DNA from: Allosphingosinicella sp.
GTDB lineage: Bacteria > Pseudomonadota > Alphaproteobacteria > Sphingomonadales > Sphingomonadaceae
Assembly: GCA_036402575.1 (NCBI GenBank)
Contig: DASWSP010000084.1
Span: 9,924 to 73,923 of the forward strand
Reading direction: 5' to 3'
DNA length: 64,000 bases
Below are positions 1-64,000 of the stretch, piece by piece (the stretch's first letter is position 1; every line of letters begins with the position of its first letter). The position numbers were made by a program, and so were the translations under genes. Below the pieces are notes generated by a model, which saw only the letters and a program-made list of their open reading frames with translations, ran no database searches and was not told the DNA's origin.

Positions 1-109
1 CCAGCACCGCGCGCTCGACCTGGCAGACGGGGGCGGCGTTGCCGGCAGTTGGACACGCCCGGCCGAGTCGCGACAAGAAAAATTTTCGCGGGCGCGTTAT
101 GGACCCGGG

Positions 110-475
110 ATGATGCTCTTGCTTTCCGCGATACCGCTCCTCGCCGCCGCCGCGCCCGGCATGTCGGTCAAGCTGTTCGAAGACGAGGCCGAGACCTCCT
201 ATCTCGATGTCGAACAGGGCGACCGGCGCGGCAGCGAGCGGATCGTGTGGATCACCCACGAATACAGGAAAAAGCGCGCGGACGGCATCAAGTACAGCCG
301 CGACCAATGGTCGATCAGCTGTGAGCGCCGGACCTTCAGCATCTTCGCCGTGGTCGAATATGATGCCCGCGGCAGGGTCATCCGCGCCGACGCCATTCCG
401 CTCGAACAGCGGCGTCCGAACCCGATCCCGGCGGGCGGGCGAATGGAAACCGTGTTCAGGATCGTCTGCGCCTGA
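110..475 (+). CDS. hypothetical exported protein
   Basis: 121-aa ORF with a short hydrophobic N-terminus (MMLLLSAIPLLAAAAPG) and GC-rich third positions. No family recognised. Confidence 0.45.
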   Translation: MMLLLSAIPLLAAAAPGMSVKLFEDEAETSYLDVEQGDRRGSERIVWITHEYRKKRADGIKYSRDQWSISCERRTFSIFAVVEYDARGRVIRADAIPLEQRRPNPIPAGGRMETVFRIVCA

Positions 476-571
476 ACGACCCTCAGGGACGAGCGCTTAC
501 AGCGAAGGCGCGCTGTCGCAGCCTGGCCGCCACGGCCGCCGCGCGGCCTGCGGCTCGGCAATCGGGCACAG

Positions 572-952
572 CTAAGGCCGTCGGTAGGGAGTGAACCGGC
601 CCAGCATGCAGGTCGGGCCGGGGATCGTGCTGTACGGGGCCAGGGACCGGATCCGGTCGCCGCGGCAATAGGCGCTGCGGTCCATGATGACGATCAGTGG
701 GTCCAGCGGCCGAAGCCCGGGGCAATCGTCGGGCAGCGCATTGACCCAGAGCGTTCGGCCGCGCTCGTAGGTGATCGTGCGCCGGTCGACGATCCGAAGG
801 GAAGAGGCGCCGTTCGTGGGCACGCAGCTTTCGGGCGGACCGGCGATCCGGCCGGCAAGCTCGCGCCGCAACGCCTCCTGCTCGCGCGTCGGCTCACCGC
901 TATCGACGGCGGCGCAACCGGCAAGGACGAGGAGCAAGATCGACAGACGCAT
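572..952 (-). CDS. hypothetical lipoprotein
   Basis: N-terminal MRLSILLLVLAGC lipobox signal. ATG confirmed at 950-952 (cat on + strand). Confidence 0.6.
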   Translation of the reverse strand: MRLSILLLVLAGCAAVDSGEPTREQEALRRELAGRIAGPPESCVPTNGASSLRIVDRRTITYERGRTLWVNALPDDCPGLRPLDPLIVIMDRSAYCRGDRIRSLAPYSTIPGPTCMLGRFTPYRRP

Positions 953-964
953 GGTTTAGCTGCA

Positions 965-1909
965 ATGGCTGATGACATCCTCAACGTTCGGGCCGCTTCC
1001 TTGATGCATGAGACGCGGCAGAATGTTGGACGCGCGCTGCTGCTCGCGCTGGTCGGCTTTTCGCTGCTGTCGGTCGGCGACGGGATCGTGAAGTCGATGG
1101 CGGGAGAATGGCCGGCCCCTGCCGTGTCGGCGCTGCGCTACTGGATCGGCGCGATCGGGCTTGCCGCGGTGGTGGCGATCCGCCACGGGCGCGCCGGCTT
1201 CGTCCTGCCGCGCCCGGCGCTGCAGCTCGGCCGCGGCGCCGCGGTGGCGCTGGCCACGATCTGCTTCTTCATCGGAGCGATGGCGATGCCGCTCGCCGAC
1301 GCGACCGCAATCCAGTTCAGCAGCCCGATGATCACCGCCGTGCTGGCGCCCTGGGTGCTCGGCGAACGGACGCCGCGCGCCGCCTTCCTGGCGATCGCGC
1401 TGGCCTTCGCGGGCGTGCTCGTGGTGCTGCGCCCCAACGTCCTCGAGCTCGGCGCGGCCGCTTTCTATCCGATCGCCGCCGCGTTCGGCATGGCATGGCT
1501 CATGATCTTCAACCGCAAGGCCGCGGGCGCGGCGCCGGCGCTGGTGATGCAGTTCGTGCTCGCCGCCATCGCCGCGCCGCTGCTGCTGGTCGCCGCCGCG
1601 CTGCTGTCGCGGCTACCGGCCTTCGCGGTGCCGGCGCCGAGCCTGGAGGTCGTCGCCAAATGCGCCACCGTCGCGCTGACGGCGACCACCGGCCACCTGC
1701 TGATCTACACCGCCACGGTCCGCGCCACGGCCGCGGTCGTCGCGCCGATGACCTATGTCCAGCTGCTCGTGGCGGCGGCGATCGGCTGGTGGTGGTTCGA
1801 TGATCGGCCCGACCTGACGACCATCGCCGGCGCCGCACTGATCATCGCCGGCGGCCTCTGGCTCTGGCGCTCGCAAAAGGTCCCCGACGTCGCCGAGACG
1901 CCGGATTAG
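965..1909 (+). CDS. DMT (EamA-like) family transporter
   Basis: 314-aa polytopic membrane protein with two EamA-like halves. ATG at 965. Confidence 0.8.
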   Translation: MADDILNVRAASLMHETRQNVGRALLLALVGFSLLSVGDGIVKSMAGEWPAPAVSALRYWIGAIGLAAVVAIRHGRAGFVLPRPALQLGRGAAVALATICFFIGAMAMPLADATAIQFSSPMITAVLAPWVLGERTPRAAFLAIALAFAGVLVVLRPNVLELGAAAFYPIAAAFGMAWLMIFNRKAAGAAPALVMQFVLAAIAAPLLLVAAALLSRLPAFAVPAPSLEVVAKCATVALTATTGHLLIYTATVRATAAVVAPMTYVQLLVAAAIGWWWFDDRPDLTTIAGAALIIAGGLWLWRSQKVPDVAETPD

Positions 1910-2069
1910 CCGTTCAAAGTTCGCACCGAACCCGCGGGCGGGCTGCGGCTCGGGAACTGTTGATGAGTTCCGTTTCGTCTAACCGGCGGCCCGATTATCT
2001 TTCAGATTGGATGGACGATTTCATCGAAGGCGGCGGTGCATTCGCGGCCCTCGCGGCGGACCAGTGCGG

Positions 2070-2717
2070 TCATTCCCTTTCGGGCGCGGCGGCGGCGGCG
2101 ATCGAGGCGTAGGCCGGGCGGAGCATCTGGAATTGATCCGTGCTGCGCGCGTACCAGCCCGCGCCGTGAGTGCGGGCGATCAGCTTCATCGCCGGGGTGT
2201 CGAGATGCATCCGCTCGGCATCGAGGACGAATTCGTCCCGGATGTGGGTGACGAGCACTTCGCCGACGATGATCGTCTGTCCCGCATAGTCCAGCACCGC
2301 GTCGCGCCGGCACTCGAAGCTCACCGGGCACGAGGCGATGATCGGCGGCTTGACGCGCGTCGACGGCAGCGTCTCGATGCCGGCGAGCGCCAGCTCGTCG
2401 ACCTCGGGCGGCGCATCGGTGGCGGTCAGGTTCATCCGCTCGGCGTCGGCTTCGGCGACAAGCCCGATGGTGAACTCGCCGGTCGCGCGGATGTTGGCGG
2501 CGGTGTCCTTGTCGCCCAGCGCCTTTGGAGTCTTCATCAGGCCGAGCACGATCAGCGGCGGCTCGCTGCCCATCGCGTTGAAGAAGCTGTGCGGGCCGCA
2601 ATTCGGCACGCCGTCCGCCGAGAGCGTGGTCACCCAGGCGATCGGCCGAGGCGTCACGGTCGAGTTCATGATCTTGTAGCGCGACATGAACGACAGGCTG
2701 GGCATATCAAATTGCAT
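2070..2717 (-). CDS. flavin reductase family protein (FMN-binding split barrel)
   Basis: Internal start MQFDMPSL at 2717 of the 341-aa track ORF; the upstream extension is R/S/P-rich junk. Motifs RPIAWVTT and GPHSFFN are typical of the flavin-reductase domain. Confidence 0.8.
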   Translation of the reverse strand: MQFDMPSLSFMSRYKIMNSTVTPRPIAWVTTLSADGVPNCGPHSFFNAMGSEPPLIVLGLMKTPKALGDKDTAANIRATGEFTIGLVAEADAERMNLTATDAPPEVDELALAGIETLPSTRVKPPIIASCPVSFECRRDAVLDYAGQTIIVGEVLVTHIRDEFVLDAERMHLDTPAMKLIARTHGAGWYARSTDQFQMLRPAYASIAAAAAPERE

Positions 2718-2727
2718 ACGTCCCCCG

Positions 2728-3549
2728 TCAGCCGCCCGCCTTGGCGGCGTTGCGGGCGGCCGCGCGCGCCTTGAACTGCTCGCGCGCCCGGGCCGCTTCC
2801 TCGCCGCTCTGGCAGATCGCGCAGTGAGCCAGCTCGAGCGCCAGGCTCGCGTCCAGGCTGGTTTCGGACGCCTGCTGGAGCAGCCGCTTCGCCAGCTCGG
2901 CGGCGTGGCGGTTGCCCTTGCCGATATGCGCCGCGAAGGCGAGCGCCGCCGCGGCCGTCTCGCCGCGCGGACAGAGGCGGCTCGCCAGCCCCAGCGCGAG
3001 CGCCTCCGGCGCGTCGATCGAGCGGCCGGAGAAGATGAGCTCGGCGGCCCGCAAACGCCCCACCTGCCGCTCGAGGAACCAGGCCGTGCCGCCATCGGGG
3101 ACGGTGCCGTAATCGAGGAACGGCGCTCCGAACTTGGCGTCCTCGGCGGCGAAGATCAGGTCTGCGGCCAGCGCCAGGCCCCAGCCCATGCCGTAGGCCC
3201 CGCCTTCGACCGCGGCGATGACCGGAACGGGAAGGCGGCGCAGCCGGGCGATGATGCGCTGGCCGAGCTCGAGCCGGGCGGCCGGCGCCAGCGCGCCCGC
3301 GCCGCGCGCCGGCGGCAGCTTCACGTCGCCGCCGGTGCTGAAGAAGCCCCCTGCCCCGGTCAGCACGAGGCCGCGCACCGGCGTGTCGCGCTCGATCTCG
3401 TCGAGCGCGGCGGCGAACGATTCCCACAGTTCGAAAGAAACCGAATTCAGCGCATGGCGCCGGTTGAGGGTCAGCATGACGACGTCGCCGGGATGGCGCT
3501 CGACCAGCAGGGGCGGCGCGTTCTCGTCCTGGCGGCCGGCGTCTGCCAT
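2728..3549 (-). CDS. enoyl-CoA hydratase/isomerase (crotonase) family protein
   Basis: Crotonase motifs LTGAGGFFSTGGDV and AAVEGGAYGMGWGLALAADL. Start MADAG at 3549 is preceded by GAGGGAGAGGAAA (RBS). Confidence 0.85.
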   Translation of the reverse strand: MADAGRQDENAPPLLVERHPGDVVMLTLNRRHALNSVSFELWESFAAALDEIERDTPVRGLVLTGAGGFFSTGGDVKLPPARGAGALAPAARLELGQRIIARLRRLPVPVIAAVEGGAYGMGWGLALAADLIFAAEDAKFGAPFLDYGTVPDGGTAWFLERQVGRLRAAELIFSGRSIDAPEALALGLASRLCPRGETAAAALAFAAHIGKGNRHAAELAKRLLQQASETSLDASLALELAHCAICQSGEEAARAREQFKARAAARNAAKAGG

Positions 3550-3605
3550 TTTCCTCTCCCTCTGTCCCTGCTTCCATGCCTCAGGCATCGGGAGCAGGAC
3601 AACTT

Positions 3606-3629
3606 AAAACTGCACGAGGGAGCAGAATT
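3606..3629. promoter_or_regulatory. regulon operator copy O1
   Basis: AAAACTGCACGAGGGAGCAGAATT, a perfect AAAACTGC-N8-GCAGAATT. It lies ~55 nt upstream of the crotonase ATG and just after the tetR stop. Confidence 0.7.
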
Positions 3630-3632
3630 ACA

Positions 3633-4358
3633 TCAGGCTACCTTCTCGCGCACCATCCGCGGCGGATGCTGCGCCTGGGCGACGAGACTGTCGACTCCAT
3701 CCTCCATGCCGGCGTGGATCATCGCCAGGATCTCGGTGCGGGCGGTACCGCGCGTGGCGCCGGCCATGAAGGTCAGATAGCTCATCAGCAGTCGGGGGAT
3801 GATATCCTCGTCGGAAATCTGGCCGCGCGCCCATTCGTTGATGGTGGCATATTCGAAGCGCACAAGGTCGTCGGCGAGCTGGCCTGCATCCACCCACGGC
3901 TGGAGCTGACGGCGGGCCTGCAGCCGCCGGATCCATTCCAGATTGGGGTCGGTGCCCATGCGGTGCATCGTCTGCCACAGGTCCGGGTTCACCTCGGCGC
4001 TGAAGTAGATCGCCATGATCGCGCGGATATAATTGCGGATCTTGCGGTTGCGCCGGGTGACGGCGACGATCCGCTCGACGTTGCGCTGGAGCGTTCCGAC
4101 CGGACTGCGGTAGTTGATGCGCGCCAGATATTCGCTGAAATATTCCTGGATGGCGACGGCGATCAGCCGCTCGCGGGTCTGGAACGCATTGTAGAGCGTA
4201 CGTTTGGCGACGCCCGCGCGCTTGCACAATTCATGCATGCTGAAATCCCCGATCCCCTGTTCAGCGATCAGGTTCCGGGTCTCCTCGAGAATCCGGCGGC
4301 GCCGGTCCCGAATAGCTGGGCTTGAATAAGTCAGCGACTTGTCGCCTTTGTCGCTCAA
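3633..4358 (-). CDS. TetR/AcrR family transcriptional regulator
   Basis: N-terminal HTH RRRILEETRNLIAEQGIGDFSMHELCKRAGVAKRTLYNAF. Apparent TTG start at 4358. A TTGACG-18-TAAGAT sigma70-like promoter can be read upstream. Confidence 0.85.
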   Translation of the reverse strand: MSDKGDKSLTYSSPAIRDRRRRILEETRNLIAEQGIGDFSMHELCKRAGVAKRTLYNAFQTRERLIAVAIQEYFSEYLARINYRSPVGTLQRNVERIVAVTRRNRKIRNYIRAIMAIYFSAEVNPDLWQTMHRMGTDPNLEWIRRLQARRQLQPWVDAGQLADDLVRFEYATINEWARGQISDEDIIPRLLMSYLTFMAGATRGTARTEILAMIHAGMEDGVDSLVAQAQHPPRMVREKVA

Positions 4359-4426
4359 TCGATGTCCTTCACAATAACATGATCCAAATATCTTATCGGT
4401 TGCGCTGTTTGTACGTCAACCCAAGA

Positions 4427-5965
4427 TCAGCCACCGATCGTCCGTTCGGTCGGCCAGTAACGGCGCCGCAATTCGCGCTTGTTGATCTTCCCCATCGGAT
4501 TTCGGCCGAGGTCCTCGACGAATTCATAGGATCGCGGACATTTGTAGCCCGCAAGCGAGGCGCGGCAATGACGGTTGAGCGTGTCCTGGTCCGGCGGATC
4601 GGCCGGATCGGCGGCGACGATTAGCGCCTTGGCCTCCTCGCCCATTTCGGCGTTGGGAGCGCCGATCACCGCGACGTCGGCGACCTGCGGATGAGTCAAC
4701 AGGACCTGTTCGGCCTCGGCCGGGTAGATGTTGACGCCGCCCGAGACGATCATGTCCGACACCCGATCGGTGATGAACACGTAGCCGTCTTCGTCGACGA
4801 ACCCCATTTCGCCCAGGGTGAAGACGCCCGGCGCGATGTGCGCGGCGGCCGTCTTTTCGGGATCGCCATGATAGACGATGCCGCGCCCGCTCGGATCGCG
4901 CACATAGAGCTGGCCGACCTGGTTCGGCGCGAGCGGCTCGCCATCCTCGCCGACCACCACCGTCTCGAGCGGCGGCACCGCCTTGCCGACCGAGCCCGGC
5001 TTGCGCAGCCATTCCTCCGAAGCGATGGCGTGGGTCGTGCCCGCCTCGGTCCCGCCATAGGCCTCGAACAGCACCGGACCGAACCAGTCGATCATCGCGC
5101 GCTTGACCTCGCGCGGACAGGCGGCGCCGGTATGGGCGAGCCGCCTCATGCTCGACACGTCGTATTTCTCCCGCACCTGCGCCGGAAGCGCGAGCAGGCG
5201 CTGGAAATGGGTGGGCACCATCACCGATCCGGCGATCTTCTCGCGCTCGATCGTCGCCAGCGCGGCCTCGGGCTCGAAGGCGCTCATCACCACCAGCGCG
5301 CTGCCGCCCATCAGGCTGCGCACCATCGTCAGCGGGCCGGTATGGTAGAGCGGCCCGACGACGAGGCCCGGCGACGGAGTCGCGCGCGTGCGCATGATGG
5401 CGCCGAACTCGGCCATGTCGGCGGCCGGCGGGAAATAGCCGGGCGGCGTCTCGGTCGCCTTCGGCCGACCCGTGGTTCCTGACGTGTAATGGAGATGCGG
5501 CCGGGGCCTGACGTCGGTGGGCGGCGCCGAGTCAGGGGCGGCCCCGACCCATTCCTCCCAGGCGGTCAGGCCCGCGCGCGGGCTGCAGCGCCAGCCGACG
5601 ATCGTCTTGATTCCTGCCGTGGCCGCCGCGGCCATCCCCGCCTCCGCCGTCTCCTCCGCAACGAACAGCGCGCCGGCCCCGGAAGACTGGAGAATATAGG
5701 CGACCTCGTCCGGGGTGAGATGGAAGCTGACCGGCACGCTCGACAGGCCCGCCTCCAGCGCCGCGACATAGGCGATCACCGTCTCCGAGCTGTTGGGCGC
5801 GAACACGGCCACCCGCTGCGCCGCTCCGGCGGACAGGCCCTGCATCGCGTGGATCGCGCGGTTGAGGATGGGGTCGAGTTCGGCCCAGCTGTAGCGGACG
5901 CGCTCGTCCGCCAGCGCCAGCTCCCCGCGCCGCGCCGGCTCGATACCCGCCACCGTTACCGACAT
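4427..5965 (-). CDS. AMP-forming acyl-CoA synthetase (LvaE-like position)
   Basis: AMP-binding signature YTSGTTGRPKA. 512 aa. ATG at 5963-5965. Confidence 0.9.
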   Translation of the reverse strand: MSVTVAGIEPARRGELALADERVRYSWAELDPILNRAIHAMQGLSAGAAQRVAVFAPNSSETVIAYVAALEAGLSSVPVSFHLTPDEVAYILQSSGAGALFVAEETAEAGMAAAATAGIKTIVGWRCSPRAGLTAWEEWVGAAPDSAPPTDVRPRPHLHYTSGTTGRPKATETPPGYFPPAADMAEFGAIMRTRATPSPGLVVGPLYHTGPLTMVRSLMGGSALVVMSAFEPEAALATIEREKIAGSVMVPTHFQRLLALPAQVREKYDVSSMRRLAHTGAACPREVKRAMIDWFGPVLFEAYGGTEAGTTHAIASEEWLRKPGSVGKAVPPLETVVVGEDGEPLAPNQVGQLYVRDPSGRGIVYHGDPEKTAAAHIAPGVFTLGEMGFVDEDGYVFITDRVSDMIVSGGVNIYPAEAEQVLLTHPQVADVAVIGAPNAEMGEEAKALIVAADPADPPDQDTLNRHCRASLAGYKCPRSYEFVEDLGRNPMGKINKRELRRRYWPTERTIGG

Positions 5966-5985
5966 CCACGCCCTCCCCTACAATT

Positions 5986-6009
5986 GAATCTATACCGCTA
6001 TGCAGTTTT
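5986..6009. promoter_or_regulatory. regulon operator copy O2
   Basis: Reverse complement reads AAAACTGCATAGCGGTATAGATTC. It lies ~20 nt upstream of the acyl-CoA synthetase ATG and overlaps the MFS stop codon. Confidence 0.6.
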
Positions 6010-7347
6010 CACGGCAAGTTCGTTGCGGGAGATGGCGGGCTCGAGATAGCGCAGCGCCACCCGGAAGCTGACCAGCGCTACGATCGTGCCGGTGATCACC
6101 ACCACCGCCAGCGAATAACCGATCTTGGCCTCGTCGCGGAAAACATAGTCGGTCAGCGCCCCCACGATCGCCGGGCCGGCGCCGAGCCCCAGAATGGTGA
6201 AGACGAACAGGAACATGGCCAGCATCCGGGCGCGGATCGAGCTCGGCGCCAGCAGCGCCATGATCGAGGAGACGTAGACCATGAACGGCACGGTGATGAA
6301 CTGCGCGACGGCATAGCAGGCGAGGAAGACGTAGATGTTGTCGGCGAAGAACATGTAGGCGACCACCGGCATCAGCGCGAGGATCAGCCAGCTGTAGAAG
6401 CGCAGGTGCGCGTCCTTCATGCCGCGCCCGAACAAGCGGTCGACGATCCAGCCGTTCACGACGAGCGAGGCCGCGGCGATGATGTTCATCGCGCTCAGCG
6501 CCGGCCCATATTCCCCCGGCTCCCAGCCGAAGCGCCGGTCGATATAGGCCGGGATCCAGTTGCTCATCGAATAGCCGCAGATCGCGAGGCACGAGGTGCC
6601 GATCAGCATCAGCACGATCAGCTTCCAGTTGCCGCGGATGAAGGCCATCACCTCGCCGCGCAGCACTTCGTTACCGACGGCGCCCGGGCTGCGGCGGCGG
6701 CCCGGATCGGCGAAGGTGAACAGCAACGGGGCGAGGATGAAGCCCGGCAGGCCGACCATCATCAACACCAGCTGCCAGGGTTCCGCCGGTCCGTGGATCG
6801 GCAGATCCACGCCCTCGAAGGTGGTGGCGTAGGCGATCGCCAGGCCGCCGAGGCCGAAGGCGGTCGCCGATCCGACCTTGCCCGCCATCTGGAACGAGGA
6901 GGTGGCGATCGTCAGCTTGTCGCGCGAGAAGCCGTCCGAGATGAGCGAATAGGCCGCCGGCAGCAAAGCCGCCTCGCCCACTCCGACCAGGATGCGCGCG
7001 CCGAGCAGGCTCTCGTAGGAATCCGCGAAGCCGCAGGCAATGGTGGCGGTCGCCCAGAGGATGACCCCGAAGAAGATGATCCAGCGGCGCGAGAAGCGGT
7101 CCGCCGCCCAGCCGAGCGGCAGGCCGAACACGGCGTAGAAGATCGCGAACGAGGTCGAGGTGATCATGCTGATCTGGACGTCGCTGAGCAGCAGGTCCGC
7201 CTTGATCGGAGTCACCAGCATGCTGAGGATCAGCCGGTCGACCCAGGAGAAGACGTACATCACGAACAGCACGGTCACCATCCACCAGCTCGTGCGGCTG
7301 GCTTCGGCCTGGAGGGCGCTGACGGGATTGGCGTAGACGCTGGTCAT
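5998..7347 (-). CDS. MFS transporter
   Basis: Internal start MTSVYANP at 7347. 12-TM-like profile with MFS motif GWAADRFSRRW. The upstream extension of the track ORF is non-coding-like. Confidence 0.85.
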   Translation of the reverse strand: MTSVYANPVSALQAEASRTSWWMVTVLFVMYVFSWVDRLILSMLVTPIKADLLLSDVQISMITSTSFAIFYAVFGLPLGWAADRFSRRWIIFFGVILWATATIACGFADSYESLLGARILVGVGEAALLPAAYSLISDGFSRDKLTIATSSFQMAGKVGSATAFGLGGLAIAYATTFEGVDLPIHGPAEPWQLVLMMVGLPGFILAPLLFTFADPGRRRSPGAVGNEVLRGEVMAFIRGNWKLIVLMLIGTSCLAICGYSMSNWIPAYIDRRFGWEPGEYGPALSAMNIIAAASLVVNGWIVDRLFGRGMKDAHLRFYSWLILALMPVVAYMFFADNIYVFLACYAVAQFITVPFMVYVSSIMALLAPSSIRARMLAMFLFVFTILGLGAGPAIVGALTDYVFRDEAKIGYSLAVVVITGTIVALVSFRVALRYLEPAISRNELAVKTA

Positions 7348-7372
7348 CTGACTTCCTCTCGTGAGGCGTGCG

Positions 7373-8602
<1,230 letters not shown>

Positions 8603-8619
8603 CGGGCCGTCTCCATGGA

Positions 8620-9357
8620 TCAAAGGGTAAGTCCGCCGTCGACGAGCAAGGTCTGCCCGCAGATGTAGCCGGCCAGCGGCGAGGCGAGGAAAAGGGCGAC
8701 TCCGGCCATCTCATCGGTCGTGCCGAAGCGGCCCATCGGGATCTTGGCGAGCGCGCGCTCGCGGCGCTCGGGACTCTCCATCGTGACCTTGGTCATCTTG
8801 GTGTCGACGAGGCTCGGCGCGAAGCCGTTGACGCGGATGCCGTCCTTCGCCCAGGCTTGGCCCAGGGTACGAACGAGGCCGACCGCGGCCGTCTTGGACG
8901 CGGCATAAGCGGGGTTGCCCATGGTCGAGCGGAACGCCGCGACCGAGCTCACCACGATCACCGACCCCTTGGCGGCCTTCAGCAGCGGATGGAAGCGCTG
9001 GGCGATGTGCATGACGCTGTCGACGTTGACGGCCATCACCTTGTCCCAGCCCTGGCGCTCGAACTCCTTGCGGCCGTAGAGCACCGCCCCCTGCGACTGG
9101 ACGAGGATGTCGAGCCGCTCGAACGGCGCCTGCGCCGCGGCGATCGCGTCGGGATCGCTGACGTCGACGGAGACATAATGAAGGCCGGCGAGGTCGGAGC
9201 CCCCCTCCCCCTCATAGTCGGCCGCGCTCGCGCGGGTTCCCCAGACATGGACCTCGGCGCCGCGCGCCCGGAACGCCTGCGCGATCGCATTGCCGATGCC
9301 GCTCGATCCGCCGACCACGAGCGCGGTCTTGCCGCTGAAATCAAGCTCGCTTGTCAT
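8620..9357 (-). CDS. short-chain dehydrogenase/reductase (LvaD-like position)
   Basis: [15 protein letters not shown] Rossmann motif and YAASKTA (YxxxK). Internal start MTSELD at 9357. ATGA overlap with the upstream kinase gene. Confidence 0.85.
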
Positions 9358-10364
9358 CCGATCCACTCCTGCGCGCGCTCGAACAGGCGGACGGCGCGGC
9401 CGTGCAGACGCTCGCCGACATCCGCGGGCGCTTTGCCGGCGCAGGCGCGGGCGTGGGTTCCTTCGAGCAATATGCCGAGCTTGTAGCAGGCCAGCACCTT
9501 GTACCAATCCACCGCCGACAGATCGCGCGCGCTGCGTTCGCGATAATGCGCGACCAGCTCGTCGGCGGTGGGAAAGCCTTCCCAAGGCTCGACCCTGACG
9601 GTGCTTTCGCCGCCGTCGCCCGCCGGCCAGGTGGCGAGCAGCCAGCCCAGATCGATCAGCGGGTCCCCGATCGTCGCCAGCTCCCAATCGACGATTGCGG
9701 CCAGCTCCGGCCCATCGTTGCGGAACATGACGTTGGCGAGGTGATAGTCGCCGTGGATGATCCCCGGAATGAAATGCGCCGGCCGGTTTGCGTCCAGCCA
9801 TGCGGCGACCCGGGCGACGCCGGGCAGCCCGTCCGTCCAGCCGGGCATGGCGGCATAGCCGTCGAGCTGCTTCTTCCAGCGCGCGACCTGCCGCTCCAGA
9901 TAGTTTTCGGGCCGGCCGAAATCGCCGAGCCCGACCCGCGCATGGTCGACGGCGCCGAGCGCGGCGATTCCTTCGGCCATGGCGAGCCCCATGCGGCGGC
10001 GGATGGCGGGCGAACCGGCGTGCAGCGGCGGCAGGCCCGCGACCGGATTGAAGCCGTCGACCGGCACCATCAGGTAGAAAGCGGCGCCGAGCACCGATTC
10101 GTCGCCGCAGGCGGCGACCAGGGTCGGGTGCGGCACGTCGCTTCCGGCGAGCGCGGCAAGCACCCGCGCCTCGCGCCGCATCGTTTCGTTGGACTCCGGC
10201 CTGGGATGCGCGGGCGGATGGCGCAGCACATATTCCGCATCGCCGCGGCAAAAGCGCAGCAGGATGTTCTGCGTGCCGCCCGACAGCGCGGCAACGTCGC
10301 GGATCGGCCCCGCGCCAACGCCTTCGGCGTCCATCCAGCCCTCGAGAGCCTTGGTATCAACCAC
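9354..10364 (-). CDS. APH-type phosphotransferase (LvaA / ACAD10-11 kinase-domain-like)
   Basis: Kinase catalytic loop IIHGDYHLANVMF and IVDWE. Start uncertain: GTG at 10364 or ATG at 10334. Confidence 0.8.
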   Translation of the reverse strand: MVDTKALEGWMDAEGVGAGPIRDVAALSGGTQNILLRFCRGDAEYVLRHPPAHPRPESNETMRREARVLAALAGSDVPHPTLVAACGDESVLGAAFYLMVPVDGFNPVAGLPPLHAGSPAIRRRMGLAMAEGIAALGAVDHARVGLGDFGRPENYLERQVARWKKQLDGYAAMPGWTDGLPGVARVAAWLDANRPAHFIPGIIHGDYHLANVMFRNDGPELAAIVDWELATIGDPLIDLGWLLATWPAGDGGESTVRVEPWEGFPTADELVAHYRERSARDLSAVDWYKVLACYKLGILLEGTHARACAGKAPADVGERLHGRAVRLFERAQEWIG

Positions 10365-10437
10365 GGCGGCGCCGCCCCTCCAGCGTTTATTTTGTTTGCC
10401 CCGGATATGCGCTTGGAGTAGGGGCAGCGCAAGCACG

Positions 10438-10461
10438 AAAACTGCACTGATGGTCAGAATT
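10438..10461. promoter_or_regulatory. regulon operator copy O3
   Basis: AAAACTGCACTGATGGTCAGAATT in the divergent region between the kinase operon (-) and the thiolase (+, ATG 10498). Confidence 0.65.
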
Positions 10462-10497
10462 TGAGCAACCCCACCATCTGGCGGAACGGAGGACGGG

Positions 10498-11670
10498 ATG
10501 GGAGAGGCATATATCGTCGCGGTCGCGCGAAGCGCCGGCGGACGCAAAGGCGGTCGGCTGGCGGGATGGCACCCGACCGATCTGGCGGGGGCGGTCCTCA
10601 AGGGCCTGATCGAACGCAGCGGCGCCGATCCGGCCGCGATCGAAGACGTCATCATGGGCTGCGCCTGCCCCGGCGGCGAGCAGGGCGCCAACATCGGCCG
10701 CTATGCCGCGCTCGCGGCCGGCCTGCCCGAATCGGTGCCCGGTACGACCGTCGATCGCCAGTGCGGCTCATCGCAGCAGGCGCTGCATTTCGCGGCCGCG
10801 ACGGTGATGACGGGAACGATGGACGTGGTCATCGCCGCCGGCGTGGAATCGATGACCCGAGTGCCGATGGGCCTGCCCTGGACGCTCGCCGCCCAGCATG
10901 GCTACGGCACCTACCGCAGCCCCGGCCTCAACGACCGCTACGGCGACACGCCCTTCAGCCAGTTTTCGGGCGCGGAGATGCTCGCCCGCAAATACGGGTT
11001 CGACCGCGAGCAGCTCGACGCCTTCTCGCTTGAGAGCCACCGCAAGGCGATGGCCGCGACGCAAGGCGGCAAGTTCGACGCCGAGATCGTGCCGCTGCAA
11101 GTGACGCTGGAAGACGGGACCACCGAGACCCACCGCGCCGACGAGGGCATCCGGCGCGACGCGACGATCGAGAAGATCGCGTCGGTGAAGACGCTCCAGG
11201 AGGGCGGCATGATCACGGCCGCCAACGCCAGCCAGATCTGCGACGGCGCGGCGGCTCTGCTCATCGCCAACGAGCGCGGCCTCAAGGCGCTCGGCGCCAC
11301 GCCGCTGGCGCGCGTGCACCAGATGAGCGTGCTCGGCCACGACCCGATCATCATGCTCGAGGCCCCCATCCCCGCCACCGAGCGGGCGCTTCGGAAGGCC
11401 GGGATGAAGATCGACGACATCGATCTTTACGAGGTCAACGAGGCCTTCGCGCCCGTCCCGCTGGCCTGGGCGCAGGCGAGCGGCGCCGATCCGGAGCGGC
11501 TCAACGTCAATGGCGGCGCGATCGCGCTCGGCCATCCGCTGGGCGCGAGCGGCGCGAAGCTCATGACGACGCTCGTCCAGGCGCTTCACGACCGCGGCGG
11601 CCGCTACGGCCTGCAGACGATGTGCGAGGCCGGCGGCATGGCCAACGTGACGATCATCGAGCGGCTTTAG
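10498..11670 (+). CDS. acetyl-CoA C-acyltransferase (thiolase)
   Basis: Active-site Cys region [12 protein letters not shown], then [17 protein letters not shown] and CEAGGMA. 390 aa. Confidence 0.9.
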
Positions 11671-13328
11671 TTCGCTCCGCCGTCGAGCAGGCGCCGGGCG
11701 ATCACCTGCGCCTGGATCTCGCCGGCGCCTTCGAAGATGTTGAGGATGCGCGCGTCGGCGAGCAGGCGGCTGACCGGATATTCCATCGCGAAGCCGTTGC
11801 CGCCGTGGATCTGGAGCGCATTGTCGGCGGCCGCCCAGGCGACCCGGGCGGCGAGCAGCTTCGCCATTCCCGCTTCCAGGTCGCAGCGCTTTCCCTCGTC
11901 CTTCTGCCGAGCGGCGTAATAAGTGAGCTGGCGCACGCCCATCAGCTCGGCCGCCATCATCGCAAGCTTGTTGGCGATGCGCGGGAATTCGATGATCGCG
12001 CGGCCGAACTGCTTGCGGTCGATCGCATAGGCAAGGCCGGCGTCGAGCGCCGCCTGGCCGACTCCGATCGCCCTCGCCGCGGTCTGGATGCGGGCGCTCT
12101 CGAACGTCACCATCAGCTGGCGGAAGCCCTGCCCCTCCTGCCCGCCGAGCAGGTTGTCGCCGGCGACGACGAAGCCGTCGAAGCCGATTTCATATTCCTT
12201 CATGCCGCGATAGCCGATCACCCCGATCTCGCCGCCGCTCATGCCCGCCACCGGGAAGGGATCGCCATCGTCGCCCCGCGGCTTGGGCGCGATGAACATG
12301 GAGAGGCCGCGATGGTCGCTCACGGCGGGGTCGCTGCGGGCAAGCAGCATCATCACATCGGCGCGCGCGGCATGGGTGATCCAGGTCTTGTTGCCGGTGA
12401 TCCGCCAGTCGGCGCCTTCGAGCACCGCGCGGGTCCGCAGCGCCCCCAGATCGGAGCCGGTGTTGGGCTCCGTGAAGACGGCGGTGGGAAGGATCGCGCC
12501 CGTCGCGATGCCCGGCAGCCAGTCCTGCTTCTGCTGCTCGGTGCCGCCGCCCAGGATCAACTCCCCGGCGATCTCCGAGCGGGTGGCGAGCGAGCCGACC
12601 CCGATCCAGCCCCGCGACAATTCCTCCGAGACGACACACATCGCGGTCTTGCCCATTTCGAGCCCGCCATAGCGTTCGGGCATGGTCATCCCGAACACGC
12701 CGAGTTCGCCGAGCTCCTCGATCAGCTCGAGCGGGATGAACTCGTCCTTGAGGTGCCAGTCATGCGCGAACGGAGCGACCCTTTCCGCCGCGAACGCGTG
12801 GAACTGGTCGCGGATCATCGCCGTCATGTCGTCGAGCCCGGCATTCTCGAGCGTCGCGCGCCCGCGCGCCTCGACCAGGGCCTGGGCGAGCCGGGTCTTG
12901 ACCTCCTGCCGGCCTCCCTCGCGGATCAGCCGCTGGAGCGCGGGCGAGCGAAGGCGTTCCAGGGCCGCGGGATCGTCGACCAGCTCGCCGGCGCGGATGA
13001 CCTCGCCCTGGTTCATCGGGATTCCGCCCTGCAGCTGAGCGCCATATTCGGCGAACAGCAGGCTCGCGAGCAGGCGCTCGATCTCGCCGAACGAGCTCTC
13101 GGCGTCGAGCCGCGCCGCCCAGCCGGAAACCTCGGCCATCAGCTCGGCATAGGAAGCGTACCAGGCGAAGCCGTGGACGACATGCTGCTCGGCATCGGCC
13201 AAGGCACGGTCCACCCGGCCGTCGGGCGCGATCCGGGCCCGAACCGCCTGGCGCGCCGCTTCGGCGAACGCGCGGGCCGAATCGGCCGCCTCGGCCAGCA
13301 GCCCCGGAAGCTCCCCCGCGGCGACCAT
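11667..13328 (-). CDS. large acyl-CoA dehydrogenase with N-terminal extension (553 aa)
   Basis: Internal start MVAAGELP at 13328 (ATGA overlap with the hydratase stop). Motifs TEPNTGSDL and IFEGAGEIQ (canonical catalytic Glu). Confidence 0.85.
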   Translation of the reverse strand: MVAAGELPGLLAEAADSARAFAEAARQAVRARIAPDGRVDRALADAEQHVVHGFAWYASYAELMAEVSGWAARLDAESSFGEIERLLASLLFAEYGAQLQGGIPMNQGEVIRAGELVDDPAALERLRSPALQRLIREGGRQEVKTRLAQALVEARGRATLENAGLDDMTAMIRDQFHAFAAERVAPFAHDWHLKDEFIPLELIEELGELGVFGMTMPERYGGLEMGKTAMCVVSEELSRGWIGVGSLATRSEIAGELILGGGTEQQKQDWLPGIATGAILPTAVFTEPNTGSDLGALRTRAVLEGADWRITGNKTWITHAARADVMMLLARSDPAVSDHRGLSMFIAPKPRGDDGDPFPVAGMSGGEIGVIGYRGMKEYEIGFDGFVVAGDNLLGGQEGQGFRQLMVTFESARIQTAARAIGVGQAALDAGLAYAIDRKQFGRAIIEFPRIANKLAMMAAELMGVRQLTYYAARQKDEGKRCDLEAGMAKLLAARVAWAAADNALQIHGGNGFAMEYPVSRLLADARILNIFEGAGEIQAQVIARRLLDGGAN

Positions 13329-14227
13329 CAGGACTTGTCGGCCTGGGCCTTGTTGGCGGCGGCCATCGCCTTGAGGTCGACTCCGCCGACGAGGTTGCCG
13401 GTGGTGAGCTGGTTCTGCGCGTGCGCGAAATGATGCATGTGGAACACCGCATCCATCGACGTGCGCTTGCCGCGAAGGTCTTCGACCAGGTTGATCGCCT
13501 GCTTGGTCAGCGCCAGCGCCAGCCGCGGCTGCTGCGCGATCTCGCCGGCGATCTTCTCGACCTCCGCCTTCAGCGCGTCGCGCGGCACGACCCGGTTGAT
13601 CATGCCCAGATCGTAGGCGCGCTGCGCCGGCATGCGCTGCCCCAGGTAGAGGAATTCGCGGGCGATGCGCGGCGGCAGCTCGAACGGATGGGCGAAATAT
13701 TCGACGCCCGGCTGGTTCATCCTCAGCACCGGATCCTGGAAGAAGGCGTCGTCGGACGCGACGATCATGTCGCACACCCAGGCCAGCATCAGCCCGCCCG
13801 CGATGCAGGCGCCCTGCACCATCGCGATCGCGGGCTTGGGCATCGCCTGCCAGCGCCGGCAGAGACCCAGATAAGCGTCCTGCTCGAGCACATATTGACG
13901 CTCGGCGCCCTCGAGGTCGCTATGGTTCCACCACAGGTCGCGCCGCTCGCGCTCGAGATGCGAATCCTTGTCCGGAGTGCCGAGATCGTGCCCCGCGGAG
14001 AAGTGCTTGCCGTTGCCGCCCAGCACGATCACCTTGACGCTCTCGTCGTCGATCGCGCGGCGGAAGCAGTCGTCGAGCTGGTTGAGCAGCGCGTAATTCT
14101 GCGCGTTGCTGTATTTGGGCCGGTCGAGCATCACCCAGGCGACGCGGTCGCGCACCTCGTAGGTGACGAACGGACCGCCGCCGCCGCCCTCGGCCTGCTT
14201 GTCCTGTGCCGGTGCCGTGGTCGCCAT
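13328..14227 (-). CDS. enoyl-CoA hydratase
   Basis: Crotonase motifs GNGKHFSAGHDL and AMVQGACIAGGLMLAWVCD. 299 aa. Confidence 0.85.
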   Translation of the reverse strand: MATTAPAQDKQAEGGGGGPFVTYEVRDRVAWVMLDRPKYSNAQNYALLNQLDDCFRRAIDDESVKVIVLGGNGKHFSAGHDLGTPDKDSHLERERRDLWWNHSDLEGAERQYVLEQDAYLGLCRRWQAMPKPAIAMVQGACIAGGLMLAWVCDMIVASDDAFFQDPVLRMNQPGVEYFAHPFELPPRIAREFLYLGQRMPAQRAYDLGMINRVVPRDALKAEVEKIAGEIAQQPRLALALTKQAINLVEDLRGKRTSMDAVFHMHHFAHAQNQLTTGNLVGGVDLKAMAAANKAQADKS

Positions 14228-14250
14228 CTTCGATCTCCTCGTGGGAGGCT

Positions 14251-14274
14251 AATACTGCACTACGGTGCAGATTT
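14251..14274. promoter_or_regulatory. regulon operator copy O4
   Basis: AATACTGCACTACGGTGCAGATTT contains a perfect CTGCAC-N4-GTGCAG. It lies ~24 nt upstream of the hydratase ATG (14227). Confidence 0.7.
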
Positions 14275-14278
14275 CAAG

Positions 14279-15061
14279 TCAGCGCGGCGGCATCCTGATC
14301 GCGCCGTCCAGGCGCACGTCCTCGCCGTTCAGATAGTCGTTTTCGATCATCGTCAGCGCAAGCTGCGCGAACTCTTCCGGCCGGCCGAAGCGCTTGGGAA
14401 AGGGGACGCTGGCGGCGAGCGCGTCGCGCACCGCCTGCGGCGCCCGGCCCATCAGCGGCGTATCGAAGATGCCCGGAAGGATGGTGTTGACTCGGATGCC
14501 CTCGTTCATGAGGTCGCGCGCCACCGGCAGCGTCATCGCCACGATCCCGCCCTTGGACGCCGAATAAGCGGCCTGGCCGATCTGGCCGTCCTCGGCCGCG
14601 GCGCTGGCGGTGTTGACGATCGCGCCGCGCGCGCCGTTCGGATCCGGATCGAGGGTCAGCATGCCCGCGGCGGATTTGGCGAGGCAGCGGAAGCTGCCGA
14701 CCAGGTTGATCTGGATGATCCGGTCGAACGCGTCGATCGGGAAATGCCTGATCTCGCCCGTCGCCTTGTCGCGGCTGGCGGTCTTGACCGCATTGCCCGT
14801 GCCGGCGCAGTTCACCAAGATCCGCTCCTGGCCCTGCGCGGCGCGCGCCTTCGCGAAGCCCTCATCGACCGACGCGTCGCTGGTCACGTCGACGGCGCAG
14901 TAGACGCCGCCTATTTCCGCCGCGACCTGCTCGCCGCGTTCGGCGTTGAGGTCGAACAGCGCGACCTTGACGCCCTTGGCGGCAAGCGCGCGGGCGGTCG
15001 CCTCGCCGAGGCCCGAAGCGCCCCCGGTGACGACGGCGGAGACGCTGGCGTCAAGCTTCAT
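14279..15061 (-). CDS. 3-hydroxyacyl-CoA dehydrogenase type-2-like SDR
   Basis: Internal start MKLDAS at 15061. Motifs VVTGGASGLG and YSASKGG. Overall resemblance to HSD17B10/FadB2-type SDRs. Confidence 0.8.
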   Translation of the reverse strand: MKLDASVSAVVTGGASGLGEATARALAAKGVKVALFDLNAERGEQVAAEIGGVYCAVDVTSDASVDEGFAKARAAQGQERILVNCAGTGNAVKTASRDKATGEIRHFPIDAFDRIIQINLVGSFRCLAKSAAGMLTLDPDPNGARGAIVNTASAAAEDGQIGQAAYSASKGGIVAMTLPVARDLMNEGIRVNTILPGIFDTPLMGRAPQAVRDALAASVPFPKRFGRPEEFAQLALTMIENDYLNGEDVRLDGAIRMPPR

Positions 15062-16307
15062 GCAACACTCCTTGGCGTTGGGAAATCGCGCCGCTTTCGG
15101 CGAGCGCGTCGAGTTCGCGCGGATCGAGCCCCAGCCACTCGGCCAGTATCTCCTGCGTATGCTCGCCGACATGGGGCGGGCGGCAGCGGTAATCGGCCGG
15201 CGTCTCGGACAATTTCCCCGGATAGGCGACGGTCGGCACCCGCACGCCGTCCTCGCGAACGAAGTGGTGGACCGTTCCGCGCGCCTCGACGAACGGATCC
15301 TCGAACACCTGCTCGATGGTGTTGACCGGTCCCGCCGGCACGCCCTTGGCGACGAGATGGTCGATCAGGGGGCCGCCCTCGAAACCGCGCACCAGTTCCT
15401 GCACCTTCTCCTCGATCGCGTCGCGGTTGACCTGGCGGGCGTGGCTGGTGGCGAAGCGCGGGTCGGTCGCGAGCTCGGGCACGCCGAGCTCGTGGCAGAG
15501 CACTCGGAACTGCCCGTCATTGCCGACCGCGATGATGATCGTTCCGTCCGCCACGTCGAACGTCTTGTAGGGGACGACGGTGGGATGCCGGTTGCCGAGC
15601 CGACTCGGCAGCGCGCCTCCCACCAGCCAGCTCAGCGACTGGTTGGCGAGCATGGCGATCTGGGTGTCGAGCAGCGACAGGTCGATATGCTGGCCGATGC
15701 CCGTCCGCTCCGCGTGCCGCAGGGCGAGCAGGGTGCTGACGGCGGCATACATCCCCGTCGACAGGTCGCACATCGCGACTCCGACGCGCAGCGGCGGGCC
15801 GTCGGGCTCGCCGGTGATGCTCATCAGCCCGCCCATCCCCTGGGCGACGAAATCGTAGCCGCCGCGATCCTTGTAGGGGCCGGTCTGGCCGAAGCCGGTG
15901 ATCGAGCAATAGACCAGGCGGGGATTGACCGCCTTCAGGCTCTCATAGTCGAGCCCGTATTTCCGCAGGCCGCCGACCTTGAAATTCTCGACCACGACAT
16001 CCGCCTCGGCGGCGAGGCGGCGGATCAGCGCGGCGCCGTCGGGATGGGCGAGGTTGATCGCGGCCGAGCGCTTGTTGCGGTTGCACGACAGATAATAAGC
16101 GCTCTCGCCGCGATCCTCCTCGCCGTCCGCGCCGATCAGATAGGGAGGGCCCCAGGCGCGCGTGTCGTCGCCCTTGCCGGGGACCTCGATCTTGATCACG
16201 TCGGCGCCGAAATCGGCGAGGATCTGCGTGCACCATGGACCCGCCAGCACCCGCGACAGGTCGAGCACCTTGATGCCGTCGAGCGCTCCGGTTGCTTGCT
16301 TCGTCAT
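15051..16307 (-). CDS. family III CoA-transferase (CaiB/BaiF type)
   Basis: Internal start MTKQATG at 16307. N-terminal VLDLSRVLAGPWCTQILADFGADVIKIE and catalytic-Asp segment GGYDFVAQGMGGLMSITG. Confidence 0.85.
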   Translation of the reverse strand: MTKQATGALDGIKVLDLSRVLAGPWCTQILADFGADVIKIEVPGKGDDTRAWGPPYLIGADGEEDRGESAYYLSCNRNKRSAAINLAHPDGAALIRRLAAEADVVVENFKVGGLRKYGLDYESLKAVNPRLVYCSITGFGQTGPYKDRGGYDFVAQGMGGLMSITGEPDGPPLRVGVAMCDLSTGMYAAVSTLLALRHAERTGIGQHIDLSLLDTQIAMLANQSLSWLVGGALPSRLGNRHPTVVPYKTFDVADGTIIIAVGNDGQFRVLCHELGVPELATDPRFATSHARQVNRDAIEEKVQELVRGFEGGPLIDHLVAKGVPAGPVNTIEQVFEDPFVEARGTVHHFVREDGVRVPTVAYPGKLSETPADYRCRPPHVGEHTQEILAEWLGLDPRELDALAESGAISQRQGVLHEA

Positions 16308-16315
16308 TCGCGCGC

Positions 16316-16699
16316 CTACTTCTTCAGCGTCGCCAGATAGGCGATCAGGTTGGCCCGATCCGCGGGCTTGGGCACCCCGGCGAACGCCATCTTGGTGCCG
16401 GGCACCGCCGTCCGCGGATTGGCCAGATACTTGTCGAGCGCCGCCGGGGTCCAGATGAAGCGGCTCTTCTTCATCGCCGGCGAAAAGGCAAACCCGGGAA
16501 GCGCGCCGGCCCTGCGCCCGACCACGCCGGCGAGCGAGGGGCCAATGCCGTTCCTGCCCGGCGCGATGGCGTGGCAGGTCACGCAGCGGGCGAAGGCGGC
16601 CTTGCCGCTGGCGGGATTGCCGGCCGCCGTCGCCGGGCCGCCGGCCGCCAGCATCGCCGCGGCCGCGGCCATCGCCCCGATCCGCATCGCCATCGTCAT
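16316..16699 (-). CDS. class I c-type cytochrome, periplasmic
   Basis: Signal peptide MTMAMRIGAMAAAAAMLAAGGPATAAG, heme motif CVTCHA, distal GTKMAF. ATGA overlap with the thiolase stop (16696-16699). Confidence 0.8.
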   Translation of the reverse strand: MTMAMRIGAMAAAAAMLAAGGPATAAGNPASGKAAFARCVTCHAIAPGRNGIGPSLAGVVGRRAGALPGFAFSPAMKKSRFIWTPAALDKYLANPRTAVPGTKMAFAGVPKPADRANLIAYLATLKK

Positions 16700-17901
16700 G
16701 CGCGCTCGAACACGGCAGCGAGCCCCTGGCCGCCGCCGATGCACATCGTCTCGAGCCCGAAGCGCATGTCGCGGCGGTGCAGCTCGCGAACCAAAGTCGC
16801 CAGGATGCGGCCGCCGGTGGCGCCGATCGGATGGCCGAGCGAGATGCCGGAGCCGTTGACGTTGAGCCGGTCGCGCTCGTCCCAGCCCCAGCCCTTGAGC
16901 ACCGCAAGCACCTGCGGCGCGAACGCCTCGTTGAGCTCGACCAGGCCGATGTCGTCCCAGCGCAGGCCGGTGCGCGCGAACAGGCGCTCGACCGCCGGCA
17001 CCGGGCCGATCCCCATGCGCGAAGGCTCGCACCCCGCCGCGGCCCAACTGTGGAACCACGCCATCGGCTCGAGCCCGAGCTCGGCAAGCTTGTCCTCGGC
17101 GACCACGAGGCAGGCGGCGCCCGCGTCGTTCTGCTGGCTGGCATTGCCCGCGGTCACCACGCCGTCCTTCTCGATCGGCTTGAGCTGGGCGAGCGACTCG
17201 GCCGTCGCGTCGGCGCGGATGCCCTCGTCGCGAACGAACATCACCGGATCGCCGCGCCGCTGCGGCACCGGCACCGGCACGAGCTCGTCGTCGAACTTGC
17301 CTGCCTCCCACGCGGCCGTCGCGCGGCGGTGGCTCATCGCCGCGAATTCGTCGCACTCCTCCCGGGTGATGCCGTAATCGCTGGCGAGGTTGTTGGCGGT
17401 TTCGATCATGCCGCTGATCACGCCGAAGCGGGCGATCGGCTGCGACATCACCCGTCCCCGGGTCAGCCGGTCGTGCATCGTGGTCGACCCCGAACGGGCG
17501 CCGCGGCGATGGTCGACCGAATAATATTCGACGTTGCTCATGCTTTCGACGCCGCCCGCGACGACGACGTCGGCGGCGCCGGTCTGGACCATCATGGCGG
17601 CGTCGATCACGGCCTGCAGGCCGCCGCCGCAGCGCCGGTCGAGCTGGTAGCCGGGCGTCGAGATCGGCAGCCCCGCCGCGAGCGCCGACCAGCGGCCGAT
17701 CGCCGGCGCTTCGCCGTTGCCGTAGCCCTGGGCGTAGACGACGTCGTCGATCCGCTCGGGATCGATGCCGGTGCGGTCGATCAGCGCCTTGAGCACGATC
17801 GCGCCGAGCTCGCCGGCGGGAATGTCCGCGAGGCTTCCGCCGAACTTGCCGACGGCGGTTCGGATCGGCGACACGATCGCGGCGCGACGCAATTCACTCA
17901 T
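16696..17901 (-). CDS. acetyl-CoA C-acyltransferase (thiolase)
   Basis: Internal start MSELRR at 17901. Motifs LDRRCGGGLQAV, NGSGISLGHPIGATG and CIGGGQGLA. Confidence 0.9.
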   Translation of the reverse strand: MSELRRAAIVSPIRTAVGKFGGSLADIPAGELGAIVLKALIDRTGIDPERIDDVVYAQGYGNGEAPAIGRWSALAAGLPISTPGYQLDRRCGGGLQAVIDAAMMVQTGAADVVVAGGVESMSNVEYYSVDHRRGARSGSTTMHDRLTRGRVMSQPIARFGVISGMIETANNLASDYGITREECDEFAAMSHRRATAAWEAGKFDDELVPVPVPQRRGDPVMFVRDEGIRADATAESLAQLKPIEKDGVVTAGNASQQNDAGAACLVVAEDKLAELGLEPMAWFHSWAAAGCEPSRMGIGPVPAVERLFARTGLRWDDIGLVELNEAFAPQVLAVLKGWGWDERDRLNVNGSGISLGHPIGATGGRILATLVRELHRRDMRFGLETMCIGGGQGLAAVFERA

Positions 17902-19049
17902 CAGGACTTCGCCTCCCGCAGCATCGCCCGGGCGATGATCAGTTGCTGTATTTGCGACGTGCCCTCGTAGATGCGCAGCAGGCGCACGTCGCGATAGAAT
18001 CGTTCCACCTTGTACTCGGCCATGTAGCCGGCGCCGCCGTGGATCTGAACCGCGCGGTCGGCGACCCGGCCGACCGCCTCGCTCGACATATATTTGAGCG
18101 CCGAGGCCTCGAGGCTCACCCGCTCGCCCGCGTCGAAACGGGCGGCGGTCGTGTTCATCAGCGCCTCGGTCGCGAGCTGGTCGACCTTGCTGTCGGCGAG
18201 CATCGCCTGGACGAGCTGGAACTCGGCGATCGGCTGGCCGAACTGCCTGCGCTCCATCGCGTAGCGGAGGCTCATGTCGATCAGCCGGTCGCACATGCCG
18301 AGCGCGACTCCGGCGATGTGGATTCGGCCGCGGTCGAGCACCTTCATCGCGGTCTTGAAGCCTTGCCCGGGCCTGCCGCCGATGATCGCGTCTGCCGGCA
18401 CCCGCACATCCTCGAAGATGACGTCGCAGGTCTTGGCGCCGCGCTGGCCCATCTTCTTGTCGGGCGCGCCGAGGCTGATCCCGGGCGTGTCCGCGGGCAC
18501 GATGAACGCGGAGATGCCCGCGGCGCCCTTCTGTTCCGGATCGGTGCGCGCCATCAGCGTGTACACCTTGGCGCGCGGCGCGTTGGTGATGAAGCGCTTG
18601 GTTCCGTTGATGCGGTAGTGATCGCCTTCGAGCACCGCGCTGGTGCGCAGCGAAGCGGCGTCCGAACCTGCCTCGGGCTCGGTCAGCGCGAAGCTCGACA
18701 CCGCCTCGCCCGAAGCGAGCCTGGGGAGCCATTCCCGCTTCTGCGCCTCGGTGCCGTCGATGACGATGCCCTGGCTGCCGATGCCGACGGTGGTGCCGAT
18801 CACCGAACGGAAGGCGACCGAGGCGCGGGCGAGCTCGCGCACGACCGCCGCCTCCTCCGCCATGGTCAGGCCGAGCCCGCCATATTCCTCGGGGATCGAC
18901 AGGCCGAACAGGCCCAGTTCGCGGATCTCGGCGACGATCTCCTCCGGAACCGCGTCCTCCTCCTCGACGCGGTCCTCGGCCGGGATCAGCCGTTCCTCGA
19001 CGAACCGGCGCACGGTCGAGCGCAGCAGATCGAAGGTTTCGCTATCCAT
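17901..19049 (-). CDS. acyl-CoA dehydrogenase (canonical)
   Basis: 382 aa with FALTEPEAGSD and YEGTSQIQ catalytic-Glu motif. Confidence 0.9.
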   Translation of the reverse strand: MDSETFDLLRSTVRRFVEERLIPAEDRVEEEDAVPEEIVAEIRELGLFGLSIPEEYGGLGLTMAEEAAVVRELARASVAFRSVIGTTVGIGSQGIVIDGTEAQKREWLPRLASGEAVSSFALTEPEAGSDAASLRTSAVLEGDHYRINGTKRFITNAPRAKVYTLMARTDPEQKGAAGISAFIVPADTPGISLGAPDKKMGQRGAKTCDVIFEDVRVPADAIIGGRPGQGFKTAMKVLDRGRIHIAGVALGMCDRLIDMSLRYAMERRQFGQPIAEFQLVQAMLADSKVDQLATEALMNTTAARFDAGERVSLEASALKYMSSEAVGRVADRAVQIHGGAGYMAEYKVERFYRDVRLLRIYEGTSQIQQLIIARAMLREAKS

Positions 19050-19118
19050 GCAAGCATCCCCTGGCCGGTCGTCCGGCTCGTACGCCTCTATCTCTTCGAC
19101 TCAAGCCCGGAGTCAACC

Positions 19119-19142
19119 AAAACTGCACTACAGGCTAATTTT
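19119..19142. promoter_or_regulatory. regulon operator copy O5
   Basis: AAAACTGCACTACAGGCTAATTTT. It lies ~70 nt upstream of the ACAD ATG (19049) and overlaps the last codons and stop of the hydratase gene. The right half-site is weaker. Confidence 0.55.
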
Positions 19143-19949
19143 CGCTTCCATCGCGGTCACTTCGTCGCAGCGGATCGCGCGGTAGCTTCCGGGCGCTTCC
19201 CCGGCGGCAAGGCGCACCGGCTGCGAAACGAACAACGGCGCCGCCGCTCGGAAAGAGAAAGCGGCCGGCCGGCCCTCGCGCCGCGCGGCGAGGCCGAACA
19301 GCCGCGCCGCGGTGAACGGCCCGTGCACGACCAGGTCCGGATAGCCTTCTTCCCGGGTCACGTAAGGCTGGTCGTAATGGATGCGATGGCTGTTGAAGGT
19401 CACGGCCGAGAATCGGAACAGGTCGACGGGGCCCGGCGTCCAGACCTCGCCCTGGACCGCCTCGCCTTTGTCTTCAACCGCAGCGACGCGTCCCCCAACG
19501 TCGCGATAGACGATGGTCTGACGCTCCACGACCCGCTCGGCGCCGTCCTGGACGATGACGTGCTCGACATCGATCAGCACCAGCTCGCCGCTGCCGCCGC
19601 GGCGGTGGCGAAGGTCGCGGATCGTGGAGGTACGGACGGCCGGCGCGCCGACGCGCAGCGGTTCTCCGAAACGCATCTCCCCGGATGCGAACATGCGGCG
19701 CGGCAGGCTGACCGGCGGCAGGAAGCCGCCGCGCCGTGGGTGGCCGTCGACGCCGATCTGGTCCGGCGGCACGACCGGCAGGAAGAAGGCCCAATGCGCC
19801 AGCGAAGGCGGCGTCCGTTCGACGTCCAGATCCTCGCCGAGCGCGGCGGCGAAGCGGCGCAGGCTTTCGCCCTCGATCACTTCCTCGCGGGTCTCGGCGC
19901 GCCCGATCCAGCTCTGCCAATGCGCGATATCGGAATCGCCGACGCTCAT
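19128..19949 (-). CDS. MaoC-like double hot-dog (R)-hydratase / acyl dehydratase
   Basis: 273 aa. The N-terminal half resembles FAS1-like dehydratase / itaconyl- or mesaconyl-CoA hydratase proteins (HWAFFLP). The C-terminal hot-dog carries RFSAVTFNSHRIHYD. ATGA overlap with the CoA-transferase stop. Confidence 0.7.
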   Translation of the reverse strand: MSVGDSDIAHWQSWIGRAETREEVIEGESLRRFAAALGEDLDVERTPPSLAHWAFFLPVVPPDQIGVDGHPRRGGFLPPVSLPRRMFASGEMRFGEPLRVGAPAVRTSTIRDLRHRRGGSGELVLIDVEHVIVQDGAERVVERQTIVYRDVGGRVAAVEDKGEAVQGEVWTPGPVDLFRFSAVTFNSHRIHYDQPYVTREEGYPDLVVHGPFTAARLFGLAARREGRPAAFSFRAAAPLFVSQPVRLAAGEAPGSYRAIRCDEVTAMEAKISL

Positions 19950-21154
19950 GCCACCAGCCCCTGGTCGTGCAGCCGCCCGATCTCGCCGCTCGACAGGCCG
20001 AGCACGCTCGCCAGCACCTCGTCGCTATGCTGGCCGAGCCGCGGCGCCGGCGCGAGCGGCGCGCGCTCCCGGTCCGCGAACACCGCCGCCGGCCCTGCCG
20101 CCGGATAGCTGAGCCCGCTCGGATGGGCGATCCGCTCGAAGATCGGATTGCCCTCGAACAGGCGCGGGTCGGAGAGCGCCTTCGACAGCGGCTGATAGGC
20201 CGACCAGGTCACGCCCTCGCCGTCGAACGCGCGGCCAAGCTCGTCCGCCCGGCGTGCGCCGATCGCCTGCTCGAAAAGCGGGAACAGCCGGGCGCGATGC
20301 GTGAACCGAGCGCCTTCGTCCTTGGCGAAGCGGACGCCGAGCTCGCCCTCCAGCGCCGCGATCTTCTCGGACAATGCCAATGTCGTGACGAGCCCCTGCC
20401 ACTGCTTGGGCGTGATCGCGACGATCATCAGCCGCTCGCCGTCCGCCGTCGCGAAGTCGCGCCCGAACGCGCCGAACAGGTCGTTGCCCATTCGGGGCCG
20501 GTCGCCGCCGCCGACCAGCGTCTCGGCGAGCAGGCCGATGTGCGCGAGGCTGGCGGCCGCGATGTCGGACAGCGCCACGCGCACGTCGGCGCCCTTGCCG
20601 GTGCGCGCCCGCGACCGCTCGGCCGCGACCATCGCCAACGCCGCCTGCATGCCCGCGATCAGGTCCCAGGCGGGAAGCACATGATTGACGGGCCTCTCGT
20701 CGTCGGCCGGCCCGGTCATCAGCGGCACGCCAACCGCGGCGTTGACCGTATAGTCGACCGCGGGCGAGCCATCGGCCCAGCCCATCACGCGCACGCAGAT
20801 GATGTCGGGGCGGCGCTCCGCGAGCTTGTCGTAGGAAAGGAAGCCGCGCACTGGGAAGTTGGTGAGGAACAGACCGCCCTCCTCGCCCGGCGCGGCCGCC
20901 AGCGCCACGGCGAGCTCGCGCCCCTCGGGCCGCGAAAGATCGATCGTGACCGACTTCTTGCCCTTGTTCAGGCCTTCCCAATAGAGGCTGTCGCCCGACG
21001 GGGCGAGCGGCCATCGGCGATAGTCGGGCCCGCCGCCGATCGCATCGATCCGGATCACCTCGGCGCCGAGCTGCGCAAGATGCATCCCCCCGGAAGGGCC
21101 GGCGATGAACGCCGAAGCTTCCACCACGCGCATGCCGCTGAGCAAATCGTACAT
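19946..21154 (-). CDS. family III CoA-transferase
   Basis: Internal start MYDLLSG at 21154. Motifs MRVVEASAFIAGPSGGMHLAQLGAEVIRID and Asp segment AVDYTVNAAVG. Confidence 0.85.
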   Translation of the reverse strand: MYDLLSGMRVVEASAFIAGPSGGMHLAQLGAEVIRIDAIGGGPDYRRWPLAPSGDSLYWEGLNKGKKSVTIDLSRPEGRELAVALAAAPGEEGGLFLTNFPVRGFLSYDKLAERRPDIICVRVMGWADGSPAVDYTVNAAVGVPLMTGPADDERPVNHVLPAWDLIAGMQAALAMVAAERSRARTGKGADVRVALSDIAAASLAHIGLLAETLVGGGDRPRMGNDLFGAFGRDFATADGERLMIVAITPKQWQGLVTTLALSEKIAALEGELGVRFAKDEGARFTHRARLFPLFEQAIGARRADELGRAFDGEGVTWSAYQPLSKALSDPRLFEGNPIFERIAHPSGLSYPAAGPAAVFADRERAPLAPAPRLGQHSDEVLASVLGLSSGEIGRLHDQGLVA

Positions 21155-21156
21155 GG

Positions 21157-22158
21157 TCAGCCCAGCCGAACGACGAGCTTGCCGAGCCCCTCGCCGGTGA
21201 ACAAGGCGGAGAAGGCATCGAGGGCGCGGTCGATCCCTTCGTAGACGGTGTCGGCCTGGCTCAGCGTGCCCGCCCGGTGCCACTCGGTGACATCGGCCAG
21301 GAACCGGGGCTGGTGATGGAGGTGGTTGAGGACGATGAAGCCTTCGAGCCGCAGCTCCTTGACCACGGCCTGGGTGAGGTTGCGCGGCGCCGCCGGCGGC
21401 TCGGTGCTGTTATAGGCCGAGATCATCCCGCACAAAGCGAAGCGGGCGCGGCGGTTGGCGATGGCGAGCGCGGCCTGGAGATGGTCGCCGCCGACATTGT
21501 CGAAATAGACGTCGATCCCCTCGGGCGCGGCCCGCGCCAGCGCCTTGGTGAGGCTGGGCTCGGCCTTGTAGTCGATTACCTCGTCCACCCCGAGCCGCTC
21601 CTTGAGGAAGGCGGTCTTGTGCGCTCCGCCGGCGGCGCCGATCACCTTGTGCCCCTTGAGCTTCGCGATCTGGCAGACGATCGAGCCGACCCCGCCCGAA
21701 GCCGCCGAGACGAACACGACGTCGCCGGGCTTCAGCGCGGCGACGTGGAGCAGGCCGACATAAGCGGTGAGCCCGGTCATTCCGGCGAAGCCCAGATAGG
21801 CCTGCGGCGGAAGCGTCCGTTCCTTCTTCTCGAGCGCGGCGGCGGGCGCGTTGAACGCCTCGCGCCAGCCGAGCCGCGACCAGACCAGATCGCCCGGCGC
21901 GAAGCCGGGATCGTTCGAGGCGACCACCTCGCCGACCGCAGGCCCTTCCATCGCCTTGCCGAGCTCGAACGGCGGCACGTAGCTGCGCGCCTCGCTCATC
22001 CGGCCGCGCATCGCCGGGTCGACCGTCATCCACAGGTTGCGGACCTGGACCTCGCCCGGCCCCGGCTCCGGCAGATCGACCGTCGCGGCGCTGAAATCCC
22101 CGGCGACGGGCGCTCCGACCGGGCGGCGCTCGAGCCGGATTTCGCGTGAGACCACCAT
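21157..22158 (-). CDS. NADP-dependent MDR oxidoreductase (alkenal/enone reductase-like)
   Basis: Internal start MVVSREI at 22158. Rossmann motif AASGGVGSIVCQIAKLKG. Resembles YncB/PTGR1-type double-bond reductases. Confidence 0.8.
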   Translation of the reverse strand: MVVSREIRLERRPVGAPVAGDFSAATVDLPEPGPGEVQVRNLWMTVDPAMRGRMSEARSYVPPFELGKAMEGPAVGEVVASNDPGFAPGDLVWSRLGWREAFNAPAAALEKKERTLPPQAYLGFAGMTGLTAYVGLLHVAALKPGDVVFVSAASGGVGSIVCQIAKLKGHKVIGAAGGAHKTAFLKERLGVDEVIDYKAEPSLTKALARAAPEGIDVYFDNVGGDHLQAALAIANRRARFALCGMISAYNSTEPPAAPRNLTQAVVKELRLEGFIVLNHLHHQPRFLADVTEWHRAGTLSQADTVYEGIDRALDAFSALFTGEGLGKLVVRLG

Positions 22159-22159
22159 C

Positions 22160-23284
22160 TCAGTAACCGGCGAGCCGGCCGTAGCGCTCGCGATGGAAGG
22201 CGCTGTTGCCCCACGTCGCGTCCGCCGCCGCCGCGCGCTTGAGGTAGAGGCCGGCGTCATGCTCCTCGGTCATCCCGATACCGCCGTGCAACTGCACCAT
22301 CTCGCCGGCCACCAGCCGCAGCGTATCGCCGGCCAGCGCCTTGGCCAGCGATGCGAGCGCGGGAACGTCCTCCTGATCCTCGTCGATCGCCGCGAGCGCC
22401 GCCTCGACCGCCGAACGAGTCAGCTCAAGTTCGCCGAGCATCTTCACCGCGCGATGCTGAAGCGCCTGGAACGATCCGATCAGCTGGCCGAACTGGACCC
22501 GGGTCTTGAGGTAATCGAGCGTCGTCTCGAACGCCTGCGTGGCGCTGCCCAGCATCTCGGCGGCGAGACCCGCCCGCCCGCGGTCGAGGATGCGTTCCAG
22601 CAGCGCGCCGCCGCGGTCGATCTCGCCGAGCACCGCGTCGCCGTCGACATGCACCTCCGCGAAGAGAAGCGAGGCGGCGTCGCGGCAGTCGACCCGCCGC
22701 AGCGGCGTGCGCGACAGCCCTTGGGCGTCCGCGTCGACGAGGAAAAGGGTGATCCCGCTCCCGTCGGCGACGCGCGCCGCGACGATGAAGAGGTTGGCCG
22801 CGATCCCGTCCAGCACCGGCGCCTTGACGCCTTCGAGCACCCAGCCGTTGCCGTCGGACCGGGCGGCGAAGGCGATGTTGCCCGGATCGTGCCGCCCGCT
22901 TTCATCGACCGCGAGCCCGACGATGGCTTCGCCCGATGCGATCGCCGAAAGCCAGCGCGCCTGCTTCTCCTCGCTTCCCCCGAGCCTCAGCGCGGCGACC
23001 CCGACCAGGGCGCTGCCGAGCAGCGGCGAGGACACCAATGTGCGCCCGAGCTCCTCCAGGATGAGGCCCAGGCTGAAATGACCGAAGTCGGCGCCGCCAT
23101 GGGCTTCCGGGACGACGATCCCCGCCCAGCCCATCTCCACCATCTCGGCATAAAGCTGGGGGTCGTGGCGCAGGCCATTATGTCCCTCCGCCGCCTTTCG
23201 GAAAGCACTGACCGGCGCCCGGTGGCGCGCCCAGTTGGCGGCCATGTCCTTGAGCATGGCCTGCTCTTCGCTCAATACCGCCAT
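22160..23284 (-). CDS. acyl-CoA dehydrogenase family protein (probable subunit of a heteromeric ACAD)
   Basis: 374 aa with an ACAD fold. The C-terminal segment LHGGIGMTEEH lacks the YEG motif. Directly follows another ACAD gene. Confidence 0.8.
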   Translation of the reverse strand: MAVLSEEQAMLKDMAANWARHRAPVSAFRKAAEGHNGLRHDPQLYAEMVEMGWAGIVVPEAHGGADFGHFSLGLILEELGRTLVSSPLLGSALVGVAALRLGGSEEKQARWLSAIASGEAIVGLAVDESGRHDPGNIAFAARSDGNGWVLEGVKAPVLDGIAANLFIVAARVADGSGITLFLVDADAQGLSRTPLRRVDCRDAASLLFAEVHVDGDAVLGEIDRGGALLERILDRGRAGLAAEMLGSATQAFETTLDYLKTRVQFGQLIGSFQALQHRAVKMLGELELTRSAVEAALAAIDEDQEDVPALASLAKALAGDTLRLVAGEMVQLHGGIGMTEEHDAGLYLKRAAAADATWGNSAFHRERYGRLAGY

Positions 23285-23296
23285 CGCCGCACTCCG

Positions 23297-24493
23297 CTAT
23301 CTGGCCGGGGCGGGATCGGGCAGGTTCAGCACCCGTTTCGCCGCGATATTGTTCTGGATCTCGTAGCTGCCGCCGTAGATCGAATAGGCCTTGCTGTGCA
23401 GCCACTGGCGGGTCGCCTCCAGCTCGCCGGCGGCATAACCTTCGCCTTCCCAGCCGAGGCCGCGGTCGCCCAGTATCTCCACCACCAGCTCGTAGCGCGT
23501 CTGTCCGACGTCGGAGCCCAGATTCTTGATCACGGGCACGGTGCCGTCGCCGGCGCCCTGCGCCTTCGCCTCCGCCGCTTTGCGCTGAAGCGTCAGCGTG
23601 TAGGCGCGCGCCCTCATTTCGTGCTGGATCAGCCGGGTCCGCAGGTCGGCGTCGGCGATAAGCCCCCCTTCGTCGACACCGACCTGCGCCCGGGCGATCG
23701 GCAACAGGCTCGGGCCTTCCCCCCGGCCCTCGGAGAGACTGTCGCGCTCGAACTGGAGCAGCCGCTTGGCGACTCCCCAGCCCTCGTTGACCCGGCCGAC
23801 GAGATTCTCCTTCGGCACCTTCACGTCGTTCAGGAACATTTCGCAAAAATGGCTCGACCCGCTGATCAGCACGATCGGGCGGGTGTCGATGCCGGGCGAA
23901 TTCATGTCGATCAGCAGGAAGCTGATGCCGCCCTGCTTGCGCGAGGTGTCGGTGCGGACCAGCGCGAAGCACCATTCGGCATGGTTCGCGCCCGAGGTCC
24001 AGATCTTCTGGCCGGTGACCAGCCAATGATCGCCCATGTCGATGCACTTGGTCTGCAAGGCCGCGAGGTCCGATCCCGCTCCCGGCTCGGAAAAGCCCTG
24101 GCACCATCGCACCTCGCCGCGCGCGATCGGCGGCAGATGCCGGGCCTGCTGCTCGGGCGTGCCATATTCCATCAAGGTGGGTCCGAGCATCGTCAGGCCC
24201 GTCATCCGCATCGGGCTGAACGCGCCGATCCGGGCCATCTCCTCGTTGATGATCTTGACCCCGGCGGCATCGAGACCGGCGCCGCCGAACTCAACCGGCC
24301 AACCCGGCGCGCCCCAGCGCTTCTCGGCCAGGCGCGCGCGCCACAGCCGGAAATCGGGGTCGGCCTCCGCATAAGGCGCGTCGTTCTGGTACGGCACCGG
24401 GTTCTTGAAGGCGAGCGAGCGCGGGAAGTTCTCATCCATCCAGGCGCGGACGTTCGCCCGGAATTCCCCCTCCTGCGCGTCGCCTTCGGCCAT
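23297..24493 (-). CDS. acyl-CoA dehydrogenase family protein (probable subunit of a heteromeric ACAD)
   Basis: Internal start MAEGDAQ at 24493. Motif FSEPGAGSDLA. C-terminal IYGGSYEIQ replaces the YEG motif. Confidence 0.8.
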   Translation of the reverse strand: MAEGDAQEGEFRANVRAWMDENFPRSLAFKNPVPYQNDAPYAEADPDFRLWRARLAEKRWGAPGWPVEFGGAGLDAAGVKIINEEMARIGAFSPMRMTGLTMLGPTLMEYGTPEQQARHLPPIARGEVRWCQGFSEPGAGSDLAALQTKCIDMGDHWLVTGQKIWTSGANHAEWCFALVRTDTSRKQGGISFLLIDMNSPGIDTRPIVLISGSSHFCEMFLNDVKVPKENLVGRVNEGWGVAKRLLQFERDSLSEGRGEGPSLLPIARAQVGVDEGGLIADADLRTRLIQHEMRARAYTLTLQRKAAEAKAQGAGDGTVPVIKNLGSDVGQTRYELVVEILGDRGLGWEGEGYAAGELEATRQWLHSKAYSIYGGSYEIQNNIAAKRVLNLPDPAPAR

Positions 24494-24570
24494 CCTGGAA
24501 TCCCCCGCACCTGGTTTCGGCTCGCCCACGCCTGCCGAAGTGGGCCCCCATTCGTGCTCCGCAGCCGGTG

Positions 24571-24594
24571 AAAACTGCAACGTAGGCTACAATT
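24571..24594. promoter_or_regulatory. regulon operator copy O6
   Basis: AAAACTGCAACGTAGGCTACAATT, ~78 nt upstream of ACAD ATG 24493. A TTGACT hexamer (minus strand, 24613..24618) lies 18 nt upstream in the direction of transcription. Confidence 0.6.
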
Positions 24595-24624
24595 GGTCCC
24601 GGTCGGAGCGAAAGTCAACCGGAC

Positions 24625-24834
24625 TCATTCGTCCAATGCGAAGCCGATCTTGAGCATCACCTGATACCGATCCACCCGGTTGCCGGCGATGTGTCCGCGC
24701 AGCTCGGTGACTTCGAACCACCTGAGATTCCTCACCGTTTCGGCGGTGCGGGCAATCGCTGTCGAGATCGCTTTCTCGATGCTCTCATCCGAGGTTCCGA
24801 CGACCTCCACGACCTTGGCGACATGTTCGGACAT
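24625..24834 (-). CDS. dodecin family flavin-binding protein
   Basis: 69 aa, MSEHVAKVVEVVGTSDESIEKAI...LRWFEV...RGHI...YQVMLKIGF. Closely matches the bacterial dodecin pattern. Strong RBS GAGGAGAGAG. Confidence 0.8.
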   Translation of the reverse strand: MSEHVAKVVEVVGTSDESIEKAISTAIARTAETVRNLRWFEVTELRGHIAGNRVDRYQVMLKIGFALDE

Positions 24835-24870
24835 GGTTCTCTCTCCTCGTTGTGGATGTGGTTTCGCGGC

Positions 24871-25065
24871 TCAGTCGTCCTCGATCACCAGCGCGCGCTC
24901 GGGACATGATTTGGCGCCGCGCCAGGCCGTTCGCTCCTGGCCCTCCGGCACCGCGATGTCGCCCGGAAGGATGAAGCCGTCGTCGTCGAGCCTGAATATC
25001 TCCGGCGACTGGGCGGCGCAGCGGGCATGGCCCTGGCATTTCTCGTTCAGCACTTTGATCCGCAT
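24871..25065 (-). CDS. [3Fe-4S]-type ferredoxin (P450 partner type)
   Basis: 64 aa from internal start MRIKV. Cluster motif CQGHARC...CP (CxxHxxC(x)nCP). Confidence 0.8.
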   Translation of the reverse strand: MRIKVLNEKCQGHARCAAQSPEIFRLDDDGFILPGDIAVPEGQERTAWRGAKSCPERALVIEDD

Positions 25066-25075
25066 CGTCGCCTCC

Positions 25076-26281
25076 TCAGTTCCAGGCGAGTTCGAGATCC
25101 TGGATTCCGAACACATGGCCGCCATGGGTGAGCGGCGCGGTCCCTTCGCTGATCCTGAAGGTCGGTATCCGACGAAGCCATTCCTCGATCGCGATCACGA
25201 GCTCGCGCCGGGCGAGATGCGAGCCCAGGCAACGGTGCGGACCGTAAGCGAAGGCGACATGGCGATTGTCCTCGCGCCTGAGGTCGATGCGGTTGGGATC
25301 GGGAAACTCGTCGGGATCGCGATTGGCGACCATCGATGGACAGGACACCCGGTCCCCCGCCTTGATGAAGATGCCGTTCAATTCCGTATCGCGCGCCGCG
25401 ACTCGAGTCACCAGCACCGTCGAAAAGGCGCGCAGCAGCTCCTCCACCGCCAGCGGAATCCCCGCCGGGTCGGCCCGCAGTTGCGCCTGCGCCTCCTGGT
25501 GCACGGCAAGGTGGCGCAAGTCGAACCCGATCGCGGCCGCCACGGTGTCGAGCCCGGCGATGAACAGGAGCGCGCCCATTCCCACGGCCTCGCGGTCGTC
25601 GAGCTTGCGTCCGTCGACTTCCGCCTGGACGACGAAGGTCATGAAATCCTCGGCGGGCTCGCGGCGCCTGAGCTCGACCAGCTCGCGCATGAAGGCGATG
25701 ACGGTGCGGATCGCCTCGCCGCGCTCTTCCGGCGTGCCGTGCAATTGCTTGTCGGCCCAGCCGAGGAATTCCTGCCGGCGCGATTGCGGCAGGCCCAGGA
25801 ACTGAAGGAACACGCCCACCGCGAACGGAAAGGCGAAGTCCTCCATCACTTCGCACCGGCCCTTGCCTTTCAATCCTTCGATGAGCTCGACCGCACGCTC
25901 GCGATTGGCGGCCTCCATCGCCATCACGCGCTTGGGCGACAGCAACGGGTTGAGCAGCGACCGGTAGGCGCCGTGCGCCGGCGGATCGATCTCGAGCGGG
26001 ATGGTCGGAAGGTCCTCGCCGAGCGCCTTCTCGAACAGCTGCCGGCGGCTCGAGAAGGTGGTCGCGTCCTGAAGCACCCGCCGCTGGTCGGCGGCGCGCA
26101 CGATGACCCAGGTGCCGTGGCCGTCATAGCTGTTTTCCGGCGCGAAGAAGATCGGCGGCCCGTCGTGCAGCGAAGCCAGCGCGCCCTGCGGGTCGCCGCC
26201 GCGCGACGGCGGCATTCCCGGCGCGCTCCAATAGCTGAAATCGCGCACGAGCTCGGGCGGAACATGATCCGGGACCTTCAT
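25076..26281 (-). CDS. cytochrome P450
   Basis: Heme-thiolate loop FAYGPHRCLGSHLA, I-helix AGLDTVA, ExxR (EELLR). 401 aa. Confidence 0.9.
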   Translation of the reverse strand: MKVPDHVPPELVRDFSYWSAPGMPPSRGGDPQGALASLHDGPPIFFAPENSYDGHGTWVIVRAADQRRVLQDATTFSSRRQLFEKALGEDLPTIPLEIDPPAHGAYRSLLNPLLSPKRVMAMEAANRERAVELIEGLKGKGRCEVMEDFAFPFAVGVFLQFLGLPQSRRQEFLGWADKQLHGTPEERGEAIRTVIAFMRELVELRRREPAEDFMTFVVQAEVDGRKLDDREAVGMGALLFIAGLDTVAAAIGFDLRHLAVHQEAQAQLRADPAGIPLAVEELLRAFSTVLVTRVAARDTELNGIFIKAGDRVSCPSMVANRDPDEFPDPNRIDLRREDNRHVAFAYGPHRCLGSHLARRELVIAIEEWLRRIPTFRISEGTAPLTHGGHVFGIQDLELAWN

Positions 26282-26296
26282 TGCTCACTCCCGACC

Positions 26297-26320
26297 AATT
26301 TTGCACTGTGGACTACAATT
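26297..26320. promoter_or_regulatory. regulon operator copy O7
   Basis: AATTTTGCACTGTGGACTACAATT, 16 nt upstream of the P450 ATG. TTGACA (minus strand, 26338..26343) lies 17 nt upstream, so the operator starts at the predicted -10. Confidence 0.65.
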
Positions 26321-26323
26321 AAC

Positions 26324-26893
26324 TCAAGGGCGGAACCTGTCAACTTCGCCGGACGCGGCGGCAAGATCGTCGGGCGTGTCGACGTCCAGGGCAAGGCCAA
26401 ACCGGTCGACCGTCTCATGCGGCGCCCCCGCCGACGCCCGGTGCAAGGCGAAGCTTCCGGGCCCGAAGGCAAAGCGGAACGGCCGGGCGTCGGCAATGGC
26501 GAGCCCGTTGGTGCCGGTGCCGTGGCGATCGGGCGCGATCGCGCAGCCTGACCGCTCCGCGGCCTCGAGCAGGGCCGCGACGTCATCGGCGCCGAGATGC
26601 GGCAGATCGGCGTGCAGGATGGCGACGGGCGCCGCGCCCAGATCCCGGCGCGCCGCCTGAAGCTCCTCGTTGAGCCCTCTGCCTTCGTCCGGCCGCCAGT
26701 CTCCCGCGCAGCCATCCGGCAGGCGGTCGGACAGGATGATCAGCCGGACCCCCGGCACCTGCCCCACCATCCCGGCGACATGCCTGAACCAGCGCTCGCC
26801 GAGCTGCGCCCGCTCCTCATCGGTCAGCACATCCCTGAGGCGGGTCTTGCGCGAGCCTTCCTGCTTCAGCGGAACGATCACGGTCCAGTTCAT
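26324..26893 (-). CDS. cofC: CofC/FbiD-type guanylyltransferase (F420 biosynthesis)
   Basis: 189 aa with VIVPLK N-terminus and DRHGTGTNGL motif. Last gene of the F420 operon. ATGA overlap with cofD. Confidence 0.8.
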   Translation of the reverse strand: MNWTVIVPLKQEGSRKTRLRDVLTDEERAQLGERWFRHVAGMVGQVPGVRLIILSDRLPDGCAGDWRPDEGRGLNEELQAARRDLGAAPVAILHADLPHLGADDVAALLEAAERSGCAIAPDRHGTGTNGLAIADARPFRFAFGPGSFALHRASAGAPHETVDRFGLALDVDTPDDLAAASGEVDRFRP

Positions 26894-27822
26894 CGCAGGC
26901 TGTCGGCGAGCGCGAGCGCGGCGCGCGCCACCCGGACCCGATCGTCGAGGCTCTGCATCAAGGTGTCGGTCCGCCCCGAAGCGATGCCGAGGTCGACCGG
27001 CGGGTCGCGCTCGTCGACCAGCAGCCCGTCGATCGCGTCGCCATAATGGCGTGCGATCGCGGCCGCGTCGGACGGCACGCCGAGCTCCGCCATCAGCTTG
27101 CCGGTCGGACCTTTCACCGCGGTTCCGCCGACCAGCGGCGACACCGCGACGACGGGCGCCGGCGCGTCGCGCAGCGCCTCCCGGATGCCCGGCACCGCCA
27201 GGATGGGATCCACGCTCAGGAAGGGGTTCGACGGCGCGATCAGGATGGCTCGGTTGGCGGGGTTCCCGATCGCTTCGAGCACGCCGGGGGCCGGCGCGGA
27301 CTCCTCCACTCCGGCGAAGCGGATCGACCGCACGGCGGGTTCGCAGCGCAGCCCGACGAAGTAGCGCTGGAAGGACAGCTCGCCCTCTTGCGTGTCCAGC
27401 CGGGTCTCGATCGGCTCGTCACTCATCGGCAGGATGCGCGCCGCGATGCCCCAGGCGCCGGCGAAGTCGGCGGTGATCGCCGACAGGCTATCGCCCTGGC
27501 GGCGGCGCATCGACCGCAGCACATGGAGCGCGAGGTCGCCGTCGCCGAGCAGGAACCAGTCGGGACCGCCGAGCGAACGCAGCGCTTCCATGAAATTCCA
27601 GCTCTCGCCCTCGCGGCCCCATCCCTGCGCGGCGTTGGCCCGGCCGGAGAGCGTGTAGAGCAAGGTGTCGATATCGGGCGACACGTGCAGCCCGAGGTGC
27701 ACGAAATCGTCGCCGGTATTGACGATCGCGGTCACTTCGGAGGCGGGCATGGCGTGGATCAGGCCCAGCACCAGCTTGGCGCCGCCGACCCCGCCGGTGA
27801 GGACCGCAACGGGGCCGGTCAC
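26890..27822 (-). CDS. cofD: 2-phospho-L-lactate (or analogue) transferase CofD/FbiA
   Basis: LTGGVGGAKL P-loop-like motif, NTGDD, and WFLLGDGDLALH. Confidence 0.9.
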   Translation of the reverse strand: MTGPVAVLTGGVGGAKLVLGLIHAMPASEVTAIVNTGDDFVHLGLHVSPDIDTLLYTLSGRANAAQGWGREGESWNFMEALRSLGGPDWFLLGDGDLALHVLRSMRRRQGDSLSAITADFAGAWGIAARILPMSDEPIETRLDTQEGELSFQRYFVGLRCEPAVRSIRFAGVEESAPAPGVLEAIGNPANRAILIAPSNPFLSVDPILAVPGIREALRDAPAPVVAVSPLVGGTAVKGPTGKLMAELGVPSDAAAIARHYGDAIDGLLVDERDPPVDLGIASGRTDTLMQSLDDRVRVARAALALADSLR

Positions 27823-28574
27823 CGGAACAGATCCTCCTCGACCGGCCGCACCAGCGCCGAGGCGGGAGCGTCCGGCGCGCTCCAGTCAAGCCCGCGCACC
27901 AGGGCCGCAGGCACGCCCTCGGCCCCCTCGCCCGTGGCAAGGCCCGCCGCGCTGGCCACCATGTCGGCGAAGGCGACCTGCGTCACTTCGAGCAGCCGCC
28001 CGTCGCGGTCCCGCTCGCCGCGCCGATCGATCAGCGCGGGCAGCCCGCTCGCGCCGATCGCGACGTTGACCACCCCCATCCGCCACGGCCGCCCGAAGCT
28101 GTCGGAGATCACGATCGCGGGCGGCGCCGGCCATCGCCGGGCCAGGCCGGCGCGCAGCCGCTCCGCCGACGCGTCCGAATCCTCCGGCAAGAGCAGCGCC
28201 CGATCGCCCTCGCCCGAGCCGAGGTTCGAACGGTCGATGCCGGCATTGGCCATGACATGGCCGGTGCGATGGCGGGTGATGAGCAAATTGGGGGCGGTCC
28301 TCACCACCGCCGCCGATTCGTCCAGCACCAGCTCGACGAGCCGCGCGTCCTTGCCGGTCGCATCGGCGATCCGCTCCGCTTCCGCACCCGGCCGGACGGC
28401 GGCGAGGCTGACGAAACGCCCCTCCGCCTTCGACACTATCTTCTGAGTCACGACGAGCACGTCCCGTGCCATGGGCACCACACCCGCGGCAGCAACCGCG
28501 TCGGCGAGGATCGCGGCAAGATCGTCCCCCGGCAAAACCTCGGGAATGCCGGTCAGCGCGACGATCTCGATCAT
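27819..28574 (-). CDS. cofE: F420-0:gamma-glutamyl ligase CofE (single-domain)
   Basis: VVVTQKIVSKAEGR, ANAGID and SDSFGRPWR motifs. Only 251 aa, so there is no C-terminal nitroreductase-like domain. Confidence 0.85.
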   Translation of the reverse strand: MIEIVALTGIPEVLPGDDLAAILADAVAAAGVVPMARDVLVVTQKIVSKAEGRFVSLAAVRPGAEAERIADATGKDARLVELVLDESAAVVRTAPNLLITRHRTGHVMANAGIDRSNLGSGEGDRALLLPEDSDASAERLRAGLARRWPAPPAIVISDSFGRPWRMGVVNVAIGASGLPALIDRRGERDRDGRLLEVTQVAFADMVASAAGLATGEGAEGVPAALVRGLDWSAPDAPASALVRPVEEDLFR

Positions 28575-28583
28575 GAATCGGCC

Positions 28584-29258
28584 TCAGCTCGAAGGTGGGA
28601 TCAACTCGCCTGTGATCCGAATGCCCGCGCCGTCAACCTGATAGGTCTTGTTGAGGAAGATGAGGATCGAGGTCATCGCCTCCGCGGCCGCCGAATTGAC
28701 GAGCGCACCGCCATGCAGCCCGCGCAGCCCCGCCGCGTTCGCAATCTCCACCACCGCCTCCCGCGCCGCCTTGTCGTCGCCGAAGACGAGGACGTCGCAA
28801 CCGATGTCGGCATCGGTGATCAGCTTGTGCGCGGCGACATTGTGGAACCCGGAGACCACCGTCACGCCTTCCCCCAGGATCTGCTGGGCGCGCGCCGCGG
28901 CGCTTCCTTCGGCGGGGAGCTGCACCCGCATCACCTTGGGCGGCATGAGCGGCACGGTCGTGTCGACGACGATCTTGCCCGCGACATGCGGCGCGATCTC
29001 CCGAAGCGTCGCGTCCTGCGCCGCGAAGGGCACCGTGACGATGACGATGTCGGCGGCTTGCGCCGCATCGGCATTCGCCATGCCGCTCAGGCCGAAGCCG
29101 AGCTCGCGCGCAGCCGCCTCGGCGCTCTCGGCGGAGCGCGATCCGATCACCACCTTGCGCCCGGCCTTGGCCAGGCGCCGCGCGATCGCCGCCCCCAGCT
29201 TGCCGGTGCCGCCGATCACGCCGATCGTGGCGTCAGGCCGCCTGGACGCTTCGCTCAT
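28584..29258 (-). CDS. fno: NADPH-dependent F420 reductase (F420H2:NADP+ oxidoreductase)
   Basis: IGVIGGTGKLGAAIARRLAKAG Rossmann motif. 224 aa. AGGAGA RBS. The start overlaps the fbiC 3' end by 26 nt. Confidence 0.85.
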   Translation of the reverse strand: MSEASRRPDATIGVIGGTGKLGAAIARRLAKAGRKVVIGSRSAESAEAAARELGFGLSGMANADAAQAADIVIVTVPFAAQDATLREIAPHVAGKIVVDTTVPLMPPKVMRVQLPAEGSAAARAQQILGEGVTVVSGFHNVAAHKLITDADIGCDVLVFGDDKAAREAVVEIANAAGLRGLHGGALVNSAAAEAMTSILIFLNKTYQVDGAGIRITGELIPPSS

Positions 29259-31581
29259 TCTTTTCTCCTGGATCCTGGGCCACCGGCCGATAGAGGGTCG
29301 TACGCTGCCGCGCGAACCGGCCTGCCGCCGCGGCGATCGAGGCCATGCGCTCGGCGCTGCAGAGCTGGCCGTTGGCCCCGCCTGCCGCGCGCGTGATCGA
29401 TTCGTCCATCAAAATCCCGCCAAGGTCGTTCGCCCCGGCCCTCAGCGCCGCGGCCGCCCCGTCCGGACCGAGCTTGACCCAGCTTACCTGGATATTGGCC
29501 ACCAGCGGGTGCAGGACGAGCCGCGCGACCGCGTGCATCAGCAGCGCCTCGCGCGCGCTCGGTCCGGACCGCGCCGCGCCCTTGCGCCAGATCGGCGCCT
29601 CCATGTGCACGAACGGCAGCGGCACGAATTCGGTGAAGCCGCCGGTCTCCGCCTGCAGGTCCCGGATCGAGAGCAGATGCCGCGCCCAGTGGCCGTAATG
29701 GTCGATATGGCCGAACATGATCGTCGCCGTCGACCTCAGCCCCACCCGGTGCGCGGTGCGCATCACCTCGAGCCACTGCGACGTGTTCACCTTGTCGGGG
29801 CAGATCACCGCGCGCACCTCGTCGTCGAGGATTTCCGCGGCCGTGCCCGGCAGGCTCGCCAGTCCCGCGCGCTTGAGGCGCGACAGATAGTCGGCGAGCG
29901 GCAGCCCCAGTGTCGCCGCTCCGTGAGTCACCTCGAGCGGCGAGAAGGCGTGGATATGCACGCCCGGCGCCGCGGCGCGCACCGCCTCAAGCACCGCCAG
30001 GTAGAAGTCGCCGTCATAATCGGGGTGGATGCCGCCCTGCAGGCAGACCTCGGTCGCGCCCCGCGCCACCCCTTCCGCCGCGCGCCGGCCCACTTCGGCA
30101 AGGTCGAGCCTGTAGGCCGGCCCGCGGACCGCCTTCACGCTGCCCTTCGAGAAGGCGCAGAAGCCGCATTTGTAGAGGCAAATGTTGGTGTAGTTGATGT
30201 TGCGGTTGACGACGTAGCTCACGGCCTCCCCCGCCGCGCCCCGCCTCACCCGGTCCGCCGCGCCGGCGACCAGGGCTACATCCGGTCCGTCCGCTTCGAA
30301 CAGCGCGACGACGTCCGCCTCGCTCAGCCGTTCCCCGCCCGAGGCGCGGGCGACGATTGCCTCGATCGAGGGCGACCTTGCGGTCCGGCCCGACGGCAGA
30401 TGGACGGGCATGACCTCCGCCGTTCCAGGATGCCAGCCGTCGGTCACGGGCAGGCCGCGGGCGTCGACCGCGCGCCGAACCACCGGCACCAGCGCAGGAT
30501 CGAGCCAGCGCTCCGGCGCCTTTGCAAAGGCGGGCCCGATCGCGAGCCGCTCGCGCAGCACGCGTCCCGCTCCGGCAGTCGCCCGCTCGAGACCCGCGAG
30601 ATGCGGCCACGGCGCTTCCGGGTTCACATGGTCCGGAGTCACCGGCGACACGCCGCCCCAATCGTTGACCCCCGCCCGAAGCAGGTCGGCGAGCGCCTCG
30701 ATCTTCTGCAGGTTGGGCGGCGCCTGGATCGTCATCTCCGGCCCCAGCACGAGCCGGGCCGCGGCGATGGTCCAGAGATGCTCTTCGAGCGGCGGCTCCG
30801 GATGGTCCGCCATCCGAGTCCCCGGCTTGGCGCGGAAGTTCTGGACGATGACTTCCTGGACGTGGCCGTAGCGGCGGTGGAGCGCGCGGATTGCGAGCAG
30901 CGCCTCCACCCGCTCGCCGCGGGTCTCGCCGATGCCGATCAGCAGCCCGGTCGTGAACGGCACCCGCGCCCGCCCCGCGGCCTCGATCGCGGCCAGGCGC
31001 CGGGCCGGCAGCTTGTCGGGCGATCCGTGGTGCGGCCCGCCCGGCTGCGAGAGGCGCTCGGCGTAAGTCTCCAGCATCAGCCCCATCGACGCCGCCACCG
31101 GTCGCAGCGCGGCATAATCGGCATCGTCCATCAGACCGGGGTTGAGGTGCGGCAGCAGGCCGGTCTCGGCGAGCACCTCGGCCGCCATCTCGCGCAGGTA
31201 GGACAGGGTGGATTCGTGACCCAGCTCGGCGAGCGCCTCGCGCGCCGCGCCGTATCGAGCCTCCGGCCGGTCGCCGAGCGTGAACAGCGCCTCGCGGCAG
31301 CCGGCCGCCTTGCCGGCCCGGGCGATCGCCAGCACCTGGTCGCGCGTCAGATAGGGCACGGCATGGCGCGGAGTCGTCGCGAAGGTGCAATAGTGGCAGA
31401 CGTCGCGGCACAGCCGGGTGAGCGGAATGAACACCTTGCGCGAGTAGGTGACGAGCGCGCCGAAGCCGTCCAGAGTCAGCCGCTCGGCCGCCTCGACGAG
31501 ATCGGCCAGCGGCGCCTCCGCCAGCGCCGCGGCGACGTCGCCGGCCGCGGCCTCGTGCAGCGATTCGAGCCTGCCCTTCAT
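29233..31581 (-). CDS. fbiC: FO synthase, fused CofG/CofH (FbiC)
   Basis: Two radical-SAM CxxxCxxC motifs (CRDVCHYC and CLYKCGFC). ~780 aa. I prefer ATG at 31581 (MKGRL, AGGAAGG RBS) over the TTG at 31611 used by the track. Confidence 0.9.
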   Translation of the reverse strand: MKGRLESLHEAAAGDVAAALAEAPLADLVEAAERLTLDGFGALVTYSRKVFIPLTRLCRDVCHYCTFATTPRHAVPYLTRDQVLAIARAGKAAGCREALFTLGDRPEARYGAAREALAELGHESTLSYLREMAAEVLAETGLLPHLNPGLMDDADYAALRPVAASMGLMLETYAERLSQPGGPHHGSPDKLPARRLAAIEAAGRARVPFTTGLLIGIGETRGERVEALLAIRALHRRYGHVQEVIVQNFRAKPGTRMADHPEPPLEEHLWTIAAARLVLGPEMTIQAPPNLQKIEALADLLRAGVNDWGGVSPVTPDHVNPEAPWPHLAGLERATAGAGRVLRERLAIGPAFAKAPERWLDPALVPVVRRAVDARGLPVTDGWHPGTAEVMPVHLPSGRTARSPSIEAIVARASGGERLSEADVVALFEADGPDVALVAGAADRVRRGAAGEAVSYVVNRNINYTNICLYKCGFCAFSKGSVKAVRGPAYRLDLAEVGRRAAEGVARGATEVCLQGGIHPDYDGDFYLAVLEAVRAAAPGVHIHAFSPLEVTHGAATLGLPLADYLSRLKRAGLASLPGTAAEILDDEVRAVICPDKVNTSQWLEVMRTAHRVGLRSTATIMFGHIDHYGHWARHLLSIRDLQAETGGFTEFVPLPFVHMEAPIWRKGAARSGPSAREALLMHAVARLVLHPLVANIQVSWVKLGPDGAAAALRAGANDLGGILMDESITRAAGGANGQLCSAERMASIAAAAGRFARQRTTLYRPVAQDPGEKNERSVQAA

Positions 31582-31657
31582 CGCCTTCCTAGAATCCTCC
31601 CCCGGCGCCAACTGCGATTCGTGCCCCGATCATCTTCGCCAATATGCGGCGCGCGTC

Positions 31658-31681
31658 AATTTAGCACTGCAGTGTAGAATT
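31658..31681. promoter_or_regulatory. regulon operator copy O8
   Basis: AATTTAGCACTGCAGTGTAGAATT, ~77 nt upstream of the fbiC ATG. Confidence 0.6.
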
Positions 31682-31745
31682 CGGCGGCAAAAGCCCCGGA
31701 ATCCCGTGCCGCCCATATTCGCGATGTCGCGCGAAAGGACAATAG

Positions 31746-31769
31746 ATTTCTAACCTGCAATGCAAAATT
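31746..31769. promoter_or_regulatory. regulon operator copy O9
   Basis: Reverse complement reads AATTTTGCATTGCAGGTTAGAAAT. It lies ~99 nt upstream of the fused CoA-transferase ATG (31868). Confidence 0.55.
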
Positions 31770-31867
31770 GCTTGCCTTTTGCCGCCGCCTCCGCTTTGCT
31801 TGACCCGGCAAATTGCCGCGCCTGGCGAGAATCGCCCGGAAGACGGCATCATACATTAGGAGTGAGG

Positions 31868-34258
31868 ATGGCTGGACCGCTGGATCATCTGGTCGTCGTC
31901 GAGGCGTCGCGGGTCATGCCGGGGGCGATCGCCGGCATGCTGCTCGCCGATCATGGCGCGGACGTGATCAAGGCGGAGCCGCATGGCGGCGCCTTCTTCG
32001 CCCACGACCTGACACGCAAGTCCTGGGACCGCGGCAAGCGCAGCGTCGAGCTCGACTATGACGATCCGGGCGAGCGCGCGAAGCTCGCCGCCCTCATCGC
32101 GACCGCCGACATCTTCATCCATTCGCTGGAGGACGAGGAGGCGGCCCGGCTGGGCCTCGATCGCGACACGCTCGCCCGCGACAATCCCGGACTGATCGTC
32201 TGCGCGCTCCAGGCCTATGGCAAGGACACGCCCTTCGCCGGCCGTCCCTATGGGGAGTCGCTGGCGGCCGCCCTGCTCGGGACGATGGTCGACAAGAGCA
32301 GCTCGTTCCGGCCCGGCCCCATCTATCTCGGCCACCCCGCCCTCCATTATGGCCAGGCCTTCCTGGCGGTGATCGGGCTCCTGGCGGCGATCAAGGCGCG
32401 GCGCGAAACCGGCCAGGGCCAATTGGTCGAGGCATCCTTGCTCGATTCGATGCTCGCCCAGTCCCCGATGAACAATTGGTGGCAGGAGCAGGGCATTTCC
32501 TACATCAAGAAGGGCGACAGCGGCGCGATCGACCGGTTCGGCAAGGTCCGCCTCGTCACCGCCATGTTCGAATGCGGCGACGGCCTTTTCCTGCAGATCC
32601 ACACCGGCGGCTCCGGCGCCTTCAAGGTCGCGATGGACATCCTCGGCTTCGGCGACCGCATCAAGGCGATCAAGGGCCCGGAAATGGCGGTGCCGCTCAG
32701 CGACGACGAATATCAGATCGCGCGCGTCGAAATCTTCGAGGCCTTCAAGCAGAAGCCGCGGGAGGAGTGGATCCGGCTGTTCCGCGAAGCCGACGTCGCC
32801 GCTCTGCCGGTGCTCGAGCCCGCCGAAGTGCTCCTCGACGACCAGGTCGAGTTCGTCGGGCAGCGGGTCGAGCTCGCGGACCCGGACTTCGGCACGATCC
32901 ACCAGGCTGCGCCGGCCGTTCGCTTCATCGCCGCGCCGCCCGCCATGCCCGAGCCTGCGCCGGCCGTCGGGGCCCACAATGGCGAGCTCGATTCGCTGCT
33001 GGCCCGGCCAAAACCAGCGCCGGCAAACGCCGGCGGCAGATCGGTGAGCCACGCTCTCGAGGGCCTGCGCATTCTGGATTTCAGCTCCTTCTTCGCCTGC
33101 GGCTATGCGGGGCGGCTGATGTCCGACCTCGGCGCCGACGTGATCAAGGTCGAGACCCCGGAGGGCGACCAGATGCGGCCCCTCCCCGACGTGTTCGACG
33201 CCGCCCAGCGCGGCAAGCGCGACATCGTTCTCAACCTCAAGACGCCTGAAGGGCTGGCTGCCGCGCATCGGCTGATCGAGGGCGCGGACGTGATGATGCA
33301 CAACCTGCGGCCCGGCAAGGCGGACAAGCTCGGCATCGGCTACGAGGCGATGGCGAAGCTCAACCCGCGCCTCGTCTACGCCTATCTGCCGGGCTACGGC
33401 TCGAAGGGACCCAAGTCGCTGCTCAAGAGCTTCGCGCCCCTGGTCAGCGGCTGGACGGGCCTGCTCTACGAGGGCGCCGGCGAGGGCAACCCGCCGACCC
33501 GCTCGGTATTCGGCAACGAGGATTACAATAACGGCTTCCTCGGCGCCGCCGCCGTGCTGATGGCGATCGAGAATCGCTACCGCACCGGCCGAGGCGACTA
33601 TGTCGAATGCCCGCAGCTCCATTCGAGCCTGTGGACGACGTCCGAGCATTTCCTCGATGCCGACCGGAAGGTCGTCTACGGCCTCAGGCTCGACCAGGCG
33701 CAGACCGGCTTCGACGCGCTCGACCGGATCTACCGCACCAGCGACGGATGGCTGTGCATCTGCTGCCGGCAGGACGAGCGTTTCGCCGCGCTGGCCAAAG
33801 CGATCGGGCGGCCGGAGATCGCGAGCGATGCGAGGTTCGCGACTCCGCGCGACCGCTCGGCGAACGATGCCGCGCTCGGCGAGCTGCTTGCGCCTTTCTT
33901 CGCAGGCCTCAGCTCGGCGGAAGCCTTCGAACGGCTCGACGCGGCGGGGGCACCCTGCGAAATCGTGCGCGAGAAATCGTGGGTGCAGGACGTGTTCTTC
34001 GAGGACTGGGCGACGCGGTCAAACCGCGTGTTCGAGGAGTTCGGGTCGATGTACGGCCACATCCGCGAGCTTGGCCTGATGAACCGCCTGAGCGCGACCC
34101 CCGGCGTCCGCAAGGGACCGGCGCCGCGCCTCGGCGAGCATAGCCGCGAGATCCTGGCCGAGGCCGGCTATTCGCCCGGAGAGATCGCTGACCTGGTGGA
34201 GCGCAGGATCGCCGTGACGGCCGACGCCAAGGAACGCGCCGGGCTGGTCTCGGCCTAA
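31868..34258 (+). CDS. tandem-fused double family III CoA-transferase-like protein (796 aa)
   Basis: Two copies of the family III N-terminal signature: VVVEASRVMPGAIAGMLLADHGADVIKAEP, and LRILDFSSFFACGYAGRLMSDLGADVIKVETP about 430 aa later. ATG at 31868 with AGGAGTGAGG RBS. Confidence 0.8.
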   Translation: MAGPLDHLVVVEASRVMPGAIAGMLLADHGADVIKAEPHGGAFFAHDLTRKSWDRGKRSVELDYDDPGERAKLAALIATADIFIHSLEDEEAARLGLDRDTLARDNPGLIVCALQAYGKDTPFAGRPYGESLAAALLGTMVDKSSSFRPGPIYLGHPALHYGQAFLAVIGLLAAIKARRETGQGQLVEASLLDSMLAQSPMNNWWQEQGISYIKKGDSGAIDRFGKVRLVTAMFECGDGLFLQIHTGGSGAFKVAMDILGFGDRIKAIKGPEMAVPLSDDEYQIARVEIFEAFKQKPREEWIRLFREADVAALPVLEPAEVLLDDQVEFVGQRVELADPDFGTIHQAAPAVRFIAAPPAMPEPAPAVGAHNGELDSLLARPKPAPANAGGRSVSHALEGLRILDFSSFFACGYAGRLMSDLGADVIKVETPEGDQMRPLPDVFDAAQRGKRDIVLNLKTPEGLAAAHRLIEGADVMMHNLRPGKADKLGIGYEAMAKLNPRLVYAYLPGYGSKGPKSLLKSFAPLVSGWTGLLYEGAGEGNPPTRSVFGNEDYNNGFLGAAAVLMAIENRYRTGRGDYVECPQLHSSLWTTSEHFLDADRKVVYGLRLDQAQTGFDALDRIYRTSDGWLCICCRQDERFAALAKAIGRPEIASDARFATPRDRSANDAALGELLAPFFAGLSSAEAFERLDAAGAPCEIVREKSWVQDVFFEDWATRSNRVFEEFGSMYGHIRELGLMNRLSATPGVRKGPAPRLGEHSREILAEAGYSPGEIADLVERRIAVTADAKERAGLVSA

Positions 34259-34286
34259 GCGCGACGAAGAAAGCAGGGGAACAGCG

Positions 34287-35297
34287 GTGGAACTCAACCT
34301 TCGATACGACATGAACAGCCCGCCGTTCGGCGCGCCGCATCCGATACTCTATCGGACCGCGATCGAGCAGGCGACGTGGGCGGACAAGCTCGGCTTCAAC
34401 CAGGTCTATCTGGCCGAGCATCACGGCGCGGAGCACGGCTACTGCCCCTCGTCGATGGTGCAGGCCGCTTCGATCTTCGGGCCCACCAAGCAGATCCTCG
34501 TCCACCTCTCGGCGCTGGTCGTGACGATGCACGATCCCATCCGCCTCGCCGAGGATCTGGCGGTGCTCGACAACATCTCCAACGGCCGCATCGTGTTCAC
34601 CGCCGGCATGGGCTACCGACCGCATGAATTCGAGATGTTCGGCAAGGACATCACCAAGCGGCTCGCGATCATGAACGAGACGATGGCGGTGCTGAAACAG
34701 GCATGGACCGGCGAGCCGTTCGAATATCAGGGGCGAACGGTGCGCGTGTCGCCCAGGCCGGTGCGGCCCGGCGGGCCCAAGATCTACATGGGCGGCTCGA
34801 CCGACAAGTCGGCGATCCGCGCCGCCAAGGCGGGCTATCAGTATTTTCCCGGCCATCCCGACCTGTTCGAGATCTACAAGGAGGAGCGCGCCAAGGCCGG
34901 CTTCCCCCCGCCCGAGCCGCTGCTCAAATCGGGCGCGAGCTTCCTCTACGTCAGCGAGGACCCGGACCGCGACTGGCCGCAGCTCGCCCCCCACATCGCC
35001 TACGCGACCAATACCTATGCGGAGTGGGCGAAGGAGCGTGGCGAGGGCGCGACCCGCTACCAGGCGTCCGCGTCCGACGAGGAGCTTCGCCACCTGCCCA
35101 ACATCAAGATCCTGACGCCCGATCAGTGCTTCGAATATGCGATGGATCTCGGCAACGAGTCGCAGCTGACCTTCCACGCGCTGCTCGGCGGCATCGATCC
35201 CGACCTTTCGTGGAAGAGCCTGCGGCTGTTCGAGAAATCGGTGCTGCCGCGACTGGTGGCGGCGGGGATGGTCAAAGGACCCGCACGCGCGGCATGA
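34287..35297 (+). CDS. luciferase-like (LLM class) flavin/F420-dependent oxidoreductase
   Basis: 336 aa with a TIM-barrel LLM pattern (FNQVYLAEHH, LDNISNGRIVFTAGMGY). GTG start at 34287 with AGGGGA RBS. Confidence 0.8.
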   Translation: MELNLRYDMNSPPFGAPHPILYRTAIEQATWADKLGFNQVYLAEHHGAEHGYCPSSMVQAASIFGPTKQILVHLSALVVTMHDPIRLAEDLAVLDNISNGRIVFTAGMGYRPHEFEMFGKDITKRLAIMNETMAVLKQAWTGEPFEYQGRTVRVSPRPVRPGGPKIYMGGSTDKSAIRAAKAGYQYFPGHPDLFEIYKEERAKAGFPPPEPLLKSGASFLYVSEDPDRDWPQLAPHIAYATNTYAEWAKERGEGATRYQASASDEELRHLPNIKILTPDQCFEYAMDLGNESQLTFHALLGGIDPDLSWKSLRLFEKSVLPRLVAAGMVKGPARAA

Positions 35298-35309
35298 GGG
35301 AGAGCTTGT

Positions 35310-35963
35310 ATGACTGACGACGATATCTACGTGCCGCTGCGCCGCCAGGCCCTGCGCGCCATGGTGGCGCTGCCGCTGGGGCTCGCCGCCGGCGCCGCAG
35401 CCGCGCAGGCGCCCGCGCGCCGCGCGCCCGCCGGCAACCTCGCGACGCGCCTCGACATACTCGAGTCGAAGGACCGGATCACGGAGGTGCTCTACGCCTA
35501 TGCGCGGAGCAACGATCGGCTGGACGAGGCGCTGCTGCGCTCCTGCTTCTGGCCGGAATCGACCCACAAGCATGGCGGGTTCAGCGGCAAGTCGAGCGAC
35601 TTCGCCGGCTTCGCGATCAAGATCATCGGCGGACTTCGCTACGCAGCCCACCACATCTCGAACGTCTCGGTGGAAGTGCGCGGCAATCGCGCTTTCTCGG
35701 AATGCTATTATTTCGCCCATCACCGCCGCGCCGCCAAGGAAGGCGGCGGCGAGGAGGACGCTTTCTTCGAGGGCCGCTATCTCGACCGCCACGAGCGGCG
35801 CGGCGGCGAATGGCGGATCATCCAGCGCCGCGGCCTCAGCGACTTCTCGACCGTGGTCCCGGCCAAGACGCTCCATGCCTCATGGCCGGAGGGGCAGCAC
35901 AGCCTGCGCTACCCGGACGACGATTATTACGCGATGCGCCGCGCCTTCGAAGCCGGGCGCTGA
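35310..35963 (+). CDS. SnoaL-like / NTF2-fold protein with Tat-like signal
   Basis: N-terminal LRRQALRAMVALPLGLAAGAAAAQA, then an NTF2/SnoaL_4-like core (ITEVLYAYARSNDRLD, WRIIQRR). Confidence 0.6.
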   Translation: MTDDDIYVPLRRQALRAMVALPLGLAAGAAAAQAPARRAPAGNLATRLDILESKDRITEVLYAYARSNDRLDEALLRSCFWPESTHKHGGFSGKSSDFAGFAIKIIGGLRYAAHHISNVSVEVRGNRAFSECYYFAHHRRAAKEGGGEEDAFFEGRYLDRHERRGGEWRIIQRRGLSDFSTVVPAKTLHASWPEGQHSLRYPDDDYYAMRRAFEAGR

Positions 35964-36967
35964 ACCCAGTGCGACAGCGGCAGGCCGGCCACCGTCGTCC
36001 GGGCCCTGGCGATACTGTTGGACGCTCGCGACACCACATAGAGGTCGCGTAGGTCCGCGCCGCCCCAGGCGATGTTGGTGGGCATGCTGATGGTTTCACC
36101 AGCCGGATCGCGCGCCATTTCGATGACGCGCTGATCGGGGGTGATCGCGACGATCGCATTGGCGAAAGGCAGCGTCACCCAGAGATTGCCCTGCGCGTCG
36201 AACGCGAGGCCATCGGGATAGCCGAGCCGCCCGCGCGCGGCCGCGTCCATGCGCCGGATGTCGCCGATGTCGTGGTCCGGGATCACCTCGCCGAGCAGCG
36301 GGCCGAAATTCTCGGCGCGGCCGAGCGAGCCGTCGCGGCGGCGGCGCATCCTCCTGATCCGTCCCGACGCCGTCTCGGCCACGTAGAGGTAGCGTTCGCC
36401 CCGGTCGAGGCAGCAGCCGTTGGCGCCGCGGATGCCGGAAGTCTCCATCGTGACTTCCCCCGCCGGCGTGACGCGATAGACGAAACCTTCCGCGGCGCGG
36501 TTGCCGATATTGGCAGGATCCGACCATTTCGAATGCGTGCAGTAGATGGTGCCGTCGCGGGCGATCGCCGGAGCGTTCGAACCGACGAGCAGGCGGCCGC
36601 CGATCTTGTCGGCGAGCGTTTCGAAGCGGTCCGTCACCGGGTCGTGCCGGAGCAGCGGGCCGGGCTTGTTGGCGAGCAGACCAAAGGTGGCGATCACCAC
36701 CCTTTCCCGGCCGTCCAATGCGACGCCGTTGCCGTGCACGTTCTCCCCGACCCGGGTCAGCGCCCCATTGGCACCCAGCACGACGTAAGCGGCGCTTGCG
36801 GTTGAAATGAAGGTTCGGCCGTCGCGGGCGCAGGCGATTCCCTCAGGCCGCTCCAGATCGCGCAGGATCGTTCGGAACGCGCCTGCCTTGGGTCGTGCCG
36901 CGCGTGCCGGCAGCGGCCACAGAGCCGCGGCGGCCGCGAGACTCCCCACGAATTCGCGGCGGTCCAT
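35927..36967 (-). CDS. SMP-30/gluconolactonase/LRE family protein, Tat-exported
   Basis: Twin-arginine signal MDRREFVGSLAAAAALWPLPARA. Beta-propeller SGL-like repeats (PDGLAFDAQGNLWV). Confidence 0.75.
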   Translation of the reverse strand: MDRREFVGSLAAAAALWPLPARAARPKAGAFRTILRDLERPEGIACARDGRTFISTASAAYVVLGANGALTRVGENVHGNGVALDGRERVVIATFGLLANKPGPLLRHDPVTDRFETLADKIGGRLLVGSNAPAIARDGTIYCTHSKWSDPANIGNRAAEGFVYRVTPAGEVTMETSGIRGANGCCLDRGERYLYVAETASGRIRRMRRRRDGSLGRAENFGPLLGEVIPDHDIGDIRRMDAAARGRLGYPDGLAFDAQGNLWVTLPFANAIVAITPDQRVIEMARDPAGETISMPTNIAWGGADLRDLYVVSRASNSIARARTTVAGLPLSHWVQRPASKARRIA

Positions 36968-37384
36968 TCAGTCGATCGGCGTGAAACCGGCGACGAGGTG
37001 GTCGCCCGCCTGCACCGGGCTCAGCCGCACGCGCATGCCGCAAGCCGGCGCACGGTCCCCCGCATCGACGAGCAGGCCCGGCACGCGCACGCCCGGCGCC
37101 TCATCCGGCTCGAACAGCACGACCGTGAACGGCACCTCGTCCTTGTGGTCGCCGGGCAGGAGGCTGCGGACGACGGTGGTGAAGCTGTAGACCGTTCCTT
37201 CGGGTCCCACCCGCCGCCATTCGAGTTGCACCCCCGGTTTGCCCGGCACGACTTCGGGCGGATACCAAATCCACTGGCCCGTCTCCGGGTCGGCCGTGAT
37301 GCGCAGCTCGCCGGCGGCCAGGCCTTCGTAGAAGGGCTTCATCTGGTCGCCCTCGAGCTTCGGCGGATAGATCGGAATGCCCAT
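36968..37384 (-). CDS. DUF35 OB-fold acyl-CoA-associated protein
   Basis: 138 aa with an OB-fold core (GTVYSFTTV, FTVVLFE). Sits directly downstream of the SCPx-type thiolase. No zinc-ribbon cysteines. Confidence 0.75.
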   Translation of the reverse strand: MGIPIYPPKLEGDQMKPFYEGLAAGELRITADPETGQWIWYPPEVVPGKPGVQLEWRRVGPEGTVYSFTTVVRSLLPGDHKDEVPFTVVLFEPDEAPGVRVPGLLVDAGDRAPACGMRVRLSPVQAGDHLVAGFTPID

Positions 37385-37387
37385 GGC

Positions 37388-38533
37388 TCAGCCCCGCGTC
37401 AGGATGGCGGTGGAATGGGAATTGCCGCCGAAGCCCGCGACCGCGCAGACCTCCGCGTCCGGCACCTGGCGCGCGCCTTCCCGGCCGCGCAGCTGGCGCA
37501 CGCCCTCGATCAGCAGGTTCATGCCGGGCACATAGCCGCCCGACATGTGGCCGCCGCTGGTGTTGACCGGCATCTTGCCGCCCGGTTTGGCGTGCCCGGC
37601 GTGGTAGAAGCGTGCGCCCTCGCCGCGCTCGCACAGCCCCAGCATCTCGGTCTGGACGATCGCCGAGATGGTGAAGCCGTCGTAGATCTGCGCGAGGTCG
37701 AGATCCTGCGGACCCATTCCCGCCATTTCGTAGGCCTTCTTCGCCGAGGCGATCCCGGGCACCGCCAGCACGTCGGGACTCTGGGTGAACAGGATGCCGT
37801 GCGGGTAATTGTTGGTGCCGATGCCGACGCCGCGCACGACCACGGGCGGATGGGGCATGTCGCGCGCACGATCGACGCTGCTGACGACATAGGCGCCGCC
37901 GCCGTCGGTCGTCAGGCAGCAATCGGCGACCCGGAACGGAGTCGCGATCATCGGGCTCTGGCGGTAGGCTTCCAGGTCCATCGGCTCGCGGCGCTGCGCG
38001 CGCGGATTGAGGGTCGCCCAGGTCCGGAAGGTTATCGGCACCGACGCCTGCTCCTCCTCGGTCATTCCGAACTCGTAGGCGTAGCGGTTCGCCATCGTCG
38101 CAAAATAGGTCGGCTGTCCGAACCACCCGACCGGCATCTCGAACGCCGCCTTCTGCGGTTCGCGGGCATGGAAGCCATAGACGCCGCCCGGCTTGGTCGA
38201 CCAGATCGCGTAGGGGACGAGCACGTGGGTCGCGAGCCCGGCCTCGATGGCAAGCTGCGCCAGGATCAGCGCCTGCCCCGCCGCCGCCGTCCCGCCCTGC
38301 ACGTCGGTGACGGCGCTGAACGCTCGGTCCTTCACGCCGAGCGTGTAGCCGAGATCGTCGGAGCCGTGGGTGTTGCGGTTGACGACGAAGCCGTCGATGT
38401 CGGCCGCGGTCAGCCCCGCATCCGCGATCGCTGCGAGGCACGCCTCCGCCTCCATCTCGAGCAGCGTCTTGGTGCCCTTGCGAAGGAACTCGGTCTCGCC
38501 GATTCCGGTGATCGCGACTTTGCCGCCCTGCAT
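37388..38533 (-). CDS. thiolase-like (SCP-x / lipid-transfer type) protein
   Basis: 381 aa with VAITGIGETEF N-terminus and a thiolase-fold C-terminus. Paired with DUF35. Confidence 0.8.
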   Translation of the reverse strand: MQGGKVAITGIGETEFLRKGTKTLLEMEAEACLAAIADAGLTAADIDGFVVNRNTHGSDDLGYTLGVKDRAFSAVTDVQGGTAAAGQALILAQLAIEAGLATHVLVPYAIWSTKPGGVYGFHAREPQKAAFEMPVGWFGQPTYFATMANRYAYEFGMTEEEQASVPITFRTWATLNPRAQRREPMDLEAYRQSPMIATPFRVADCCLTTDGGGAYVVSSVDRARDMPHPPVVVRGVGIGTNNYPHGILFTQSPDVLAVPGIASAKKAYEMAGMGPQDLDLAQIYDGFTISAIVQTEMLGLCERGEGARFYHAGHAKPGGKMPVNTSGGHMSGGYVPGMNLLIEGVRQLRGREGARQVPDAEVCAVAGFGGNSHSTAILTRG

Positions 38534-38534
38534 G

Positions 38535-40580
38535 TCAAAGATCCTTGAAGCCTCTGCCTTCGGTCACGAGGCGCTCGACCAGCGGCGCCGGCGTGAAGTC
38601 GTCGCCATGTTCGGCCTGCAGCTCCCTCAGCCGCGCCAGCACCTTCGGTAGCCCGATCTGATCGGCGTAGAACATCGGGCCGCCCCGATAGGTGGGCCAG
38701 CCATAGCCGTTGATCCAGACGGTATCGATGTCCGAAGCGCGCTGCGCCTTGCCCTCCTCCAGGATCTTCGCGCCCTCGTTGACCATCGCCAGGATGCAGC
38801 GGTCGCGAATCTCCTCGTCGGATATCTGCCGCCGCACGACGCCCTGCTTCGCCGAGAAATCGAGCACCGCCTTCTCCGCCACCGGCGACGGCGTGGCGCT
38901 GCGCTTCTCGTCATAATCGTAGAAGCCGCCGCCGGTCTTCTGGCCGTGGCGCCCCATCTCGTTCAGCATCTCGCGCACCGTCGAGGAGCTGCTGGTCGCG
39001 CGGTTCCAGCCGACATCGAGCCCGACCAGGTCGCGCATCGCGAACGGCCCCATCGCGAAGCCGAAATCGTGGATCACTCGGTCGACGTCCCACGGCATCG
39101 CGCCTTCGACGACCAGCTTCTCCGCCTCTCGGTGGCGCGCCGCGAGCATTCGGTTGCCGACGAAGCCGAAGCAGTTGCCGACCACGACCCCGACCTTGCC
39201 GATCGTCCGCGCAAGCTTCACCGCGGTCGCCAGCACGACCATGCTGGTCTTCTCACCGCGCACGATCTCGAGCAGGCGCATGACGTTGGCGGGAGAGAAG
39301 AAGTGGAGCCCGATCACGCTTTGCGGGCGCGACGTGATTGCGGCGATCGAGTCGAGATCGAGATAGGAGGTGTTGCTGGCGAGGATCGCGCCCTGCTTGG
39401 CGATCGCGTCGAGCCGCTGCAACACCTCGGTCTTCACATCCATCTGCTCGAACACCGCTTCGATGATCAGGTCGCGGTCGGCGAGATCCTCGATCAGGGT
39501 CGAGCCGGTGAGCAGCGCCATTCGCTCCTCGACCTGTTGCGGCGTGATCCGGCCCTTGTTCGCGCTGTTGTCGTAGTTGCGGCGGATGATGCCGATGCCG
39601 CGGTCCAGCGCCTCCCGAGAGGTTTCGACGATCGTCACCGGAATGCCGGCGTTGAGGAAGTTCATCGCGATTCCGCCGCCCATCGTGCCGGCGCCGATCA
39701 CTCCCACCTTCTCGACCGGCAGCGTCGGCGTGTCGGGCGGGAGCCGGTCCACCTTGGCCGCCTGTCGCTCGGCGAAGAAGACGTGGCGCTGCGCGGCCGA
39801 TTGCGGTCCTTCGACCAGCTCGTTGAACAACTCCCGCTCGCGCTTGAGGCCCTCGTCGAACGGCAGCCGGACGGCGTTCTCGATCGATCGGATGATGTTC
39901 TCCGGCGCCTGGAAGCCGCGGAACTTGCGCGCATTCGCTTTCCGGAAAGCACTGAACAGTTCCGGCTCCGCCGTCACTTCAAGATCGCGTACCCTGGTGA
40001 GCGGCCGGCCTTCGGCCACGACCCGCCGGGCGAAATCGATCGCGCCCTGGCGCAGATTGCCCTCCTCGACGAGCTCATCGACCAGCCCCATCGCCTGCGC
40101 CTTGCCGGCCGGCACCGGGTCGCCGCTGGTGATCATCTCCAGCGCCTTTTGCACGCCGACGATCCGGGGCAGCCGCTGCGTTCCCCCTGCGCCGGGCAGC
40201 AGGCCGAGCTTGACCTCCGGCAGGCCGAGCCTGGCCGACGGCACCGCGACCCGGAAATGCGCGACGAGCGCCAGCTCGAGGCCGCCGCCCAGCGCCGTGC
40301 CGTGGATCGCCGCCACCAAAGGCTTGGGCGAATCCTCGACGATTTCCGCGAGCTGGCGAAGCGTCGGCTCGACCGGCGGCTTGCCGAACTCGGTGATGTC
40401 GGCGCCCGCGAAGAAGGTGCGCCCTGCGCAGATCAGAACGATCGCCGCCACGGCCTCGTCGGCATAGGCCCGGCGCATCGCGTCGGCGACGCCGGTCCGC
40501 ACCGCGGCCGACAAGGCGTTGACGGGCGGCGAATCCACCGTAACCACCGCGACGTCGCGGTCCATTTCATAGCTTGTCAC
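38535..40580 (-). CDS. bifunctional enoyl-CoA hydratase / 3-hydroxyacyl-CoA dehydrogenase (FadB/FadJ-like)
   Basis: Crotonase FFAGADITEF and GGGLELAL, then NAD Rossmann VGVIGAGTMGGGIA. Start is GTG at 40580 or ATG at 40565. The track's longer extension is rejected. Confidence 0.85.
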   Translation of the reverse strand: MTSYEMDRDVAVVTVDSPPVNALSAAVRTGVADAMRRAYADEAVAAIVLICAGRTFFAGADITEFGKPPVEPTLRQLAEIVEDSPKPLVAAIHGTALGGGLELALVAHFRVAVPSARLGLPEVKLGLLPGAGGTQRLPRIVGVQKALEMITSGDPVPAGKAQAMGLVDELVEEGNLRQGAIDFARRVVAEGRPLTRVRDLEVTAEPELFSAFRKANARKFRGFQAPENIIRSIENAVRLPFDEGLKRERELFNELVEGPQSAAQRHVFFAERQAAKVDRLPPDTPTLPVEKVGVIGAGTMGGGIAMNFLNAGIPVTIVETSREALDRGIGIIRRNYDNSANKGRITPQQVEERMALLTGSTLIEDLADRDLIIEAVFEQMDVKTEVLQRLDAIAKQGAILASNTSYLDLDSIAAITSRPQSVIGLHFFSPANVMRLLEIVRGEKTSMVVLATAVKLARTIGKVGVVVGNCFGFVGNRMLAARHREAEKLVVEGAMPWDVDRVIHDFGFAMGPFAMRDLVGLDVGWNRATSSSSTVREMLNEMGRHGQKTGGGFYDYDEKRSATPSPVAEKAVLDFSAKQGVVRRQISDEEIRDRCILAMVNEGAKILEEGKAQRASDIDTVWINGYGWPTYRGGPMFYADQIGLPKVLARLRELQAEHGDDFTPAPLVERLVTEGRGFKDL

Positions 40581-40581
40581 T

Positions 40582-42657
40582 TCAGCGGATGGCACGGACG
40601 TTCTCCGGTTGCTTGCCGGCAAGCGCGACGCGCGCCTGCCCGCGGATGTAATGTTGCAGCGCCGCCAGCTGCCCGGCTGAGAGCTCGGCAAATCTCGGCA
40701 TTCCGTTGTCGACGAGCATCCCGCCGCCGACGATCGACGCGAAAGTTTGCGCGTCGAGCGGCGTGCCCGCCTTGCGCAGGTCCGGCGCGGCGCCGCCCGA
40801 AAGCCCCTGCGGTCCATGGCAGAGCGCGCAGTGGCGGGCGAACAGCGGCTTGCCGGCCTCGGCCCGGGCCGGGTCGATCCGGAACGAAGGATCGTCGACG
40901 ATCGGAGTCACCATGTTGCCGGTCGGCGGCAGCGTCTGGCGCCCGTCGAGCGCGAAGGTGAGCACCCGCTTCTTCTGCGTCCGGTACTCCCACTCCGGCG
41001 TGTGCCCGCTCGGCCCGATGCCGCGCCAGCTCACCATCACGCTGATATATTGGCGGCCATTGACGGCGTAGCTGATCGGCTGCGCCAGGATCCCGGTCTG
41101 CGCGTCGAACGACCAGATCTTCCGGCCCGTATCCCCGGCGTAGATGGCGACCTCGCCGGTGACGTTCCCCTGCACGACGAGGTTGCCGCCGGTCGTCAGG
41201 AGCCCGCCATTCTTGGCGCCCACCAGCGGCACCGACCATGCCGCCTTCTGCGTCGCCGGGTTCCAGGCGAGCAGGAAGTTCCCGCCCGGCGGGACCACCA
41301 TCTCGGCCGGCGGAACGCCGATGCCGTTGTTGATGAACTGCCCTTCCTGGAAGCGCCAATCCTTGAGGCTCGGCGGATCGACATAGACCCGGCCCTGCTC
41401 GACCGCCGGAATGTAGGTGAGGCCGGTACGCGGGTTGTGCGCCATCGCCTCCGCCGCGTGCGCTCCGACCGGCGAGGGCCACACGATGACCGGCTTGCCG
41501 TCCGGGAAACGCGCTTCCGCAACCTCCACGGGCCGGCCGCTGGCAAGGTCGATACGTTCCGCCCAGGTCACGTTCTTCACGAACTTCTCGGCCGAGATCA
41601 GCTTCCCGGTCGCGCGGTCGATCACGTAGAAGAAACCGTTCTTGGGCGCGTGAAGGATGACCGGGCGGACCTCGCCGCCGACCTTCATGTCGGCCAGCAG
41701 GATCTCCATCGCGGCGTTGTAGTCCCACGTCTCGGCCGGGTTGACCTGGTAGTGCCAGACATATTCGCCGGTATCGGCGTTGATTGCGATGATCGAGCAG
41801 AGGAACAGGTTGTCGCCGCCGCCGGGGCTTCGGATCTTCTGGTTCCACGGTGCTCCGTTGCCCGTCCCGACATAGACGAGGTTGAGCTTGGGGTCGTAGG
41901 CCATGGCGTTCCAGACGGTGCCGCCGCCGCCATATTTCCACCACTCGCCGGTCCAGGTCTTGGCGGCCATTTCCATGGCCTTGTTCTCGAACCCGGCCGC
42001 CGGGTTGCCCGGCACCGTCCAGAACCGCCATTCCTGCTGGCCGGTGTCGATATCGTACGCCGTGACATAGCCGCGCACCGGCGCGAAATCGGCGCCGCCG
42101 AAGCCGATCAGCACCTTGTCGCCCGCGATCCAGGGCGGGCCGGTGATGTAGCTGCCGTCGGCGGCATCGATCGTCTGGACGCTCCACAGCACCTTGCCCG
42201 TACTGGCGCTGAGCGCGATCAGACGGCCGTCGGTCGTTCCGGTGAAGATCTTGCCGTTGGCGTAGGCGATTCCGCGGCTGCCCCAGCTCGCCCGCAGCTT
42301 GTCGCCGGCCGCCCGCGGCGCCTTCGGGTCATAGCGCCAGAGCAGCCGCCCGGTGGTGGCGTCGAGCGCGTGGACGACGCTGTAGCCGGCCGCGAAGTAG
42401 AACACGCCGCCGACCGCGATCGGCGCGGTATAGGCGTTCGGCCCCGTCTCGATGTCGTAGGACCAGGCCAGGCCCAGCCGCGACACGTTGCCGGCGTTGA
42501 TCTGGTCGAGCGGACTGTAATGCTGCTCGCCATGGCCCGAATAACCCGGCCAGTCGGCGGGGTTGGTCGGCGGCGGCGCTTTGTCCGGCGCGGAGCATCC
42601 TGCCGCGGCCAGCGCCGCCGCGATCAGGATTCCTCCCCTTCCCGCTCTGCCGGACAT
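40582..42657 (-). CDS. PQQ-dependent quinohemoprotein dehydrogenase (lipoprotein)
   Basis: Lipobox LAAAGC. ADH-type propeller motifs (GTGNGAPWN, GGGDNLF, ETWDYN). C-terminal cytochrome c domain CALCHG. Confidence 0.85.
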   Translation of the reverse strand: MSGRAGRGGILIAAALAAAGCSAPDKAPPPTNPADWPGYSGHGEQHYSPLDQINAGNVSRLGLAWSYDIETGPNAYTAPIAVGGVFYFAAGYSVVHALDATTGRLLWRYDPKAPRAAGDKLRASWGSRGIAYANGKIFTGTTDGRLIALSASTGKVLWSVQTIDAADGSYITGPPWIAGDKVLIGFGGADFAPVRGYVTAYDIDTGQQEWRFWTVPGNPAAGFENKAMEMAAKTWTGEWWKYGGGGTVWNAMAYDPKLNLVYVGTGNGAPWNQKIRSPGGGDNLFLCSIIAINADTGEYVWHYQVNPAETWDYNAAMEILLADMKVGGEVRPVILHAPKNGFFYVIDRATGKLISAEKFVKNVTWAERIDLASGRPVEVAEARFPDGKPVIVWPSPVGAHAAEAMAHNPRTGLTYIPAVEQGRVYVDPPSLKDWRFQEGQFINNGIGVPPAEMVVPPGGNFLLAWNPATQKAAWSVPLVGAKNGGLLTTGGNLVVQGNVTGEVAIYAGDTGRKIWSFDAQTGILAQPISYAVNGRQYISVMVSWRGIGPSGHTPEWEYRTQKKRVLTFALDGRQTLPPTGNMVTPIVDDPSFRIDPARAEAGKPLFARHCALCHGPQGLSGGAAPDLRKAGTPLDAQTFASIVGGGMLVDNGMPRFAELSAGQLAALQHYIRGQARVALAGKQPENVRAIR

Positions 42658-42672
42658 TGCCGCCGGTCAGCC

Positions 42673-44763
42673 TTACTTGGCCGCCACGGCCTTGGATGCA
42701 GCCCCCGCCTTGGCCTCGCGCGCGCGCTGGCGGATATAGTGGCGCAGCCCCTCCAGCTCCTGATCGGTGAACTCGGTGAAGCTGGGCATGCCGCGCTCCA
42801 TCAGAATCCCGCCATGCACCACGGACTTGAACGCCTCCGAATCCAGGGGCACGCCCGCGCTCTTGAGATCCGGCGCCGCGCCGCCCGCATTCATGCCGAC
42901 GCCGTGGCAGATGACGCAGCTGCCATTGTAGATGGCGGAGCCGACCGCGGCCTGCTTCTCGTCGATCACGAACTCGGGATCGTCCTGGATCGGCAGGTCG
43001 ACCTGCTCGAACGGCGGCAGCTGCGCCTTGCCGTCGAGCACGAAGGTCAGCACCCGGCGCTTCTGCTGGCGGTAGTCCCAGTTGGGCGTGTTCGGGAAGC
43101 TGCTTCGGAAGCCGGTGATGACGGTGACATATTGCTTGCCGTCGACGCGGTAGGTGATCGCGTTGCCGATGATCCCGTTCTGCGCGTTGAACGACCAGAC
43201 CTGCTTGCCCGTGTCCGCCGCGAGCGCGACGAACTCGCCCGTGTTCAGGCCCTGGAAGACCAGGTTGCCTCCGGTCGTGATCGTGCCGCCGTTGATGATG
43301 TTCTTGCGGTCGACCTTCCACGCCTGCTTCTGCGCGATCGGATCCCACGCGATCAGCGCGCTGGTGGGCGGCGGCACCGTCATGTCAGCAGGCGGCGGCC
43401 CGAGACCGGTATTGACGAAGCCGCGCGGCCGGAACTTCCAATCGGGAAGGGCCGGCGGATCGACGAACACGCGCCCGCCTTCCACGATCGGTATGTAGAC
43501 CAGCTTCGACTTGCGGTTGTACGACATCGTCTGCGGGCCGTGCGCGCCCGTCGGGAACGGATAGATGACGACCGGCTTGCCGTTCGGGAAGCGCGCGTCG
43601 GCCGTTTCGACCGGCCGGCCCGACTTGAGGTCGATCCGCTCCGCCCATGTCGCCTTGCCGAACTTCTCGGCCGAGATCAGCTTCCCGTTGGTACGGTCGA
43701 TCACGTAGAAGAAGCCGTTCTTCGGCGCGTGGATCAGCACCGGCTTGATCTCGCCGCCGACCGGCAGGTCGGCGAGCTGGATATCCATGGTGTTGTTGAA
43801 GTCCCAGGTCTCGCCCGGATTGACCTGGTAATGCCAGGCGTATTCGCCGGTGTCGGCGTCGAGCGCGACGATCGAGGCGAGGAACAGATTGTCGCCGCCG
43901 CCCGGGCTGCGGATCTTCTGGTTCCACGGCGCGCCGTTGCCGGTGCCCAGGTAGATGCGGTTGAAGCGCGGGTCATAGGCCATGGCGTGCCAGACGGTGC
44001 CGCCCGCTCCGCCGTGCTTCCACCACTCGCCGGTCCAGGTCTTGGCGGCCATTTCCATGGCCTTGTTCTCGAAGCCCTTGGCGGGGTCGCCGGGGACGAC
44101 GTAGAAGCGCCACGCCCGCTTGCCGGTGTTCATGTCGTAAGCGGTCACATAGCCGCGCACGGGGTTGTAGTCGGCGCCGCCGAAGCCGATCACCACCTTG
44201 TCGCCGGCGACCCAGGGCGGCCCCGTAATATATCCGCCTTCGGCCTCGTCGAGCGTCTGCTCGCTCCACAGCAGGTTCCCGTTCTTGGCATCGACGGCGA
44301 TCAGGCGGCCGTCGCGCGTGCCCGTGAAGATCTTGCCGTCGGCATAGGCGATGCCGCGAATGCCCCAGCCCGCGCGCATCTTGTCGCCGGCGTGCTTGGC
44401 GACCTGCGGATCATATTGCCAGAGCTGCTTGCCGCTGCGCGCGTCGATCGCGTGGAGGATGCTGTGGCCGACTCCGAAATAGATGACGCCGTTCACGGCC
44501 AGCGGCGCCGTGTAGGTGTCGAAATTGTCGAGGTCGTGTGACCAGGCGAGCCCGAGCCGCTCGATATTCTTGTCGTTGATCTGGTCGAGCGGGCTGTAAT
44601 GGTCCTCGCTTGCGGTACGGCCGTAATGCTGCCAGTTGGCGCCATCATCCTCGGCGAACGCCGCCGTGCGGTCGGCATCGTCTTTCTTGGAGCAGGCCAC
44701 GGCGCTGATCGCCAGCGCTGCGAAACCAAGAATCGAAGCCAGCTTCTTCCCGATGCCCTTCAT
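42673..44763 (-). CDS. PQQ-dependent quinohemoprotein dehydrogenase (lipoprotein), tandem paralogue
   Basis: Internal start MKGIGKK at 44763. Signal ending AVAC. Same propeller motifs (ETWDFN). C-terminal CVICHG. Confidence 0.85.
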   Translation of the reverse strand: MKGIGKKLASILGFAALAISAVACSKKDDADRTAAFAEDDGANWQHYGRTASEDHYSPLDQINDKNIERLGLAWSHDLDNFDTYTAPLAVNGVIYFGVGHSILHAIDARSGKQLWQYDPQVAKHAGDKMRAGWGIRGIAYADGKIFTGTRDGRLIAVDAKNGNLLWSEQTLDEAEGGYITGPPWVAGDKVVIGFGGADYNPVRGYVTAYDMNTGKRAWRFYVVPGDPAKGFENKAMEMAAKTWTGEWWKHGGAGGTVWHAMAYDPRFNRIYLGTGNGAPWNQKIRSPGGGDNLFLASIVALDADTGEYAWHYQVNPGETWDFNNTMDIQLADLPVGGEIKPVLIHAPKNGFFYVIDRTNGKLISAEKFGKATWAERIDLKSGRPVETADARFPNGKPVVIYPFPTGAHGPQTMSYNRKSKLVYIPIVEGGRVFVDPPALPDWKFRPRGFVNTGLGPPPADMTVPPPTSALIAWDPIAQKQAWKVDRKNIINGGTITTGGNLVFQGLNTGEFVALAADTGKQVWSFNAQNGIIGNAITYRVDGKQYVTVITGFRSSFPNTPNWDYRQQKRRVLTFVLDGKAQLPPFEQVDLPIQDDPEFVIDEKQAAVGSAIYNGSCVICHGVGMNAGGAAPDLKSAGVPLDSEAFKSVVHGGILMERGMPSFTEFTDQELEGLRHYIRQRAREAKAGAASKAVAAK

Positions 44764-44811
44764 CCCGCTCCCTCTCGACAGCCTTACCCGGTGGCTAGCC
44801 CACTCATTGGC

Positions 44812-44835
44812 AATCCTGCACATAAGTGCAATATT
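44812..44835. promoter_or_regulatory. regulon operator copy O10
   Basis: AATCCTGCACATAAGTGCAATATT (TGCAC-N4-GTGCA), ~49 nt upstream of ATG 44763. TTGACA (minus strand, 44843..44848) lies exactly 7 nt upstream in the direction of transcription. Confidence 0.65.
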
Positions 44836-44913
44836 TACCCTGTGTCAACACGCCTCTCCGGAACGCGTGCTCGCCAGCCACGTTGATGACGGGCTCCAGC
44901 CGAAGGTAGTCAG

Positions 44914-45114
44914 ATGAGGCAGACACTGTGGATGGGCGCCGCGGCGCTTGCGTGCTTCGCGCTCGCCGCGTGCGACCAGCGCGAACAAACGGTCACCGAA
45001 AATCTCGTGGAAAGCCCCGACGCCGGCGGCGCCGCGGAAGTCGGTCGGCCATCGGAAGTCAACGCCGCCATGGGCGCGGAGGGCGCCAACGCCACCACCA
45101 ACCCCGGCCAGTGA
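44914..45114 (+). CDS. small hypothetical lipoprotein
   Basis: 66 aa with lipobox ALAAC, GC-rich third positions and a GAAGG RBS. No family recognised. Confidence 0.45.
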   Translation: MRQTLWMGAAALACFALAACDQREQTVTENLVESPDAGGAAEVGRPSEVNAAMGAEGANATTNPGQ

Positions 45115-45130
45115 TCGGGCAGCCGGCCGG

Positions 45131-47470
45131 TCAGTGATGCGGCCGCGTCGCGACCTCGATCCGGTTCAGCTTGCCGGTGAACGCGCTTCCGGCCGAAGTG
45201 TAGCTGTCGTCGACGGAGGTGATCGAATCCTGCCCGACGTCGAAGCCTTCGGTATGCGACACGACAAGCGGAAAGGTGCGCTCGACACGCGCCCTGCCCA
45301 CGACGCGCCCGTCGGCCTCGAGGATGACGTTCGCCGGGCTCGCGGGCTTCTCCTGGTCGAGCGTGAAGCGCAGCGTGAGCCGATGCCGGCCGGACCCGAG
45401 CGGCTGGTCGCCGACCAGCCGGGTGACGTGCGCGGGGGTGATGTTGAACGTGAAGGCGGGGCGGCCTTGCCGCAGGAAAAGGCTGTAGCCGCCGAAGCGG
45501 CCGCCATGCGCCGCCAGGACGCCGCTCGCGCCCCCTTCCGGCACCTCGATGTCGGCGGTGATCACGAACGAGCGGCCGACCACCGGCGGAGCCGAAGTCT
45601 CGGCAAGCTGGCGCAACGGCGCCGTATAGACGAAGCTCGAGCGCCCGACATGGAGATCGGGGCGTCCCTGCTGGCGCCCTTCGCTCGAGTGGATCGGCAA
45701 TAGCCCGGCCTTCCCCGCCTGGGCCCAGAACGTCGCCTTCATCCGCTCGAGCCGCCGGGGCTCGATGGCGGCAAGGTCGCGCGACTGGTTGAAATCCTCG
45801 GCGACGTTGTAGAGCTCCCATTTGCGGTCGTCGAACGCGACCGGCGGTGGCGGACTCGTTTCCCAAGGCGTGACGGCGGGCGTCGTCGCGACCACCCAGC
45901 CGTCCTGGTAGAGGCTGGCATTCTCGCCGACCGCCGACACCTGCATGGTGCGCCGCGAAGCCGCCCCCGGTTCGGCGATCGTGTAGCGCATGCTGATGCC
46001 GGTGATCGGCTGCTGCGCGACACCCTCGATGCTCGGCGGCGGCTGGACGCCGGCAATGTCGAGCACCGTCGGCATGACGTCGCTGACATGCATGAATTGG
46101 TCGCGGATCGCGCCGGGATCGCGCACCCGCCCCGGCCATGACAGCACCATGCCGTTGCGCACGCCGCCGAAATGGGACGCGTAGCGCTTGGCCCATTTGA
46201 ACGGCGCGTTGAGCGCCCAGCCCCAGCCGCCGGGATAGAGGCTGTAAGTGCTGCGGGTGCCGATCTCGTCGATATGCGCGTAAGCGTGGTCGATCGACTC
46301 GCGAATGCCGCTCAGCGGCGACTGCTCGTACAGCTTGCCGTCGAAGCTGCCTTCGGCGCTGGCGCCGTTGTCGCCCTGGATGAAGATGATCAGCGTGTTG
46401 TCATAGTCGCCGCTGGCCTTGAGGCTGTCGATCACCCGCCCGATCTGGAAGTCGGCGAAGGCGAGCGAAGCGGCATAGGCTTCCATGTGCCGGGCATAGA
46501 GCCGCTTCTTCTCGGGCGGCAGCGAGTCCCAGCGCGGAAGGGTCTCGGGCCTCGGCACGTCGACCACGTTTTCGGGGATCACGCCGATCGCCCGCTGCCG
46601 CTCGACGATCTGGCTTCTGAGGGCTTCCCAGCCCCGATCGAATTTCCCGCGGAATTTCCGAAGCCACTCGTCGGGCGCGTGATTGGGGGCGTGCGCGGTA
46701 CCGGGCGCGAGATAGACGAAGAACGGCTTGTCCGGCGCCGCCCCCTGCTGCTCGCCGATCCATTGGATGGCGCGGTCCGCCAGGTCGCGGTCGAGATGAT
46801 AATCGGGGCTGTTCGGCACCGATGTCACGGGCCGGGTATTCTCGACGAGGTTGGGCTCGTACTGGCTCGTGTCGGCGCCGAGGAAGCCGTAATAATATTC
46901 GAAGCCGAGGCCCGTCGGCCAGCGGTCGAACGGGCCGGCCTGGCTCATCTCCCATTCCGGAGTCACGTGCGCCTTGCCGAACATCGCGGTGTTGTAGCCG
47001 GCGTCGCGCAGGATCCGGGCCATCGTGCCGGCGCTTTTCGGAATGACGCTGCTGTGGCCGTCATAGCCCGTCGCCCAGTTGGAGACGTAGCCCATTTCCA
47101 CGGCCTGCGGGTCGCGCCCCGTCAGCAGGGAGGCCCGGGTGGGCGAGCAGATCGCCGTGGTGTGGAAGCGGTTGTAGCGGAGGCCCTCGCGGGCCAGCGC
47201 GTCCAGCGTCGGCGTCGGGATCGGGCCGCCGAACGTGCTCGAGGCGCCGAAGCCGACGTCGTCGGTCATGATGATCAGGACGTTCGGTGCGCCCGCCGGC
47301 GCCCGGACCGGCTGCGGCCAGACCGGCGGCGAGGATTCGGCCAGGGTTCGGCCGACCACCTTTTGAGCCGGGGCGGCCGCGGCGGCGGCGAAGGGCTGCG
47401 GTAGGAGCAAAGCGAAGATGCCTGCTACCGCCGCCAGCTTCGCCCCGCTCGCCCGCCTCCCTCGAATCAT
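45131..47470 (-). CDS. Cys-type arylsulfatase with C-terminal lectin-like extension (779 aa)
   Basis: Signal peptide, LIIMTDDVGFG, and formylglycine motif CSPTRASLLTGR. AGGGGAG RBS. Confidence 0.85.
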   Translation of the reverse strand: MIRGRRASGAKLAAVAGIFALLLPQPFAAAAAAPAQKVVGRTLAESSPPVWPQPVRAPAGAPNVLIIMTDDVGFGASSTFGGPIPTPTLDALAREGLRYNRFHTTAICSPTRASLLTGRDPQAVEMGYVSNWATGYDGHSSVIPKSAGTMARILRDAGYNTAMFGKAHVTPEWEMSQAGPFDRWPTGLGFEYYYGFLGADTSQYEPNLVENTRPVTSVPNSPDYHLDRDLADRAIQWIGEQQGAAPDKPFFVYLAPGTAHAPNHAPDEWLRKFRGKFDRGWEALRSQIVERQRAIGVIPENVVDVPRPETLPRWDSLPPEKKRLYARHMEAYAASLAFADFQIGRVIDSLKASGDYDNTLIIFIQGDNGASAEGSFDGKLYEQSPLSGIRESIDHAYAHIDEIGTRSTYSLYPGGWGWALNAPFKWAKRYASHFGGVRNGMVLSWPGRVRDPGAIRDQFMHVSDVMPTVLDIAGVQPPPSIEGVAQQPITGISMRYTIAEPGAASRRTMQVSAVGENASLYQDGWVVATTPAVTPWETSPPPPVAFDDRKWELYNVAEDFNQSRDLAAIEPRRLERMKATFWAQAGKAGLLPIHSSEGRQQGRPDLHVGRSSFVYTAPLRQLAETSAPPVVGRSFVITADIEVPEGGASGVLAAHGGRFGGYSLFLRQGRPAFTFNITPAHVTRLVGDQPLGSGRHRLTLRFTLDQEKPASPANVILEADGRVVGRARVERTFPLVVSHTEGFDVGQDSITSVDDSYTSAGSAFTGKLNRIEVATRPHH

Positions 47471-47511
47471 GTCTCCCCTTGCCCGCCGCTACTCAGGCTC
47501 TCGCGCAAGCG

Positions 47512-50500
47512 TCAGAACTTGAACCGAACGCCTGCCGTGTAGGCACGTCCGATGACATCGTAGACGGCAAGGTTGGTCGGGAAGTTCACGCCCGGAATGG
47601 TCCCGGGGATCAGCGGCGGCTTCTTGTCGAACAGGTTGTTGACGGTGATGAACGGCTCGATCGTCCCGCCATGGCCCTCCACTTCAGCCCGCAAGGTGAG
47701 GTCCGTGTAGGATACGGATCCGACCTTCGGATCGACGAAGAAGGAGCGCGCGCCGTTCGGGAGGCTGCCCGGGATGTCGAGCCGCATCTTGCCGATCAGC
47801 TGCTGCGAAACCGTGATCCCGAACGGTCCGTTCGTGTAATCGGCCGTCAGGTTGCCGCGCCAGCGCGGATAGGCCGCAGGGTTGCTGCTGACCACGCTGA
47901 CGCCCGCGAAGTTCAGCGTCGGCGCGCCGGTGAACTGCTGCGTTTCGAACTTGTCCAGATAGTTGGCGTACAGCCGCAGCGACAGCTTGCCGTCGCCGAC
48001 GTTGGTCCGATAGGTCGCGTCGAAATCGATGCCCCGCGTCTTGAGGAACGCGATGTTGGCCGGCTGCACGCGGATCAGCGTCGGGAACTCCGTCGGCGAC
48101 GGACGGTCGATCAGGTCGCATTCGGGAGCCGAGCCGCTGCTGTTGTTGCAGTTGGTCAGGATCTGCTGCGCCGAAAGCTGGTCGATGAGACCGTCGATCT
48201 TGATCGAATAATAGTCGATCGAGGCGCTGAAGCCGGGGAAGAAGGTCGGTCTCAGCACCGCGCCGAAGGTCAACGTCTTCGCCACCTCCGGCTTGAGATT
48301 CTGGTTGCCGCTGATGACGCTTGAGACGTTGCGGTTGATGCCGGTCACCGTATCGTTGACGATACCGATCGCCGATTGCGCGCCGGCGAACAGCTCGAAC
48401 AGATTGGGCGCGCGGATGTCGCGGGAATAGGTGCCGCGCAGCAACACGTCTTCGATCGGCGACCAGACCGCGCCGACCTTCCAGGTCGTCACCGCCCCCG
48501 ACACTTCATAATCGGTGCGGCGCACGGCGCCGTTGAGGCTGAGCTCGTGGAAGCCCGGGGTCTCCTTGAGGATCGGAACGGCGACTTCGGCGAAGGCTTC
48601 CTTGACGTCCTCGCTGCCGTTTGCCGTGCCGACGTTGGTCAGCCAGAAGAAGAGCGCGTTGGCGGGAACTCCGCGCAACCCGCCGAACTGCGCGTTGCGC
48701 TCGGCGGCGGTGTCGAGCCGCGCCGGATCGGCGTTGCTGGTCAGCCGAAGCGTCTGTTTGCGATATTCGGCTCCGAGCGCGAAATCGACGGGACCGGCAG
48801 GCAGTTCGAAAATGCTGCCGCTGAGGCTGGCGGTGATCCCGTCCTGCTTGATCCTGGCGTCGTAGCTCGACGTGCCGGTGACATAGTCATAGCCGACCGG
48901 AGTCGAGCGCGACGGATCGCCGTTCAGCGGATTGAAGGGCGCGCAACCCGAATATTGGGCCGCAAAGGCGGGATCGGTCAGGACGCGGCAGGTGGGAACG
49001 CCGTTCACCAGCACGACGTCGACGGCCGCGTAAAGCTTCTGCGCCTCGTAAAGGCCCGTCGTGTCCATCGAGTGGTCGGACTGGCCGTGGGTATAGGCGA
49101 CGTCCCATTTCCAGCCGTTGCCGAAGCTGCCGTCGAAGCCGGCCGTCGCCATCCAGTAATCGGTGCGCTCGTCCGCGATCGGCGCCGGCTGGCCCGCATC
49201 CTGCTGCTGGACGGTGATGTTGTCGCCGGGGTTGGGAACCAGCGCCCGCATCGCCGGCGACAGGAACGGGTTGCCGTTGAAGATCCTGACTTCGTTGCTG
49301 GGGCCGATCAGCGAATTGGTCTGGGTCGGATAGCTGAAGTCGCTGCGCGCGAAGATGCCCTGGACATAGGCGGTGATGTTGTCGGTCAGATCATAGCTGA
49401 GCCGCCCGAAGGTCTGGTAGTTCTTGACCGGGATGACGGCGGCGCCGCGCGCGGAAATGTAGTAGCCGTCGCCGCCCTGCTGGAAGCCCGTCGTGCCGAC
49501 CGGGGTGCCCGGGCTGAACGAACGCAGGCTGCCGTCATTGTTGATCACCGGGCCGGCCGCGCCCAGCGCAACGCCGTTGCGCGCCGTGATCCGGCCGTTG
49601 GCCGCGATCGCGGAAATGCGGACGTCGGGGCGGATGACGAAGGGATTGCCGGCCGAACCGGGCTGGAGGTTGGTGCCGCCCGGGCCGGTGCCCGGATTGG
49701 CGCCGACGTAGACGAAGTTGCTGTCCCCGTTCTCGCGCTCGTCGCGCCGCATGCCCTCGTTGCTGAAATATTCGCCGCTGAGCAGGATGTGGCCGCGCCC
49801 GCCGGCGAAGCCGACGCCGCCGGCGACGCCGATGCGCTGATTCTCGTTGTCGCCCTGCTCTGCCACGCCGGCCTGGGCCACGCCGGTGAGGCCGGTGAAT
49901 TTCTTGTCGAGGACGAAATTGACGACGCCGGCGACGGCGTCCGATCCCCATGCGGCCGAGGCGCCGCCGGTGACGACATCGACCCGCGACAGCAGCAGCT
50001 GCGGGATCACGTTGGTGTCGATCGTGCCGATATATTCGGTCGGCGGAACCCGGATGCCGTCGAACAGGATGAGCGTGCGCAGCGGCCCCTTCGGATTGGC
50101 GCCCGTGGTGCCCAGGCCGCGCAGGTTGAGGATGTTGCCGTGGATCGGCAGGTTCGAGAAGTTCGATGCCGCCTTCGCGCCGCCGAGCGAGTTCGAGAAT
50201 TGCGGCAGCTTGTTGAGCGCATCGGGAATGCTGCTCGGGGTGCCCAGCAGCAGCTCCTCGGTGGTGGCGACCGTAACCGGCGTGGGGGCCGTGTAGCCGT
50301 CGCGAACGATGCGCGATCCGGTAACGACAATGTCCGGCCCGGCCGAAGTCTCTCCCGCCGCGGCGTCACTCACCACCGGCTCCTGCTCGCCCGCCGGCTC
50401 ATCGAGCGCGGCGGCTTCGGCCTGGTCCGCGGGCGCCTGAGCCTGGGCGCGGCCTGGCGTCGCTAAGACAATCGCCGTACTGCACAAGGCGGTGGTTGCC

Positions 50501-50529
50501 AGCAACTTGAAGGTGCGACCGGTTTGCAT
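47512..50529 (-). CDS. TonB-dependent receptor
   Basis: Internal start MQTGRTF at 50529 (GGGGAGGA RBS). Signal ending AQAQA, plug region DIVVTGSRI, C-terminal barrel ending VRFKF. Confidence 0.9.
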   Translation of the reverse strand: MQTGRTFKLLATTALCSTAIVLATPGRAQAQAPADQAEAAALDEPAGEQEPVVSDAAAGETSAGPDIVVTGSRIVRDGYTAPTPVTVATTEELLLGTPSSIPDALNKLPQFSNSLGGAKAASNFSNLPIHGNILNLRGLGTTGANPKGPLRTLILFDGIRVPPTEYIGTIDTNVIPQLLLSRVDVVTGGASAAWGSDAVAGVVNFVLDKKFTGLTGVAQAGVAEQGDNENQRIGVAGGVGFAGGRGHILLSGEYFSNEGMRRDERENGDSNFVYVGANPGTGPGGTNLQPGSAGNPFVIRPDVRISAIAANGRITARNGVALGAAGPVINNDGSLRSFSPGTPVGTTGFQQGGDGYYISARGAAVIPVKNYQTFGRLSYDLTDNITAYVQGIFARSDFSYPTQTNSLIGPSNEVRIFNGNPFLSPAMRALVPNPGDNITVQQQDAGQPAPIADERTDYWMATAGFDGSFGNGWKWDVAYTHGQSDHSMDTTGLYEAQKLYAAVDVVLVNGVPTCRVLTDPAFAAQYSGCAPFNPLNGDPSRSTPVGYDYVTGTSSYDARIKQDGITASLSGSIFELPAGPVDFALGAEYRKQTLRLTSNADPARLDTAAERNAQFGGLRGVPANALFFWLTNVGTANGSEDVKEAFAEVAVPILKETPGFHELSLNGAVRRTDYEVSGAVTTWKVGAVWSPIEDVLLRGTYSRDIRAPNLFELFAGAQSAIGIVNDTVTGINRNVSSVISGNQNLKPEVAKTLTFGAVLRPTFFPGFSASIDYYSIKIDGLIDQLSAQQILTNCNNSSGSAPECDLIDRPSPTEFPTLIRVQPANIAFLKTRGIDFDATYRTNVGDGKLSLRLYANYLDKFETQQFTGAPTLNFAGVSVVSSNPAAYPRWRGNLTADYTNGPFGITVSQQLIGKMRLDIPGSLPNGARSFFVDPKVGSVSYTDLTLRAEVEGHGGTIEPFITVNNLFDKKPPLIPGTIPGVNFPTNLAVYDVIGRAYTAGVRFKF

Positions 50530-50743
50530 TCTAATCCTCCCCAGGAAAATCCATTTTCGCCGCGCTTTTGGTTTGGGAGCGCAGGACCAGTCCCGTCCGC
50601 CGCAAACCATGGGGCGCCGTTTCGAGCTCGCAGGCTGTGAATCGCATGGGGCATGCCCTTCCGCTCCTCACAGGCTTTTCGCCCACGACCTGCGGCGCCG
50701 ATACGTGCCGGTGCCGCTTCTTAGGCTGGTCTCAACACCGGCC

Positions 50744-50767
50744 GTTTCTGCACTAATATGCAGAATT
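50744..50767. promoter_or_regulatory. regulon operator copy O11
   Basis: GTTTCTGCACTAATATGCAGAATT (perfect TTCTGCA-N6-TGCAGAA). TTGACA (minus strand, 50775..50780) lies 7 nt upstream. ~215 nt upstream of the receptor ATG. Confidence 0.65.
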
Positions 50768-50778
50768 GGCGATGTGTC

Positions 50779-50802
50779 AATCTTAATCGGCAGTGCAATT
50801 TT
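50779..50802. promoter_or_regulatory. regulon operator copy O12
   Basis: Reverse complement reads AAAATTGCACTGCCGATTAAGATT. It overlaps the putative -35 of the receptor promoter. Confidence 0.55.
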
Positions 50803-50810
50803 GGGGGCGG

Positions 50811-52358
50811 TCAGCGGGCCTCGCCGGGGAAGGTTTCCCCCGTGTCGGTTGCCCATTTGGCGTGCCAGAGGCGCAGCTGCCGGGCGCGAAAGCCGGGAAC
50901 GGCAGTGAACGTGTCGCGGATGACGAGCGGGGTCTGGGCGCTCGGGGCGAAGCGCGGCCACGGCGCGAGGCCCGCCCCGTTCGGGTTCCCGGTGCGGACG
51001 AAGTTCACGAGATAATCCTGCATGGTGCCGGCCACGGCCGCATCAAGCGCGGTCGGCGACTTCAAGGTGCCGAACCAGTAGGGCATGTCGGCGCAGTGCG
51101 GAGCGCCGGGTGCCGTATCCCTCAGCCGCTCGTCGACATGGTCGAAATGATAGCCGTAAGCGGGCGATCCCGCGCGCGATGCGAGCGTCGCCATGCCGAG
51201 GCTCGCCGAGGTGAAGATGAAATCCGTCTGCACCTGGCGTAGCAATTCGCCATCGTCGAGCGGGGCGCCCTGGGCATACACCGGCCGGAGCGCATCGACG
51301 TCGACTCCGAAGCGCTGCGCGAGCACCGTCCGGTCGAAGCCCATCAGCCCGAACACGCTCGCTTCGTTGCTCGTCGAGCCGACGATGAGCGGGACCTTGG
51401 CGATCTCGCCGCGGGCGAACGAGACCGAAATCTGCCGGGGCAGCAAAGTGCCGTCGATGATCGCGCCGAAGTTCGGGGGGCCCGGATCGGCAGCCATGAC
51501 CTCGGCAGGCGTGAGGGCTCGAAGCCTCGCCAGCGCTCCAGCTCCCGTCTCGCCGATGCCGGCCCGCGCCGCGAACTCGACGCCCTGCTGCTCGGCGACC
51601 GGCAGCGGGCGCGTGGCATTGAAGAAGCCTCCGCCCGAATGGACGGAAGCGCGCGCGAAAAGGCCGCGCGAGCGCGGCGAGGCGACGAGCGAGTTGACGC
51701 TCGATCCGCCCGCCGAGCAACCGAGGATGGTGACGTTCTGGGGATCGCCGCCGAACCTGGCGATATTGCGCTGCACCCAGCGCAACGCCGCCATCTGGTC
51801 CATCAGCCAGTAATTGCCGATCGCATCGCCGCCGCGCTGCGCGCTGATCGCCGGGTGCGCGAAAAAGCCGAGCCGGCCGAGGCGGTAGTTCGGCGCGACG
51901 AGGACGACTCCCCTGCGCACGACCGGCGACAGGCCCTGATCGGCCAGGTCGCGGCCGGATCCGGCGAAGAACGCGCCGCCGTGGATCGAGACCAGGACCG
52001 GCAGCTTGCGCCCCCGCAGATCGGGAGTGACGACATTGAGCGTGAGGCAGTCCTCGCTTTGCGGGCCTTCGTCGCTTCCCTCGCGCGCAGGCTGCGGGCA
52101 GCTCGGCCCGAACCGCGTGGCGTCGCGCACGGCGGGCCAGGGGCGCGCGGGTTGCGTCGGCCGCCAGCGCAGCGGACCGACCGGCGGTGCCGCATAGGGG
52201 ATCCCGCGGAAGGCTGCGGCTTTTGGACCAAGAGCGACGCCCTTCACCCGCCCCCGATCGGTGGCGACGACGGGAGCGGCAGACGCCTCGTTCGGAAGGG
52301 CGGCTGCGGGCGCGGCAGCCGCACACCCCAACAGTACGGCTCGTATGAAGTGTCCCAC
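50811..52358 (-). CDS. secreted type-B carboxylesterase/lipase
   Basis: Signal peptide and carboxylesterase-B signature FGGDPQNVTILGCSAGG (Ser nucleophile; Cys where Glu is usual). Apparent GTG start at 52358. Confidence 0.85.
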   Translation of the reverse strand: MGHFIRAVLLGCAAAAPAAALPNEASAAPVVATDRGRVKGVALGPKAAAFRGIPYAAPPVGPLRWRPTQPARPWPAVRDATRFGPSCPQPAREGSDEGPQSEDCLTLNVVTPDLRGRKLPVLVSIHGGAFFAGSGRDLADQGLSPVVRRGVVLVAPNYRLGRLGFFAHPAISAQRGGDAIGNYWLMDQMAALRWVQRNIARFGGDPQNVTILGCSAGGSSVNSLVASPRSRGLFARASVHSGGGFFNATRPLPVAEQQGVEFAARAGIGETGAGALARLRALTPAEVMAADPGPPNFGAIIDGTLLPRQISVSFARGEIAKVPLIVGSTSNEASVFGLMGFDRTVLAQRFGVDVDALRPVYAQGAPLDDGELLRQVQTDFIFTSASLGMATLASRAGSPAYGYHFDHVDERLRDTAPGAPHCADMPYWFGTLKSPTALDAAVAGTMQDYLVNFVRTGNPNGAGLAPWPRFAPSAQTPLVIRDTFTAVPGFRARQLRLWHAKWATDTGETFPGEAR

Positions 52359-52368
52359 CCCCGCCCCT

Positions 52369-52392
52369 TTTTCTGCTCACCTGTGCAGTTTT
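52369..52392. promoter_or_regulatory. regulon operator copy O13
   Basis: Reverse complement reads AAAACTGCACAGGTGAGCAGAAAA. It lies only ~10 nt upstream of the esterase GTG. Confidence 0.6.
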
Positions 52393-52553
52393 GGAGTTAG
52401 ATGCCGCCGCTCGGTCCCGTCAAGGGCTCGGGACTTGCGATCGAGCGAGCGGAGCCGATCGGAGCAGCGGCAAACCTTTGTTGCGCCTGCGTTTCTTCCG
52501 GAACACTGCCCAGGTTAAGCGCTGTAGCGAACGCGGCGGCCGAGGAGCCCTTC

Positions 52554-52697
52554 ATGATCAGCTATCCGGTTCGCGCCATCCCGGGCGATGAAGGAACGGC
52601 GCTCATCACCTTCCCCGACGTCCCCGAAGCCTTGGCGAGCGGCGAGAACGAGGAAGAGGCGATCAGCCGCGCGCAAAGCGTGCTCGAGAGCCGCTAA
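52554..52697 (+). pseudogene. HicB-family antitoxin N-terminal fragment (47 aa)
   Basis: MISYPVRAIPGDEGTALITFPDVPEALASGENEEEAISRAQSVLE matches the HicB N-terminal domain pattern, then a stop codon. No DNA-binding C-terminal domain follows in any frame, and there is no intact hicA upstream. Confidence 0.45.
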
Positions 52698-52763
52698 GCC
52701 GTGCCTCTCCGCCCCGTCCTCTCGCTTCCTCTCCATGAGGCGAACGGGAGATGATCCCGCCGC

Positions 52764-54032
52764 TCACTGAGCTTCGGGGGGTGCCTCCGGCGGCGCCCCC
52801 GCCTCCGCCGCGGCGGCATGCCAGTTGGGATAGGGTCCCAACAGGAACAGCAAGGCCGCCGCGGCCATGAACACGCCCGCCAGGAACCACAGCATCGACT
52901 GGTAGGAGCCGAAGCTGTCGAACAGCGCGCCTCCGATGGCGGGGCCGAAGCCGACACCGATGCCGAACAAGGCCGCGATCAGGCCGTAGATCGCGGCATA
53001 GCTGCGCATGCCCAGATAGCGGCTGACGAGCACGGCGAGCACGTCGAACTCGGCGCCGGTGGCGAAGCCGATGATGAGCGCCGCGAAGATCATCACCTCC
53101 AGCGTCTCCGCGCCCGCCCAAAGCAGCAGGCAGGCCACCATGGGCAGCAGGAACAGCGCGCCGCCGACCAGCCGGCCGGGGAGGTGGTCCATCAGCGTTC
53201 CCGTCACCAGCCGCCCCAGGATCGCCGCGGCGCCGATCAGGCCGCCGGCGCGTGCCGCCGCCTCGGGCGCGATGCCGCGCTGGATCGCCATCGGGATGAA
53301 ATGGACGATCAGTCCGGCGATGCCGGCGCCGATCAGTGCCGCGGCCGCGGCGAGCATCCAGAAGCGTCGGCTGGCCAGCGCCTCGCGGTAATAAAGCCCG
53401 GGCAGCTCCACTGCCGCCTCGGCCGCCTCCGGCCGCTTCAAGTCGAGGTCGCGAGCGCTGTGCAGGAAGCGGAGCAGCAGCGGCAGGCCGGCGATCAACG
53501 CCGTGCCCGCCAGCATCGCATAGGTCGCCTGCCAGCCGAAGCGCGTGAGCACGATCGATCCGAGCACCGGAGTCCCGGCGCCGATCAGCCCGGTCCCGCA
53601 CAGCGCCACCGCAAGCGCCAGGCCGCGCGAGCGATCGAAGCGGCTGGCGACGGCGAGCGCCCACAGGCTGGCGCCGGCGAAGGCGTAGGAAATCCCGACC
53701 AGCGACCACAAGGCGAACCAGGTCCACGCCTGCGCTCCGGCGGCGCCCAGCGCGGCCAGCGACAGGCAATAGGCGACATAGCCGGGGATCGCGACCTTGC
53801 GAACGCCGATCCGGTCGACCAGCCGCCCGATCCGCGCCGCGATGAACAGGTTGATGACGGCGACGATCGCCGGGCCGGAGGTGATCTGGGCGCGCGACCA
53901 GCCGAATGCGTCCGTCAGCGGCTGAACCAGCAGTCCCAGCGAATAGAAGTGCATCGAGGTGACGCCGATGCCGATCGCGCCGGCAAGCACGACCGGCCAC
54001 CCCGCGCGCCACTCGCTGCGGGCATCGATCAT
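52764..54032 (-). CDS. MFS transporter
   Basis: 422 aa, 12-TM-like, with motif A-like GRLVDRIGVRK. Confidence 0.85.
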   Translation of the reverse strand: MIDARSEWRAGWPVVLAGAIGIGVTSMHFYSLGLLVQPLTDAFGWSRAQITSGPAIVAVINLFIAARIGRLVDRIGVRKVAIPGYVAYCLSLAALGAAGAQAWTWFALWSLVGISYAFAGASLWALAVASRFDRSRGLALAVALCGTGLIGAGTPVLGSIVLTRFGWQATYAMLAGTALIAGLPLLLRFLHSARDLDLKRPEAAEAAVELPGLYYREALASRRFWMLAAAAALIGAGIAGLIVHFIPMAIQRGIAPEAAARAGGLIGAAAILGRLVTGTLMDHLPGRLVGGALFLLPMVACLLLWAGAETLEVMIFAALIIGFATGAEFDVLAVLVSRYLGMRSYAAIYGLIAALFGIGVGFGPAIGGALFDSFGSYQSMLWFLAGVFMAAAALLFLLGPYPNWHAAAAEAGAPPEAPPEAQ

Positions 54033-54246
54033 CTGCCGGCCTGCCGCGCGCGCAGCGGCTTCAGGACGGCGGGCCCGGACAAGCTCTTCATGATGAAGCC
54101 CCCTCGGGCGGACGTTTATCCGAATTCCTTGGAAGTGTCTGCCACGGACACCCGGCGCTCCAGCATCGGCATGCTTCCCCCTAATCGAACCAAAATCTCA
54201 ATAAAACCGACAGGCTTGGCGAACACTTCTGTTTCGAGGGCCAGTG

Positions 54247-54270
54247 TTTTGGTACGGGAACGTACCTAAA
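54247..54270. promoter_or_regulatory. 24-bp palindrome, candidate transcription-factor site
   Basis: TTTTGGTACG-GGAA-CGTACCTAAA has 10-bp arms with 9 of 10 positions complementary. It sits in an AT-richer patch 80 nt upstream of the Crp/Fnr gene. Confidence 0.4.
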
Positions 54271-54349
54271 TCGGCCGATGTGGCAAGTTATGCTTCCCGC
54301 CAGATCATGGCTCTGCAACCTACTCGACGTCCGCCCTTTTTGAGGGACT

Positions 54350-55096
54350 ATGCCGGCTTCCGCTCTTTCGACTTCCCGCAACCTGCTGTTGCAGACGATA
54401 AGCGCCGAGGATTGGGCGCTTGTTGAACCCTATTTGGACCGGATGCCGCTGGAACTGGGGCAGGTCTTGGCGGTGCCCAACGAGCCGATCGAGCATCTCT
54501 GCTTCCCCGAAGGCGCCGTCACTTCGGTCGGGGAGACGCTGAACGACGGCAGCCGGGTCGAGATCGGCGTCGTCGGCCTCGAGGGGATGACCGGCTGGCC
54601 CGTGTTGCTCGGCTGCAAGATCTCGCCTCACGAGGCGATGGTCCAGGTCGGCGGCGGATCGGCGCTGCGCATCGAGACCGGCCACCTGCTCGAAGCCTGC
54701 CGCCGGAGCGAAAGCCTGCGGACGCTGCTGCTGCGCTTCGTCCAGACCTTCTCGATCCAGATGGGGCGGACGCTCGCCTCGAACCTGCGCGATCCGGTCG
54801 AGCGGCGGCTGTCGCGCTGGCTGCTGATGTGCCACGACCGGCTCGACGGCGACGAGATGGAGCTCACCCACAAGTTCATCAGCATCATGCTGGGCGTTCG
54901 CCGCGCGACCGTCACCGACAGCCTCCATATCCTGGAAGGCACCGGCGCGATCCGCGGCCAGCGCGGCCGCATCCTGGTGCGCGACCGGAAGAAGCTCGAA
55001 GCGTTCGCCGGCGAGGCCTATGGCTTTGCCGAGGATCATTACGGCCGGTTGATCGCACCGTTCGGCAAGAACGGGACTTTCACCCCCGGTTCATAG
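54350..55096 (+). CDS. Crp/Fnr family transcriptional regulator
   Basis: cNMP-binding-like N-terminal barrel plus C-terminal HTH (GVRRATVTDSLHILEGTGAI). No Fnr-type Cys cluster. Confidence 0.85.
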   Translation: MPASALSTSRNLLLQTISAEDWALVEPYLDRMPLELGQVLAVPNEPIEHLCFPEGAVTSVGETLNDGSRVEIGVVGLEGMTGWPVLLGCKISPHEAMVQVGGGSALRIETGHLLEACRRSESLRTLLLRFVQTFSIQMGRTLASNLRDPVERRLSRWLLMCHDRLDGDEMELTHKFISIMLGVRRATVTDSLHILEGTGAIRGQRGRILVRDRKKLEAFAGEAYGFAEDHYGRLIAPFGKNGTFTPGS

Positions 55097-55214
55097 CTTT
55101 TACAGCAGTCCGGGCGGATCGGCCGCATGGCCGAGCGCTTGGGTCCGACGAACTGGCTGCCGTGCTTATTAGACCGCCGAAACCTCGCTTGCGCACAGCT
55201 CTTCTCCAGCCGAA

Positions 55215-57302
55215 GTGGACGGAGGCGGCCCGCCGCGGCGGGAGAGCGCCGCGGTGCTGAGCAACGACCTCCCCGCCGCTGCCGCCGACGACCGGCTGAC
55301 CGCCCCCCTCCCCGACCCTCCCGTGGCCGAGGCGGCTCCGCCCAGGCGGAGCGGGCGCTGGAAGCAGGTCGCCTACCTGTTGCTCGCGCTGTTCGCCTTG
55401 CTGTTCATGTGGCTGCTGTTCACGGCACCGCTCTCCAAGTCGCTCGAGCCGATCGCGGCGCCGGGGCTCACCCTGCTTTCGGCCGAGGGCAAGCCGATCG
55501 CTCGGCGCGGCGCCGTCACCGAGCAGCCGGTCAAGGTCGAGGAGCTGCCCGACCATGTCCCGCAGGCCTTCCTCGCCATCGAGGACCGGCGCTTCTACAA
55601 CCATGCCGGCCTCGACCCCTGGGGAATAGCGCGCGCCGCGGTCCGCAACGCCGCCGCCGGATCGGTCCGCGAAGGCGGCAGCACGATCACCCAGCAGCTC
55701 GCCAAGCTCGCCTTCCTCTCCTCCGACCGCACCGCCGCGCGCAAGCTCCAGGAAGTGATGCTGGCGTTCTGGCTGGAGGCGTGGCTGGGCAAGGACGAGA
55801 TCCTGTCGCGCTACCTGTCGGCGGTCTATTTCGGCGACAATGTCTACGGCCTGCGCGCCGCCGCGCGGCACTATTTCAGCCGCGATCCGGACGAGCTGAC
55901 GGTCGGCCAGGCGGCGATGCTGGCGGGGCTGATGAAGGCCCCTTCCCGCCTGGCGCCGACCAGCAACCTCAAGGGCGCCCGCCAGCGCGGCAAGCTCGTG
56001 CTGCAGGCGATGGTCGAAACCGGCGCGCTCACCGCGGCGGAGGCGGCGGCGGTGCCGGCGGTCAAGCTGAAGCTCGCCCGTTCCCAGGACATCCCCACCG
56101 GCACCTATTTCGCCGACTGGGTCTTTCCCGAAGCGCGCGCCACCGTCGAGAACGGCTATGGCGAGCAGACCGTCCGGACCACCCTCGAGGACGACCTCCA
56201 GCGCCACGCGGTGCAGGCGATCCGGCGCGCCCGGCTCGGCGACGCGCAGGTCGCGCTGGTGGCGATGCGGCCCGATGGGCGCGTGGTCGCGATGATCGGC
56301 GGCAAGAACTACAAGGCGAGCCCGTTCAACCGCGCCACCCAGGCCAAAAGGCAACCCGGATCGACCTTCAAGCTGTTCGTCTACCTCGCCGCGCTGCGCT
56401 CCGGATTGACGCCCGATTCCGAGGTGTTGGACGAGCCGCTGACGATCGGCGACTGGACTCCGCGCAACAGCGACGGCCGCTACCGCGGCCCGATCTCGCT
56501 GCGCCAGGCCTTCGCGATTTCGAGCAACGTGGCGGCCGTGCGCCTGTCCGAACGGGTCGGGCGCGAGCGGGTGATCCGCGCCGCCCGCGACCTCGGCGTC
56601 AGGAGCGAGCTCCACTCGGAGCCGAGCCTGGCGCTCGGCACCTCCGGGGTCAGGCTGATCGAGATGGTATCGGCCTATGCCGGCGTCGCCAGCGGCAAGT
56701 ATCCGGTCCGGCCGCGCGGCCTGCCGGCGGTCGAGGAGGAGGGCTGGTTCACCTCGGTTCGTTCGCGCTGGCGGCGGTTCCGCGAGGCTTCGACCTGGCC
56801 GATGATGCTGGATCTGCTGTGGACCTCGGCGAACCAGGGCACGGGCCGGGCGGCGGCGCTGCGGGTCGAGACGTTCGGCAAGACCGGCACCAGCCAGGAG
56901 AATCGCGACGCCTTGTTCATCGGCTTCGCGGGCGACCTCGTCACCGGCGTCTGGATCGGAAACGACGACAACACGCCGCTGCGCGGAGTCGAGGGCGGCG
57001 GCCTTCCGGCGCGCATCTGGCGCGACTTCATGTCGGCGGCGGTGGCCGGCCAGGCTGCCCGCGCCGCGCCGCCGGCGCCGCGGCAGCGGCCGATCGAGGA
57101 GATACCGGACGCCTCGATCAGCGTGCCGATCGAGGGCACCGGCTACGACGTCGGGCTGCGCGTCGGCGAGGACGGCGTGACGGTCTCGGCCGATCCCAAC
57201 GGCGAAGGACCGCCGCTCCCGATCGACATCCCCGAACTTGACGTTCCGCCGCCTCCCCCGCCCCCGCCGGAGGAGGAGCCGGCGTTCGAGGACGAGTTCT
57301 AG
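55215..57302 (+). CDS. class A penicillin-binding protein (transglycosylase/transpeptidase)
   Basis: GT51 motifs EDRRFYNHAGLD and GGSTITQQLAK. Transpeptidase motifs STFK, SSN and KTGTS. Pro-rich C-terminus. GTG start at 55215 is uncertain. Confidence 0.85.
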   Translation: MDGGGPPRRESAAVLSNDLPAAAADDRLTAPLPDPPVAEAAPPRRSGRWKQVAYLLLALFALLFMWLLFTAPLSKSLEPIAAPGLTLLSAEGKPIARRGAVTEQPVKVEELPDHVPQAFLAIEDRRFYNHAGLDPWGIARAAVRNAAAGSVREGGSTITQQLAKLAFLSSDRTAARKLQEVMLAFWLEAWLGKDEILSRYLSAVYFGDNVYGLRAAARHYFSRDPDELTVGQAAMLAGLMKAPSRLAPTSNLKGARQRGKLVLQAMVETGALTAAEAAAVPAVKLKLARSQDIPTGTYFADWVFPEARATVENGYGEQTVRTTLEDDLQRHAVQAIRRARLGDAQVALVAMRPDGRVVAMIGGKNYKASPFNRATQAKRQPGSTFKLFVYLAALRSGLTPDSEVLDEPLTIGDWTPRNSDGRYRGPISLRQAFAISSNVAAVRLSERVGRERVIRAARDLGVRSELHSEPSLALGTSGVRLIEMVSAYAGVASGKYPVRPRGLPAVEEEGWFTSVRSRWRRFREASTWPMMLDLLWTSANQGTGRAAALRVETFGKTGTSQENRDALFIGFAGDLVTGVWIGNDDNTPLRGVEGGGLPARIWRDFMSAAVAGQAARAAPPAPRQRPIEEIPDASISVPIEGTGYDVGLRVGEDGVTVSADPNGEGPPLPIDIPELDVPPPPPPPPEEEPAFEDEF

Positions 57303-57311
57303 CGCTTCTGG

Positions 57312-58448
57312 TCAGCGCCGGGCGATGGCGCCGGCACTCTGGCGGGTGATGAGCGCGCCGTCGCTGCCGTAGAGGAGCAGGTCGACCCGCCCGCTCGCCC
57401 AGTCGATCTCGACCATGCCGAAATTCTCCTGGCCGTAAATGTCGCCGAGGCGGCTCGGATCGGGCTCGCTCCACGGCTTCCTGGGGTCGGCGAACGAGAA
57501 GTTGAGCGACGAGGAAGTGAGCTCGTAGAGCCCCGGCCGCTGCGGCGAGCGATAGACGCCGCCCTGGTGCCGGTCGCCCGACAGGACGACCGCATTGTCG
57601 ACGCCCTTGGCATCGAGCAGCCGGTAGAAGCGCTCGCGGTCGCGCGGGAAATTGCCCCATTTCTCGAAGCCGTGGGCGTCGGTGACGATCTGGATCGAGG
57701 AGACGATCACGCGCAGCTCGGCGGGCGTGTCGAGCGCCTGTTCCAGCCAGCGCCATTGCTGCTCGCCCAGCAGGGTGGCCTGCGGATCGTCGGTCGGCAC
57801 GTACCAGCCGAGCGGCGGCGCCTTCTCCTGATACGGGATCGACTTCAGGTCCGACCGGAAGAAGCGCGTATCGAGCAGGATGATCTGGACGCGGCGCCCG
57901 TCGGGGCCGACCACTACTTCCTGGTGAACGCCGGGACGCGCGCGCACGGCCGGGTCCGATCCCCAGAAGGTCTCGAAGGTGCGCTCGGCATATTCCCTGA
58001 ACGCGAAGCTGCCGCCGGCGTCGTTGTGGCCGTAATCATGGTCGTCCCACACGGCGAGCATCGGCACTCGGGCGCGGAATTCGCCGAACTCCGGCCGGGC
58101 CGCGAGCCGCGCGTAGGAGGCGCTCAGCGTCGGAATCGTCGCCGCGCCGGTGGCGCGGGTGTCGCCATAGACGTTGTCGCCGATCATCAGGAACAGGTCC
58201 GGCCGCTTGGCCGCGATCGGCGCCCAGAAATTCATGTGCCGGTCCTGGTTGACGCAGCTGCCGAAGGCGATCCGGCTGACGCCGGCGGCGCGGTCGAGCA
58301 CAGCGCCCGGCGGCGCCACCGGCAGCGGCTCGCTGACGGTGGCGTAATAGGCCCGCAGCGCCTCCTCCGCGCTGCGCGGCGCCGGCGCGGTCGCGCAACC
58401 GGCGGCGAGCAAAGCCGCCGCCGGTGCGAGAAAGAAGCGCCGCATCAT
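57312..58448 (-). CDS. PhoD-like alkaline phosphatase / metallophosphoesterase (lipoprotein)
   Basis: Internal start MMRRFF at 58448. Lipobox LLAAGC. Motifs GDNVYGD and WDDHDYGHND. The start shares 1 nt with the receptor stop (TGATG). Confidence 0.8.
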   Translation of the reverse strand: MMRRFFLAPAAALLAAGCATAPAPRSAEEALRAYYATVSEPLPVAPPGAVLDRAAGVSRIAFGSCVNQDRHMNFWAPIAAKRPDLFLMIGDNVYGDTRATGAATIPTLSASYARLAARPEFGEFRARVPMLAVWDDHDYGHNDAGGSFAFREYAERTFETFWGSDPAVRARPGVHQEVVVGPDGRRVQIILLDTRFFRSDLKSIPYQEKAPPLGWYVPTDDPQATLLGEQQWRWLEQALDTPAELRVIVSSIQIVTDAHGFEKWGNFPRDRERFYRLLDAKGVDNAVVLSGDRHQGGVYRSPQRPGLYELTSSSLNFSFADPRKPWSEPDPSRLGDIYGQENFGMVEIDWASGRVDLLLYGSDGALITRQSAGAIARR

Positions 58449-61400
58449 CAGAAGGAGAACCGGACGCCGACCCGGATCGCGTACAGCGACTGACGCGAGT
58501 AGATCGTGTCGGCTGGGTTCACGAACTGGCCGCCGGAGGTCTGGTTGGGCGAGTAGCGGTACTGCACGCAGGGCTGCGAGGTCGAGGTCGCGATCTGCGC
58601 GGCGGTCGGCGTGACACCGGTCGCTACCGGCGCCGTGAGGCACTGCACCCGCACCGGAGCGACGTTGTACGGGAAGGCGAATTCGCGGATCTGCCCCCAA
58701 TCCTTGTCGATCAGGTTGGTGAAGTTGTCGATGTCCGCGAACAGCGAGATTCGGGAGTTGCCGACGAATGTCGGCAGCTCCTGCTCGAGGTGAAGGTCGA
58801 GCCGGGTGAACCACTTGGAGCGGAAGGCGTTACGCGGCGCCACGCCGCCTTGGTAGTTCTTGAGCTTGGTGGCGTTTATCACATTTTCGAATGCCGTTTG
58901 CGTCGCCGTCGAATTGTACGACACCAGCGGATCACCGCCGACGGTCGGAACGTAAAGCAGGTAGCGCGAGCCGCTGCCGATCGTGCCGAACACCGCGCTA
59001 CGGCCCGAAGCGGGGTCGAAGAAGGTGTAGCTGAACGGGTGGCCCGAGCGGCTTTCCCCGAACAGCGCGAACGTCGACTTGTAGTCGCCGAAGAACGCGC
59101 GGCTGAAGGTGAAGTCGAACTTGATGTTGTGCTTCACCTCGTCGTTCGAGGTCGAGTACTGAACGATGTTGGGATCGAAGAAAGCGCCGTTGGCATAGTT
59201 GGACGAAGCGGTCGACGAGGTCGCCGGCGCCTGGTCCTTGATGTCCTGCCAGGTGTAGCTCGCGCCGACGCCGAGGCCGAAATCCCAGTCCTTGCGCACA
59301 CGCGCGACCGCGACGTAGCTGCGGCCCTTGTCGGTGTTGGTGAGCAGGATGTCCGACTGGCTGTCCGCATTGGAGATGAGGCCCCGGTAGCGCGGCCGCC
59401 CGTCCGGCGTCAGCGTACCCGTCGGGACCGACCGGATGTCGGTGAAGAGCACCTGGTCGCGCACCGCCGAGTAGAACAGGTCGCCGCCGAACTCCCAACC
59501 GTCGCCGAGCGGCCCGAGATCCGCGTCATAAGTGGCGGACAGAGTTGCGCGCCATTGCGAGGGGAGGTCGAAATCGGGATCGAGCGCATTGGTGGGCGAG
59601 GCCGCGGCGACGGTGCCGGCGAGCAGGTAGTTGTTGACCGCGCCGGGGATGACGGTGCCGTTGACGTTCGTCAGCGCGACGGCGCCGACGCCCGGCGGCA
59701 GGCCGGTGCCGGTGTAGCTGCCGTTATTGGCCTGGCGGATGTCGATGCTGTTGCTGAGGATGCCGGTGTTGGAGAAGCTGTTCGATATGTAGACGTCCGG
59801 CGCGCCGCCGGAGAAGATGCCGACGCCGCCGCGGATCGTCAGCCGGTCGATCGGCTCGAAATCGAAGCCGATCCGCGGCTGGAGGACGCCCCGGCCGCTG
59901 ATGTAGGCGTTGTTGGCGAAGCCGTAGCGCGCCAGGAAGTTGGGATTGACGGCGGCCCGGCTGCTGCCGCCGAACGTGTCGTAACGCACGCCGATCGCCA
60001 GGTTGAGGATGTCGCTGACGCTCCAATTGTCCTGGATGCCGAACGTATAGGCCTGGTAGCGGAAGCGCGCCGCGGCCTCGTTGGGATCGAGCGACGGGAT
60101 GGCGTTCTGATACTGCAGGCGCTGGGCGTTGCCGGCGGCGAAGTCGGCGATGGAATCGAAATAATAGTCGCCGGACGACCGCTGCAGGAACAGGTTGAAG
60201 ATCTTGGTGTCCTGGAACTCGGCGAGCACCCGGAAGTCGTGCGCGCCCGTGCGCAGCCGGCCGACCGCCGAGCCGCCATAGGTCTGGCTGGTAAGCGCAT
60301 TCGACTGGCGTGAAACGTCGGGGCCGAGCGAAACCTGCGAGAAGCCGTTCGAGCAGCTCGTCGATTCCGTGGTGCTGGTGGGAACCGCGGCGGTGGCGCG
60401 GTCCGATGTCGGCGCGGTGCAGACGCGGAACTGCGCGAACCCGCGCCCGAGGATCGGATCCTGGCCGCGCTTGTAGTCCTTGTAGAAGGCGCGGAATTCG
60501 CTGGAGACTTCGTCGGTCCAATCGGAATTGAGCTGGAACACGCCGGTGTGCAGGCGGTTCGACGAGACGTAGCCGTTCGATTCGAGGCCAAGCCCCGGCG
60601 GCGGCGTGACGAAGGTGTTCTGGTTGAAGCGGATCGCATCCTTGGTGTAGCTGTAGGTCAGCGAGGCGCGCTGCGTGTCGGTGAGGTTGGCGTCGAGCTT
60701 GGCGACCAGCCGGTCGTCCTCGTCCGCCGAATTGTTGAGCACGCCGCCCGGATCATAGCCGTAGCGGTCGCGCGAAATCTGCGAAATCCGATCGACCTGT
60801 GCCTGGCTCAGGGTCGGGATGGCGGTGCCCGCATTGTTGTCCATGGGGCCTTCGGGGATCGGCGTGCCGGCGCGGATGCGCTCGCCGGCGATCATGAAGA
60901 ACAGGCGGTCGGGGATGATCGGGCCCGACAGCTGGACGCCGTAATCCTCGCTCTTGAAATTAGGCAGCGTGACCGAGAGATCGCCGCTCTGGTCGCCGCT
61001 CAGCTCGTCGCTGGTATAGCTGTAGAAGCCGGTGCCCTGGAATTCGTTGGTGCCCGAACGCAATACGATGTTGATCGCGCCGCCCTGGAAGTTGCCTTCG
61101 CGAATGTCGTACGGGGCGACCTTGGTCTGGAACTGGCCGATCGCGTCGAGCGGAATGGGACTGCGGCGACTCGGCAGACCGTCCGGGTTGAGGCCGAAAT
61201 TGTCGGTGATCGGCACGCCGTCCACCGAGAAGCGGTTGAAGCGGGCGTTCTGACCGGCGAACGAAACCGCGCGACCGCCGCCCGGCGTGTCGTCGAGCCG
61301 GGCGAACGGGTCGCGGCGGGCAAGGTCGCGGATGTCGCGATTGGTGCTGGCGACATTCCGGATCTGCTCTGCGGTGAGCACCGTGATCGGTCCCTGCGAC

Positions 61401-61780
61401 GTGGTGCGGGCGCCGGCGATGCGCGAGGCGGTGACGATGATCTCCTCGCCCGCTCCGGCGATCTCGATCGGCAGCTGGAAGGGCTGACCCACCACCGTCT
61501 GGATGTCGGTAACCTGAGCTTCCGCCTGACCGGCGGAGACCACGGTGACGGTGTAGGGCCCGCCGACGCGGAGGCCGGTGGCGCCGAACGCGCCATTCTC
61601 GTCGGTGGTGACGACCGAGCGGGTGCCCGACGGCACGTGGGTGATGGTGACGGTCGCACCCGGAACAGGGGCGCCCGCCGACGTCACCGTGCCCTGGATG
61701 GTGGAGGTGGTCTCCTGCGCGTAGGCGGCGACGGGCACGACGAGGGCAGCCGTCGCGCACAGCAGCGAAAATCTATTCAT
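58448..61780 (-). CDS. TonB-dependent receptor with N-terminal carboxypeptidase-regulatory-like domain
   Basis: Signal ending AYAQE. CarboxypepD_reg-like TIQGTVTSAGAPVPGATVTI...GPYTVTV. Plug region IIVTASRI. C-terminus VRFSF. Confidence 0.9.
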   Translation of the reverse strand: MNRFSLLCATAALVVPVAAYAQETTSTIQGTVTSAGAPVPGATVTITHVPSGTRSVVTTDENGAFGATGLRVGGPYTVTVVSAGQAEAQVTDIQTVVGQPFQLPIEIAGAGEEIIVTASRIAGARTTSQGPITVLTAEQIRNVASTNRDIRDLARRDPFARLDDTPGGGRAVSFAGQNARFNRFSVDGVPITDNFGLNPDGLPSRRSPIPLDAIGQFQTKVAPYDIREGNFQGGAINIVLRSGTNEFQGTGFYSYTSDELSGDQSGDLSVTLPNFKSEDYGVQLSGPIIPDRLFFMIAGERIRAGTPIPEGPMDNNAGTAIPTLSQAQVDRISQISRDRYGYDPGGVLNNSADEDDRLVAKLDANLTDTQRASLTYSYTKDAIRFNQNTFVTPPPGLGLESNGYVSSNRLHTGVFQLNSDWTDEVSSEFRAFYKDYKRGQDPILGRGFAQFRVCTAPTSDRATAAVPTSTTESTSCSNGFSQVSLGPDVSRQSNALTSQTYGGSAVGRLRTGAHDFRVLAEFQDTKIFNLFLQRSSGDYYFDSIADFAAGNAQRLQYQNAIPSLDPNEAAARFRYQAYTFGIQDNWSVSDILNLAIGVRYDTFGGSSRAAVNPNFLARYGFANNAYISGRGVLQPRIGFDFEPIDRLTIRGGVGIFSGGAPDVYISNSFSNTGILSNSIDIRQANNGSYTGTGLPPGVGAVALTNVNGTVIPGAVNNYLLAGTVAAASPTNALDPDFDLPSQWRATLSATYDADLGPLGDGWEFGGDLFYSAVRDQVLFTDIRSVPTGTLTPDGRPRYRGLISNADSQSDILLTNTDKGRSYVAVARVRKDWDFGLGVGASYTWQDIKDQAPATSSTASSNYANGAFFDPNIVQYSTSNDEVKHNIKFDFTFSRAFFGDYKSTFALFGESRSGHPFSYTFFDPASGRSAVFGTIGSGSRYLLYVPTVGGDPLVSYNSTATQTAFENVINATKLKNYQGGVAPRNAFRSKWFTRLDLHLEQELPTFVGNSRISLFADIDNFTNLIDKDWGQIREFAFPYNVAPVRVQCLTAPVATGVTPTAAQIATSTSQPCVQYRYSPNQTSGGQFVNPADTIYSRQSLYAIRVGVRFSF

Positions 61781-61986
61781 TTGAGTTATGTCCCCTTGGC
61801 GGAAGCGCCGTCGCGTTGGGCCCCTGCACTTGTAATGTTGCGCTGCAACGAACCTAGCGCGGCATTTCGGAGACTAAAATGTTACTGATTTGTGTCAATG
61901 GCGCGCGCCGCCGCCGGCGCCCTCGCGGAGCAACGAATCCGGCACTGTGACCGATTTGCCGCGTTTGCCCCGAAAGGAGAGCGACC

Positions 61987-62358
61987 ATGGCCGAAAGCGG
62001 CGGAAGCGAGCGGCAGGAAAGCCGGAACGACCTGGCCGAAGACCGGACCGTGCTGGCCAACGAGCGCACCTTCGCCGGCTGGATGCGGACCGGATTCGCC
62101 GCGGTCGGAATCGGCCTCGGCTTCAACGTGCTGTTCAAGATGCTCCAGCCGCCCTGGGTGCCCAAGGCGATCGCGACCGCCTTCCTGCTGACGGGCATCT
62201 ACATCTTCATCGTCGCCGAGCAGCGGGCGTGCCGGGTGATGAAGCGGTTCGACGAGCGCAAGGTGGCCGAGATGCGGCCGATGAACCTGCGGGTCGTCAC
62301 CCTCGTCACCGTGGCGGCGACGCTGGCGCTGATCGCCGGCATCTGGATGCTTACATAA
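61987..62358 (+). CDS. DUF202 (YidH-like) membrane protein
   Basis: LANERTFAGWMRTG motif and three TM segments. AAAGGAGAG RBS. Confidence 0.75.
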   Translation: MAESGGSERQESRNDLAEDRTVLANERTFAGWMRTGFAAVGIGLGFNVLFKMLQPPWVPKAIATAFLLTGIYIFIVAEQRACRVMKRFDERKVAEMRPMNLRVVTLVTVAATLALIAGIWMLT

Positions 62359-62360
62359 AA

Positions 62361-62381
62361 GGGGCCGGCAGCGCCGGCCCC
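62361..62381. terminator. bidirectional stem-loop terminator
   Basis: GGGGCCGGC-AGC-GCCGGCCCC, a perfect 9-bp GC stem between convergent genes. An A-tract on the + strand upstream gives a T-tract for the minus-strand gene. Confidence 0.65.
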
Positions 62382-62386
62382 TCTGC

Positions 62387-62602
62387 TCAGTCGGTGTAGC
62401 GGCCGTTGTAGCCGGCGCTGCGGGCGCGGCGGCTGTCGTAATATTTCTTGGCGAGGTAGCCGCCGCCGATGGCGAGGCCGAGCGGCCCGAAGGCGCGCCG
62501 GGCGATGGCCGGGGCCAGGGCGCCGATCAGCATGCCCCTGCCGCCATTGTAGCGCCCTGCGACTCGCCTGCCGACGGCGGCGCCGATAATCTTGCCGATC
62601 AT
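62387..62602 (-). CDS. small glycine-rich membrane protein (hypothetical)
   Basis: MIGKIIGAAVGRRVAG...GLAIGGGYLAKKYY. Start at 62602 preferred (GGAGA RBS); alternatives at 62614 and 62644. Confidence 0.4.
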   Translation of the reverse strand: MIGKIIGAAVGRRVAGRYNGGRGMLIGALAPAIARRAFGPLGLAIGGGYLAKKYYDSRRARSAGYNGRYTD

Positions 62603-62656
62603 TTCGATCTCCATTGGCTGTTTCGGATAAAGCGCCCGAAACATCGCGTAGTTCCG

Positions 62657-64000
62657 CTAGTCGAGGAACAGCTCGGCCGCCGCCTCGACGATGGCGTCGG
62701 TATCGAGGCGGTAGTGGCGGTAGAGGTCGGGCAGGCTGCCGGTCTGGCCGAAACGGTCGAGGCCGAGCGGGCTGACCCGGTGGCCGAGGACTCCGCCAAG
62801 CCAGGAGAGCGCCGCCGGCGATCCGTCGAGCAAGGTGACGATGCCCGCGGTCGGGGACAGCGGGGCGAGCAGCCGCTCGACGTGCGAAGGCTCCGGGCTT
62901 CTGCCCATCCAGCGGCGGCTGCGGCGGTCGCTCCAGCCGCGATGGAGCAGATCGGGCGAGGTGACGGCGAGGAGGCCGAGGCCCGGCAGGTCGTCCTTCA
63001 ACGCTTCCCACGCGGCCAGCGCCTCGGGGGCAAGTGCGCCGGAATAGACCAGGGCGGCTTCGGCTCCGGCCGCGGGCTCGCGCAGCCAGTAGCCGCCGGC
63101 GAGGGCGCCCGGCTTCCAGCGCTCGTCCGGGCGCTCGACCTGGGCGAGAGTGCGCGTGGTGAGGCGGAGATAGACGCTCTCGCCGTCCGGCGCCTGCATC
63201 AGCCGGAAGCCCTCCTCCATGAAGAGCGCGAGCTCGTCGGCGAAGGCGGGCTCGTAATGCCTGAGCCCCGGCTGGCCCATCGCGATCAGCGGCGGGTTGA
63301 TCGACTGGTGGGCGCCGCCCTCCGGCCCGAGCGTGACGCCCGATGGAGTCGCGACCAGCATGAAGCGCGCGTCCTGGTAGCAGGCGTAATTGAGCGCATC
63401 GAGGCCGCGGGCGATGAACGGATCGTAGACGGTGCCGATCGGGAACAGGCGCGTGCCGAACAGGTCGCCGGCAAGGCCGAGCGCGGCCAGCACCAGGAAC
63501 AGATTGTTCTCGGCGATGCCGAGCTCGACATGCTGGCCGGCATCGGTGGCGCGCCATTTCTGAGCGGAGGGGATCTTGGCTGCGGCGAACACGTCGGCCA
63601 GCTCCTGGCGGCGGAACAGGCCGCGCTGGTTCACCCAGGCGCCGAGGTTGGTGGAAACCGTCACGTCGGGCGAGGTGGTGACGATCCGGTCCGCCAGCGG
63701 GCCGCCCGCCCGGGAGAGATCGAGCAGGATCCGGCCGAAGGCGGCCTGGGTCGACTGCTCCTCGCCCGCCGGCGGCGGGATGGCGGGCACTTCGACCTGG
63801 TTCCACGGCCGTTCGCGTTTCGCGCGGGCGATCCGGCTGCCTTCGACCAGCGCCCTTGCGGCCTCGGCCGAGTTGCCGCCCAGCCCGGCCCAGGGCTCCC
63901 ATTCCTCCCCCGGCTCGATGCCGAGCCCGGCGCGCAGCGCCTCGATCTGGCCCGGGTTCATCAGGCCGGCATGATTGTCCTTGTGGCCGGCGAAGGGCAG
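62657..64000 (-). CDS. transketolase-like / 2-oxoacid dehydrogenase E1 (AceE-like) protein, C-terminal part (5' end outside window)
   Basis: The reading frame stays open to the window edge. GIAENNLF pyrimidine-binding region and C-terminal LGLDRFGQTGS resemble homodimeric E1 enzymes. Confidence 0.7.
   Translation of the reverse strand: MPFAGHKDNHAGLMNPGQIEALRAGLGIEPGEEWEPWAGLGGNSAEAARALVEGSRIARAKRERPWNQVEVPAIPPPAGEEQSTQAAFGRILLDLSRAGGPLADRIVTTSPDVTVSTNLGAWVNQRGLFRRQELADVFAAAKIPSAQKWRATDAGQHVELGIAENNLFLVLAALGLAGDLFGTRLFPIGTVYDPFIARGLDALNYACYQDARFMLVATPSGVTLGPEGGAHQSINPPLIAMGQPGLRHYEPAFADELALFMEEGFRLMQAPDGESVYLRLTTRTLAQVERPDERWKPGALAGGYWLREPAAGAEAALVYSGALAPEALAAWEALKDDLPGLGLLAVTSPDLLHRGWSDRRSRRWMGRSPEPSHVERLLAPLSPTAGIVTLLDGSPAALSWLGGVLGHRVSPLGLDRFGQTGSLPDLYRHYRLDTDAIVEAAAELFLD

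Follow-up and report, generated by a model that had tools for sequence, protein, structure and literature searches.

KstR and KstR2 of Mycobacterium and Rhodococcus are TetR-family repressors of cholesterol catabolism that respond to acyl-CoA thioesters, and the KstR operator is TnnAACnnGTTnnA. The fatty-acid-responsive repressor PsrA of Pseudomonas and Xanthomonadales (Smlt2053, XAC2014) recognizes a palindromic site near the transcription start, G/CAAAC(N2-4)GTTTG/C (PMC10304680). The only experimentally studied TetR-type repressor of a catabolic cluster in sphingomonads that we found in the literature is EdcR of Caenibius (Novosphingobium) tardaugens, with the operator TnnCnnTACnAnTnGTAnnGnnA and estradiol as the ligand; its palindrome overlaps the -10 element of several promoters, and a weaker copy is found at the edcR gene itself (PMC8700777). 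TetR-type FadR of Bacillus and Thermus and FadR of Sulfolobus are described as acyl-CoA-released repressors of beta-oxidation operons (PMC5397183, PMC6449355).

The window analyzed here, a 64,000-nt stretch of Allosphingosinicella sp. (GCA_036402575.1 DASWSP010000084.1:9924-73923), contains a catabolic cluster of about 50 kb in which a 24-bp palindromic site precedes all 13 inferred transcription units. Each of the thirteen 24-mers listed in the first-pass annotation is located exactly at its coordinate and on its strand, and the verified strings contain the two perfect inverted repeats reported there, CTGCAC-N4-GTGCAG at 14255-14270 and TTCTGCA-N6-TGCAGAA at 50746-50765. The cluster includes uptake genes, an esterase, a sulfatase, PQQ alcohol dehydrogenases, a P450, several beta-oxidation sets whose inferred substrates are bulky, branched or hydroxylated acyl-CoAs; in this lineage, genes for F420 biosynthesis are also part of the cluster. 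The gene map agrees with the functional labels previously given to the operons, and this gene content suggests fat- and terpene-type breakdown. The sites and the regulator gene are the following, with the adjacent promoter boxes predicted from sequence.

3606-3629: predicted operator O1, 3 nt past the TetR stop codon, upstream of the enoyl-CoA hydratase/flavin reductase unit (2070-3549, minus strand); orthologous site present in 37 of 38 loci
3633-4358, minus strand: gene of the TetR-family regulator, proposed cognate repressor (PF00440; TetR fold in the AF2 model)
4390-4419, minus strand: predicted sigma-70-like promoter of the TetR gene itself (TTGACG-N18-TAAGAT)
5986-6009: predicted operator O2, upstream of the acyl-CoA synthetase-TetR unit (3633-5953, minus strand), overlapping the last 12 nt of the MFS gene; a predicted promoter, TTGCCG-N17-TATAGA, spans the site
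10438-10461: predicted operator O3, in the divergent region between the kinase-SDR-ACAD-MFS unit (5998-10364, minus strand) and thiolase (10498-11670, plus strand); orthologous sites upstream of APH-kinase and thiolase homologues
14251-14274: predicted operator O4 (perfect CTGCAC-N4-GTGCAG, 33.1 bits), upstream of the hydratase/long ACAD unit (11667-14227, minus strand), between predicted -35 TTGAAA and -10 TATTAG
19119-19142: predicted operator O5, upstream of the ACAD-thiolase-cytochrome c-CoA-transferase-SDR unit (14279-19049, minus strand), overlapping the 3' end of the MaoC-like gene by 15 nt; TTGACT follows after a gap of 2 nt
24571-24594: predicted operator O6, upstream of the ACAD pair/Zn-ADH/CoA-transferase/MaoC unit (19128-24493, minus strand); TTGACT 18 nt upstream; orthologous sites upstream of ACAD_d homologues
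26297-26320: predicted operator O7, 15 nt upstream of the P450-ferredoxin-dodecin unit (24625-26281, minus strand); TTGACA 17 nt upstream
31658-31681: predicted operator O8 (31.4 bits), in a divergent region, upstream of the F420 unit FbiC-Fno-CofE-CofD-CofC (26324-31581, minus strand); its final two T start TTGACG
31746-31769: predicted operator O9, upstream of the double CoA-transferase/LLM/SnoaL unit (31868-35963, plus strand); motif-N2-TTGCCT, an arrangement common to 25 of 29 orthologous promoters
44812-44835: predicted operator O10, upstream of the unit with two PQQ-ADH, FadB, thiolase-like, DUF35 and SGL genes (35927-44763, minus strand); TTGACA-N7-motif, an arrangement common to 22 of 34 orthologous promoters
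50744-50767: predicted operator O11 (perfect TTCTGCA-N6-TGCAGAA), covering the spacer and -10 of the TonB receptor/sulfatase promoter (unit 45131-50529, minus strand); TTGACA-N7-motif
50779-50802: predicted operator O12, second site of the TonB receptor/sulfatase promoter; the TTGACA -35 box begins with its final two T
52369-52392: predicted operator O13, 10 nt upstream of the carboxylesterase ORF (50811-52358, minus strand), starting 2 nt after predicted TTGACG-N16-TCTAAC

A symmetrised position weight matrix (PWM) built from the window's 13 sites was scanned over both strands of the whole window. The sites score 21.4-33.1 bits (18.0-32.1 bits in leave-one-out scoring), and the next best match reaches only 9.1 bits, so that the original list of sites is complete; no copy lies beyond 3.6-52.4 kb in the window, in line with the earlier remark that no copy was seen in the intergenic regions outside 2.0-52.4 kb. 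The degenerate consensus with up to three mismatches yields 8 matches compared with 0.01 expected from shuffles of the whole window, and dinucleotide shuffles restricted to intergenic DNA (4.9 kb, 38% A+T) yield 0.02 matches of at least 16 bits compared with 13 observed. The half-site AAACTGCA ranks first in an unbiased count of intergenic 8-mers (6 against 0.09 expected), and information content falls to approximately zero outside the 24 bp. The previously suggested CTGC core holds for the window, where the consensus is AAWWCTGCAC-N4-GTGCAGWWTT, but not across relatives, in which the core is TTGCAC (AAWWTTGCAC-N4-GTGCAAWWTT). Similarly, the lower bound of the site-to-gene distance given before, 10-215 nt, is correct, whereas the actual range to the start codon extends to 249 nt.

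The protein encoded at 3633-4358 contains a TetR-type helix-turn-helix (PF00440, residues 23-67, E = 5e-11), and its AF2 model (pLDDT 89.8, 11 helices) adopts the TetR fold with an all-helical C-terminal ligand-binding/dimerisation domain. A Foldseek search started with this model identifies 164 PDB matches at E <= 0.001; the best 50 of the 164 are all TetR-family proteins, and the nearest structures among these 50 are AvaR1, the acyl-CoA-sensing KstR and EthR, all of them weak neighbors (about 20% identity, TM 0.55-0.63). The protein scores below every cut-off of the NCBIfam equivalog models. The resemblance to KstR and KstR2 thus comprises, besides this structural neighborhood, a TetR-family repressor and a palindromic operator that recurs ahead of many operons in an extensive catabolic cluster of lipid type; the host here is proteobacterial, however, the operator is unlike that of KstR, and the gene map of the window contains no steroid ring-cleavage genes. 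KstR orthology is rejected (34.6 bits against the NF033703 cut-off of 280; about 20% identity). With PsrA, the locus shares the regulator family, a proteobacterial host, beta-oxidation genes and a palindrome close to the transcription start, but the PsrA regulon is small and local, its site differs (PMC10304680) and the protein, at 19.7 bits, falls short of the cut-off of 300, which rules out a PsrA regulon. EdcR is likewise a sphingomonad TetR-type repressor of a catabolic cluster (PMC8700777), yet the edc gene set differs from the genes of the window and the family consensus departs from the EdcR operator at most positions, so that an EdcR regulon is rejected as well. TetR-type FadR of Bacillus and Thermus and FadR of Sulfolobus are also TetR repressors tied to beta-oxidation operons; the Bacillus protein is set apart by the protein score (18.9 bits against a model cut-off of 200). 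A literature search for the operator pattern found no match, and the first-pass view that this is not a known operator is upheld by these comparisons.

Orthologues of the TetR protein (48-84% identity, with a near-invariant helix-turn-helix) are found in Sphingomonas, Sphingobium, Novosphingobium, Niveispirillum, Luteimonas and Terricaulis. The 770 kb around these genes (43 loci, at least four families) contain 146 sites of at least 16 bits, a co-occurrence that is partly built in because the loci were fetched via the TetR gene; in the same DNA, 20 palindrome-preserving column permutations of the matrix give 0-8 matches, and control DNA (paralogue loci and other sphingomonad DNA) gives 1 match in 225 kb. 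As in the window, the motif is conserved in front of the same genes: homologues of the window's target genes have 137 of the 146 sites in the 350 bp upstream of them, although the order of the operons varies from genus to genus. Of the 38 loci with the TetR>ECH arrangement, 37 have a site scoring 16 bits or more between TetR and the next gene. The loci of TetR paralogues (at most 42% identity) contain no site, and in one locus (L048), where TetR is a deletion remnant, the site in front of FbiC is decayed and scores 8 bits. These observations support the earlier assignment of TetR 3633-4358 as the best candidate for the cognate regulator. A metagenome search with the perfect consensus returned unrelated DNA only, since none of 149 real sites matches that consensus perfectly.

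The position of the sites, on or immediately next to predicted -35/-10 boxes, suggests repression that a ligand relieves. Two arrangements recur: TTGACA-N7-motif in 22 of 34 PQQ-ADH promoters, as well as at O10 and O11 of the window, and motif-N2-(C)TTG in 27 of 47 ECH and 25 of 29 CoA-transferase promoters. The half-site adjoining the -35 box is the stronger one in 22 of 22 cases of the former arrangement and in 45 of 54 of the latter. About half of the promoters carry the site on the upstream side of the predicted -35, at about -61 to -38, a position that is less typical for a repressor and counts against the repression model.

Several other explanations have to be weighed. A chance or compositional artefact, that is, A/T-rich promoter DNA of a 68% G+C genome aligned by eye, would account for the outer flanks, which are A/T-rich as in promoters, but is refuted by the intergenic-only shuffles, by leave-one-out scores of 18-32 bits against a background maximum of 9 bits and by conservation of the motif across four bacterial families. 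Nearly as improbable is a nucleic-acid structure, be it a REP/MITE-like repeat or, between operons read in the same direction, an intrinsic terminator or RNA hairpin: most sites do lie between same-strand genes, the consensus has the potential for a stem of 6-10 bp with TTTT after it and the perfect copies have folding energies of -12 to -16 kcal/mol, yet most copies fold weakly (-0.2 to -7 kcal/mol), and divergent regions, in which transcripts do not end, harbor sites as well (O3, O8, O9 and many orthologous loci). For core pairs 7-10, Watson-Crick combinations are rarer than with shuffled partners and compensatory changes are almost absent, so that the bases themselves, rather than their pairing, are conserved; given also that Rfam gives no match, a terminator or structured RNA is close to refuted. 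A dispersed repeat appears unlikely given the absence of conservation beyond the 24 bp, the lack of any copy in the 14 kb of the window outside the cluster, the single match in the 225 kb of control DNA and the recurrence of the sites before the same target homologues, all in favor of the shared operator proposed at first.

It is unlikely that these are real operators bound by another regulator, such as the Crp/FNR-like protein encoded just outside the cluster (54443-55096) or a factor encoded elsewhere, with TetR a mere passenger. The core TGCAC-N4-GTGCA does share the 5-N4-5 geometry of FNR-type boxes, the Crp-like HTH gene lies 2 kb past the last site and the TetR promoter of the window has no site. 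Nevertheless, none of the 43 orthologous loci encodes a homologue of the Crp-like gene; TetR, in contrast, has a neighboring site in 37 of 38, and the site is decayed where TetR is a pseudogene. Furthermore, CRP/FNR-type sites would be centered near -41.5 or -61.5; here, many sites cover the -10 or the start and several lie 10-23 nt from the start codon, unlike those of a class I/II activator. Slightly less improbable, although still doubtful, is a dual role, whereby TetR would repress where the site covers the -10 or start (PQQ-ADH, TonB receptor) and activate where the site ends at the -35 (ECH/flavin reductase, CoA-transferase/LLM, FbiC). This fits the two sharply distinct, conserved placements, in the upstream one of which the A/T flank of the site occupies the UP-element position, and some TetR-family proteins act both ways, e.g., LuxR of Vibrio harveyi (PMC2628434). 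Opposite regulation has no obvious logic, however, because all units belong to one catabolic cluster; a site-bound dimer and sigma region 4 would probably collide, with just 0-2 nt between the site and the -35 hexamer; and the stronger half-site adjoins the -35 in both placements, as expected from competition for this box.

Thus, the 24-bp element is most probably the operator of the TetR-family protein 3633-4358, which would repress the units of the cluster and be released by a pathway metabolite. As is characteristic of TetR-family regulators, a palindromic operator lies beside the regulator gene and at the target promoters, the promoter overlap being predicted. One or two TetR dimers would occupy each site, overlapping or directly abutting the -35, spacer, -10 or transcription start of the 13 units, and keep RNA polymerase off them. 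Release of the repressor would follow when a metabolite of the pathway, most likely an acyl-CoA thioester or the free acid, binds the C-terminal domain; this ligand is a guess from gene context and the weak structural neighbors. The suggested read-through autoregulation of TetR from O2 is plausible, although the TetR gene also has its own predicted promoter, where no operator is found (best PWM score 2.6 bits).

Only in some lineages are the F420 biosynthesis genes part of the regulon. Tentatively, the F420 operon FbiC-Fno-CofE-CofD-CofC (26324-31581) might be switched on in this lineage by the same operator and repressor as the lipid-/terpenoid-type catabolic pathway; because the pathway includes a luciferase-like oxidoreductase, the cell would produce F420 as its cofactor when required. 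The role of F420 in Proteobacteria is listed as an open question in a 2021 review (PMC8498797). The element as a whole appears to be a gene switch of an ordinary kind, solidly supported and without an earlier description, and the F420 link, if true, would give this cofactor a concrete and testable role in the physiology of Proteobacteria.

A check against the window sequence recovers each of the thirteen 24-bp palindromic elements (O1-O13, numbered by rising window coordinate) that the first-pass annotation had read by eye, in the position and on the strand assigned to it. Genes were called by codon-usage log-odds and 50 of these were annotated with Pfam, which bears out the functional map drawn at that stage. 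Between 2 and 52.4 kb, nearly all genes are on the minus strand and make up 13 inferred transcription units, each of which indeed has the element, in one or two copies, in front of it; O2 and O5 overlap the final codons of the preceding gene by 12 and 15 nt, respectively. A symmetrised position weight matrix (PWM) made from the 13 sites scores them at 21-33 bits (18-32 bits in leave-one-out), and no other position on either strand of the window scores above 9.1 bits, so that the list of 13 is complete and no copy lies in the window beyond 3.6-52.4 kb. The G+C content of the window is 68.4%; for an A/T-rich motif against such a G+C-rich background, a dinucleotide shuffle of intergenic DNA alone is the appropriate null, and it yields 0.02 sites against the 13 observed. 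The degenerate consensus, with at most three mismatches, has 8 matches against 0.01 expected, and the half-site AAACTGCA ranks top in an unbiased intergenic 8-mer count (6 against 0.09 expected). Whole-window counts of exact inverted repeats are swamped by coding-sequence bias and carry no useful signal; the degeneracy of the sites leaves CTGC-N8-GCAG, the top-ranking exact dyad in intergenic DNA, short of significance once corrected. Exact dyad counts were replaced by the PWM and 8-mer tests.

Features of the window
3633-4358, minus strand: TetR-family regulator gene (PF00440), the only regulator gene within the cluster
4427-10364, minus strand: APH-like kinase, SDR, acyl-CoA dehydrogenase (ACAD), MFS transporter and acyl-CoA synthetase genes, grouped
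11667-13328, minus strand: acyl-CoA dehydrogenase with an N-terminal extension of ~165 aa without a Pfam match
16316-16699, minus strand: small cytochrome c gene between thiolase and CoA-transferase genes in a beta-oxidation-type operon
24625-31581, minus strand: complete F420 set (FbiC, Fno, CofE, CofD, CofC), adjoining the P450-ferredoxin-dodecin unit on its upstream side
31868-34258, plus strand: one 796-aa protein consisting of two family-III CoA-transferase domains
34287-35297, plus strand: luciferase-like oxidoreductase (LLM) gene
54443-55096, plus strand: Crp/FNR-like regulator gene, 2 kb past the last operator

A one-genome-per-species scan for TetR gave 49 loci, and in 43 of them the encoded protein is an orthologue, 48% or more identical. 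The 43 are from Sphingomonas, Sphingobium, Novosphingobium, Sandaracinobacteroides, Niveispirillum (Azospirillaceae), Luteimonas and other Lysobacteraceae, Terricaulis, and MAGs. The motif is conserved in these orthologous clusters: scanning the 770 kb of the 43 loci with the matrix from the window yields 146 sites that score 16 bits or more, compared with 0-8 matches for palindrome-preserving column permutations of the matrix (n=20) and a single match in 225 kb of control DNA (loci of paralogues with at most 42% identity, the paralogue locus of a Novosphingobium megaplasmid and five other sphingomonad regions). The consensus across the family is AAWWTTGCAC-N4-GTGCAAWWTT, and beyond 24 bp the information content drops to approximately zero. 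Annotation of the related loci by blastx against the window's proteins reveals homologues of window target genes within 350 bp downstream of 137 of the 146 sites. Gene order differs among genera; the arrangement TetR > site > hydratase > flavin reductase is nearly invariant, with a site of at least 16 bits at 37 of 38 junctions.

Sites in the related loci by downstream gene (further targets are also present)
Enoyl-CoA hydratase (ECH) adjoining TetR: 48
First PQQ dehydrogenase: 34
Double CoA-transferase: 27
TetR itself: 17
ACAD pair: 10
Thiolase: 9
Esterase: 7

As to a plasmid-borne copy, the search yielded just a paralogue of 42% identity, on Novosphingobium resinovorum pHR1a, whose locus lacks the motif. 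A perfect-consensus search of metagenome contigs returned 104 loci, none with regulon genes, as no site among the 149 real ones matches the consensus perfectly. Several of these contigs (‘R23__coassemble_*’ and others: L117, L144, L081, L093, L105, L082, L090) contain tandem arrays of ~22-bp GCACCGCAGTGCAAATTTATTT-like repeats that include perfect consensus matches; regulon genes are absent, and the arrays resemble iterons, or else a different repeat family, from an unrelated organism.

TetR orthologues are numerous, with 54-84% identity, and are near-invariant in the helix-turn-helix region, AKRTLYNAFQT, and in the N-terminal segment YSSPAI..RRRRILEETR; helix 1 begins with an invariant, arginine-rich stretch that may recognise the A/T flanks of the site. 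The AlphaFold model is confident (pLDDT 89.8), and its nearest solved structures, at about 20% identity, are AvaR1, the acyl-CoA-sensing KstR, and EthR. When solved structures are searched by sequence, nearly all matches are limited to the N-terminal (HTH) half. Given the structural neighbours of the model and the adjoining acyl-CoA synthetase gene, an acyl-CoA or an acid is our best guess, and no more than that, for the putative ligand. The proposed read-through of TetR from the O2-controlled synthetase gene is possible, but a separate sigma-70-like promoter, without an operator, is also predicted for the gene (4419..4390). Many orthologues have a weaker site upstream of the TetR gene. In Sphingomonadales MAGs (L041 and L042), two TetR paralogues, 48-49% identical to the window protein, share one locus, with motif sites near both.

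When site flanks are oriented by the downstream gene, the sites fall into recurrent positions relative to promoters that are called by consensus match only, so that all placements are inferred. In one placement, a gap of exactly 7 nt separates an upstream TTGACA from the site, and the spacer, the -10 and the start all fall under the operator (22 of 34 PQQ-dehydrogenase promoters, and O10 and O11 in the window). In the other, the site either stops 2 nt short of a conserved (C)TTGC/A hexamer or shares 2 nt with it, as in 27 of 47 hydratase and 25 of 29 CoA-transferase promoters and at O5, O8, O9 and O12; ECH promoters of this type show a CTAG-like -10 ~17 nt after the hexamer. O2 and O4 lie within the predicted promoter spacer, O6 and O7 begin at the expected -10 position, and O13 directly follows a predicted -10. 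The stronger half-site is the one beside the -35 hexamer in 22 of 22 cases of the former placement and 45 of 54 of the latter, which fits a mechanism in which TetR and RNA polymerase would compete for the -35 region. In the latter placement the site lies upstream, at about -61 to -38, where a repressor is less typically found; dual control, with TetR repressing some units and activating others, is therefore kept as a minor alternative to simple repression.

The element could also be read as a terminator, a hairpin or a dispersed repeat. However, divergent regions, where no transcript ends, also hold sites (O3, O8, O9 and many orthologous loci), folding is weak for most copies, and in a set of 135 distinct sites complementary bases are rarer at the core pairs than with shuffled partners, while compensatory double changes are almost absent; it is the bases that are conserved and not their pairing. 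Rfam has no match to the element, and the Rfam and tRNA scans found nothing. As an operator, it might be bound by a regulator other than TetR, given that the related loci were gathered via the TetR gene itself. For the Crp-like gene, however, none of the 43 related loci has a counterpart, and the comparative evidence (146 sites in 43 loci, 37 of 38 junctions) supports TetR as the probable cognate regulator, as the first-pass annotation had proposed. A single natural knockout is consistent with the TetR-operator pairing: in Sphingobium estronivorans AXB (L048, 9990-10250), only a remnant of the TetR orthologue is left, with an internal deletion and a frameshift, and of the site before FbiC one half, ATTTTTGCAC, is kept and the other lost (8 bits).

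With KstR, PsrA, the TetR-type FadR and EdcR, this system shares a TetR-type regulator, here a putative repressor, and a palindromic operator repeated before catabolic operons. It is not a member of any of these families: the protein scores 19-35 bits against curated cut-offs of 200-300 bits (KstR, CurR, PsrA, FadR). The PsrA and EdcR sites are G/CAAAC(N2-4)GTTTG/C (PMC10304680) and TnnCnnTACnAnTnGTAnnGnnA (PMC8700777), respectively, and a full-text literature search found neither the operator pattern nor a sphingomonad regulator of such a cluster. These results uphold the view that this is not a known operator, and support the proposal that the putative TetR operator and regulon are previously undescribed, although of a well-known kind. 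Identity with the Sphingobium Chol11 bile-salt cluster was considered and rejected, as no common features were found.

The predicted targets include a TonB receptor, a sulfatase, an esterase and two quinohaemoprotein alcohol dehydrogenases; a CYP101-like P450 with ferredoxin and dodecin; paired ACADs, a MaoC-type hydratase, a DUF35/thiolase-like pair and family-III CoA-transferases; and the kinase-SDR-ACAD-transporter set with the synthetase. Taken together, these functions suggest that the substrates may be lipids of a bulky, branched or hydroxylated kind, or terpenoid acids. The enzyme set of 4427-10364 is that of the Pseudomonas lva and mammalian ACAD10/11 routes, in which 4-hydroxyacyl-CoA is phosphorylated and the phosphate eliminated (PMC10802472), and by analogy suggests a 4-hydroxy or 4-oxo acid branch within the cluster. 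In most related loci, the double CoA-transferase is conserved together with a luciferase-like oxidoreductase and a SnoaL-like protein.

The F420 biosynthesis operon of the window is preceded by O8 (31 bits), and F420 operons beside TetR or regulon genes also have sites in L036, L038 and, weakly, L027. Five other sphingomonad FbiC loci (L155-L159) have no site, among them that of Sphingomonas solaris, a species with the TetR regulon at another place in its genome. Universal membership of the F420 operon is thus ruled out, and on this comparison F420 biosynthesis is a predicted lineage-specific member of the regulon. The link to O8, which in some lineages would tie F420 synthesis to a defined pathway, offers a testable hint on the open question of what F420 is made for in some Proteobacteria (PMC8498797).

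No new regulatory principle is revealed here. A predicted regulator-operator pair and a ~50-kb regulon are defined from sequence alone, and the pair extends to many soil and water Proteobacteria (Sphingomonadaceae, Niveispirillum, Luteimonas, Terricaulis). The TetR ligand would point to the growth substrate of the cluster, and use of the pair as a biosensor part is possible. The value of the finding lies in a clean regulator-operator pair, its taxonomic breadth, and an experimental handle on an uncharacterised catabolic pathway and on F420 use.

Follow-up and report, generated by a model that had tools for sequence, protein, structure and literature searches.

What does a run of bacterial genes for an APH-type kinase, an SDR, an ACAD, an MFS transporter and an acyl-CoA synthetase do when all five are packed into one array? 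We addressed this question for such an array in a 64,000-nucleotide stretch of Allosphingosinicella sp. DNA, referred to here as the window. ACAD10 and ACAD11 are the human enzymes through which 4-hydroxy fatty acids enter fat burning, and the kinase and flavoenzyme of the array are their separate-protein relatives. Judging from homology, we consider it likely (a probability of about 70%) that this self-contained module channels carboxylic acids with a 4-oxo or 4-hydroxy group into beta-oxidation in a sphingomonad-like alphaproteobacterium. A substrate or intermediate with a gamma-hydroxy or gamma-oxo group, as proposed in the first-pass annotation, would follow logically from the gene set. 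The pathway itself has already been described in bacteria and mammals, and the operon is a further instance of it.

Pfam matches and coordinates bore out the previously reported order kinase-SDR-ACAD-MFS-ligase, with all genes on the minus strand. The kinase (9354-10364, 336 aa, GTG start) matched APH (7.7e-39), the classical SDR (8620-9357, 245 aa) matched adh_short_C2 (2.8e-53), the ACAD (7373-8602, 409 aa) matched Acyl-CoA_dh_N/M/1, the MFS transporter (5998-7344, 448 aa) matched MFS_1 (5.5e-37) and the acyl-CoA synthetase, an AMP-forming ligase (4427-5965, 512 aa), matched AMP-binding (4.8e-55) and AMP-binding_C. The GTG start is supported by the homologs of the kinase, which align starting at residue 1-2. 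As had been noted, the stop codon of the kinase gene overlaps the start codon of the SDR gene in an ATGA, and the strings HGDYHLANVMF, IVDWE and AYGGMG were all found in the translations. The remaining gaps within the array are 17, 28 and 32 nt. Since the same genes were called independently on two metagenome contigs and the array is kept in many genomes, it is not a chance product. The five genes form a genuine, well-conserved operon.

Gene order was compared across 62 kinase-centred related loci with enough flanking sequence. The full five-gene order was found in 23 of them, mainly from Sphingomonadales, and shorter arrays consisted of kinase-SDR-ACAD-ligase (4/62), kinase-SDR-ACAD (7/62) or kinase-ACAD (5/62). 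An SDR gene lies directly 3' of the kinase gene in 41 of the 62 loci, the MFS transporter holds its place at 62-75% identity in 23, and the place of the ligase in the array is also conserved. A thiolase gene is divergent from the kinase gene at a distance of less than 400 nt in seven related loci, and in many more it lies on the same side, farther upstream. Counting against our reading, 15 of the 62 loci, mostly from Caulobacter, carry a 67-69% identical kinase with neither ACAD nor SDR nearby.

The ACAD was compared with structures in the PDB. E-values around 1e-124 were obtained for human and mouse ACAD11 and for a putative acyl-CoA dehydrogenase of Mycobacteroides abscessus (2wbi, 1.4e-124; 8v3u, 2.6e-124; 4hr3, 1.3e-123), compared to 2.9e-39 for the best ordinary ACAD. 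Identity was 52-53% to human ACAD11 and 31.5% to the ordinary ACAD 1ukw. In the alignments, P103, R257, H265-C-M-R268 and D384 are conserved, with D384 in the column occupied by D753 of mouse ACAD11 (8v3v, D753N) and by the Glu of IYEGT in 1ukw. Because 8v3v and 8v3u (D220A) are published mutants (plasmid list), alignments to them mark catalytic positions directly. R626, H634 and R637 of ACAD11, which include the HCMR motif, are required for its activity (Rashan et al. 2025, PMC12440821); they correspond to R257, H265 and R268 here, within a local segment identical to that of ACAD11, while the residues that ordinary ACADs carry at the phosphate-holding Arg/His/Arg positions are unrelated. The proline of APDTGNM (P463 of human ACAD11) and the arginine of GRLGPG, both highlighted by Paquay et al. 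(PMC11342911), are also present. Thus all residues reported as diagnostic for phosphate elimination are kept, among them the Asp that substitutes for the catalytic Glu. The enzyme belongs to the ACAD10/11 (FadE2-like) branch and probably eliminates phosphate from 4-phosphoacyl-CoA. The first-pass annotation had described it as atypical in having AYGGMG instead of YEG. The enzyme is indeed atypical and AYGGMG is present, but the register was wrong: in the alignment to 1ukw, GGMG pairs with GGYG, an instance of the GGxG motif common to ACADs in general, and it is ADG that stands in place of YEG. A second ACAD of the window (17901-19100) has an ordinary IYEGT.

Pfam and NCBIfam label the kinase only as APH-like. 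Its PDB matches were 3dxp (7e-46), 9o56 (3.5e-42) and the mouse ACAD11 kinase domain (1.4e-25). Identity to the ACAD11 kinase domain and bacterial relatives was 30-37% (30% to the mammalian domain, 33% to 9o56), and the lack of a closer characterised relative counts against certainty. The catalytic set is kept as D206 and N211 (HGD206YHLAN211) and D226-W-E228, with D206 pairing with D220 of ACAD11, the residue mutated in 8v3u. R48 (YVLR48), an Arg replacing the beta3 Lys, and E65 (RRE65), the alphaC Glu, align with avlRr/mErE of 9o56 and yvlRk/dRE of ACAD11. R86 and R176 contact CoA in mouse ACAD11 (PMC12440821), and R64 and R158 of the window kinase occupy their columns when the two are aligned pairwise by HMMER, at 30% identity. 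On these grounds the protein is a probable 4-hydroxyacyl-CoA kinase.

The proposal that the separate kinase and atypical ACAD represent the two catalytic domains of ACAD10/ACAD11 is therefore supported by homology and by residue-level evidence, and by pairwise identity and E-value both proteins belong to the ACAD10/11 branch. Like the mammalian proteins, the ACAD has the catalytic Asp, HCMR, the upstream Arg and APDTGNM, and the kinase has the Asp/Asn pair, DWE and both CoA-contacting arginines. In contrast, ACAD10 and ACAD11 are single polypeptides, ACAD10 with an extra HAD domain, whereas in the window the two proteins are encoded by genes that flank an SDR gene, and the kinase has His where ACAD11 has Lys. 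The M. abscessus protein 4hr3, which we take to belong to the FadE2-like group of conserved-domain databases, is 52% identical to the ACAD over its full length and shares the Asp and the upstream Arg; its motif reads HHAMR rather than HHCMR.

A bacterial precedent for separate proteins is provided by Burkholderia pseudomallei, whose kinase (Q63VL0) and ACAD (Q63VL1) are orthologs of the two ACAD10 domains and can stand in for them in vitro (Paquay et al. 2024, PMC11342911). As in that system, the window kinase and ACAD are adjacent separate proteins of the ACAD10/11 branch, and the chemistry expected from sequence would be 4-hydroxyacyl-CoA to 4-phosphoacyl-CoA to 2-enoyl-CoA. Our comparison covered related genera and species of Burkholderiaceae, with B. 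pseudomallei itself outside the loci compared. There the kinase gene directly precedes an ACAD gene; its product and the window ACAD share 57-61% identity, but the kinases are only 32-36% identical. The Burkholderiaceae order is 3-hydroxyacyl-CoA dehydrogenase - enoyl-CoA hydratase - x - kinase - ACAD - GST, with no SDR between kinase and ACAD and no MFS or ligase gene after them, all of which the window has.

The locus had also been said to hold the same parts list as the Pseudomonas putida lva operon, lvaR-lvaABCDEFG (Rand et al. 2017). We used as reference the syntenic lvaR-ABCDE-FG operon of Pseudomonas sp. NPDC090755 (locus L083). At the level of function the statement stands: each operon combines a kinase, an ACAD-family phosphate eliminase, an SDR, a CoA ligase and a transporter, and the Asp and HCMR signature is common to LvaC and the window ACAD. 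It does not appear to extend to orthology with lvaACDE, as identities were 25% for the kinase and LvaA (E 2e-12), 35% for the ACAD and LvaC (E 6e-66), 33% for the SDR and LvaD and 28% for the ligase and LvaE, a short/medium-chain CoA ligase; the first two mark distant homology, and the last two indicate a shared superfamily and give no evidence of orthology. LvaC of L083 is no nearer to the window ACAD, at 35%, than it is to an ordinary ACAD, at 32%, and it lies as far from ACAD11 (34%) as from that ordinary enzyme. The reported absence of an LvaB-like small ORF was confirmed: tblastn with true LvaB gave a best E of 2.6 in the window and zero matches in 80 related loci, and the gaps between genes, at most 68 nt, are too small to leave room for it. 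A TetR gene stands in the window where L083 has the divergent sigma-54-dependent activator LvaR, with no regulator of that type nearby; an MFS transporter takes the place of LvaFG, a small protein and a solute symporter; and the gene order differs. A true ortholog of the lva operon, dedicated to levulinate and 4-hydroxyvalerate, is therefore very improbable despite the identical function list. The window operon is, by these comparisons, a parallel assembly.

In the proposed pathway, the free acid would be imported by the MFS permease and converted to its acyl-CoA by the ligase, both roles being assigned from family. The transporter is a probable carboxylate importer; its nearest NCBIfam model, TIGR00893 (D-galactonate transporter subfamily, 2.6e-31), was under cut-off, as were PRK12406 and FadD4, the nearest models for the ligase. 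The SDR may then turn 4-oxoacyl-CoA into 4-hydroxyacyl-CoA, or supply the isomer that the kinase accepts, as its position and the analogy to LvaD suggest. Homology to tested enzymes and the catalytic and CoA-contacting residues point to ATP-dependent phosphorylation of the 4-hydroxyl by the kinase. In the ACAD, Asp384 would act as the base and Arg257, His265 and Arg268 would hold the phosphate, whose elimination in a net redox-neutral reaction would give 2-enoyl-CoA; this step is predicted because all diagnostic residues are retained and because enzymes that have been tested, or near relatives of these, are 52-61% identical. From 2-enoyl-CoA, nearby hydratases, dehydrogenases and a thiolase would take over. 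The thiolase gene (10498-11670, plus strand) is divergent from the kinase gene and shares its operator-bearing upstream region; its product matched NCBIfam NF005077 (acetyl-CoA C-acetyltransferase) above cut-off at 4.3e-208, and it would serve a downstream beta-oxidation step.

The assignment of the SDR as a 4-oxoacyl-CoA reductase, made by analogy, is the weakest step of this scheme. The protein has the Gly-rich motif, N111, S138 and Y151xxxK155, and searches with it found no specific, informative characterised relative. Equating it with LvaD, and the ligase with LvaE, can only be an analogy since the identities are typical of any two superfamily members. In Pseudomonas, too, the same SDR family adjoins a kinase together with an ACAD of the Asp/HAMR type, in a different gene order. 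Counting against our reading, both kinase and ACAD are missing from the surrounding 5 kb at about 35 of the 79 loci whose SDR is 62-69% identical. It is conceivable, though rather unlikely, that the kinase and ACAD act as proposed while the SDR has another task, be it oxidising the non-preferred 4-hydroxy enantiomer for re-reduction via the 4-oxo form, oxidising 3-hydroxyacyl-CoA, or using the free acid as its substrate ahead of activation. In favour of this, the ACAD10 kinase has a roughly fourfold preference for R-4-hydroxyacyl-CoA, part of the product of the ACADs is 3-hydroxyacyl-CoA (PMC11342911), and the Burkholderiaceae pair manages without an SDR beside a hydratase and a 3-hydroxyacyl-CoA dehydrogenase. 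However, 3-hydroxyacyl-CoA dehydrogenases, FadB-type and others, are already encoded elsewhere in the window, and the sole characterised SDR precedent in such operons, as far as Rand et al. 2017 is summarised in PMC12440821 and PMC11342911, is LvaD, a 4-oxoacyl-CoA reductase.

Other readings concern the kinase. Chimyl alcohol is reported to be a substrate of the ACAD10 kinase domain and of several prokaryotic homologs in purified form, some of which need acetyl-CoA to be fully active (Ye et al., 2026 preprint, PMC13596139). Because ACAD10-type kinases thus also accept 1-O-alkylglycerols in vitro, the kinase substrate is less certain than the first-pass annotation assumed, and the module could serve ether-lipid or other lipid salvage by acting on a non-CoA lipid alcohol. 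The 33% identity to 9o56, which from its HYDxK motif looks like the C. thermarum kinase structure of that study, and the 15 of 62 loci with a close kinase homolog but no ACAD both favour this. The Lys of HYDxK, essential for alkylglycerol kinase activity in the C. thermarum enzyme, is His208 in the window kinase, two residues past the catalytic Asp. This residue cuts both ways, as ACAD11 also has Lys there and the His counts against 4-hydroxyacyl-CoA as substrate too; with Arg in 3dxp, the position is variable within the family. Lipid salvage nevertheless appears improbable: both CoA-contacting arginines of ACAD11 are kept, the kinase gene overlaps the next gene in a tight array with a CoA ligase and an ACAD carrying the phosphate-binding Arg/His/Arg set, and the operon contains no glycerolipid genes. 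The APH-like naming and weak matches (E ~1e-6) to APH(3'), capreomycin and macrolide phosphotransferases could instead mean that the adjacency is meaningless, with an aminoglycoside or macrolide phosphotransferase lying beside an ordinary beta-oxidation ACAD. This is effectively refuted, as the resistance-kinase models, whose cut-offs are 205-650 bits, gave scores of 20-28, the ACAD has no catalytic Glu and lies closer to ACAD11 than to ordinary ACADs by 85 orders of magnitude, and the kinase/ACAD gene pair is kept across Alpha-, Beta- and Gammaproteobacteria.

Operator-like sites were defined by the motif AAnnCTGCA-N9-AGAAT, a 23-bp imperfect palindrome. A perfect match, AAAACTGCACTGATGGTCAGAAT (10438-10460), lies in the 133 nt that separate the divergent kinase and thiolase genes, and a similar element, AATTCTGC-N8-GGTCAGAA, is conserved in four loci from Sphingomonas (L003, L047, L049 and L052), there too upstream of the kinase gene. 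The operator O2 described earlier ahead of the ligase gene was found as an AT-rich operator-like site with one mismatch (5987-6009), which spans the MFS stop and the 32-nt gap to the ligase; it is one of several AT-rich islands in a window of 69% G+C. Directly 3' of the ligase gene is a TetR-family regulator gene (3633-4358, minus strand; Pfam TetR_N, 5.1e-11), present in the same place in L003, L047 and L052, with another perfect match just 3' of its stop (3606-3628) and a promoter-like site nearby (4419-4390, minus strand). This candidate repressor probably controls the operon via the palindrome, a pairing based on proximity only, and the palindrome probably ties the module into a larger catabolic regulon. 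Scanning the window at up to three mismatches gave 35 matches compared to 15.7 +/- 4.3 expected, and all eleven operator-like sites with at most two mismatches sit at or beside the ends of called genes.

The ACAD-family protein of the operon (7373-8602, minus strand; 409 aa, three ACAD domains in Pfam) was compared with all PDB sequences. The best matches were human ACAD11 (2wbi, 1.4e-124) and mouse ACAD11 (8v3u and 8v3v, ~1e-124), with the Mycobacteroides abscessus protein 4hr3 at 1.3e-123, whereas the top ordinary ACAD reached merely 2.9e-39. The window ACAD was 52-53% identical to ACAD11 compared to 31.5% for the Thermus ACAD 1ukw. The active site of the ACAD11 subgroup comprises a catalytic Asp (D753), an HCMR motif (H634 and R637) and an upstream phosphate-binding Arg, R626 (Rashan et al., PMC12440821). 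Since the two mouse PDB entries are the D753N and D220A mutants of that study (plasmid list), the alignments point straight to the catalytic positions. D384 of the window ACAD aligns opposite D753, and its R257, H265 and R268 are the ACAD11 phosphate-site positions, all within one 13-residue segment. The APDTGNM segment emphasised by Paquay et al. is also kept. The sequence evidence is decisive for the family placement, which rests, like our other clade assignments, on pairwise identities and E-values, and it upholds the ACAD10/11 type proposed in the first-pass annotation. That annotation had read AYGGMG as replacing YEG. The usual Glu is indeed lost, but the register was wrong, as GGMG aligns with the GGYG of all ACADs and it is ADG that occupies the YEG position. 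An ordinary IYEGT is present in a second ACAD of the window (17901-19100). ACAD copies identical to that of the operon were found on two metagenome contigs only.

The five minus-strand genes in 4427-10364 are closely packed, and their number and order agree with the first-pass annotation, as does the ATGA overlap of the kinase stop with the SDR start. They encode an APH-type kinase (9354-10364; 336 aa, GTG start, Pfam APH 7.7e-39), a classical SDR (8620-9357; 245 aa, Pfam adh_short_C2 2.8e-53), the ACAD, an MFS transporter (5998-7344; 448 aa, Pfam MFS_1 5.5e-37) and an AMP-forming acyl-CoA ligase (4427-5965; 512 aa, Pfam AMP-binding 4.8e-55), and the remaining intergenic gaps are 17, 28 and 32 nt. 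A TetR gene (3633-4358) lies 68 nt past the ligase gene, and the kinase gene shares its 133-nt upstream region with a divergent thiolase gene (10498-11670). The window has a G+C content of ~69% and encodes TonB-dependent receptors, and the nearest relatives of its genes are from Sphingomonas and Sphingobium; its likely origin is accordingly a sphingomonad-like alphaproteobacterium. The kinase, SDR, ACAD, MFS and ligase proteins carry no curated name because none had an NCBIfam match above cut-off. A promoter and terminator scan gave sites no more frequently than in shuffled sequence, and so says nothing for or against an internal promoter before the ligase gene.

When genomes were scanned with the kinase, 80 loci came up at 64-75% identity, mostly from Sphingomonadales, Caulobacterales and Parvibaculum. 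Arrangements were counted in the 62 loci whose sequence extends 6 kb or more downstream of the kinase. The full kinase-SDR-ACAD-MFS-ligase array was present in 23/62, kinase-SDR-ACAD-ligase in four, kinase-SDR-ACAD in seven, kinase-SDR in seven, and kinase-ACAD, with or without the ligase, in five. One locus had the kinase followed by a different SDR, a homolog of the window gene at 14279-15172, and 15, mostly Caulobacter, had the kinase with none of these partners. A TetR gene and a hydratase gene follow three of the 23 full arrays, as in the window, and in Sphingomonas solaris R4DWN the entire neighbourhood is present with an ACAD 87% identical. Chance adjacency was rejected as an explanation of the array. 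In Caulobacter MAGs (loci L009-L013, L016-L020, L027, L033, L038, L048 and others) the kinase was 67-69% identical, and neither an ACAD nor an SDR of these families lay within 10 kb; in Caulobacter its partner may be encoded at a distant site, or it may serve a different function.

Among PDB sequences the SDR matched just generic FabG, KduD and tropinone-reductase-type relatives, which have no bearing on its substrate. The reverse genome scan with the SDR gave 79 loci (62-79% identity), with kinase-SDR-ACAD in 26, SDR-ACAD in six, kinase-SDR in four, another order in six, and neither partner within 5 kb in about 35. Thus, the SDR is often, but not always, tied to the kinase/ACAD pair. One of the six reordered loci (L261) reads SDR-kinase-ACAD. 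The other five are Pseudomonas-type (L306 4977-8929, L308, L315, L319 and L321), with an SDR, an ACAD carrying RLGGGRVHHAMR and LADGPTEVH, the kinase and a second SDR. Relative to the window, the SDR of these loci is 67%, the kinase 56-57% and the ACAD only 37-39% identical. This suggests a second subclade of putative phosphate-eliminating ACADs, associated with kinases and SDRs of the families seen in the window operon.

The best PDB matches of the kinase were 3dxp from Cupriavidus (7e-46, 37% identity) and 9o56 (3.5e-42, 33%), and the kinase domain of mouse ACAD11 aligned at 1.4e-25 with 30% identity. The catalytic Asp, D206, which lies opposite the D220A mutation, is kept, as are the Asn five residues on (N211) and the DWE metal site (D226 and E228). 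R48 is an Arg replacing the beta3 Lys, E65 is the alphaC Glu, and R64 and R158 correspond to R86 and R176, the CoA-contacting arginines in the ACAD11 model. The chief rival for the role of this protein is that it acts as an alkylglycerol kinase, an activity that a 2026 preprint reports for ACAD10-type kinases, prokaryotic ones included (PMC13596139). Both its place in the operon and its conserved CoA-contacting arginines speak against that role here. Whether the ACAD10 kinase prefers 4-hydroxyacyl-CoAs or alkylglycerols is now disputed. Two residues past the catalytic Asp the window kinase has His208 (window 9741-9743), where the residue is Arg in 3dxp and Lys in both ACAD11 and the C. thermarum enzyme. 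The Lys at the equivalent position is essential in the C. thermarum enzyme (PMC13596139), and this position may be a substrate-specificity or regulatory site.

A second alternative is that the operon is a levulinate-specific lva ortholog. A genome scan with LvaE peptides, rebuilt from error-damaged gene-block text (PMC11342911 supplement), recovered the lva operon of Pseudomonas sp. NPDC090755 (L083), with the order lvaR, lvaA, lvaB, lvaC, lvaD, lvaE, a small membrane protein and a solute symporter. Identities to its products were 25% for the kinase with LvaA (E 2e-12), 35% for the ACAD with LvaC (E 6e-66), 33% for the SDR with LvaD (E 9e-20) and 28% for the ligase with LvaE (E 1e-32). LvaC has the same Asp and HCMR signature as the window ACAD, and overall it is no nearer to ACAD11 (34%) than to an ordinary ACAD (32%). 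No LvaB homolog was found in the window or in the 80 related loci, which bears out the earlier remark that an LvaB-like small ORF is missing, and no sigma-54 regulator adjoins the operon. The identities of 25-35%, together with these two absences, led us to reject a levulinate-specific lva ortholog; the operon therefore has an lva-like list of functions but is probably not an lva ortholog. The first-pass annotation had described a split counterpart of both ACAD10/ACAD11 and the lva enzymes, of which the shared parts list holds for function and probably not for descent. Judged by pairwise identity, the kinase and ACAD belong to the ACAD10/11 branch (30% and 52-53% to ACAD11), but LvaA and LvaC are distant (25% and 35%). 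LvaC of the true lva operon (L083 7977-9149) contains LNIHAPDEGNIHL and VRLAPARLTHCMR; its identity to human ACAD11 is 34%. The 'Pseudomonas LvaC' Q88K54 in Fig. S7 of Paquay et al. has a different 13-residue segment and a stated identity of 56-62% (PMC11342911); from its sequence, it may be a FadE2-type paralog instead of the lva-operon gene product.

The nearest tested bacterial system is that of Burkholderia pseudomallei, in which separate kinase and ACAD proteins stand in for the ACAD10 domains in vitro (Paquay et al., PMC11342911). A genome scan with rebuilt peptides returned Burkholderiaceae relatives, B. pseudomallei itself not among them, in which the ACAD gene directly follows the kinase gene; the kinase is 32-36% and the ACAD 57-61% identical to the window proteins. 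Fragments of the B. pseudomallei gene-block kinase and ACAD gave 45-77% and 50-62%, figures that are not reliable as the text is frameshift-damaged. Unlike the window operon, the Burkholderiaceae pair lies in the order 3-hydroxyacyl-CoA dehydrogenase, hydratase, x, kinase, ACAD and GST, with no SDR, MFS or ligase.

In the route that we propose for the window operon, the MFS transporter would import an acid and the ligase would activate it to the CoA ester. For the SDR we infer a specific role, in which it would reduce a 4-oxo group where needed. The kinase would phosphorylate the 4-hydroxyl in an ATP-dependent step, and the ACAD would eliminate the phosphate in an FAD-dependent, net redox-neutral reaction to give a 2-enoyl-CoA, with which the products of neighbouring genes would carry on ordinary beta-oxidation. 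We are highly confident of the ACAD step; for the kinase step our confidence is good, and for the SDR step it is low.

The phosphorylation-elimination route for 4-hydroxy acids is known from P. putida since 2017 and from mammals since 2024-2025, and its bacterial reach is barely charted. The pathway and its signature residues have been published, as has the existence of split orthologs in bacteria, and this locus does not alter the understanding of how the pathway operates. The papers searched contained no description of the conserved alphaproteobacterial packaging, with an SDR gene between the kinase and ACAD genes, a dedicated MFS and ligase and a probable TetR operator, and the novelty of the locus is a modest architectural twist. 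What it offers is an ACAD10/11-type pair that comes with an SDR, an importer and a CoA ligase of its own, in an operon conserved in many Sphingomonadales and some other Proteobacteria. Cultured strains with the five-gene operon include Sphingomonas solaris R4DWN and Sphingobium chlorophenolicum NBRC 16172. It is a convenient bacterial system for studying the role of the SDR, the chain lengths and enantiomers handled, and the substrate preference of the kinase.

An imperfect 23-bp palindrome, AAnnCTGCA-N9-AGAAT, recurs in AT-rich islands of the G+C-rich window, with 35 occurrences at up to three mismatches compared to 15.7 +/- 4.3 expected from shuffles. A version with N11 spacing gave no meaningful matches, and the N9 spacing was used. 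Eleven sites have at most two mismatches (3606-3628, 5987-6009, 10438-10460, 14251-14274, 24571-24593, 26297-26319, 31658-31681, 31747-31769, 44812-44835, 50744-50767 and 52370-52392), all at or beside the ends of called genes. Of these, 10438-10460 precedes the kinase gene and 5987-6009 lies between those for the MFS transporter and the ligase, the two together bracketing the operon; four Sphingomonas loci carry a similar element ahead of the kinase gene. The palindrome is probably an operator that marks a large regulon of ~48 kb under control of the TetR gene at 3633-4358. The putative regulon includes several ACADs, hydratases, CoA-transferases, thiolases and a FadB, a P450 with its ferredoxin, F420 biosynthesis genes, a luciferase-like monooxygenase, a SnoaL-like protein, an SMP-30/SGL lactonase (35927-36967), two PQQ alcohol dehydrogenases with cytochrome c domains, a sulfatase, a TonB-dependent receptor and a carboxylesterase. 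Among solved structures, the lactonase is closest to the beta-propeller lactonase 7ris, a weak match (E 8e-11) that we tentatively take to be Rpa3624. Gamma-valerolactone is among the hydrophobic lactones that Rpa3624 hydrolyses (PMC9843451). The regulon context is compatible with gamma-lactones or mid-chain oxygenated acids arising there, and is no proof of it.

A broader and tentative reading, which we regard as somewhat unlikely as a whole, is that the operon is an independently assembled, complete funnel for gamma-oxo and gamma-hydroxy acids. The SDR would then be a dedicated 4-oxoacyl-CoA reductase or a stereo-inverting enzyme that does not descend from LvaD. The shared TetR operator would wire the funnel to a regulon (F420 biosynthesis, luciferase-like monooxygenase, P450, beta-propeller lactonase, two quinohemoprotein alcohol dehydrogenases, esterase and sulfatase) that makes gamma-lactones or mid-chain oxygenated acids from a lipid-like substrate. 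If this were true, environmental bacteria would routinely use the 4-phospho route as the back end of oxygenated-lipid catabolism.

The F420 genes, at 26890-31629 and 34218-35297, encode CofD, a CofE-type ligase, an F420-dependent NADP oxidoreductase and a fused CofG/H radical-SAM protein. Their presence in a Gram-negative catabolic cluster, near a luciferase-like monooxygenase and with the same operator motif, is unusual. The same motif also accompanies the region 40582-52376, where the tandem quinohemoprotein alcohol dehydrogenases lie beside the sulfatase, TonB-dependent receptor and carboxylesterase. These neighbours hint at an esterified or sulfated lipid-like alcohol, imported across the outer membrane, as the primary substrate of the regulon.

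Follow-up and report, generated by a model that had tools for sequence, protein, structure and literature searches.

A five-gene coenzyme F420 operon carries a copy of the operator shared by a catabolic gene cluster in a Sphingomonas-like lineage

The window, which comprises the whole 64-kb stretch of DNA that was analysed, contains five minus-strand ORFs at 26324-31581 in the order fbiC-fno-cofE-cofD-cofC. Each scores above its curated family threshold in profile matches, and together they form a genuine F420 biosynthesis-plus-recharging operon. The first gene, fbiC (29233..31581), encodes a fused CofG/CofH FO synthase that reaches 1133 bits (cutoff 1018) on NF006687, named 'bifunctional FO biosynthesis protein CofGH' in NCBIfam, carries both the TIGR03550 and TIGR03551 domains and shows one CxxxCxxC motif at residue 58 and another at residue 468. 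Its likely start is the ATG at 31581, giving a protein of 782 aa, and the longest ORF runs from a TTG at 31611 (29233-31611). It is followed by fno/npdG for an F420H2:NADP+ oxidoreductase (28584..29258; TIGR01915, 185 bits, cutoff 150, with a further match to PF03807), cofE for a short-form F420-0:gamma-glutamyl ligase (27819..28574; TIGR01916, 256 bits, cutoff 181), cofD for a 2-phospho-L-lactate transferase (26890..27822; TIGR01819, 304 bits, cutoff 257) and cofC for a guanylyltransferase (26324..26893; TIGR03552, 128.5 bits, cutoff 105). The fno start lies inside the end of fbiC, with an overlap of 26 nt (29233-29258), and cofE/cofD and cofD/cofC overlap by 4 nt each (GTGA, 27819-27822, and ATGA, 26890-26893, respectively). 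The initial annotation of this DNA had described the same five genes, a CofG/CofH fusion with two radical-SAM motifs and the same three overlaps, all of which are recovered here at the same positions.

The operon had also been called complete. All five genes are indeed present, but CofE, at 251 aa, lacks the dehydro-F420-0 reductase domain that FbiB has at its C-terminus (when matched to it, the FbiB-type model NF009810 is covered only over its N-terminal half), and no nitroreductase-family gene was seen within the 64-kb window. With a short CofE, the dehydro-F420-0 reduction step needs explaining if CofC uses PEP (PMC8498797), a point that we count against our main reading. A fused FbiC, short CofE, CofC, CofD and Fno as F420-reducing enzyme are shared with the known proteobacterial operons of Oligotropha carboxidovorans and Paracoccus denitrificans (Ney et al. 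2017) and the 3PG-F420 cluster of Paraburkholderia rhizoxinica (Braga et al. 2019), reviewed in PMC8498797, and the same five-gene order is found in other sphingomonads (L005, L008, L011, L013-L015, L019 and L020). Unlike those operons, for which there is no published regulatory or pathway context (PMC8498797), the operon described here has an operator common to about a dozen catabolic operons and is flanked by such operons on both sides.

Directly 3' of cofC, on the same minus strand, lie genes for a P450 (25076-26281), a ferredoxin (24871-25065) and a dodecin (24625-24834; NF043052, 105.7 bits), which span 24625..26281. Divergent from fbiC on the plus strand is a conserved three-gene operon that begins with CoAT2x, a double-domain family III CoA-transferase of racemase fold (31868..34258) that matches PF02515 twice and for which a comparison with L088 and L089 gives MAGPLDHLVVV as the true start. 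It continues with a luciferase-like oxidoreductase (LLM, 34287..35297), whose cofactor is probably FMN, and a SnoaL_4/NTF2-like protein assigned by family match (35310..35963). The surrounding regulon holds acyl-CoA dehydrogenases, hydratases, thiolases and family III CoA-transferases/racemases, together with the P450 and ferredoxin, PQQ alcohol dehydrogenases, an esterase, a sulfatase and a TonB-dependent receptor. One part of it, comprising APH (9354-10430), SDR (8620-9350), ACAD (7373-8623), MFS and ACS (4427-5965) under operators O2 and O3, resembles the 4-hydroxyacid/levulinate module lva of Pseudomonas putida (LvaA kinase, LvaC ACAD-like, LvaD SDR and LvaE ligase), although the window regulon as a whole extends beyond this one sub-module.

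What joins these operons is a 24-nt palindrome, approximately AAAACTGCAC-N4-GTGCAGTTTT, present in 13 copies between 3.6 and 52.4 kb, all intergenic and 11-150 nt 5' of the first gene of each operon, most at about 11-24 nt from their own gene in window coordinates. Sites were scored with a symmetrised weight matrix that had been derived from them and was hence self-trained; a scan of the window with it returned exactly 13 sites of 24 bits or more and none between 14 and 24 bits. Sites with six or fewer mismatches to the palindrome number seven, against 0.48 expected from shuffles. At 20 bits or more, the matrix finds 62 matches in 360 kb of loci with orthologues of this cluster, one in 1.446 Mb of F420 loci that belong to other genomes and none in 158 kb taken from other F420/LLM contexts, the motif being essentially missing from some 1.6 Mb of unrelated F420 loci. 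The operators are real, and independent loci back the self-trained matrix.

Three of the sites bear directly on the F420 operon and lie where the initial annotation had placed them. O8 (31658..31681), which reads AATTCTACACTGCAGTGCTAAATT in the fbiC direction, is the second best in the window at 34.9 bits and lies 77 nt 5' of the fbiC ATG; O9 (31746..31769; 30.2 bits) lies 98 nt 5' of the CoA-transferase ATG at 31868, at the head of the divergent operon; and O7 (26297..26320; 29.3 bits) falls within the 42 nt that separate the cofC stop from the P450 start. The remaining sites comprise O1 (3606..3629), 18 nt 5' of the ECH/flavin-reductase operon and just 3' of a TetR gene; O2 (5986..6009), 5' of the acyl-CoA synthetase gene; O3 (10438..10461), between the divergent APH and thiolase genes; O4 (14251..14274; 36.1 bits), the nearest to a perfect palindrome (CTGCAC-TACG-GTGCAG); O5 (19119..19142), 5' of the ACAD gene at 17901-19049; and O6 (24571..24594), 5' of the ACAD pair. 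Further along, single copies precede the operon for two PQQ alcohol dehydrogenases, FadB, SCPx-thiolase, DUF35 and SGL (44812..44835; 33.1 bits) and a carboxylesterase gene (52369..52392), while a pair (50744-50767 and 50779-50802, together 50744..50802) precedes the TonB-dependent receptor gene. No sigma-70-like promoter was recognised in 19000-36200.

The operators are conserved in position as well as in sequence. In a second species (L118), whose FbiC is 79% identical, O5-O9 all occur at orthologous positions, among them the counterparts of O5 (position 14663), O6 (9194) and O7 (7671; 30.5 bits). Its O8 keeps 21 of 24 bases and lies 26 nt 5' of the fbiC start, the rest of the spacer having diverged, so that in an alignment of the two fbiC/CoA-transferase spacers O8 and O9 form conserved islands. 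An asymmetric site equivalent to O9 precedes the orthologous CoA-transferase gene in L088, L089, L090, L092, L093, L097, L099, L101, L105, L107, L108, L112, L114, L118 and L119; equivalents of O1 are kept in relatives (for example at L089 position 5861), that of O3 at L114 position 1226, and the paired receptor operators in L092, L093 and L094.

The F420 genes recur within this cluster in three placements. In the window and L001, a P0122 contig and L118, three lineages whose FbiC proteins are 79-81% identical, the order CoAT2x<-|->fbiC-fno-cofE-cofD-cofC-P450-Fdx-ACAD-ACAD-ADH-CoAT-MaoC is kept, the string cofC-P450-Fdx being common to the window, L118 and the P0122 contig. A second placement, in L087, L088, L100 and L104, reads SCPx-thiolase->DUF35->SGL->fbiC->cofE->cofD->cofC, without fno and with SGL and fbiC separated by only about 10-25 nt. 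In the third (L114), fbiC adjoins the string APH-SDR-ACAD-MFS-ACS-CoAT2x-LLM. From three arrangements of F420 genes in one cluster, in three lineages, we therefore infer, with good support, both co-regulation and a functional tie. F420 genes are, on the other hand, absent within 10 kb of most orthologous clusters (L089, L090, L092-L094, L097-L099, L101, L105, L108, L112 and L119), and no FbiC from Sphingobium yanoikuyae is among the best 120 matches either to the window FbiC or to a Sphingobium FbiC. Since S. yanoikuyae thus appears to lack fbiC, the core pathway can do without F420.

The likely repressor of the regulon is a TetR-family protein encoded at 3633..4358 on the minus strand (PF00440 match), which has weak similarity to KstR and CurR. 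In at least 11 loci (L089, L090, L092, L093, L097, L099, L101, L105, L108, L112 and L119) an orthologue of 58-65% identity adjoins the ECH, flavin-reductase and CoA-transferase/LLM genes and the motif stands between them, which suggests that it binds the operator.

These observations are consistent with an F420 operon that has been recruited, in a Sphingomonas-like lineage, into a multi-operon regulon of about 50 kb acting on a lipid-, terpenoid- or steroid-side-chain-like substrate as CoA thioesters, with fbiC co-regulated through O8; we regard this reading as reasonably probable. The 24-nt operator before each operon would unite the regulon and would most likely be bound by the TetR-family protein, which a pathway inducer would free from the operators, O8 included. 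Because the O8 copy lies just 5' of fbiC, such release would switch on F420 synthesis and the NADPH-linked reduction by Fno alongside the catabolic enzymes, and F420 may then have a catalytic role in the pathway. Embedding in a lipid-type catabolic regulon, as the initial annotation proposed, is borne out by the position of the operon in a multi-operon acyl-CoA-type cluster and by its copy of the shared operator; of that overall interpretation, the operon, its embedding and the shared, conserved operator stand, and the choice of the LLM as F420 client does not. The annotation was also right that the role of F420 in Proteobacteria is poorly defined: its physiology there is still open (PMC8498797). 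A conserved repressor-type site shared between the F420 genes and a degradation cluster of this Sphingomonas-type soil bacterium offers a testable lead on F420 function in such bacteria.

The regulon resembles the actinobacterial KstR/KstR2 cholesterol regulons in its candidate TetR repressor, in a palindromic operator repeated before many operons and in its paired ACADs, MaoC hydratases, SCPx-type thiolase with DUF35, P450 and LLM. It differs in operator sequence, in that none of the ring-degrading genes KstD, KshAB and HsaA-D was seen in the window, and in holding the cofactor biosynthesis genes themselves, for which we know of no actinobacterial precedent. In the cholesterol cluster of M. 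tuberculosis, the predicted F420-dependent LLM Rv3520c presumably adjoins DUF35 and the Ltp3/Ltp4 thiolases; the window LLM is not a member of the Rv3520c family (TIGR03559, 27 bits, cutoff 335).

The adjacent LLM (34287-35297) had been put forward as the obvious F420 client. As such, it would act with F420H2 on a CoA-thioester intermediate while the operon fed it reduced F420 through Fno, a proposal that we consider unlikely. Among NCBIfam families it matches the F420-linked TIGR03619 best, but at 98 bits this falls far under the cutoff of 167, the FMN LLM families score nearly equally (91 and 89 bits), and the cutoffs of all curated F420-LLM families, like those of the FMN-LLM families, are missed. 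The nearest solved structures are of FMN luciferase type (8cbb, 8.6e-22; 8k74, 6e-19), F420 enzymes reaching just 7e-6 to 2e-4. In eight relatives (L089, L090, L097, L101, L105, L107, L108 and L119) a PF01613 flavin reductase gene lies directly 5' of CoAT2x-LLM, and an LLM orthologue of 78% identity in the same operon is widespread in the apparently fbiC-less S. yanoikuyae, which supplies most of a cluster of 253 members. In favour of an F420-dependent LLM, the closest LLMs at other proteobacterial F420 loci (L048, L059, L079, L083, L028 and L017; about 26-32% identity, with a SEHHF-type motif in common) adjoin F420 genes and score 121-163 bits on TIGR03619, the order in L048 and L059 being fbiC->CoA-transferase->LLM. 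Two of the three arrangements place the F420 operon directly next to the CoAT2x-LLM-SnoaL operon, and a 47.5% identical LLM from Rhodococcus, a genus of F420-producing Actinobacteria, lies in a similar cluster with no PF01613 reductase nearby. Within FMN-type LLM clades, moreover, F420 use has evolved on more than one occasion (PMC8518648).

The sub-cutoff scores, FMN-type structural kin, syntenic flavin reductase and S. yanoikuyae orthologue led us to set this client aside, and the LLM is more likely an FMNH2-dependent two-component monooxygenase. Luciferase-like enzymes of that kind, which work with a separate flavin reductase, include the LuxA-type luciferases, SsuD/SsuE and the type II Baeyer-Villiger diketocamphane monooxygenases. 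The nearest solved homologues of the window LLM and the PF01613 reductase syntenic in most relatives fit this comparison, the likely FMNH2 supplier in the window being the PF01613 protein of the O1-controlled operon (2070..2717, minus strand). Ester or lactone products would fit as well, since the regulon has an esterase and an SGL-type lactonase, and co-operonic placement with a double CoA-transferase suggests a CoA-thioester substrate. The window LLM departs from these enzymes in scoring below all curated FMN-LLM cutoffs, and its wider relatives at F420 loci lean to TIGR03619.

Alternatively, F420H2 may be used in the pathway by an enzyme that is not recognisable as F420-dependent, be it the PF01613 protein (2070-2717), an acyl-CoA-level reductase or a client in the same regulon beyond the 64-kb window. 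The window is without canonical FDORs, no FDOR/PNPOx-type gene being seen among its annotated ORFs and its sole LLM being ambiguous, and the flavin reductase is under operator control through O1. PF01613-type reductases, PheA2 and TTHA0961 among them, belong to a split beta-barrel clade in which F420, FMN and FAD use are interspersed and unpredictable from sequence (PMC8518648), and in P. rhizoxinica there is already a case of a bacterium that makes F420 but has no recognisable F420 enzymes (PMC8498797). However, the argument proceeds purely by exclusion, the S. yanoikuyae cluster, apparently F420-less, has flavin-reductase orthologues too (58-66% identity), and no gene co-varying with the presence of F420 genes was found among the lineages examined. 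A client of this kind is accordingly a tentative proposal that we think improbable.

Recruitment into the regulon must also be set against the view that the F420 operon is a mobile accessory module in a rearrangement-prone island, with an unregulated fbiC promoter and clients elsewhere in the genome. FbiC is sporadic in sphingomonads, in clusters of only 1-3 members and often on megaplasmids, gene order in the cluster is strongly shuffled among lineages, and there is no clear F420 client within the window. The single 286-bp spacer between the divergent operons holds both O8 and O9, 88 bp apart, so that O8 might in principle serve only the CoA-transferase promoter as its second operator; fbiC-less relatives such as L092 and L093 likewise have two motif copies 5' of the CoA-transferase gene. 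We nevertheless find a mere passenger quite implausible, because L118 keeps O8 26 nt from the fbiC start codon, much as most regulon operators stand to their own genes, because the short SGL-fbiC gap of the L088 lineage leaves no room for an independent fbiC promoter, and because the three differing placements all fall within this one cluster, the arrangement around fbiC being kept despite only 79-81% FbiC identity. F420 operons of other sphingomonads, on N. resinovorum pSA2, in Sphingobium TomTYG65 and at L117, L120 and L121, also lie inside catabolic clusters.

The five-gene F420 operon proposed in the initial annotation is real, with all five ORFs on the minus strand scoring above the NCBIfam equivalog cutoffs. 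These are cofC (26324-26893; Pfam CofC; TIGR03552, 128.5 bits, cutoff 105), cofD (26890-27822; Pfam CofD; TIGR01819, 304 bits, cutoff 257), cofE (27819-28574, 251 aa; Pfam F420_ligase; TIGR01916, 256 bits, cutoff 181), fno/npdG (28584-29258; Pfam F420_oxidored; TIGR01915, 184.9 bits, cutoff 149.8) and fbiC (longest ORF 29233-31611; Pfam Radical_SAM over two stretches, and CofH_C; NF006687 bifunctional CofGH, 1133 bits, cutoff 1018). The gene overlaps of 4, 4 and 26 nt are as first described, and the fno product carries an N-terminal NADP Rossmann domain (PF03807, 81 bits). The reading of FbiC as a fused CofG/CofH FO synthase is confirmed by the NF006687 match, by matches of its two halves to TIGR03550 (490 bits) and TIGR03551 (537 bits), and by CxxxCxxC motifs at residues 58 and 468, one in each radical-SAM half. 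Its probable start is the ATG at 31581, giving a protein of 782 aa, the same form as on identical metagenome contigs.

The description of the operon as complete is correct for the five genes, but CofE is short and lacks the FbiB reductase domain, aligning solely to the N-terminal half of the FbiB-type model, and no nitroreductase-family protein was found among the window proteins scanned with Pfam and NCBIfam. A dehydro-F420-0 reductase is needed when the linker is derived from PEP and is dispensable if CofC uses 2-phospholactate or 3-phosphoglycerate. The short CofE would therefore not itself reduce any PEP-derived dehydro-F420-0 (PMC8498797) and, as no nitroreductase gene is nearby, the linker may come from 2-phospholactate, 3-phosphoglycerate or PEP. 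The operon is typical of F420 operons in Proteobacteria, and production of F420 by the host is predicted from these genes. An Rfam gathering scan of the entire window gave zero matches, hence no riboswitch precedes fbiC; no sigma-70-like promoter was recognised in 19000-36200, and terminator-like matches were no more frequent than in shuffled sequence.

What sets the locus apart is its probable regulation. In a window of ∼69% G+C, related AT-rich elements were first spotted in both spacers flanking the operon, and these define a 24-nt palindromic operator motif, approximately AAAACTGCAC-N4-GTGCAGTTTT. With a symmetrised matrix, 13 sites score at least 24 bits in the window and none falls between 14 and 24 bits; they start at 3606, 5986, 10438, 14251, 19119, 24571, 26297 (O7), 31658 (O8), 31746 (O9), 44812, 50744, 50779 and 52369. 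All 13 are intergenic, each preceding the first gene of an operon by 11-150 nt, and a mismatch scan found seven sites with six or fewer mismatches where 0.48 were expected. Since the matrix was trained on the window's own sites, outside controls were used at a threshold of at least 20 bits: 80 F420 loci of other genomes gave a single match in 1.446 Mb and other F420/LLM contexts gave none in 158 kb, whereas loci with orthologues of the window cluster gave 62 matches in 360 kb. Two subtypes of the operator can be distinguished, one near-symmetric (CTGCAC-N4-GTGCAG, for example at 14251 and 44812) and one asymmetric (O5-O9). The latter, read toward the downstream gene at O7, O8 and O9, is AATTnTAnnCnnnAGTGCAAAATTG with a well conserved promoter-proximal half, and this half, AGTGCAAAATTG, is all that O5-O9 keep. 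Many relatives show the same asymmetry in front of their orthologous CoA-transferase gene, and its persistence across species may reflect different affinities or overlap with a -10 region.

The genes around these operators form a large acyl-CoA-centred cluster, as judged from Pfam and NCBIfam scans of the window proteins. Its first operon after a TetR-family gene (3633-4358) encodes an enoyl-CoA hydratase (ECH, 2728-3588) and a PF01613 flavin reductase (2070-2717). A module under O2 and O3 (4427-7300 and 7373-10430, both minus strand) encodes an acyl-CoA synthetase, an MFS transporter, an ACAD, an SDR and an APH kinase and resembles 4-hydroxyacid/levulinate (lva) catabolism; its counterpart adjoins fbiC in a MAG locus (L114) and the LLM homologue on the Rhodococcus plasmid pRZP2. 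The core is of β-oxidation type, with thiolases, further ACADs, enoyl-CoA hydratases, family III CoA-transferases of the racemase fold, a MaoC hydratase and a CurA-like enone reductase. Immediately 3' of cofC are genes for a P450, a ferredoxin and dodecin, a flavin-storage protein (24625-24834, minus strand; NF043052, 105.7 bits). Divergent from fbiC lie a double CoA-transferase (CoAT2x, with its true start at ATG 31868), a luciferase-like oxidoreductase (LLM, 34287-35297) and a SnoaL-like protein. Convergent with these, and following genes for two quinohemoprotein PQQ alcohol dehydrogenases, are those for FadB, SCPx-thiolase, DUF35 and SGL lactonase; farther along come genes for a sulfatase, a TonB-dependent receptor and a carboxylesterase. 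The label 'lipid-type' for the substrate class is fair.

Within the region 40582-52392 the operator also precedes the two PQQ alcohol dehydrogenases, the sulfatase (formylglycine-type), the carboxylesterase (type B) and the 1032-aa TonB-dependent receptor, the last with two tandem copies. This distribution suggests that the natural substrate is an ester or sulfate conjugate imported across the outer membrane. A small secreted c-type cytochrome with a CVTCH motif (∼16316-16700, minus strand), missed by length and GC3 filters, is encoded between thiolase and CoA-transferase genes and might accept electrons from the PQQ dehydrogenases. In the gap before an MFS gene, a short ORF (52555-52700, plus strand), MISYPVRAIPGDEGTALITFPDVPEALASGENEEEAISRAQSVLESR, is like a HicB-type antitoxin fragment.

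The coupling of the F420 operon to this regulon, predicted from the window, is supported by three comparative lines, namely the arrangement, the operators and the existence of two other arrangements. The closest FbiC proteins (78-81% identical) come from Sphingomonas species and metagenomes, from which we take the host to be a member of the Sphingomonadaceae. Fno is identical on soil-metagenome contigs, and one 15.5-kb contig (L001) matches the window in both layout and operators. The order CoAT2x<-|->fbiC-fno-cofE-cofD-cofC-P450-Fdx-ACAD-ACAD-ADH-CoAT-MaoC recurs on a contig of a third lineage (P0122, FbiC 81% identical) and in a second species (L118, FbiC 79%), where O9, O8, O7, O6 and O5 are all found at orthologous positions. 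When the spacer between fbiC and the CoA-transferase gene is aligned between the window and L118, the two operators stand out as conserved islands while the surrounding spacer has diverged; O8 keeps 21 of its 24 bases in L118 and lies 26 nt before the fbiC start, a distance similar to that of most regulon operators from their own genes. The sites before CoAT2x, ECH, the PQQ alcohol dehydrogenases and the TonB-dependent receptor are likewise retained in the related loci L089-L119. The order fbiC-fno-cofE-cofD-cofC itself is common among sphingomonads, most such loci lacking both the window cluster and the motif.

In the second arrangement, seen in four loci (L087, L088, L100 and L104), the order is SCPx-thiolase->DUF35->SGL->fbiC->cofE->cofD->cofC, convergent with CoAT2x-LLM-SnoaL, with a gap of ∼10-25 nt between SGL and fbiC and no fno in the locus. 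Three of these (L088, 4301-9009, L104 and L087) represent a lineage of ∼62% G+C in which the F420 genes are appended to the SCPx-thiolase/DUF35/SGL-lactonase operon. In the third, the MAG locus L114 (LLM 82% identical), fbiC follows another TetR gene and is divergent from an APH-SDR-ACAD-MFS-ACS-CoAT2x-LLM string; its FbiC is not among the best 120 homologues listed. Embedding of the F420 operon in a lipid-type catabolic cluster with a shared operator, as initially annotated, is thus borne out by the motif, the synteny and the conservation in L118. It is likely that the shared operator co-regulates the F420 operon with the regulon, and the best overall explanation, which we consider moderately probable, is that the operon was recruited into a ∼50-kb TetR-type catabolic regulon. 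The plasmid collection contained no close relative of the locus; only fbiC was matched, at ∼75% nucleotide identity, on megaplasmids of Sphingobium and Novosphingobium. The exact arrangement was not traced to any cultured strain.

The TetR-family gene at 3633-4358, which matches PF00440, is likely to encode the repressor and is the best candidate on comparative grounds. Its orthologues (58-65% identity) adjoin operator-flanked genes in at least 11 loci, and the order TetR->[motif]->ECH->flavin reductase->[motif]->CoAT2x->LLM->SnoaL recurs in many, including a Sphingobium yanoikuyae chromosome. A Crp-like protein (54350-55096) was considered because of the 5-N4-5 geometry of the operator but is less likely to bind it, as its gene, unlike the TetR gene, is syntenic with the cluster in no related locus.

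The proposed user of the cofactor finds less support. The LLM had been put forward as the obvious client, and its top NCBIfam match is indeed F420-linked (TIGR03619). However, its 98.4 bits are far from the cutoff of 166.9, all other F420-LLM models score 62 bits or less so that every curated F420-LLM cutoff is missed, and two FMN-LLM models are nearly level without reaching their own cutoffs (TIGR04027, 90.7 bits, cutoff 412.9; TIGR04020, 88.8 bits, cutoff 244.5). The nearest solved homologues are FMN enzymes, Enhygromyxa LuxA (8cbb, 8.6e-22) and poly(acrylic acid) monooxygenase (8k74), whereas solved F420 enzymes align no better than 7e-6 to 2e-4. Gene neighbourhoods point both ways. LLMs ∼26-32% identical to that of the window (TIGR03619, 121-163 bits) adjoin F420 genes in six other proteobacterial loci, two of them ordered fbiC->CoA-transferase->LLM, and on Rhodococcus plasmids a 47.5%-identical LLM occurs in a comparable cluster, where no PF01613 reductase is close by. 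On the other hand, a PF01613 flavin reductase lies directly 5' of CoAT2x-LLM in most relatives (L089, L090, L097, L101, L105, L107, L108 and L119), the gene linkage expected of a two-component FMNH2-dependent LLM monooxygenase, and in the window the flavin reductase at 2070-2717 is under O1. Furthermore, the 78%-identical LLM orthologue cluster has 253 members, mainly from S. yanoikuyae, while S. yanoikuyae FbiC is absent from the best 120 matches both to the window FbiC and to a Sphingobium FbiC, lists in which the sphingomonad FbiC clusters are all small. This last point is indirect evidence but makes dependence of the LLM on F420 unlikely. Sequence is a poor guide to the choice between F420 and FMN in these folds, and F420 use has been argued to have arisen more than once within this fold class (PMC8518648); no sequence fingerprint separating F420- from FMN-dependent LLMs is given in PMC6279831 or PMC8518648. 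Taken together, the LLM is quite unlikely to be an F420-dependent client, and while the observations of the initial annotation on the operon, its overlaps and its operators stand, this part of its interpretation is not supported.

The Rhodococcus homologue (L111; Rhodococcus sp. ZPP plasmid pRZP2, NZ_CP058639.1, 333172-362176) lies in an actinobacterial cluster whose content is strikingly close to that of the window, encoding a CaiB-type transferase, paired ACADs, a thiolase, ECH, NTF2, a P450, a zinc-ADH, an AMP-ligase, APH and MaoC. This likeness suggests that the same type of pathway also occurs in Actinobacteria, the classic F420-producing phylum.

No FDOR/PNPOx-type gene and no second LLM were found among the annotated ORFs of the window, and a search of its unannotated gaps for F420-type families (FDOR/PNPOx) returned just a c-type cytochrome and antisense shadow ORFs. 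Most orthologous clusters have no F420 genes within 10 kb, which indicates that the core pathway runs without F420. Where the cofactor genes are present they must add something, perhaps a reductive step that is extra or alternative, or else a client that is unrecognised or encoded beyond the window. Across the lineages examined no gene co-varies with the presence of the F420 genes. Dodecin is no exception: it is present in the window, in the contigs L001 and L002 and on the P0122 contig, and absent from all F420-less relatives examined, but it is also missing in L118, which has the operon.

The chances that F420 has a role in the pathway are about even. A more specific proposal, which we offer tentatively and regard as rather unlikely, is that F420 is an inducible, pathway-dedicated cofactor in some sphingomonads. 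The repressor of a single catabolic regulon would have gained control of the whole F420 biosynthetic operon, in no fewer than three independent arrangements, because an unrecognised F420H2-dependent enzyme acts on a lipid-, terpenoid- or steroid-side-chain-like CoA thioester. Candidates for such an enzyme would be the divergent LLM subfamily shared with Rhodococcus, a PF01613 split-barrel protein or a reductase acting at the acyl-CoA level. If this is correct, F420 would gain its first defined physiological role in Alphaproteobacteria, and its first client enzyme there.

Why Proteobacteria make F420, and its role there, was an unanswered question in a 2021 review, according to which no F420-dependent enzyme had been studied in bacteria outside Actinobacteria (PMC8498797). 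The present locus makes this question experimentally concrete: the operator is defined, there is a candidate for the repressor and a set of co-controlled operons, and related clusters with F420 genes can be compared with others that lack them. In its TetR-type, multi-operon design the regulon is like the KstR regulons of actinobacteria. Its novelty lies in the genes that make and recharge the cofactor, which have been placed behind the operator of a single catabolic regulon more than once and in differing arrangements. Literature searches returned no report of such a placement.

A wider pattern is apparent among sphingomonads, in which FbiC is sporadic and frequently megaplasmid-borne. On plasmid pSA2 of N. 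resinovorum, fbiC-npdG-cofC and a TIGR03619 LLM are near genes for a TonB-dependent receptor, a CaiB-type transferase, MaoC, ACAD and a Rieske oxygenase, and in Sphingobium sp. TomTYG65 fbiC is co-directional with hydratase, lyase and CoA-transferase genes. Elsewhere the F420 operon lies 3' of a Rieske dioxygenase operon (L117) or adjoins ACAD and Rieske genes (L121). This suggests that the sphingomonad F420 operon is a sporadic accessory module, repeatedly embedded in Rieske dioxygenase, P450/LLM and acyl-CoA clusters, a pattern of which no mention was found in the literature searched. A further instance is a sphingomonad MAG (L120) with the order TonB-dependent receptor, LLM, fbiC, SDR, fno, cofE, cofD, cofC and with P450 genes close by. 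Here (3773-10813) the LLM gene abuts fbiC, the two sharing base 4774, and the SDR gene sits between fbiC and fno; the neighbourhood also includes a second LLM and an OYE gene, making this a different candidate F420-dependent pathway.
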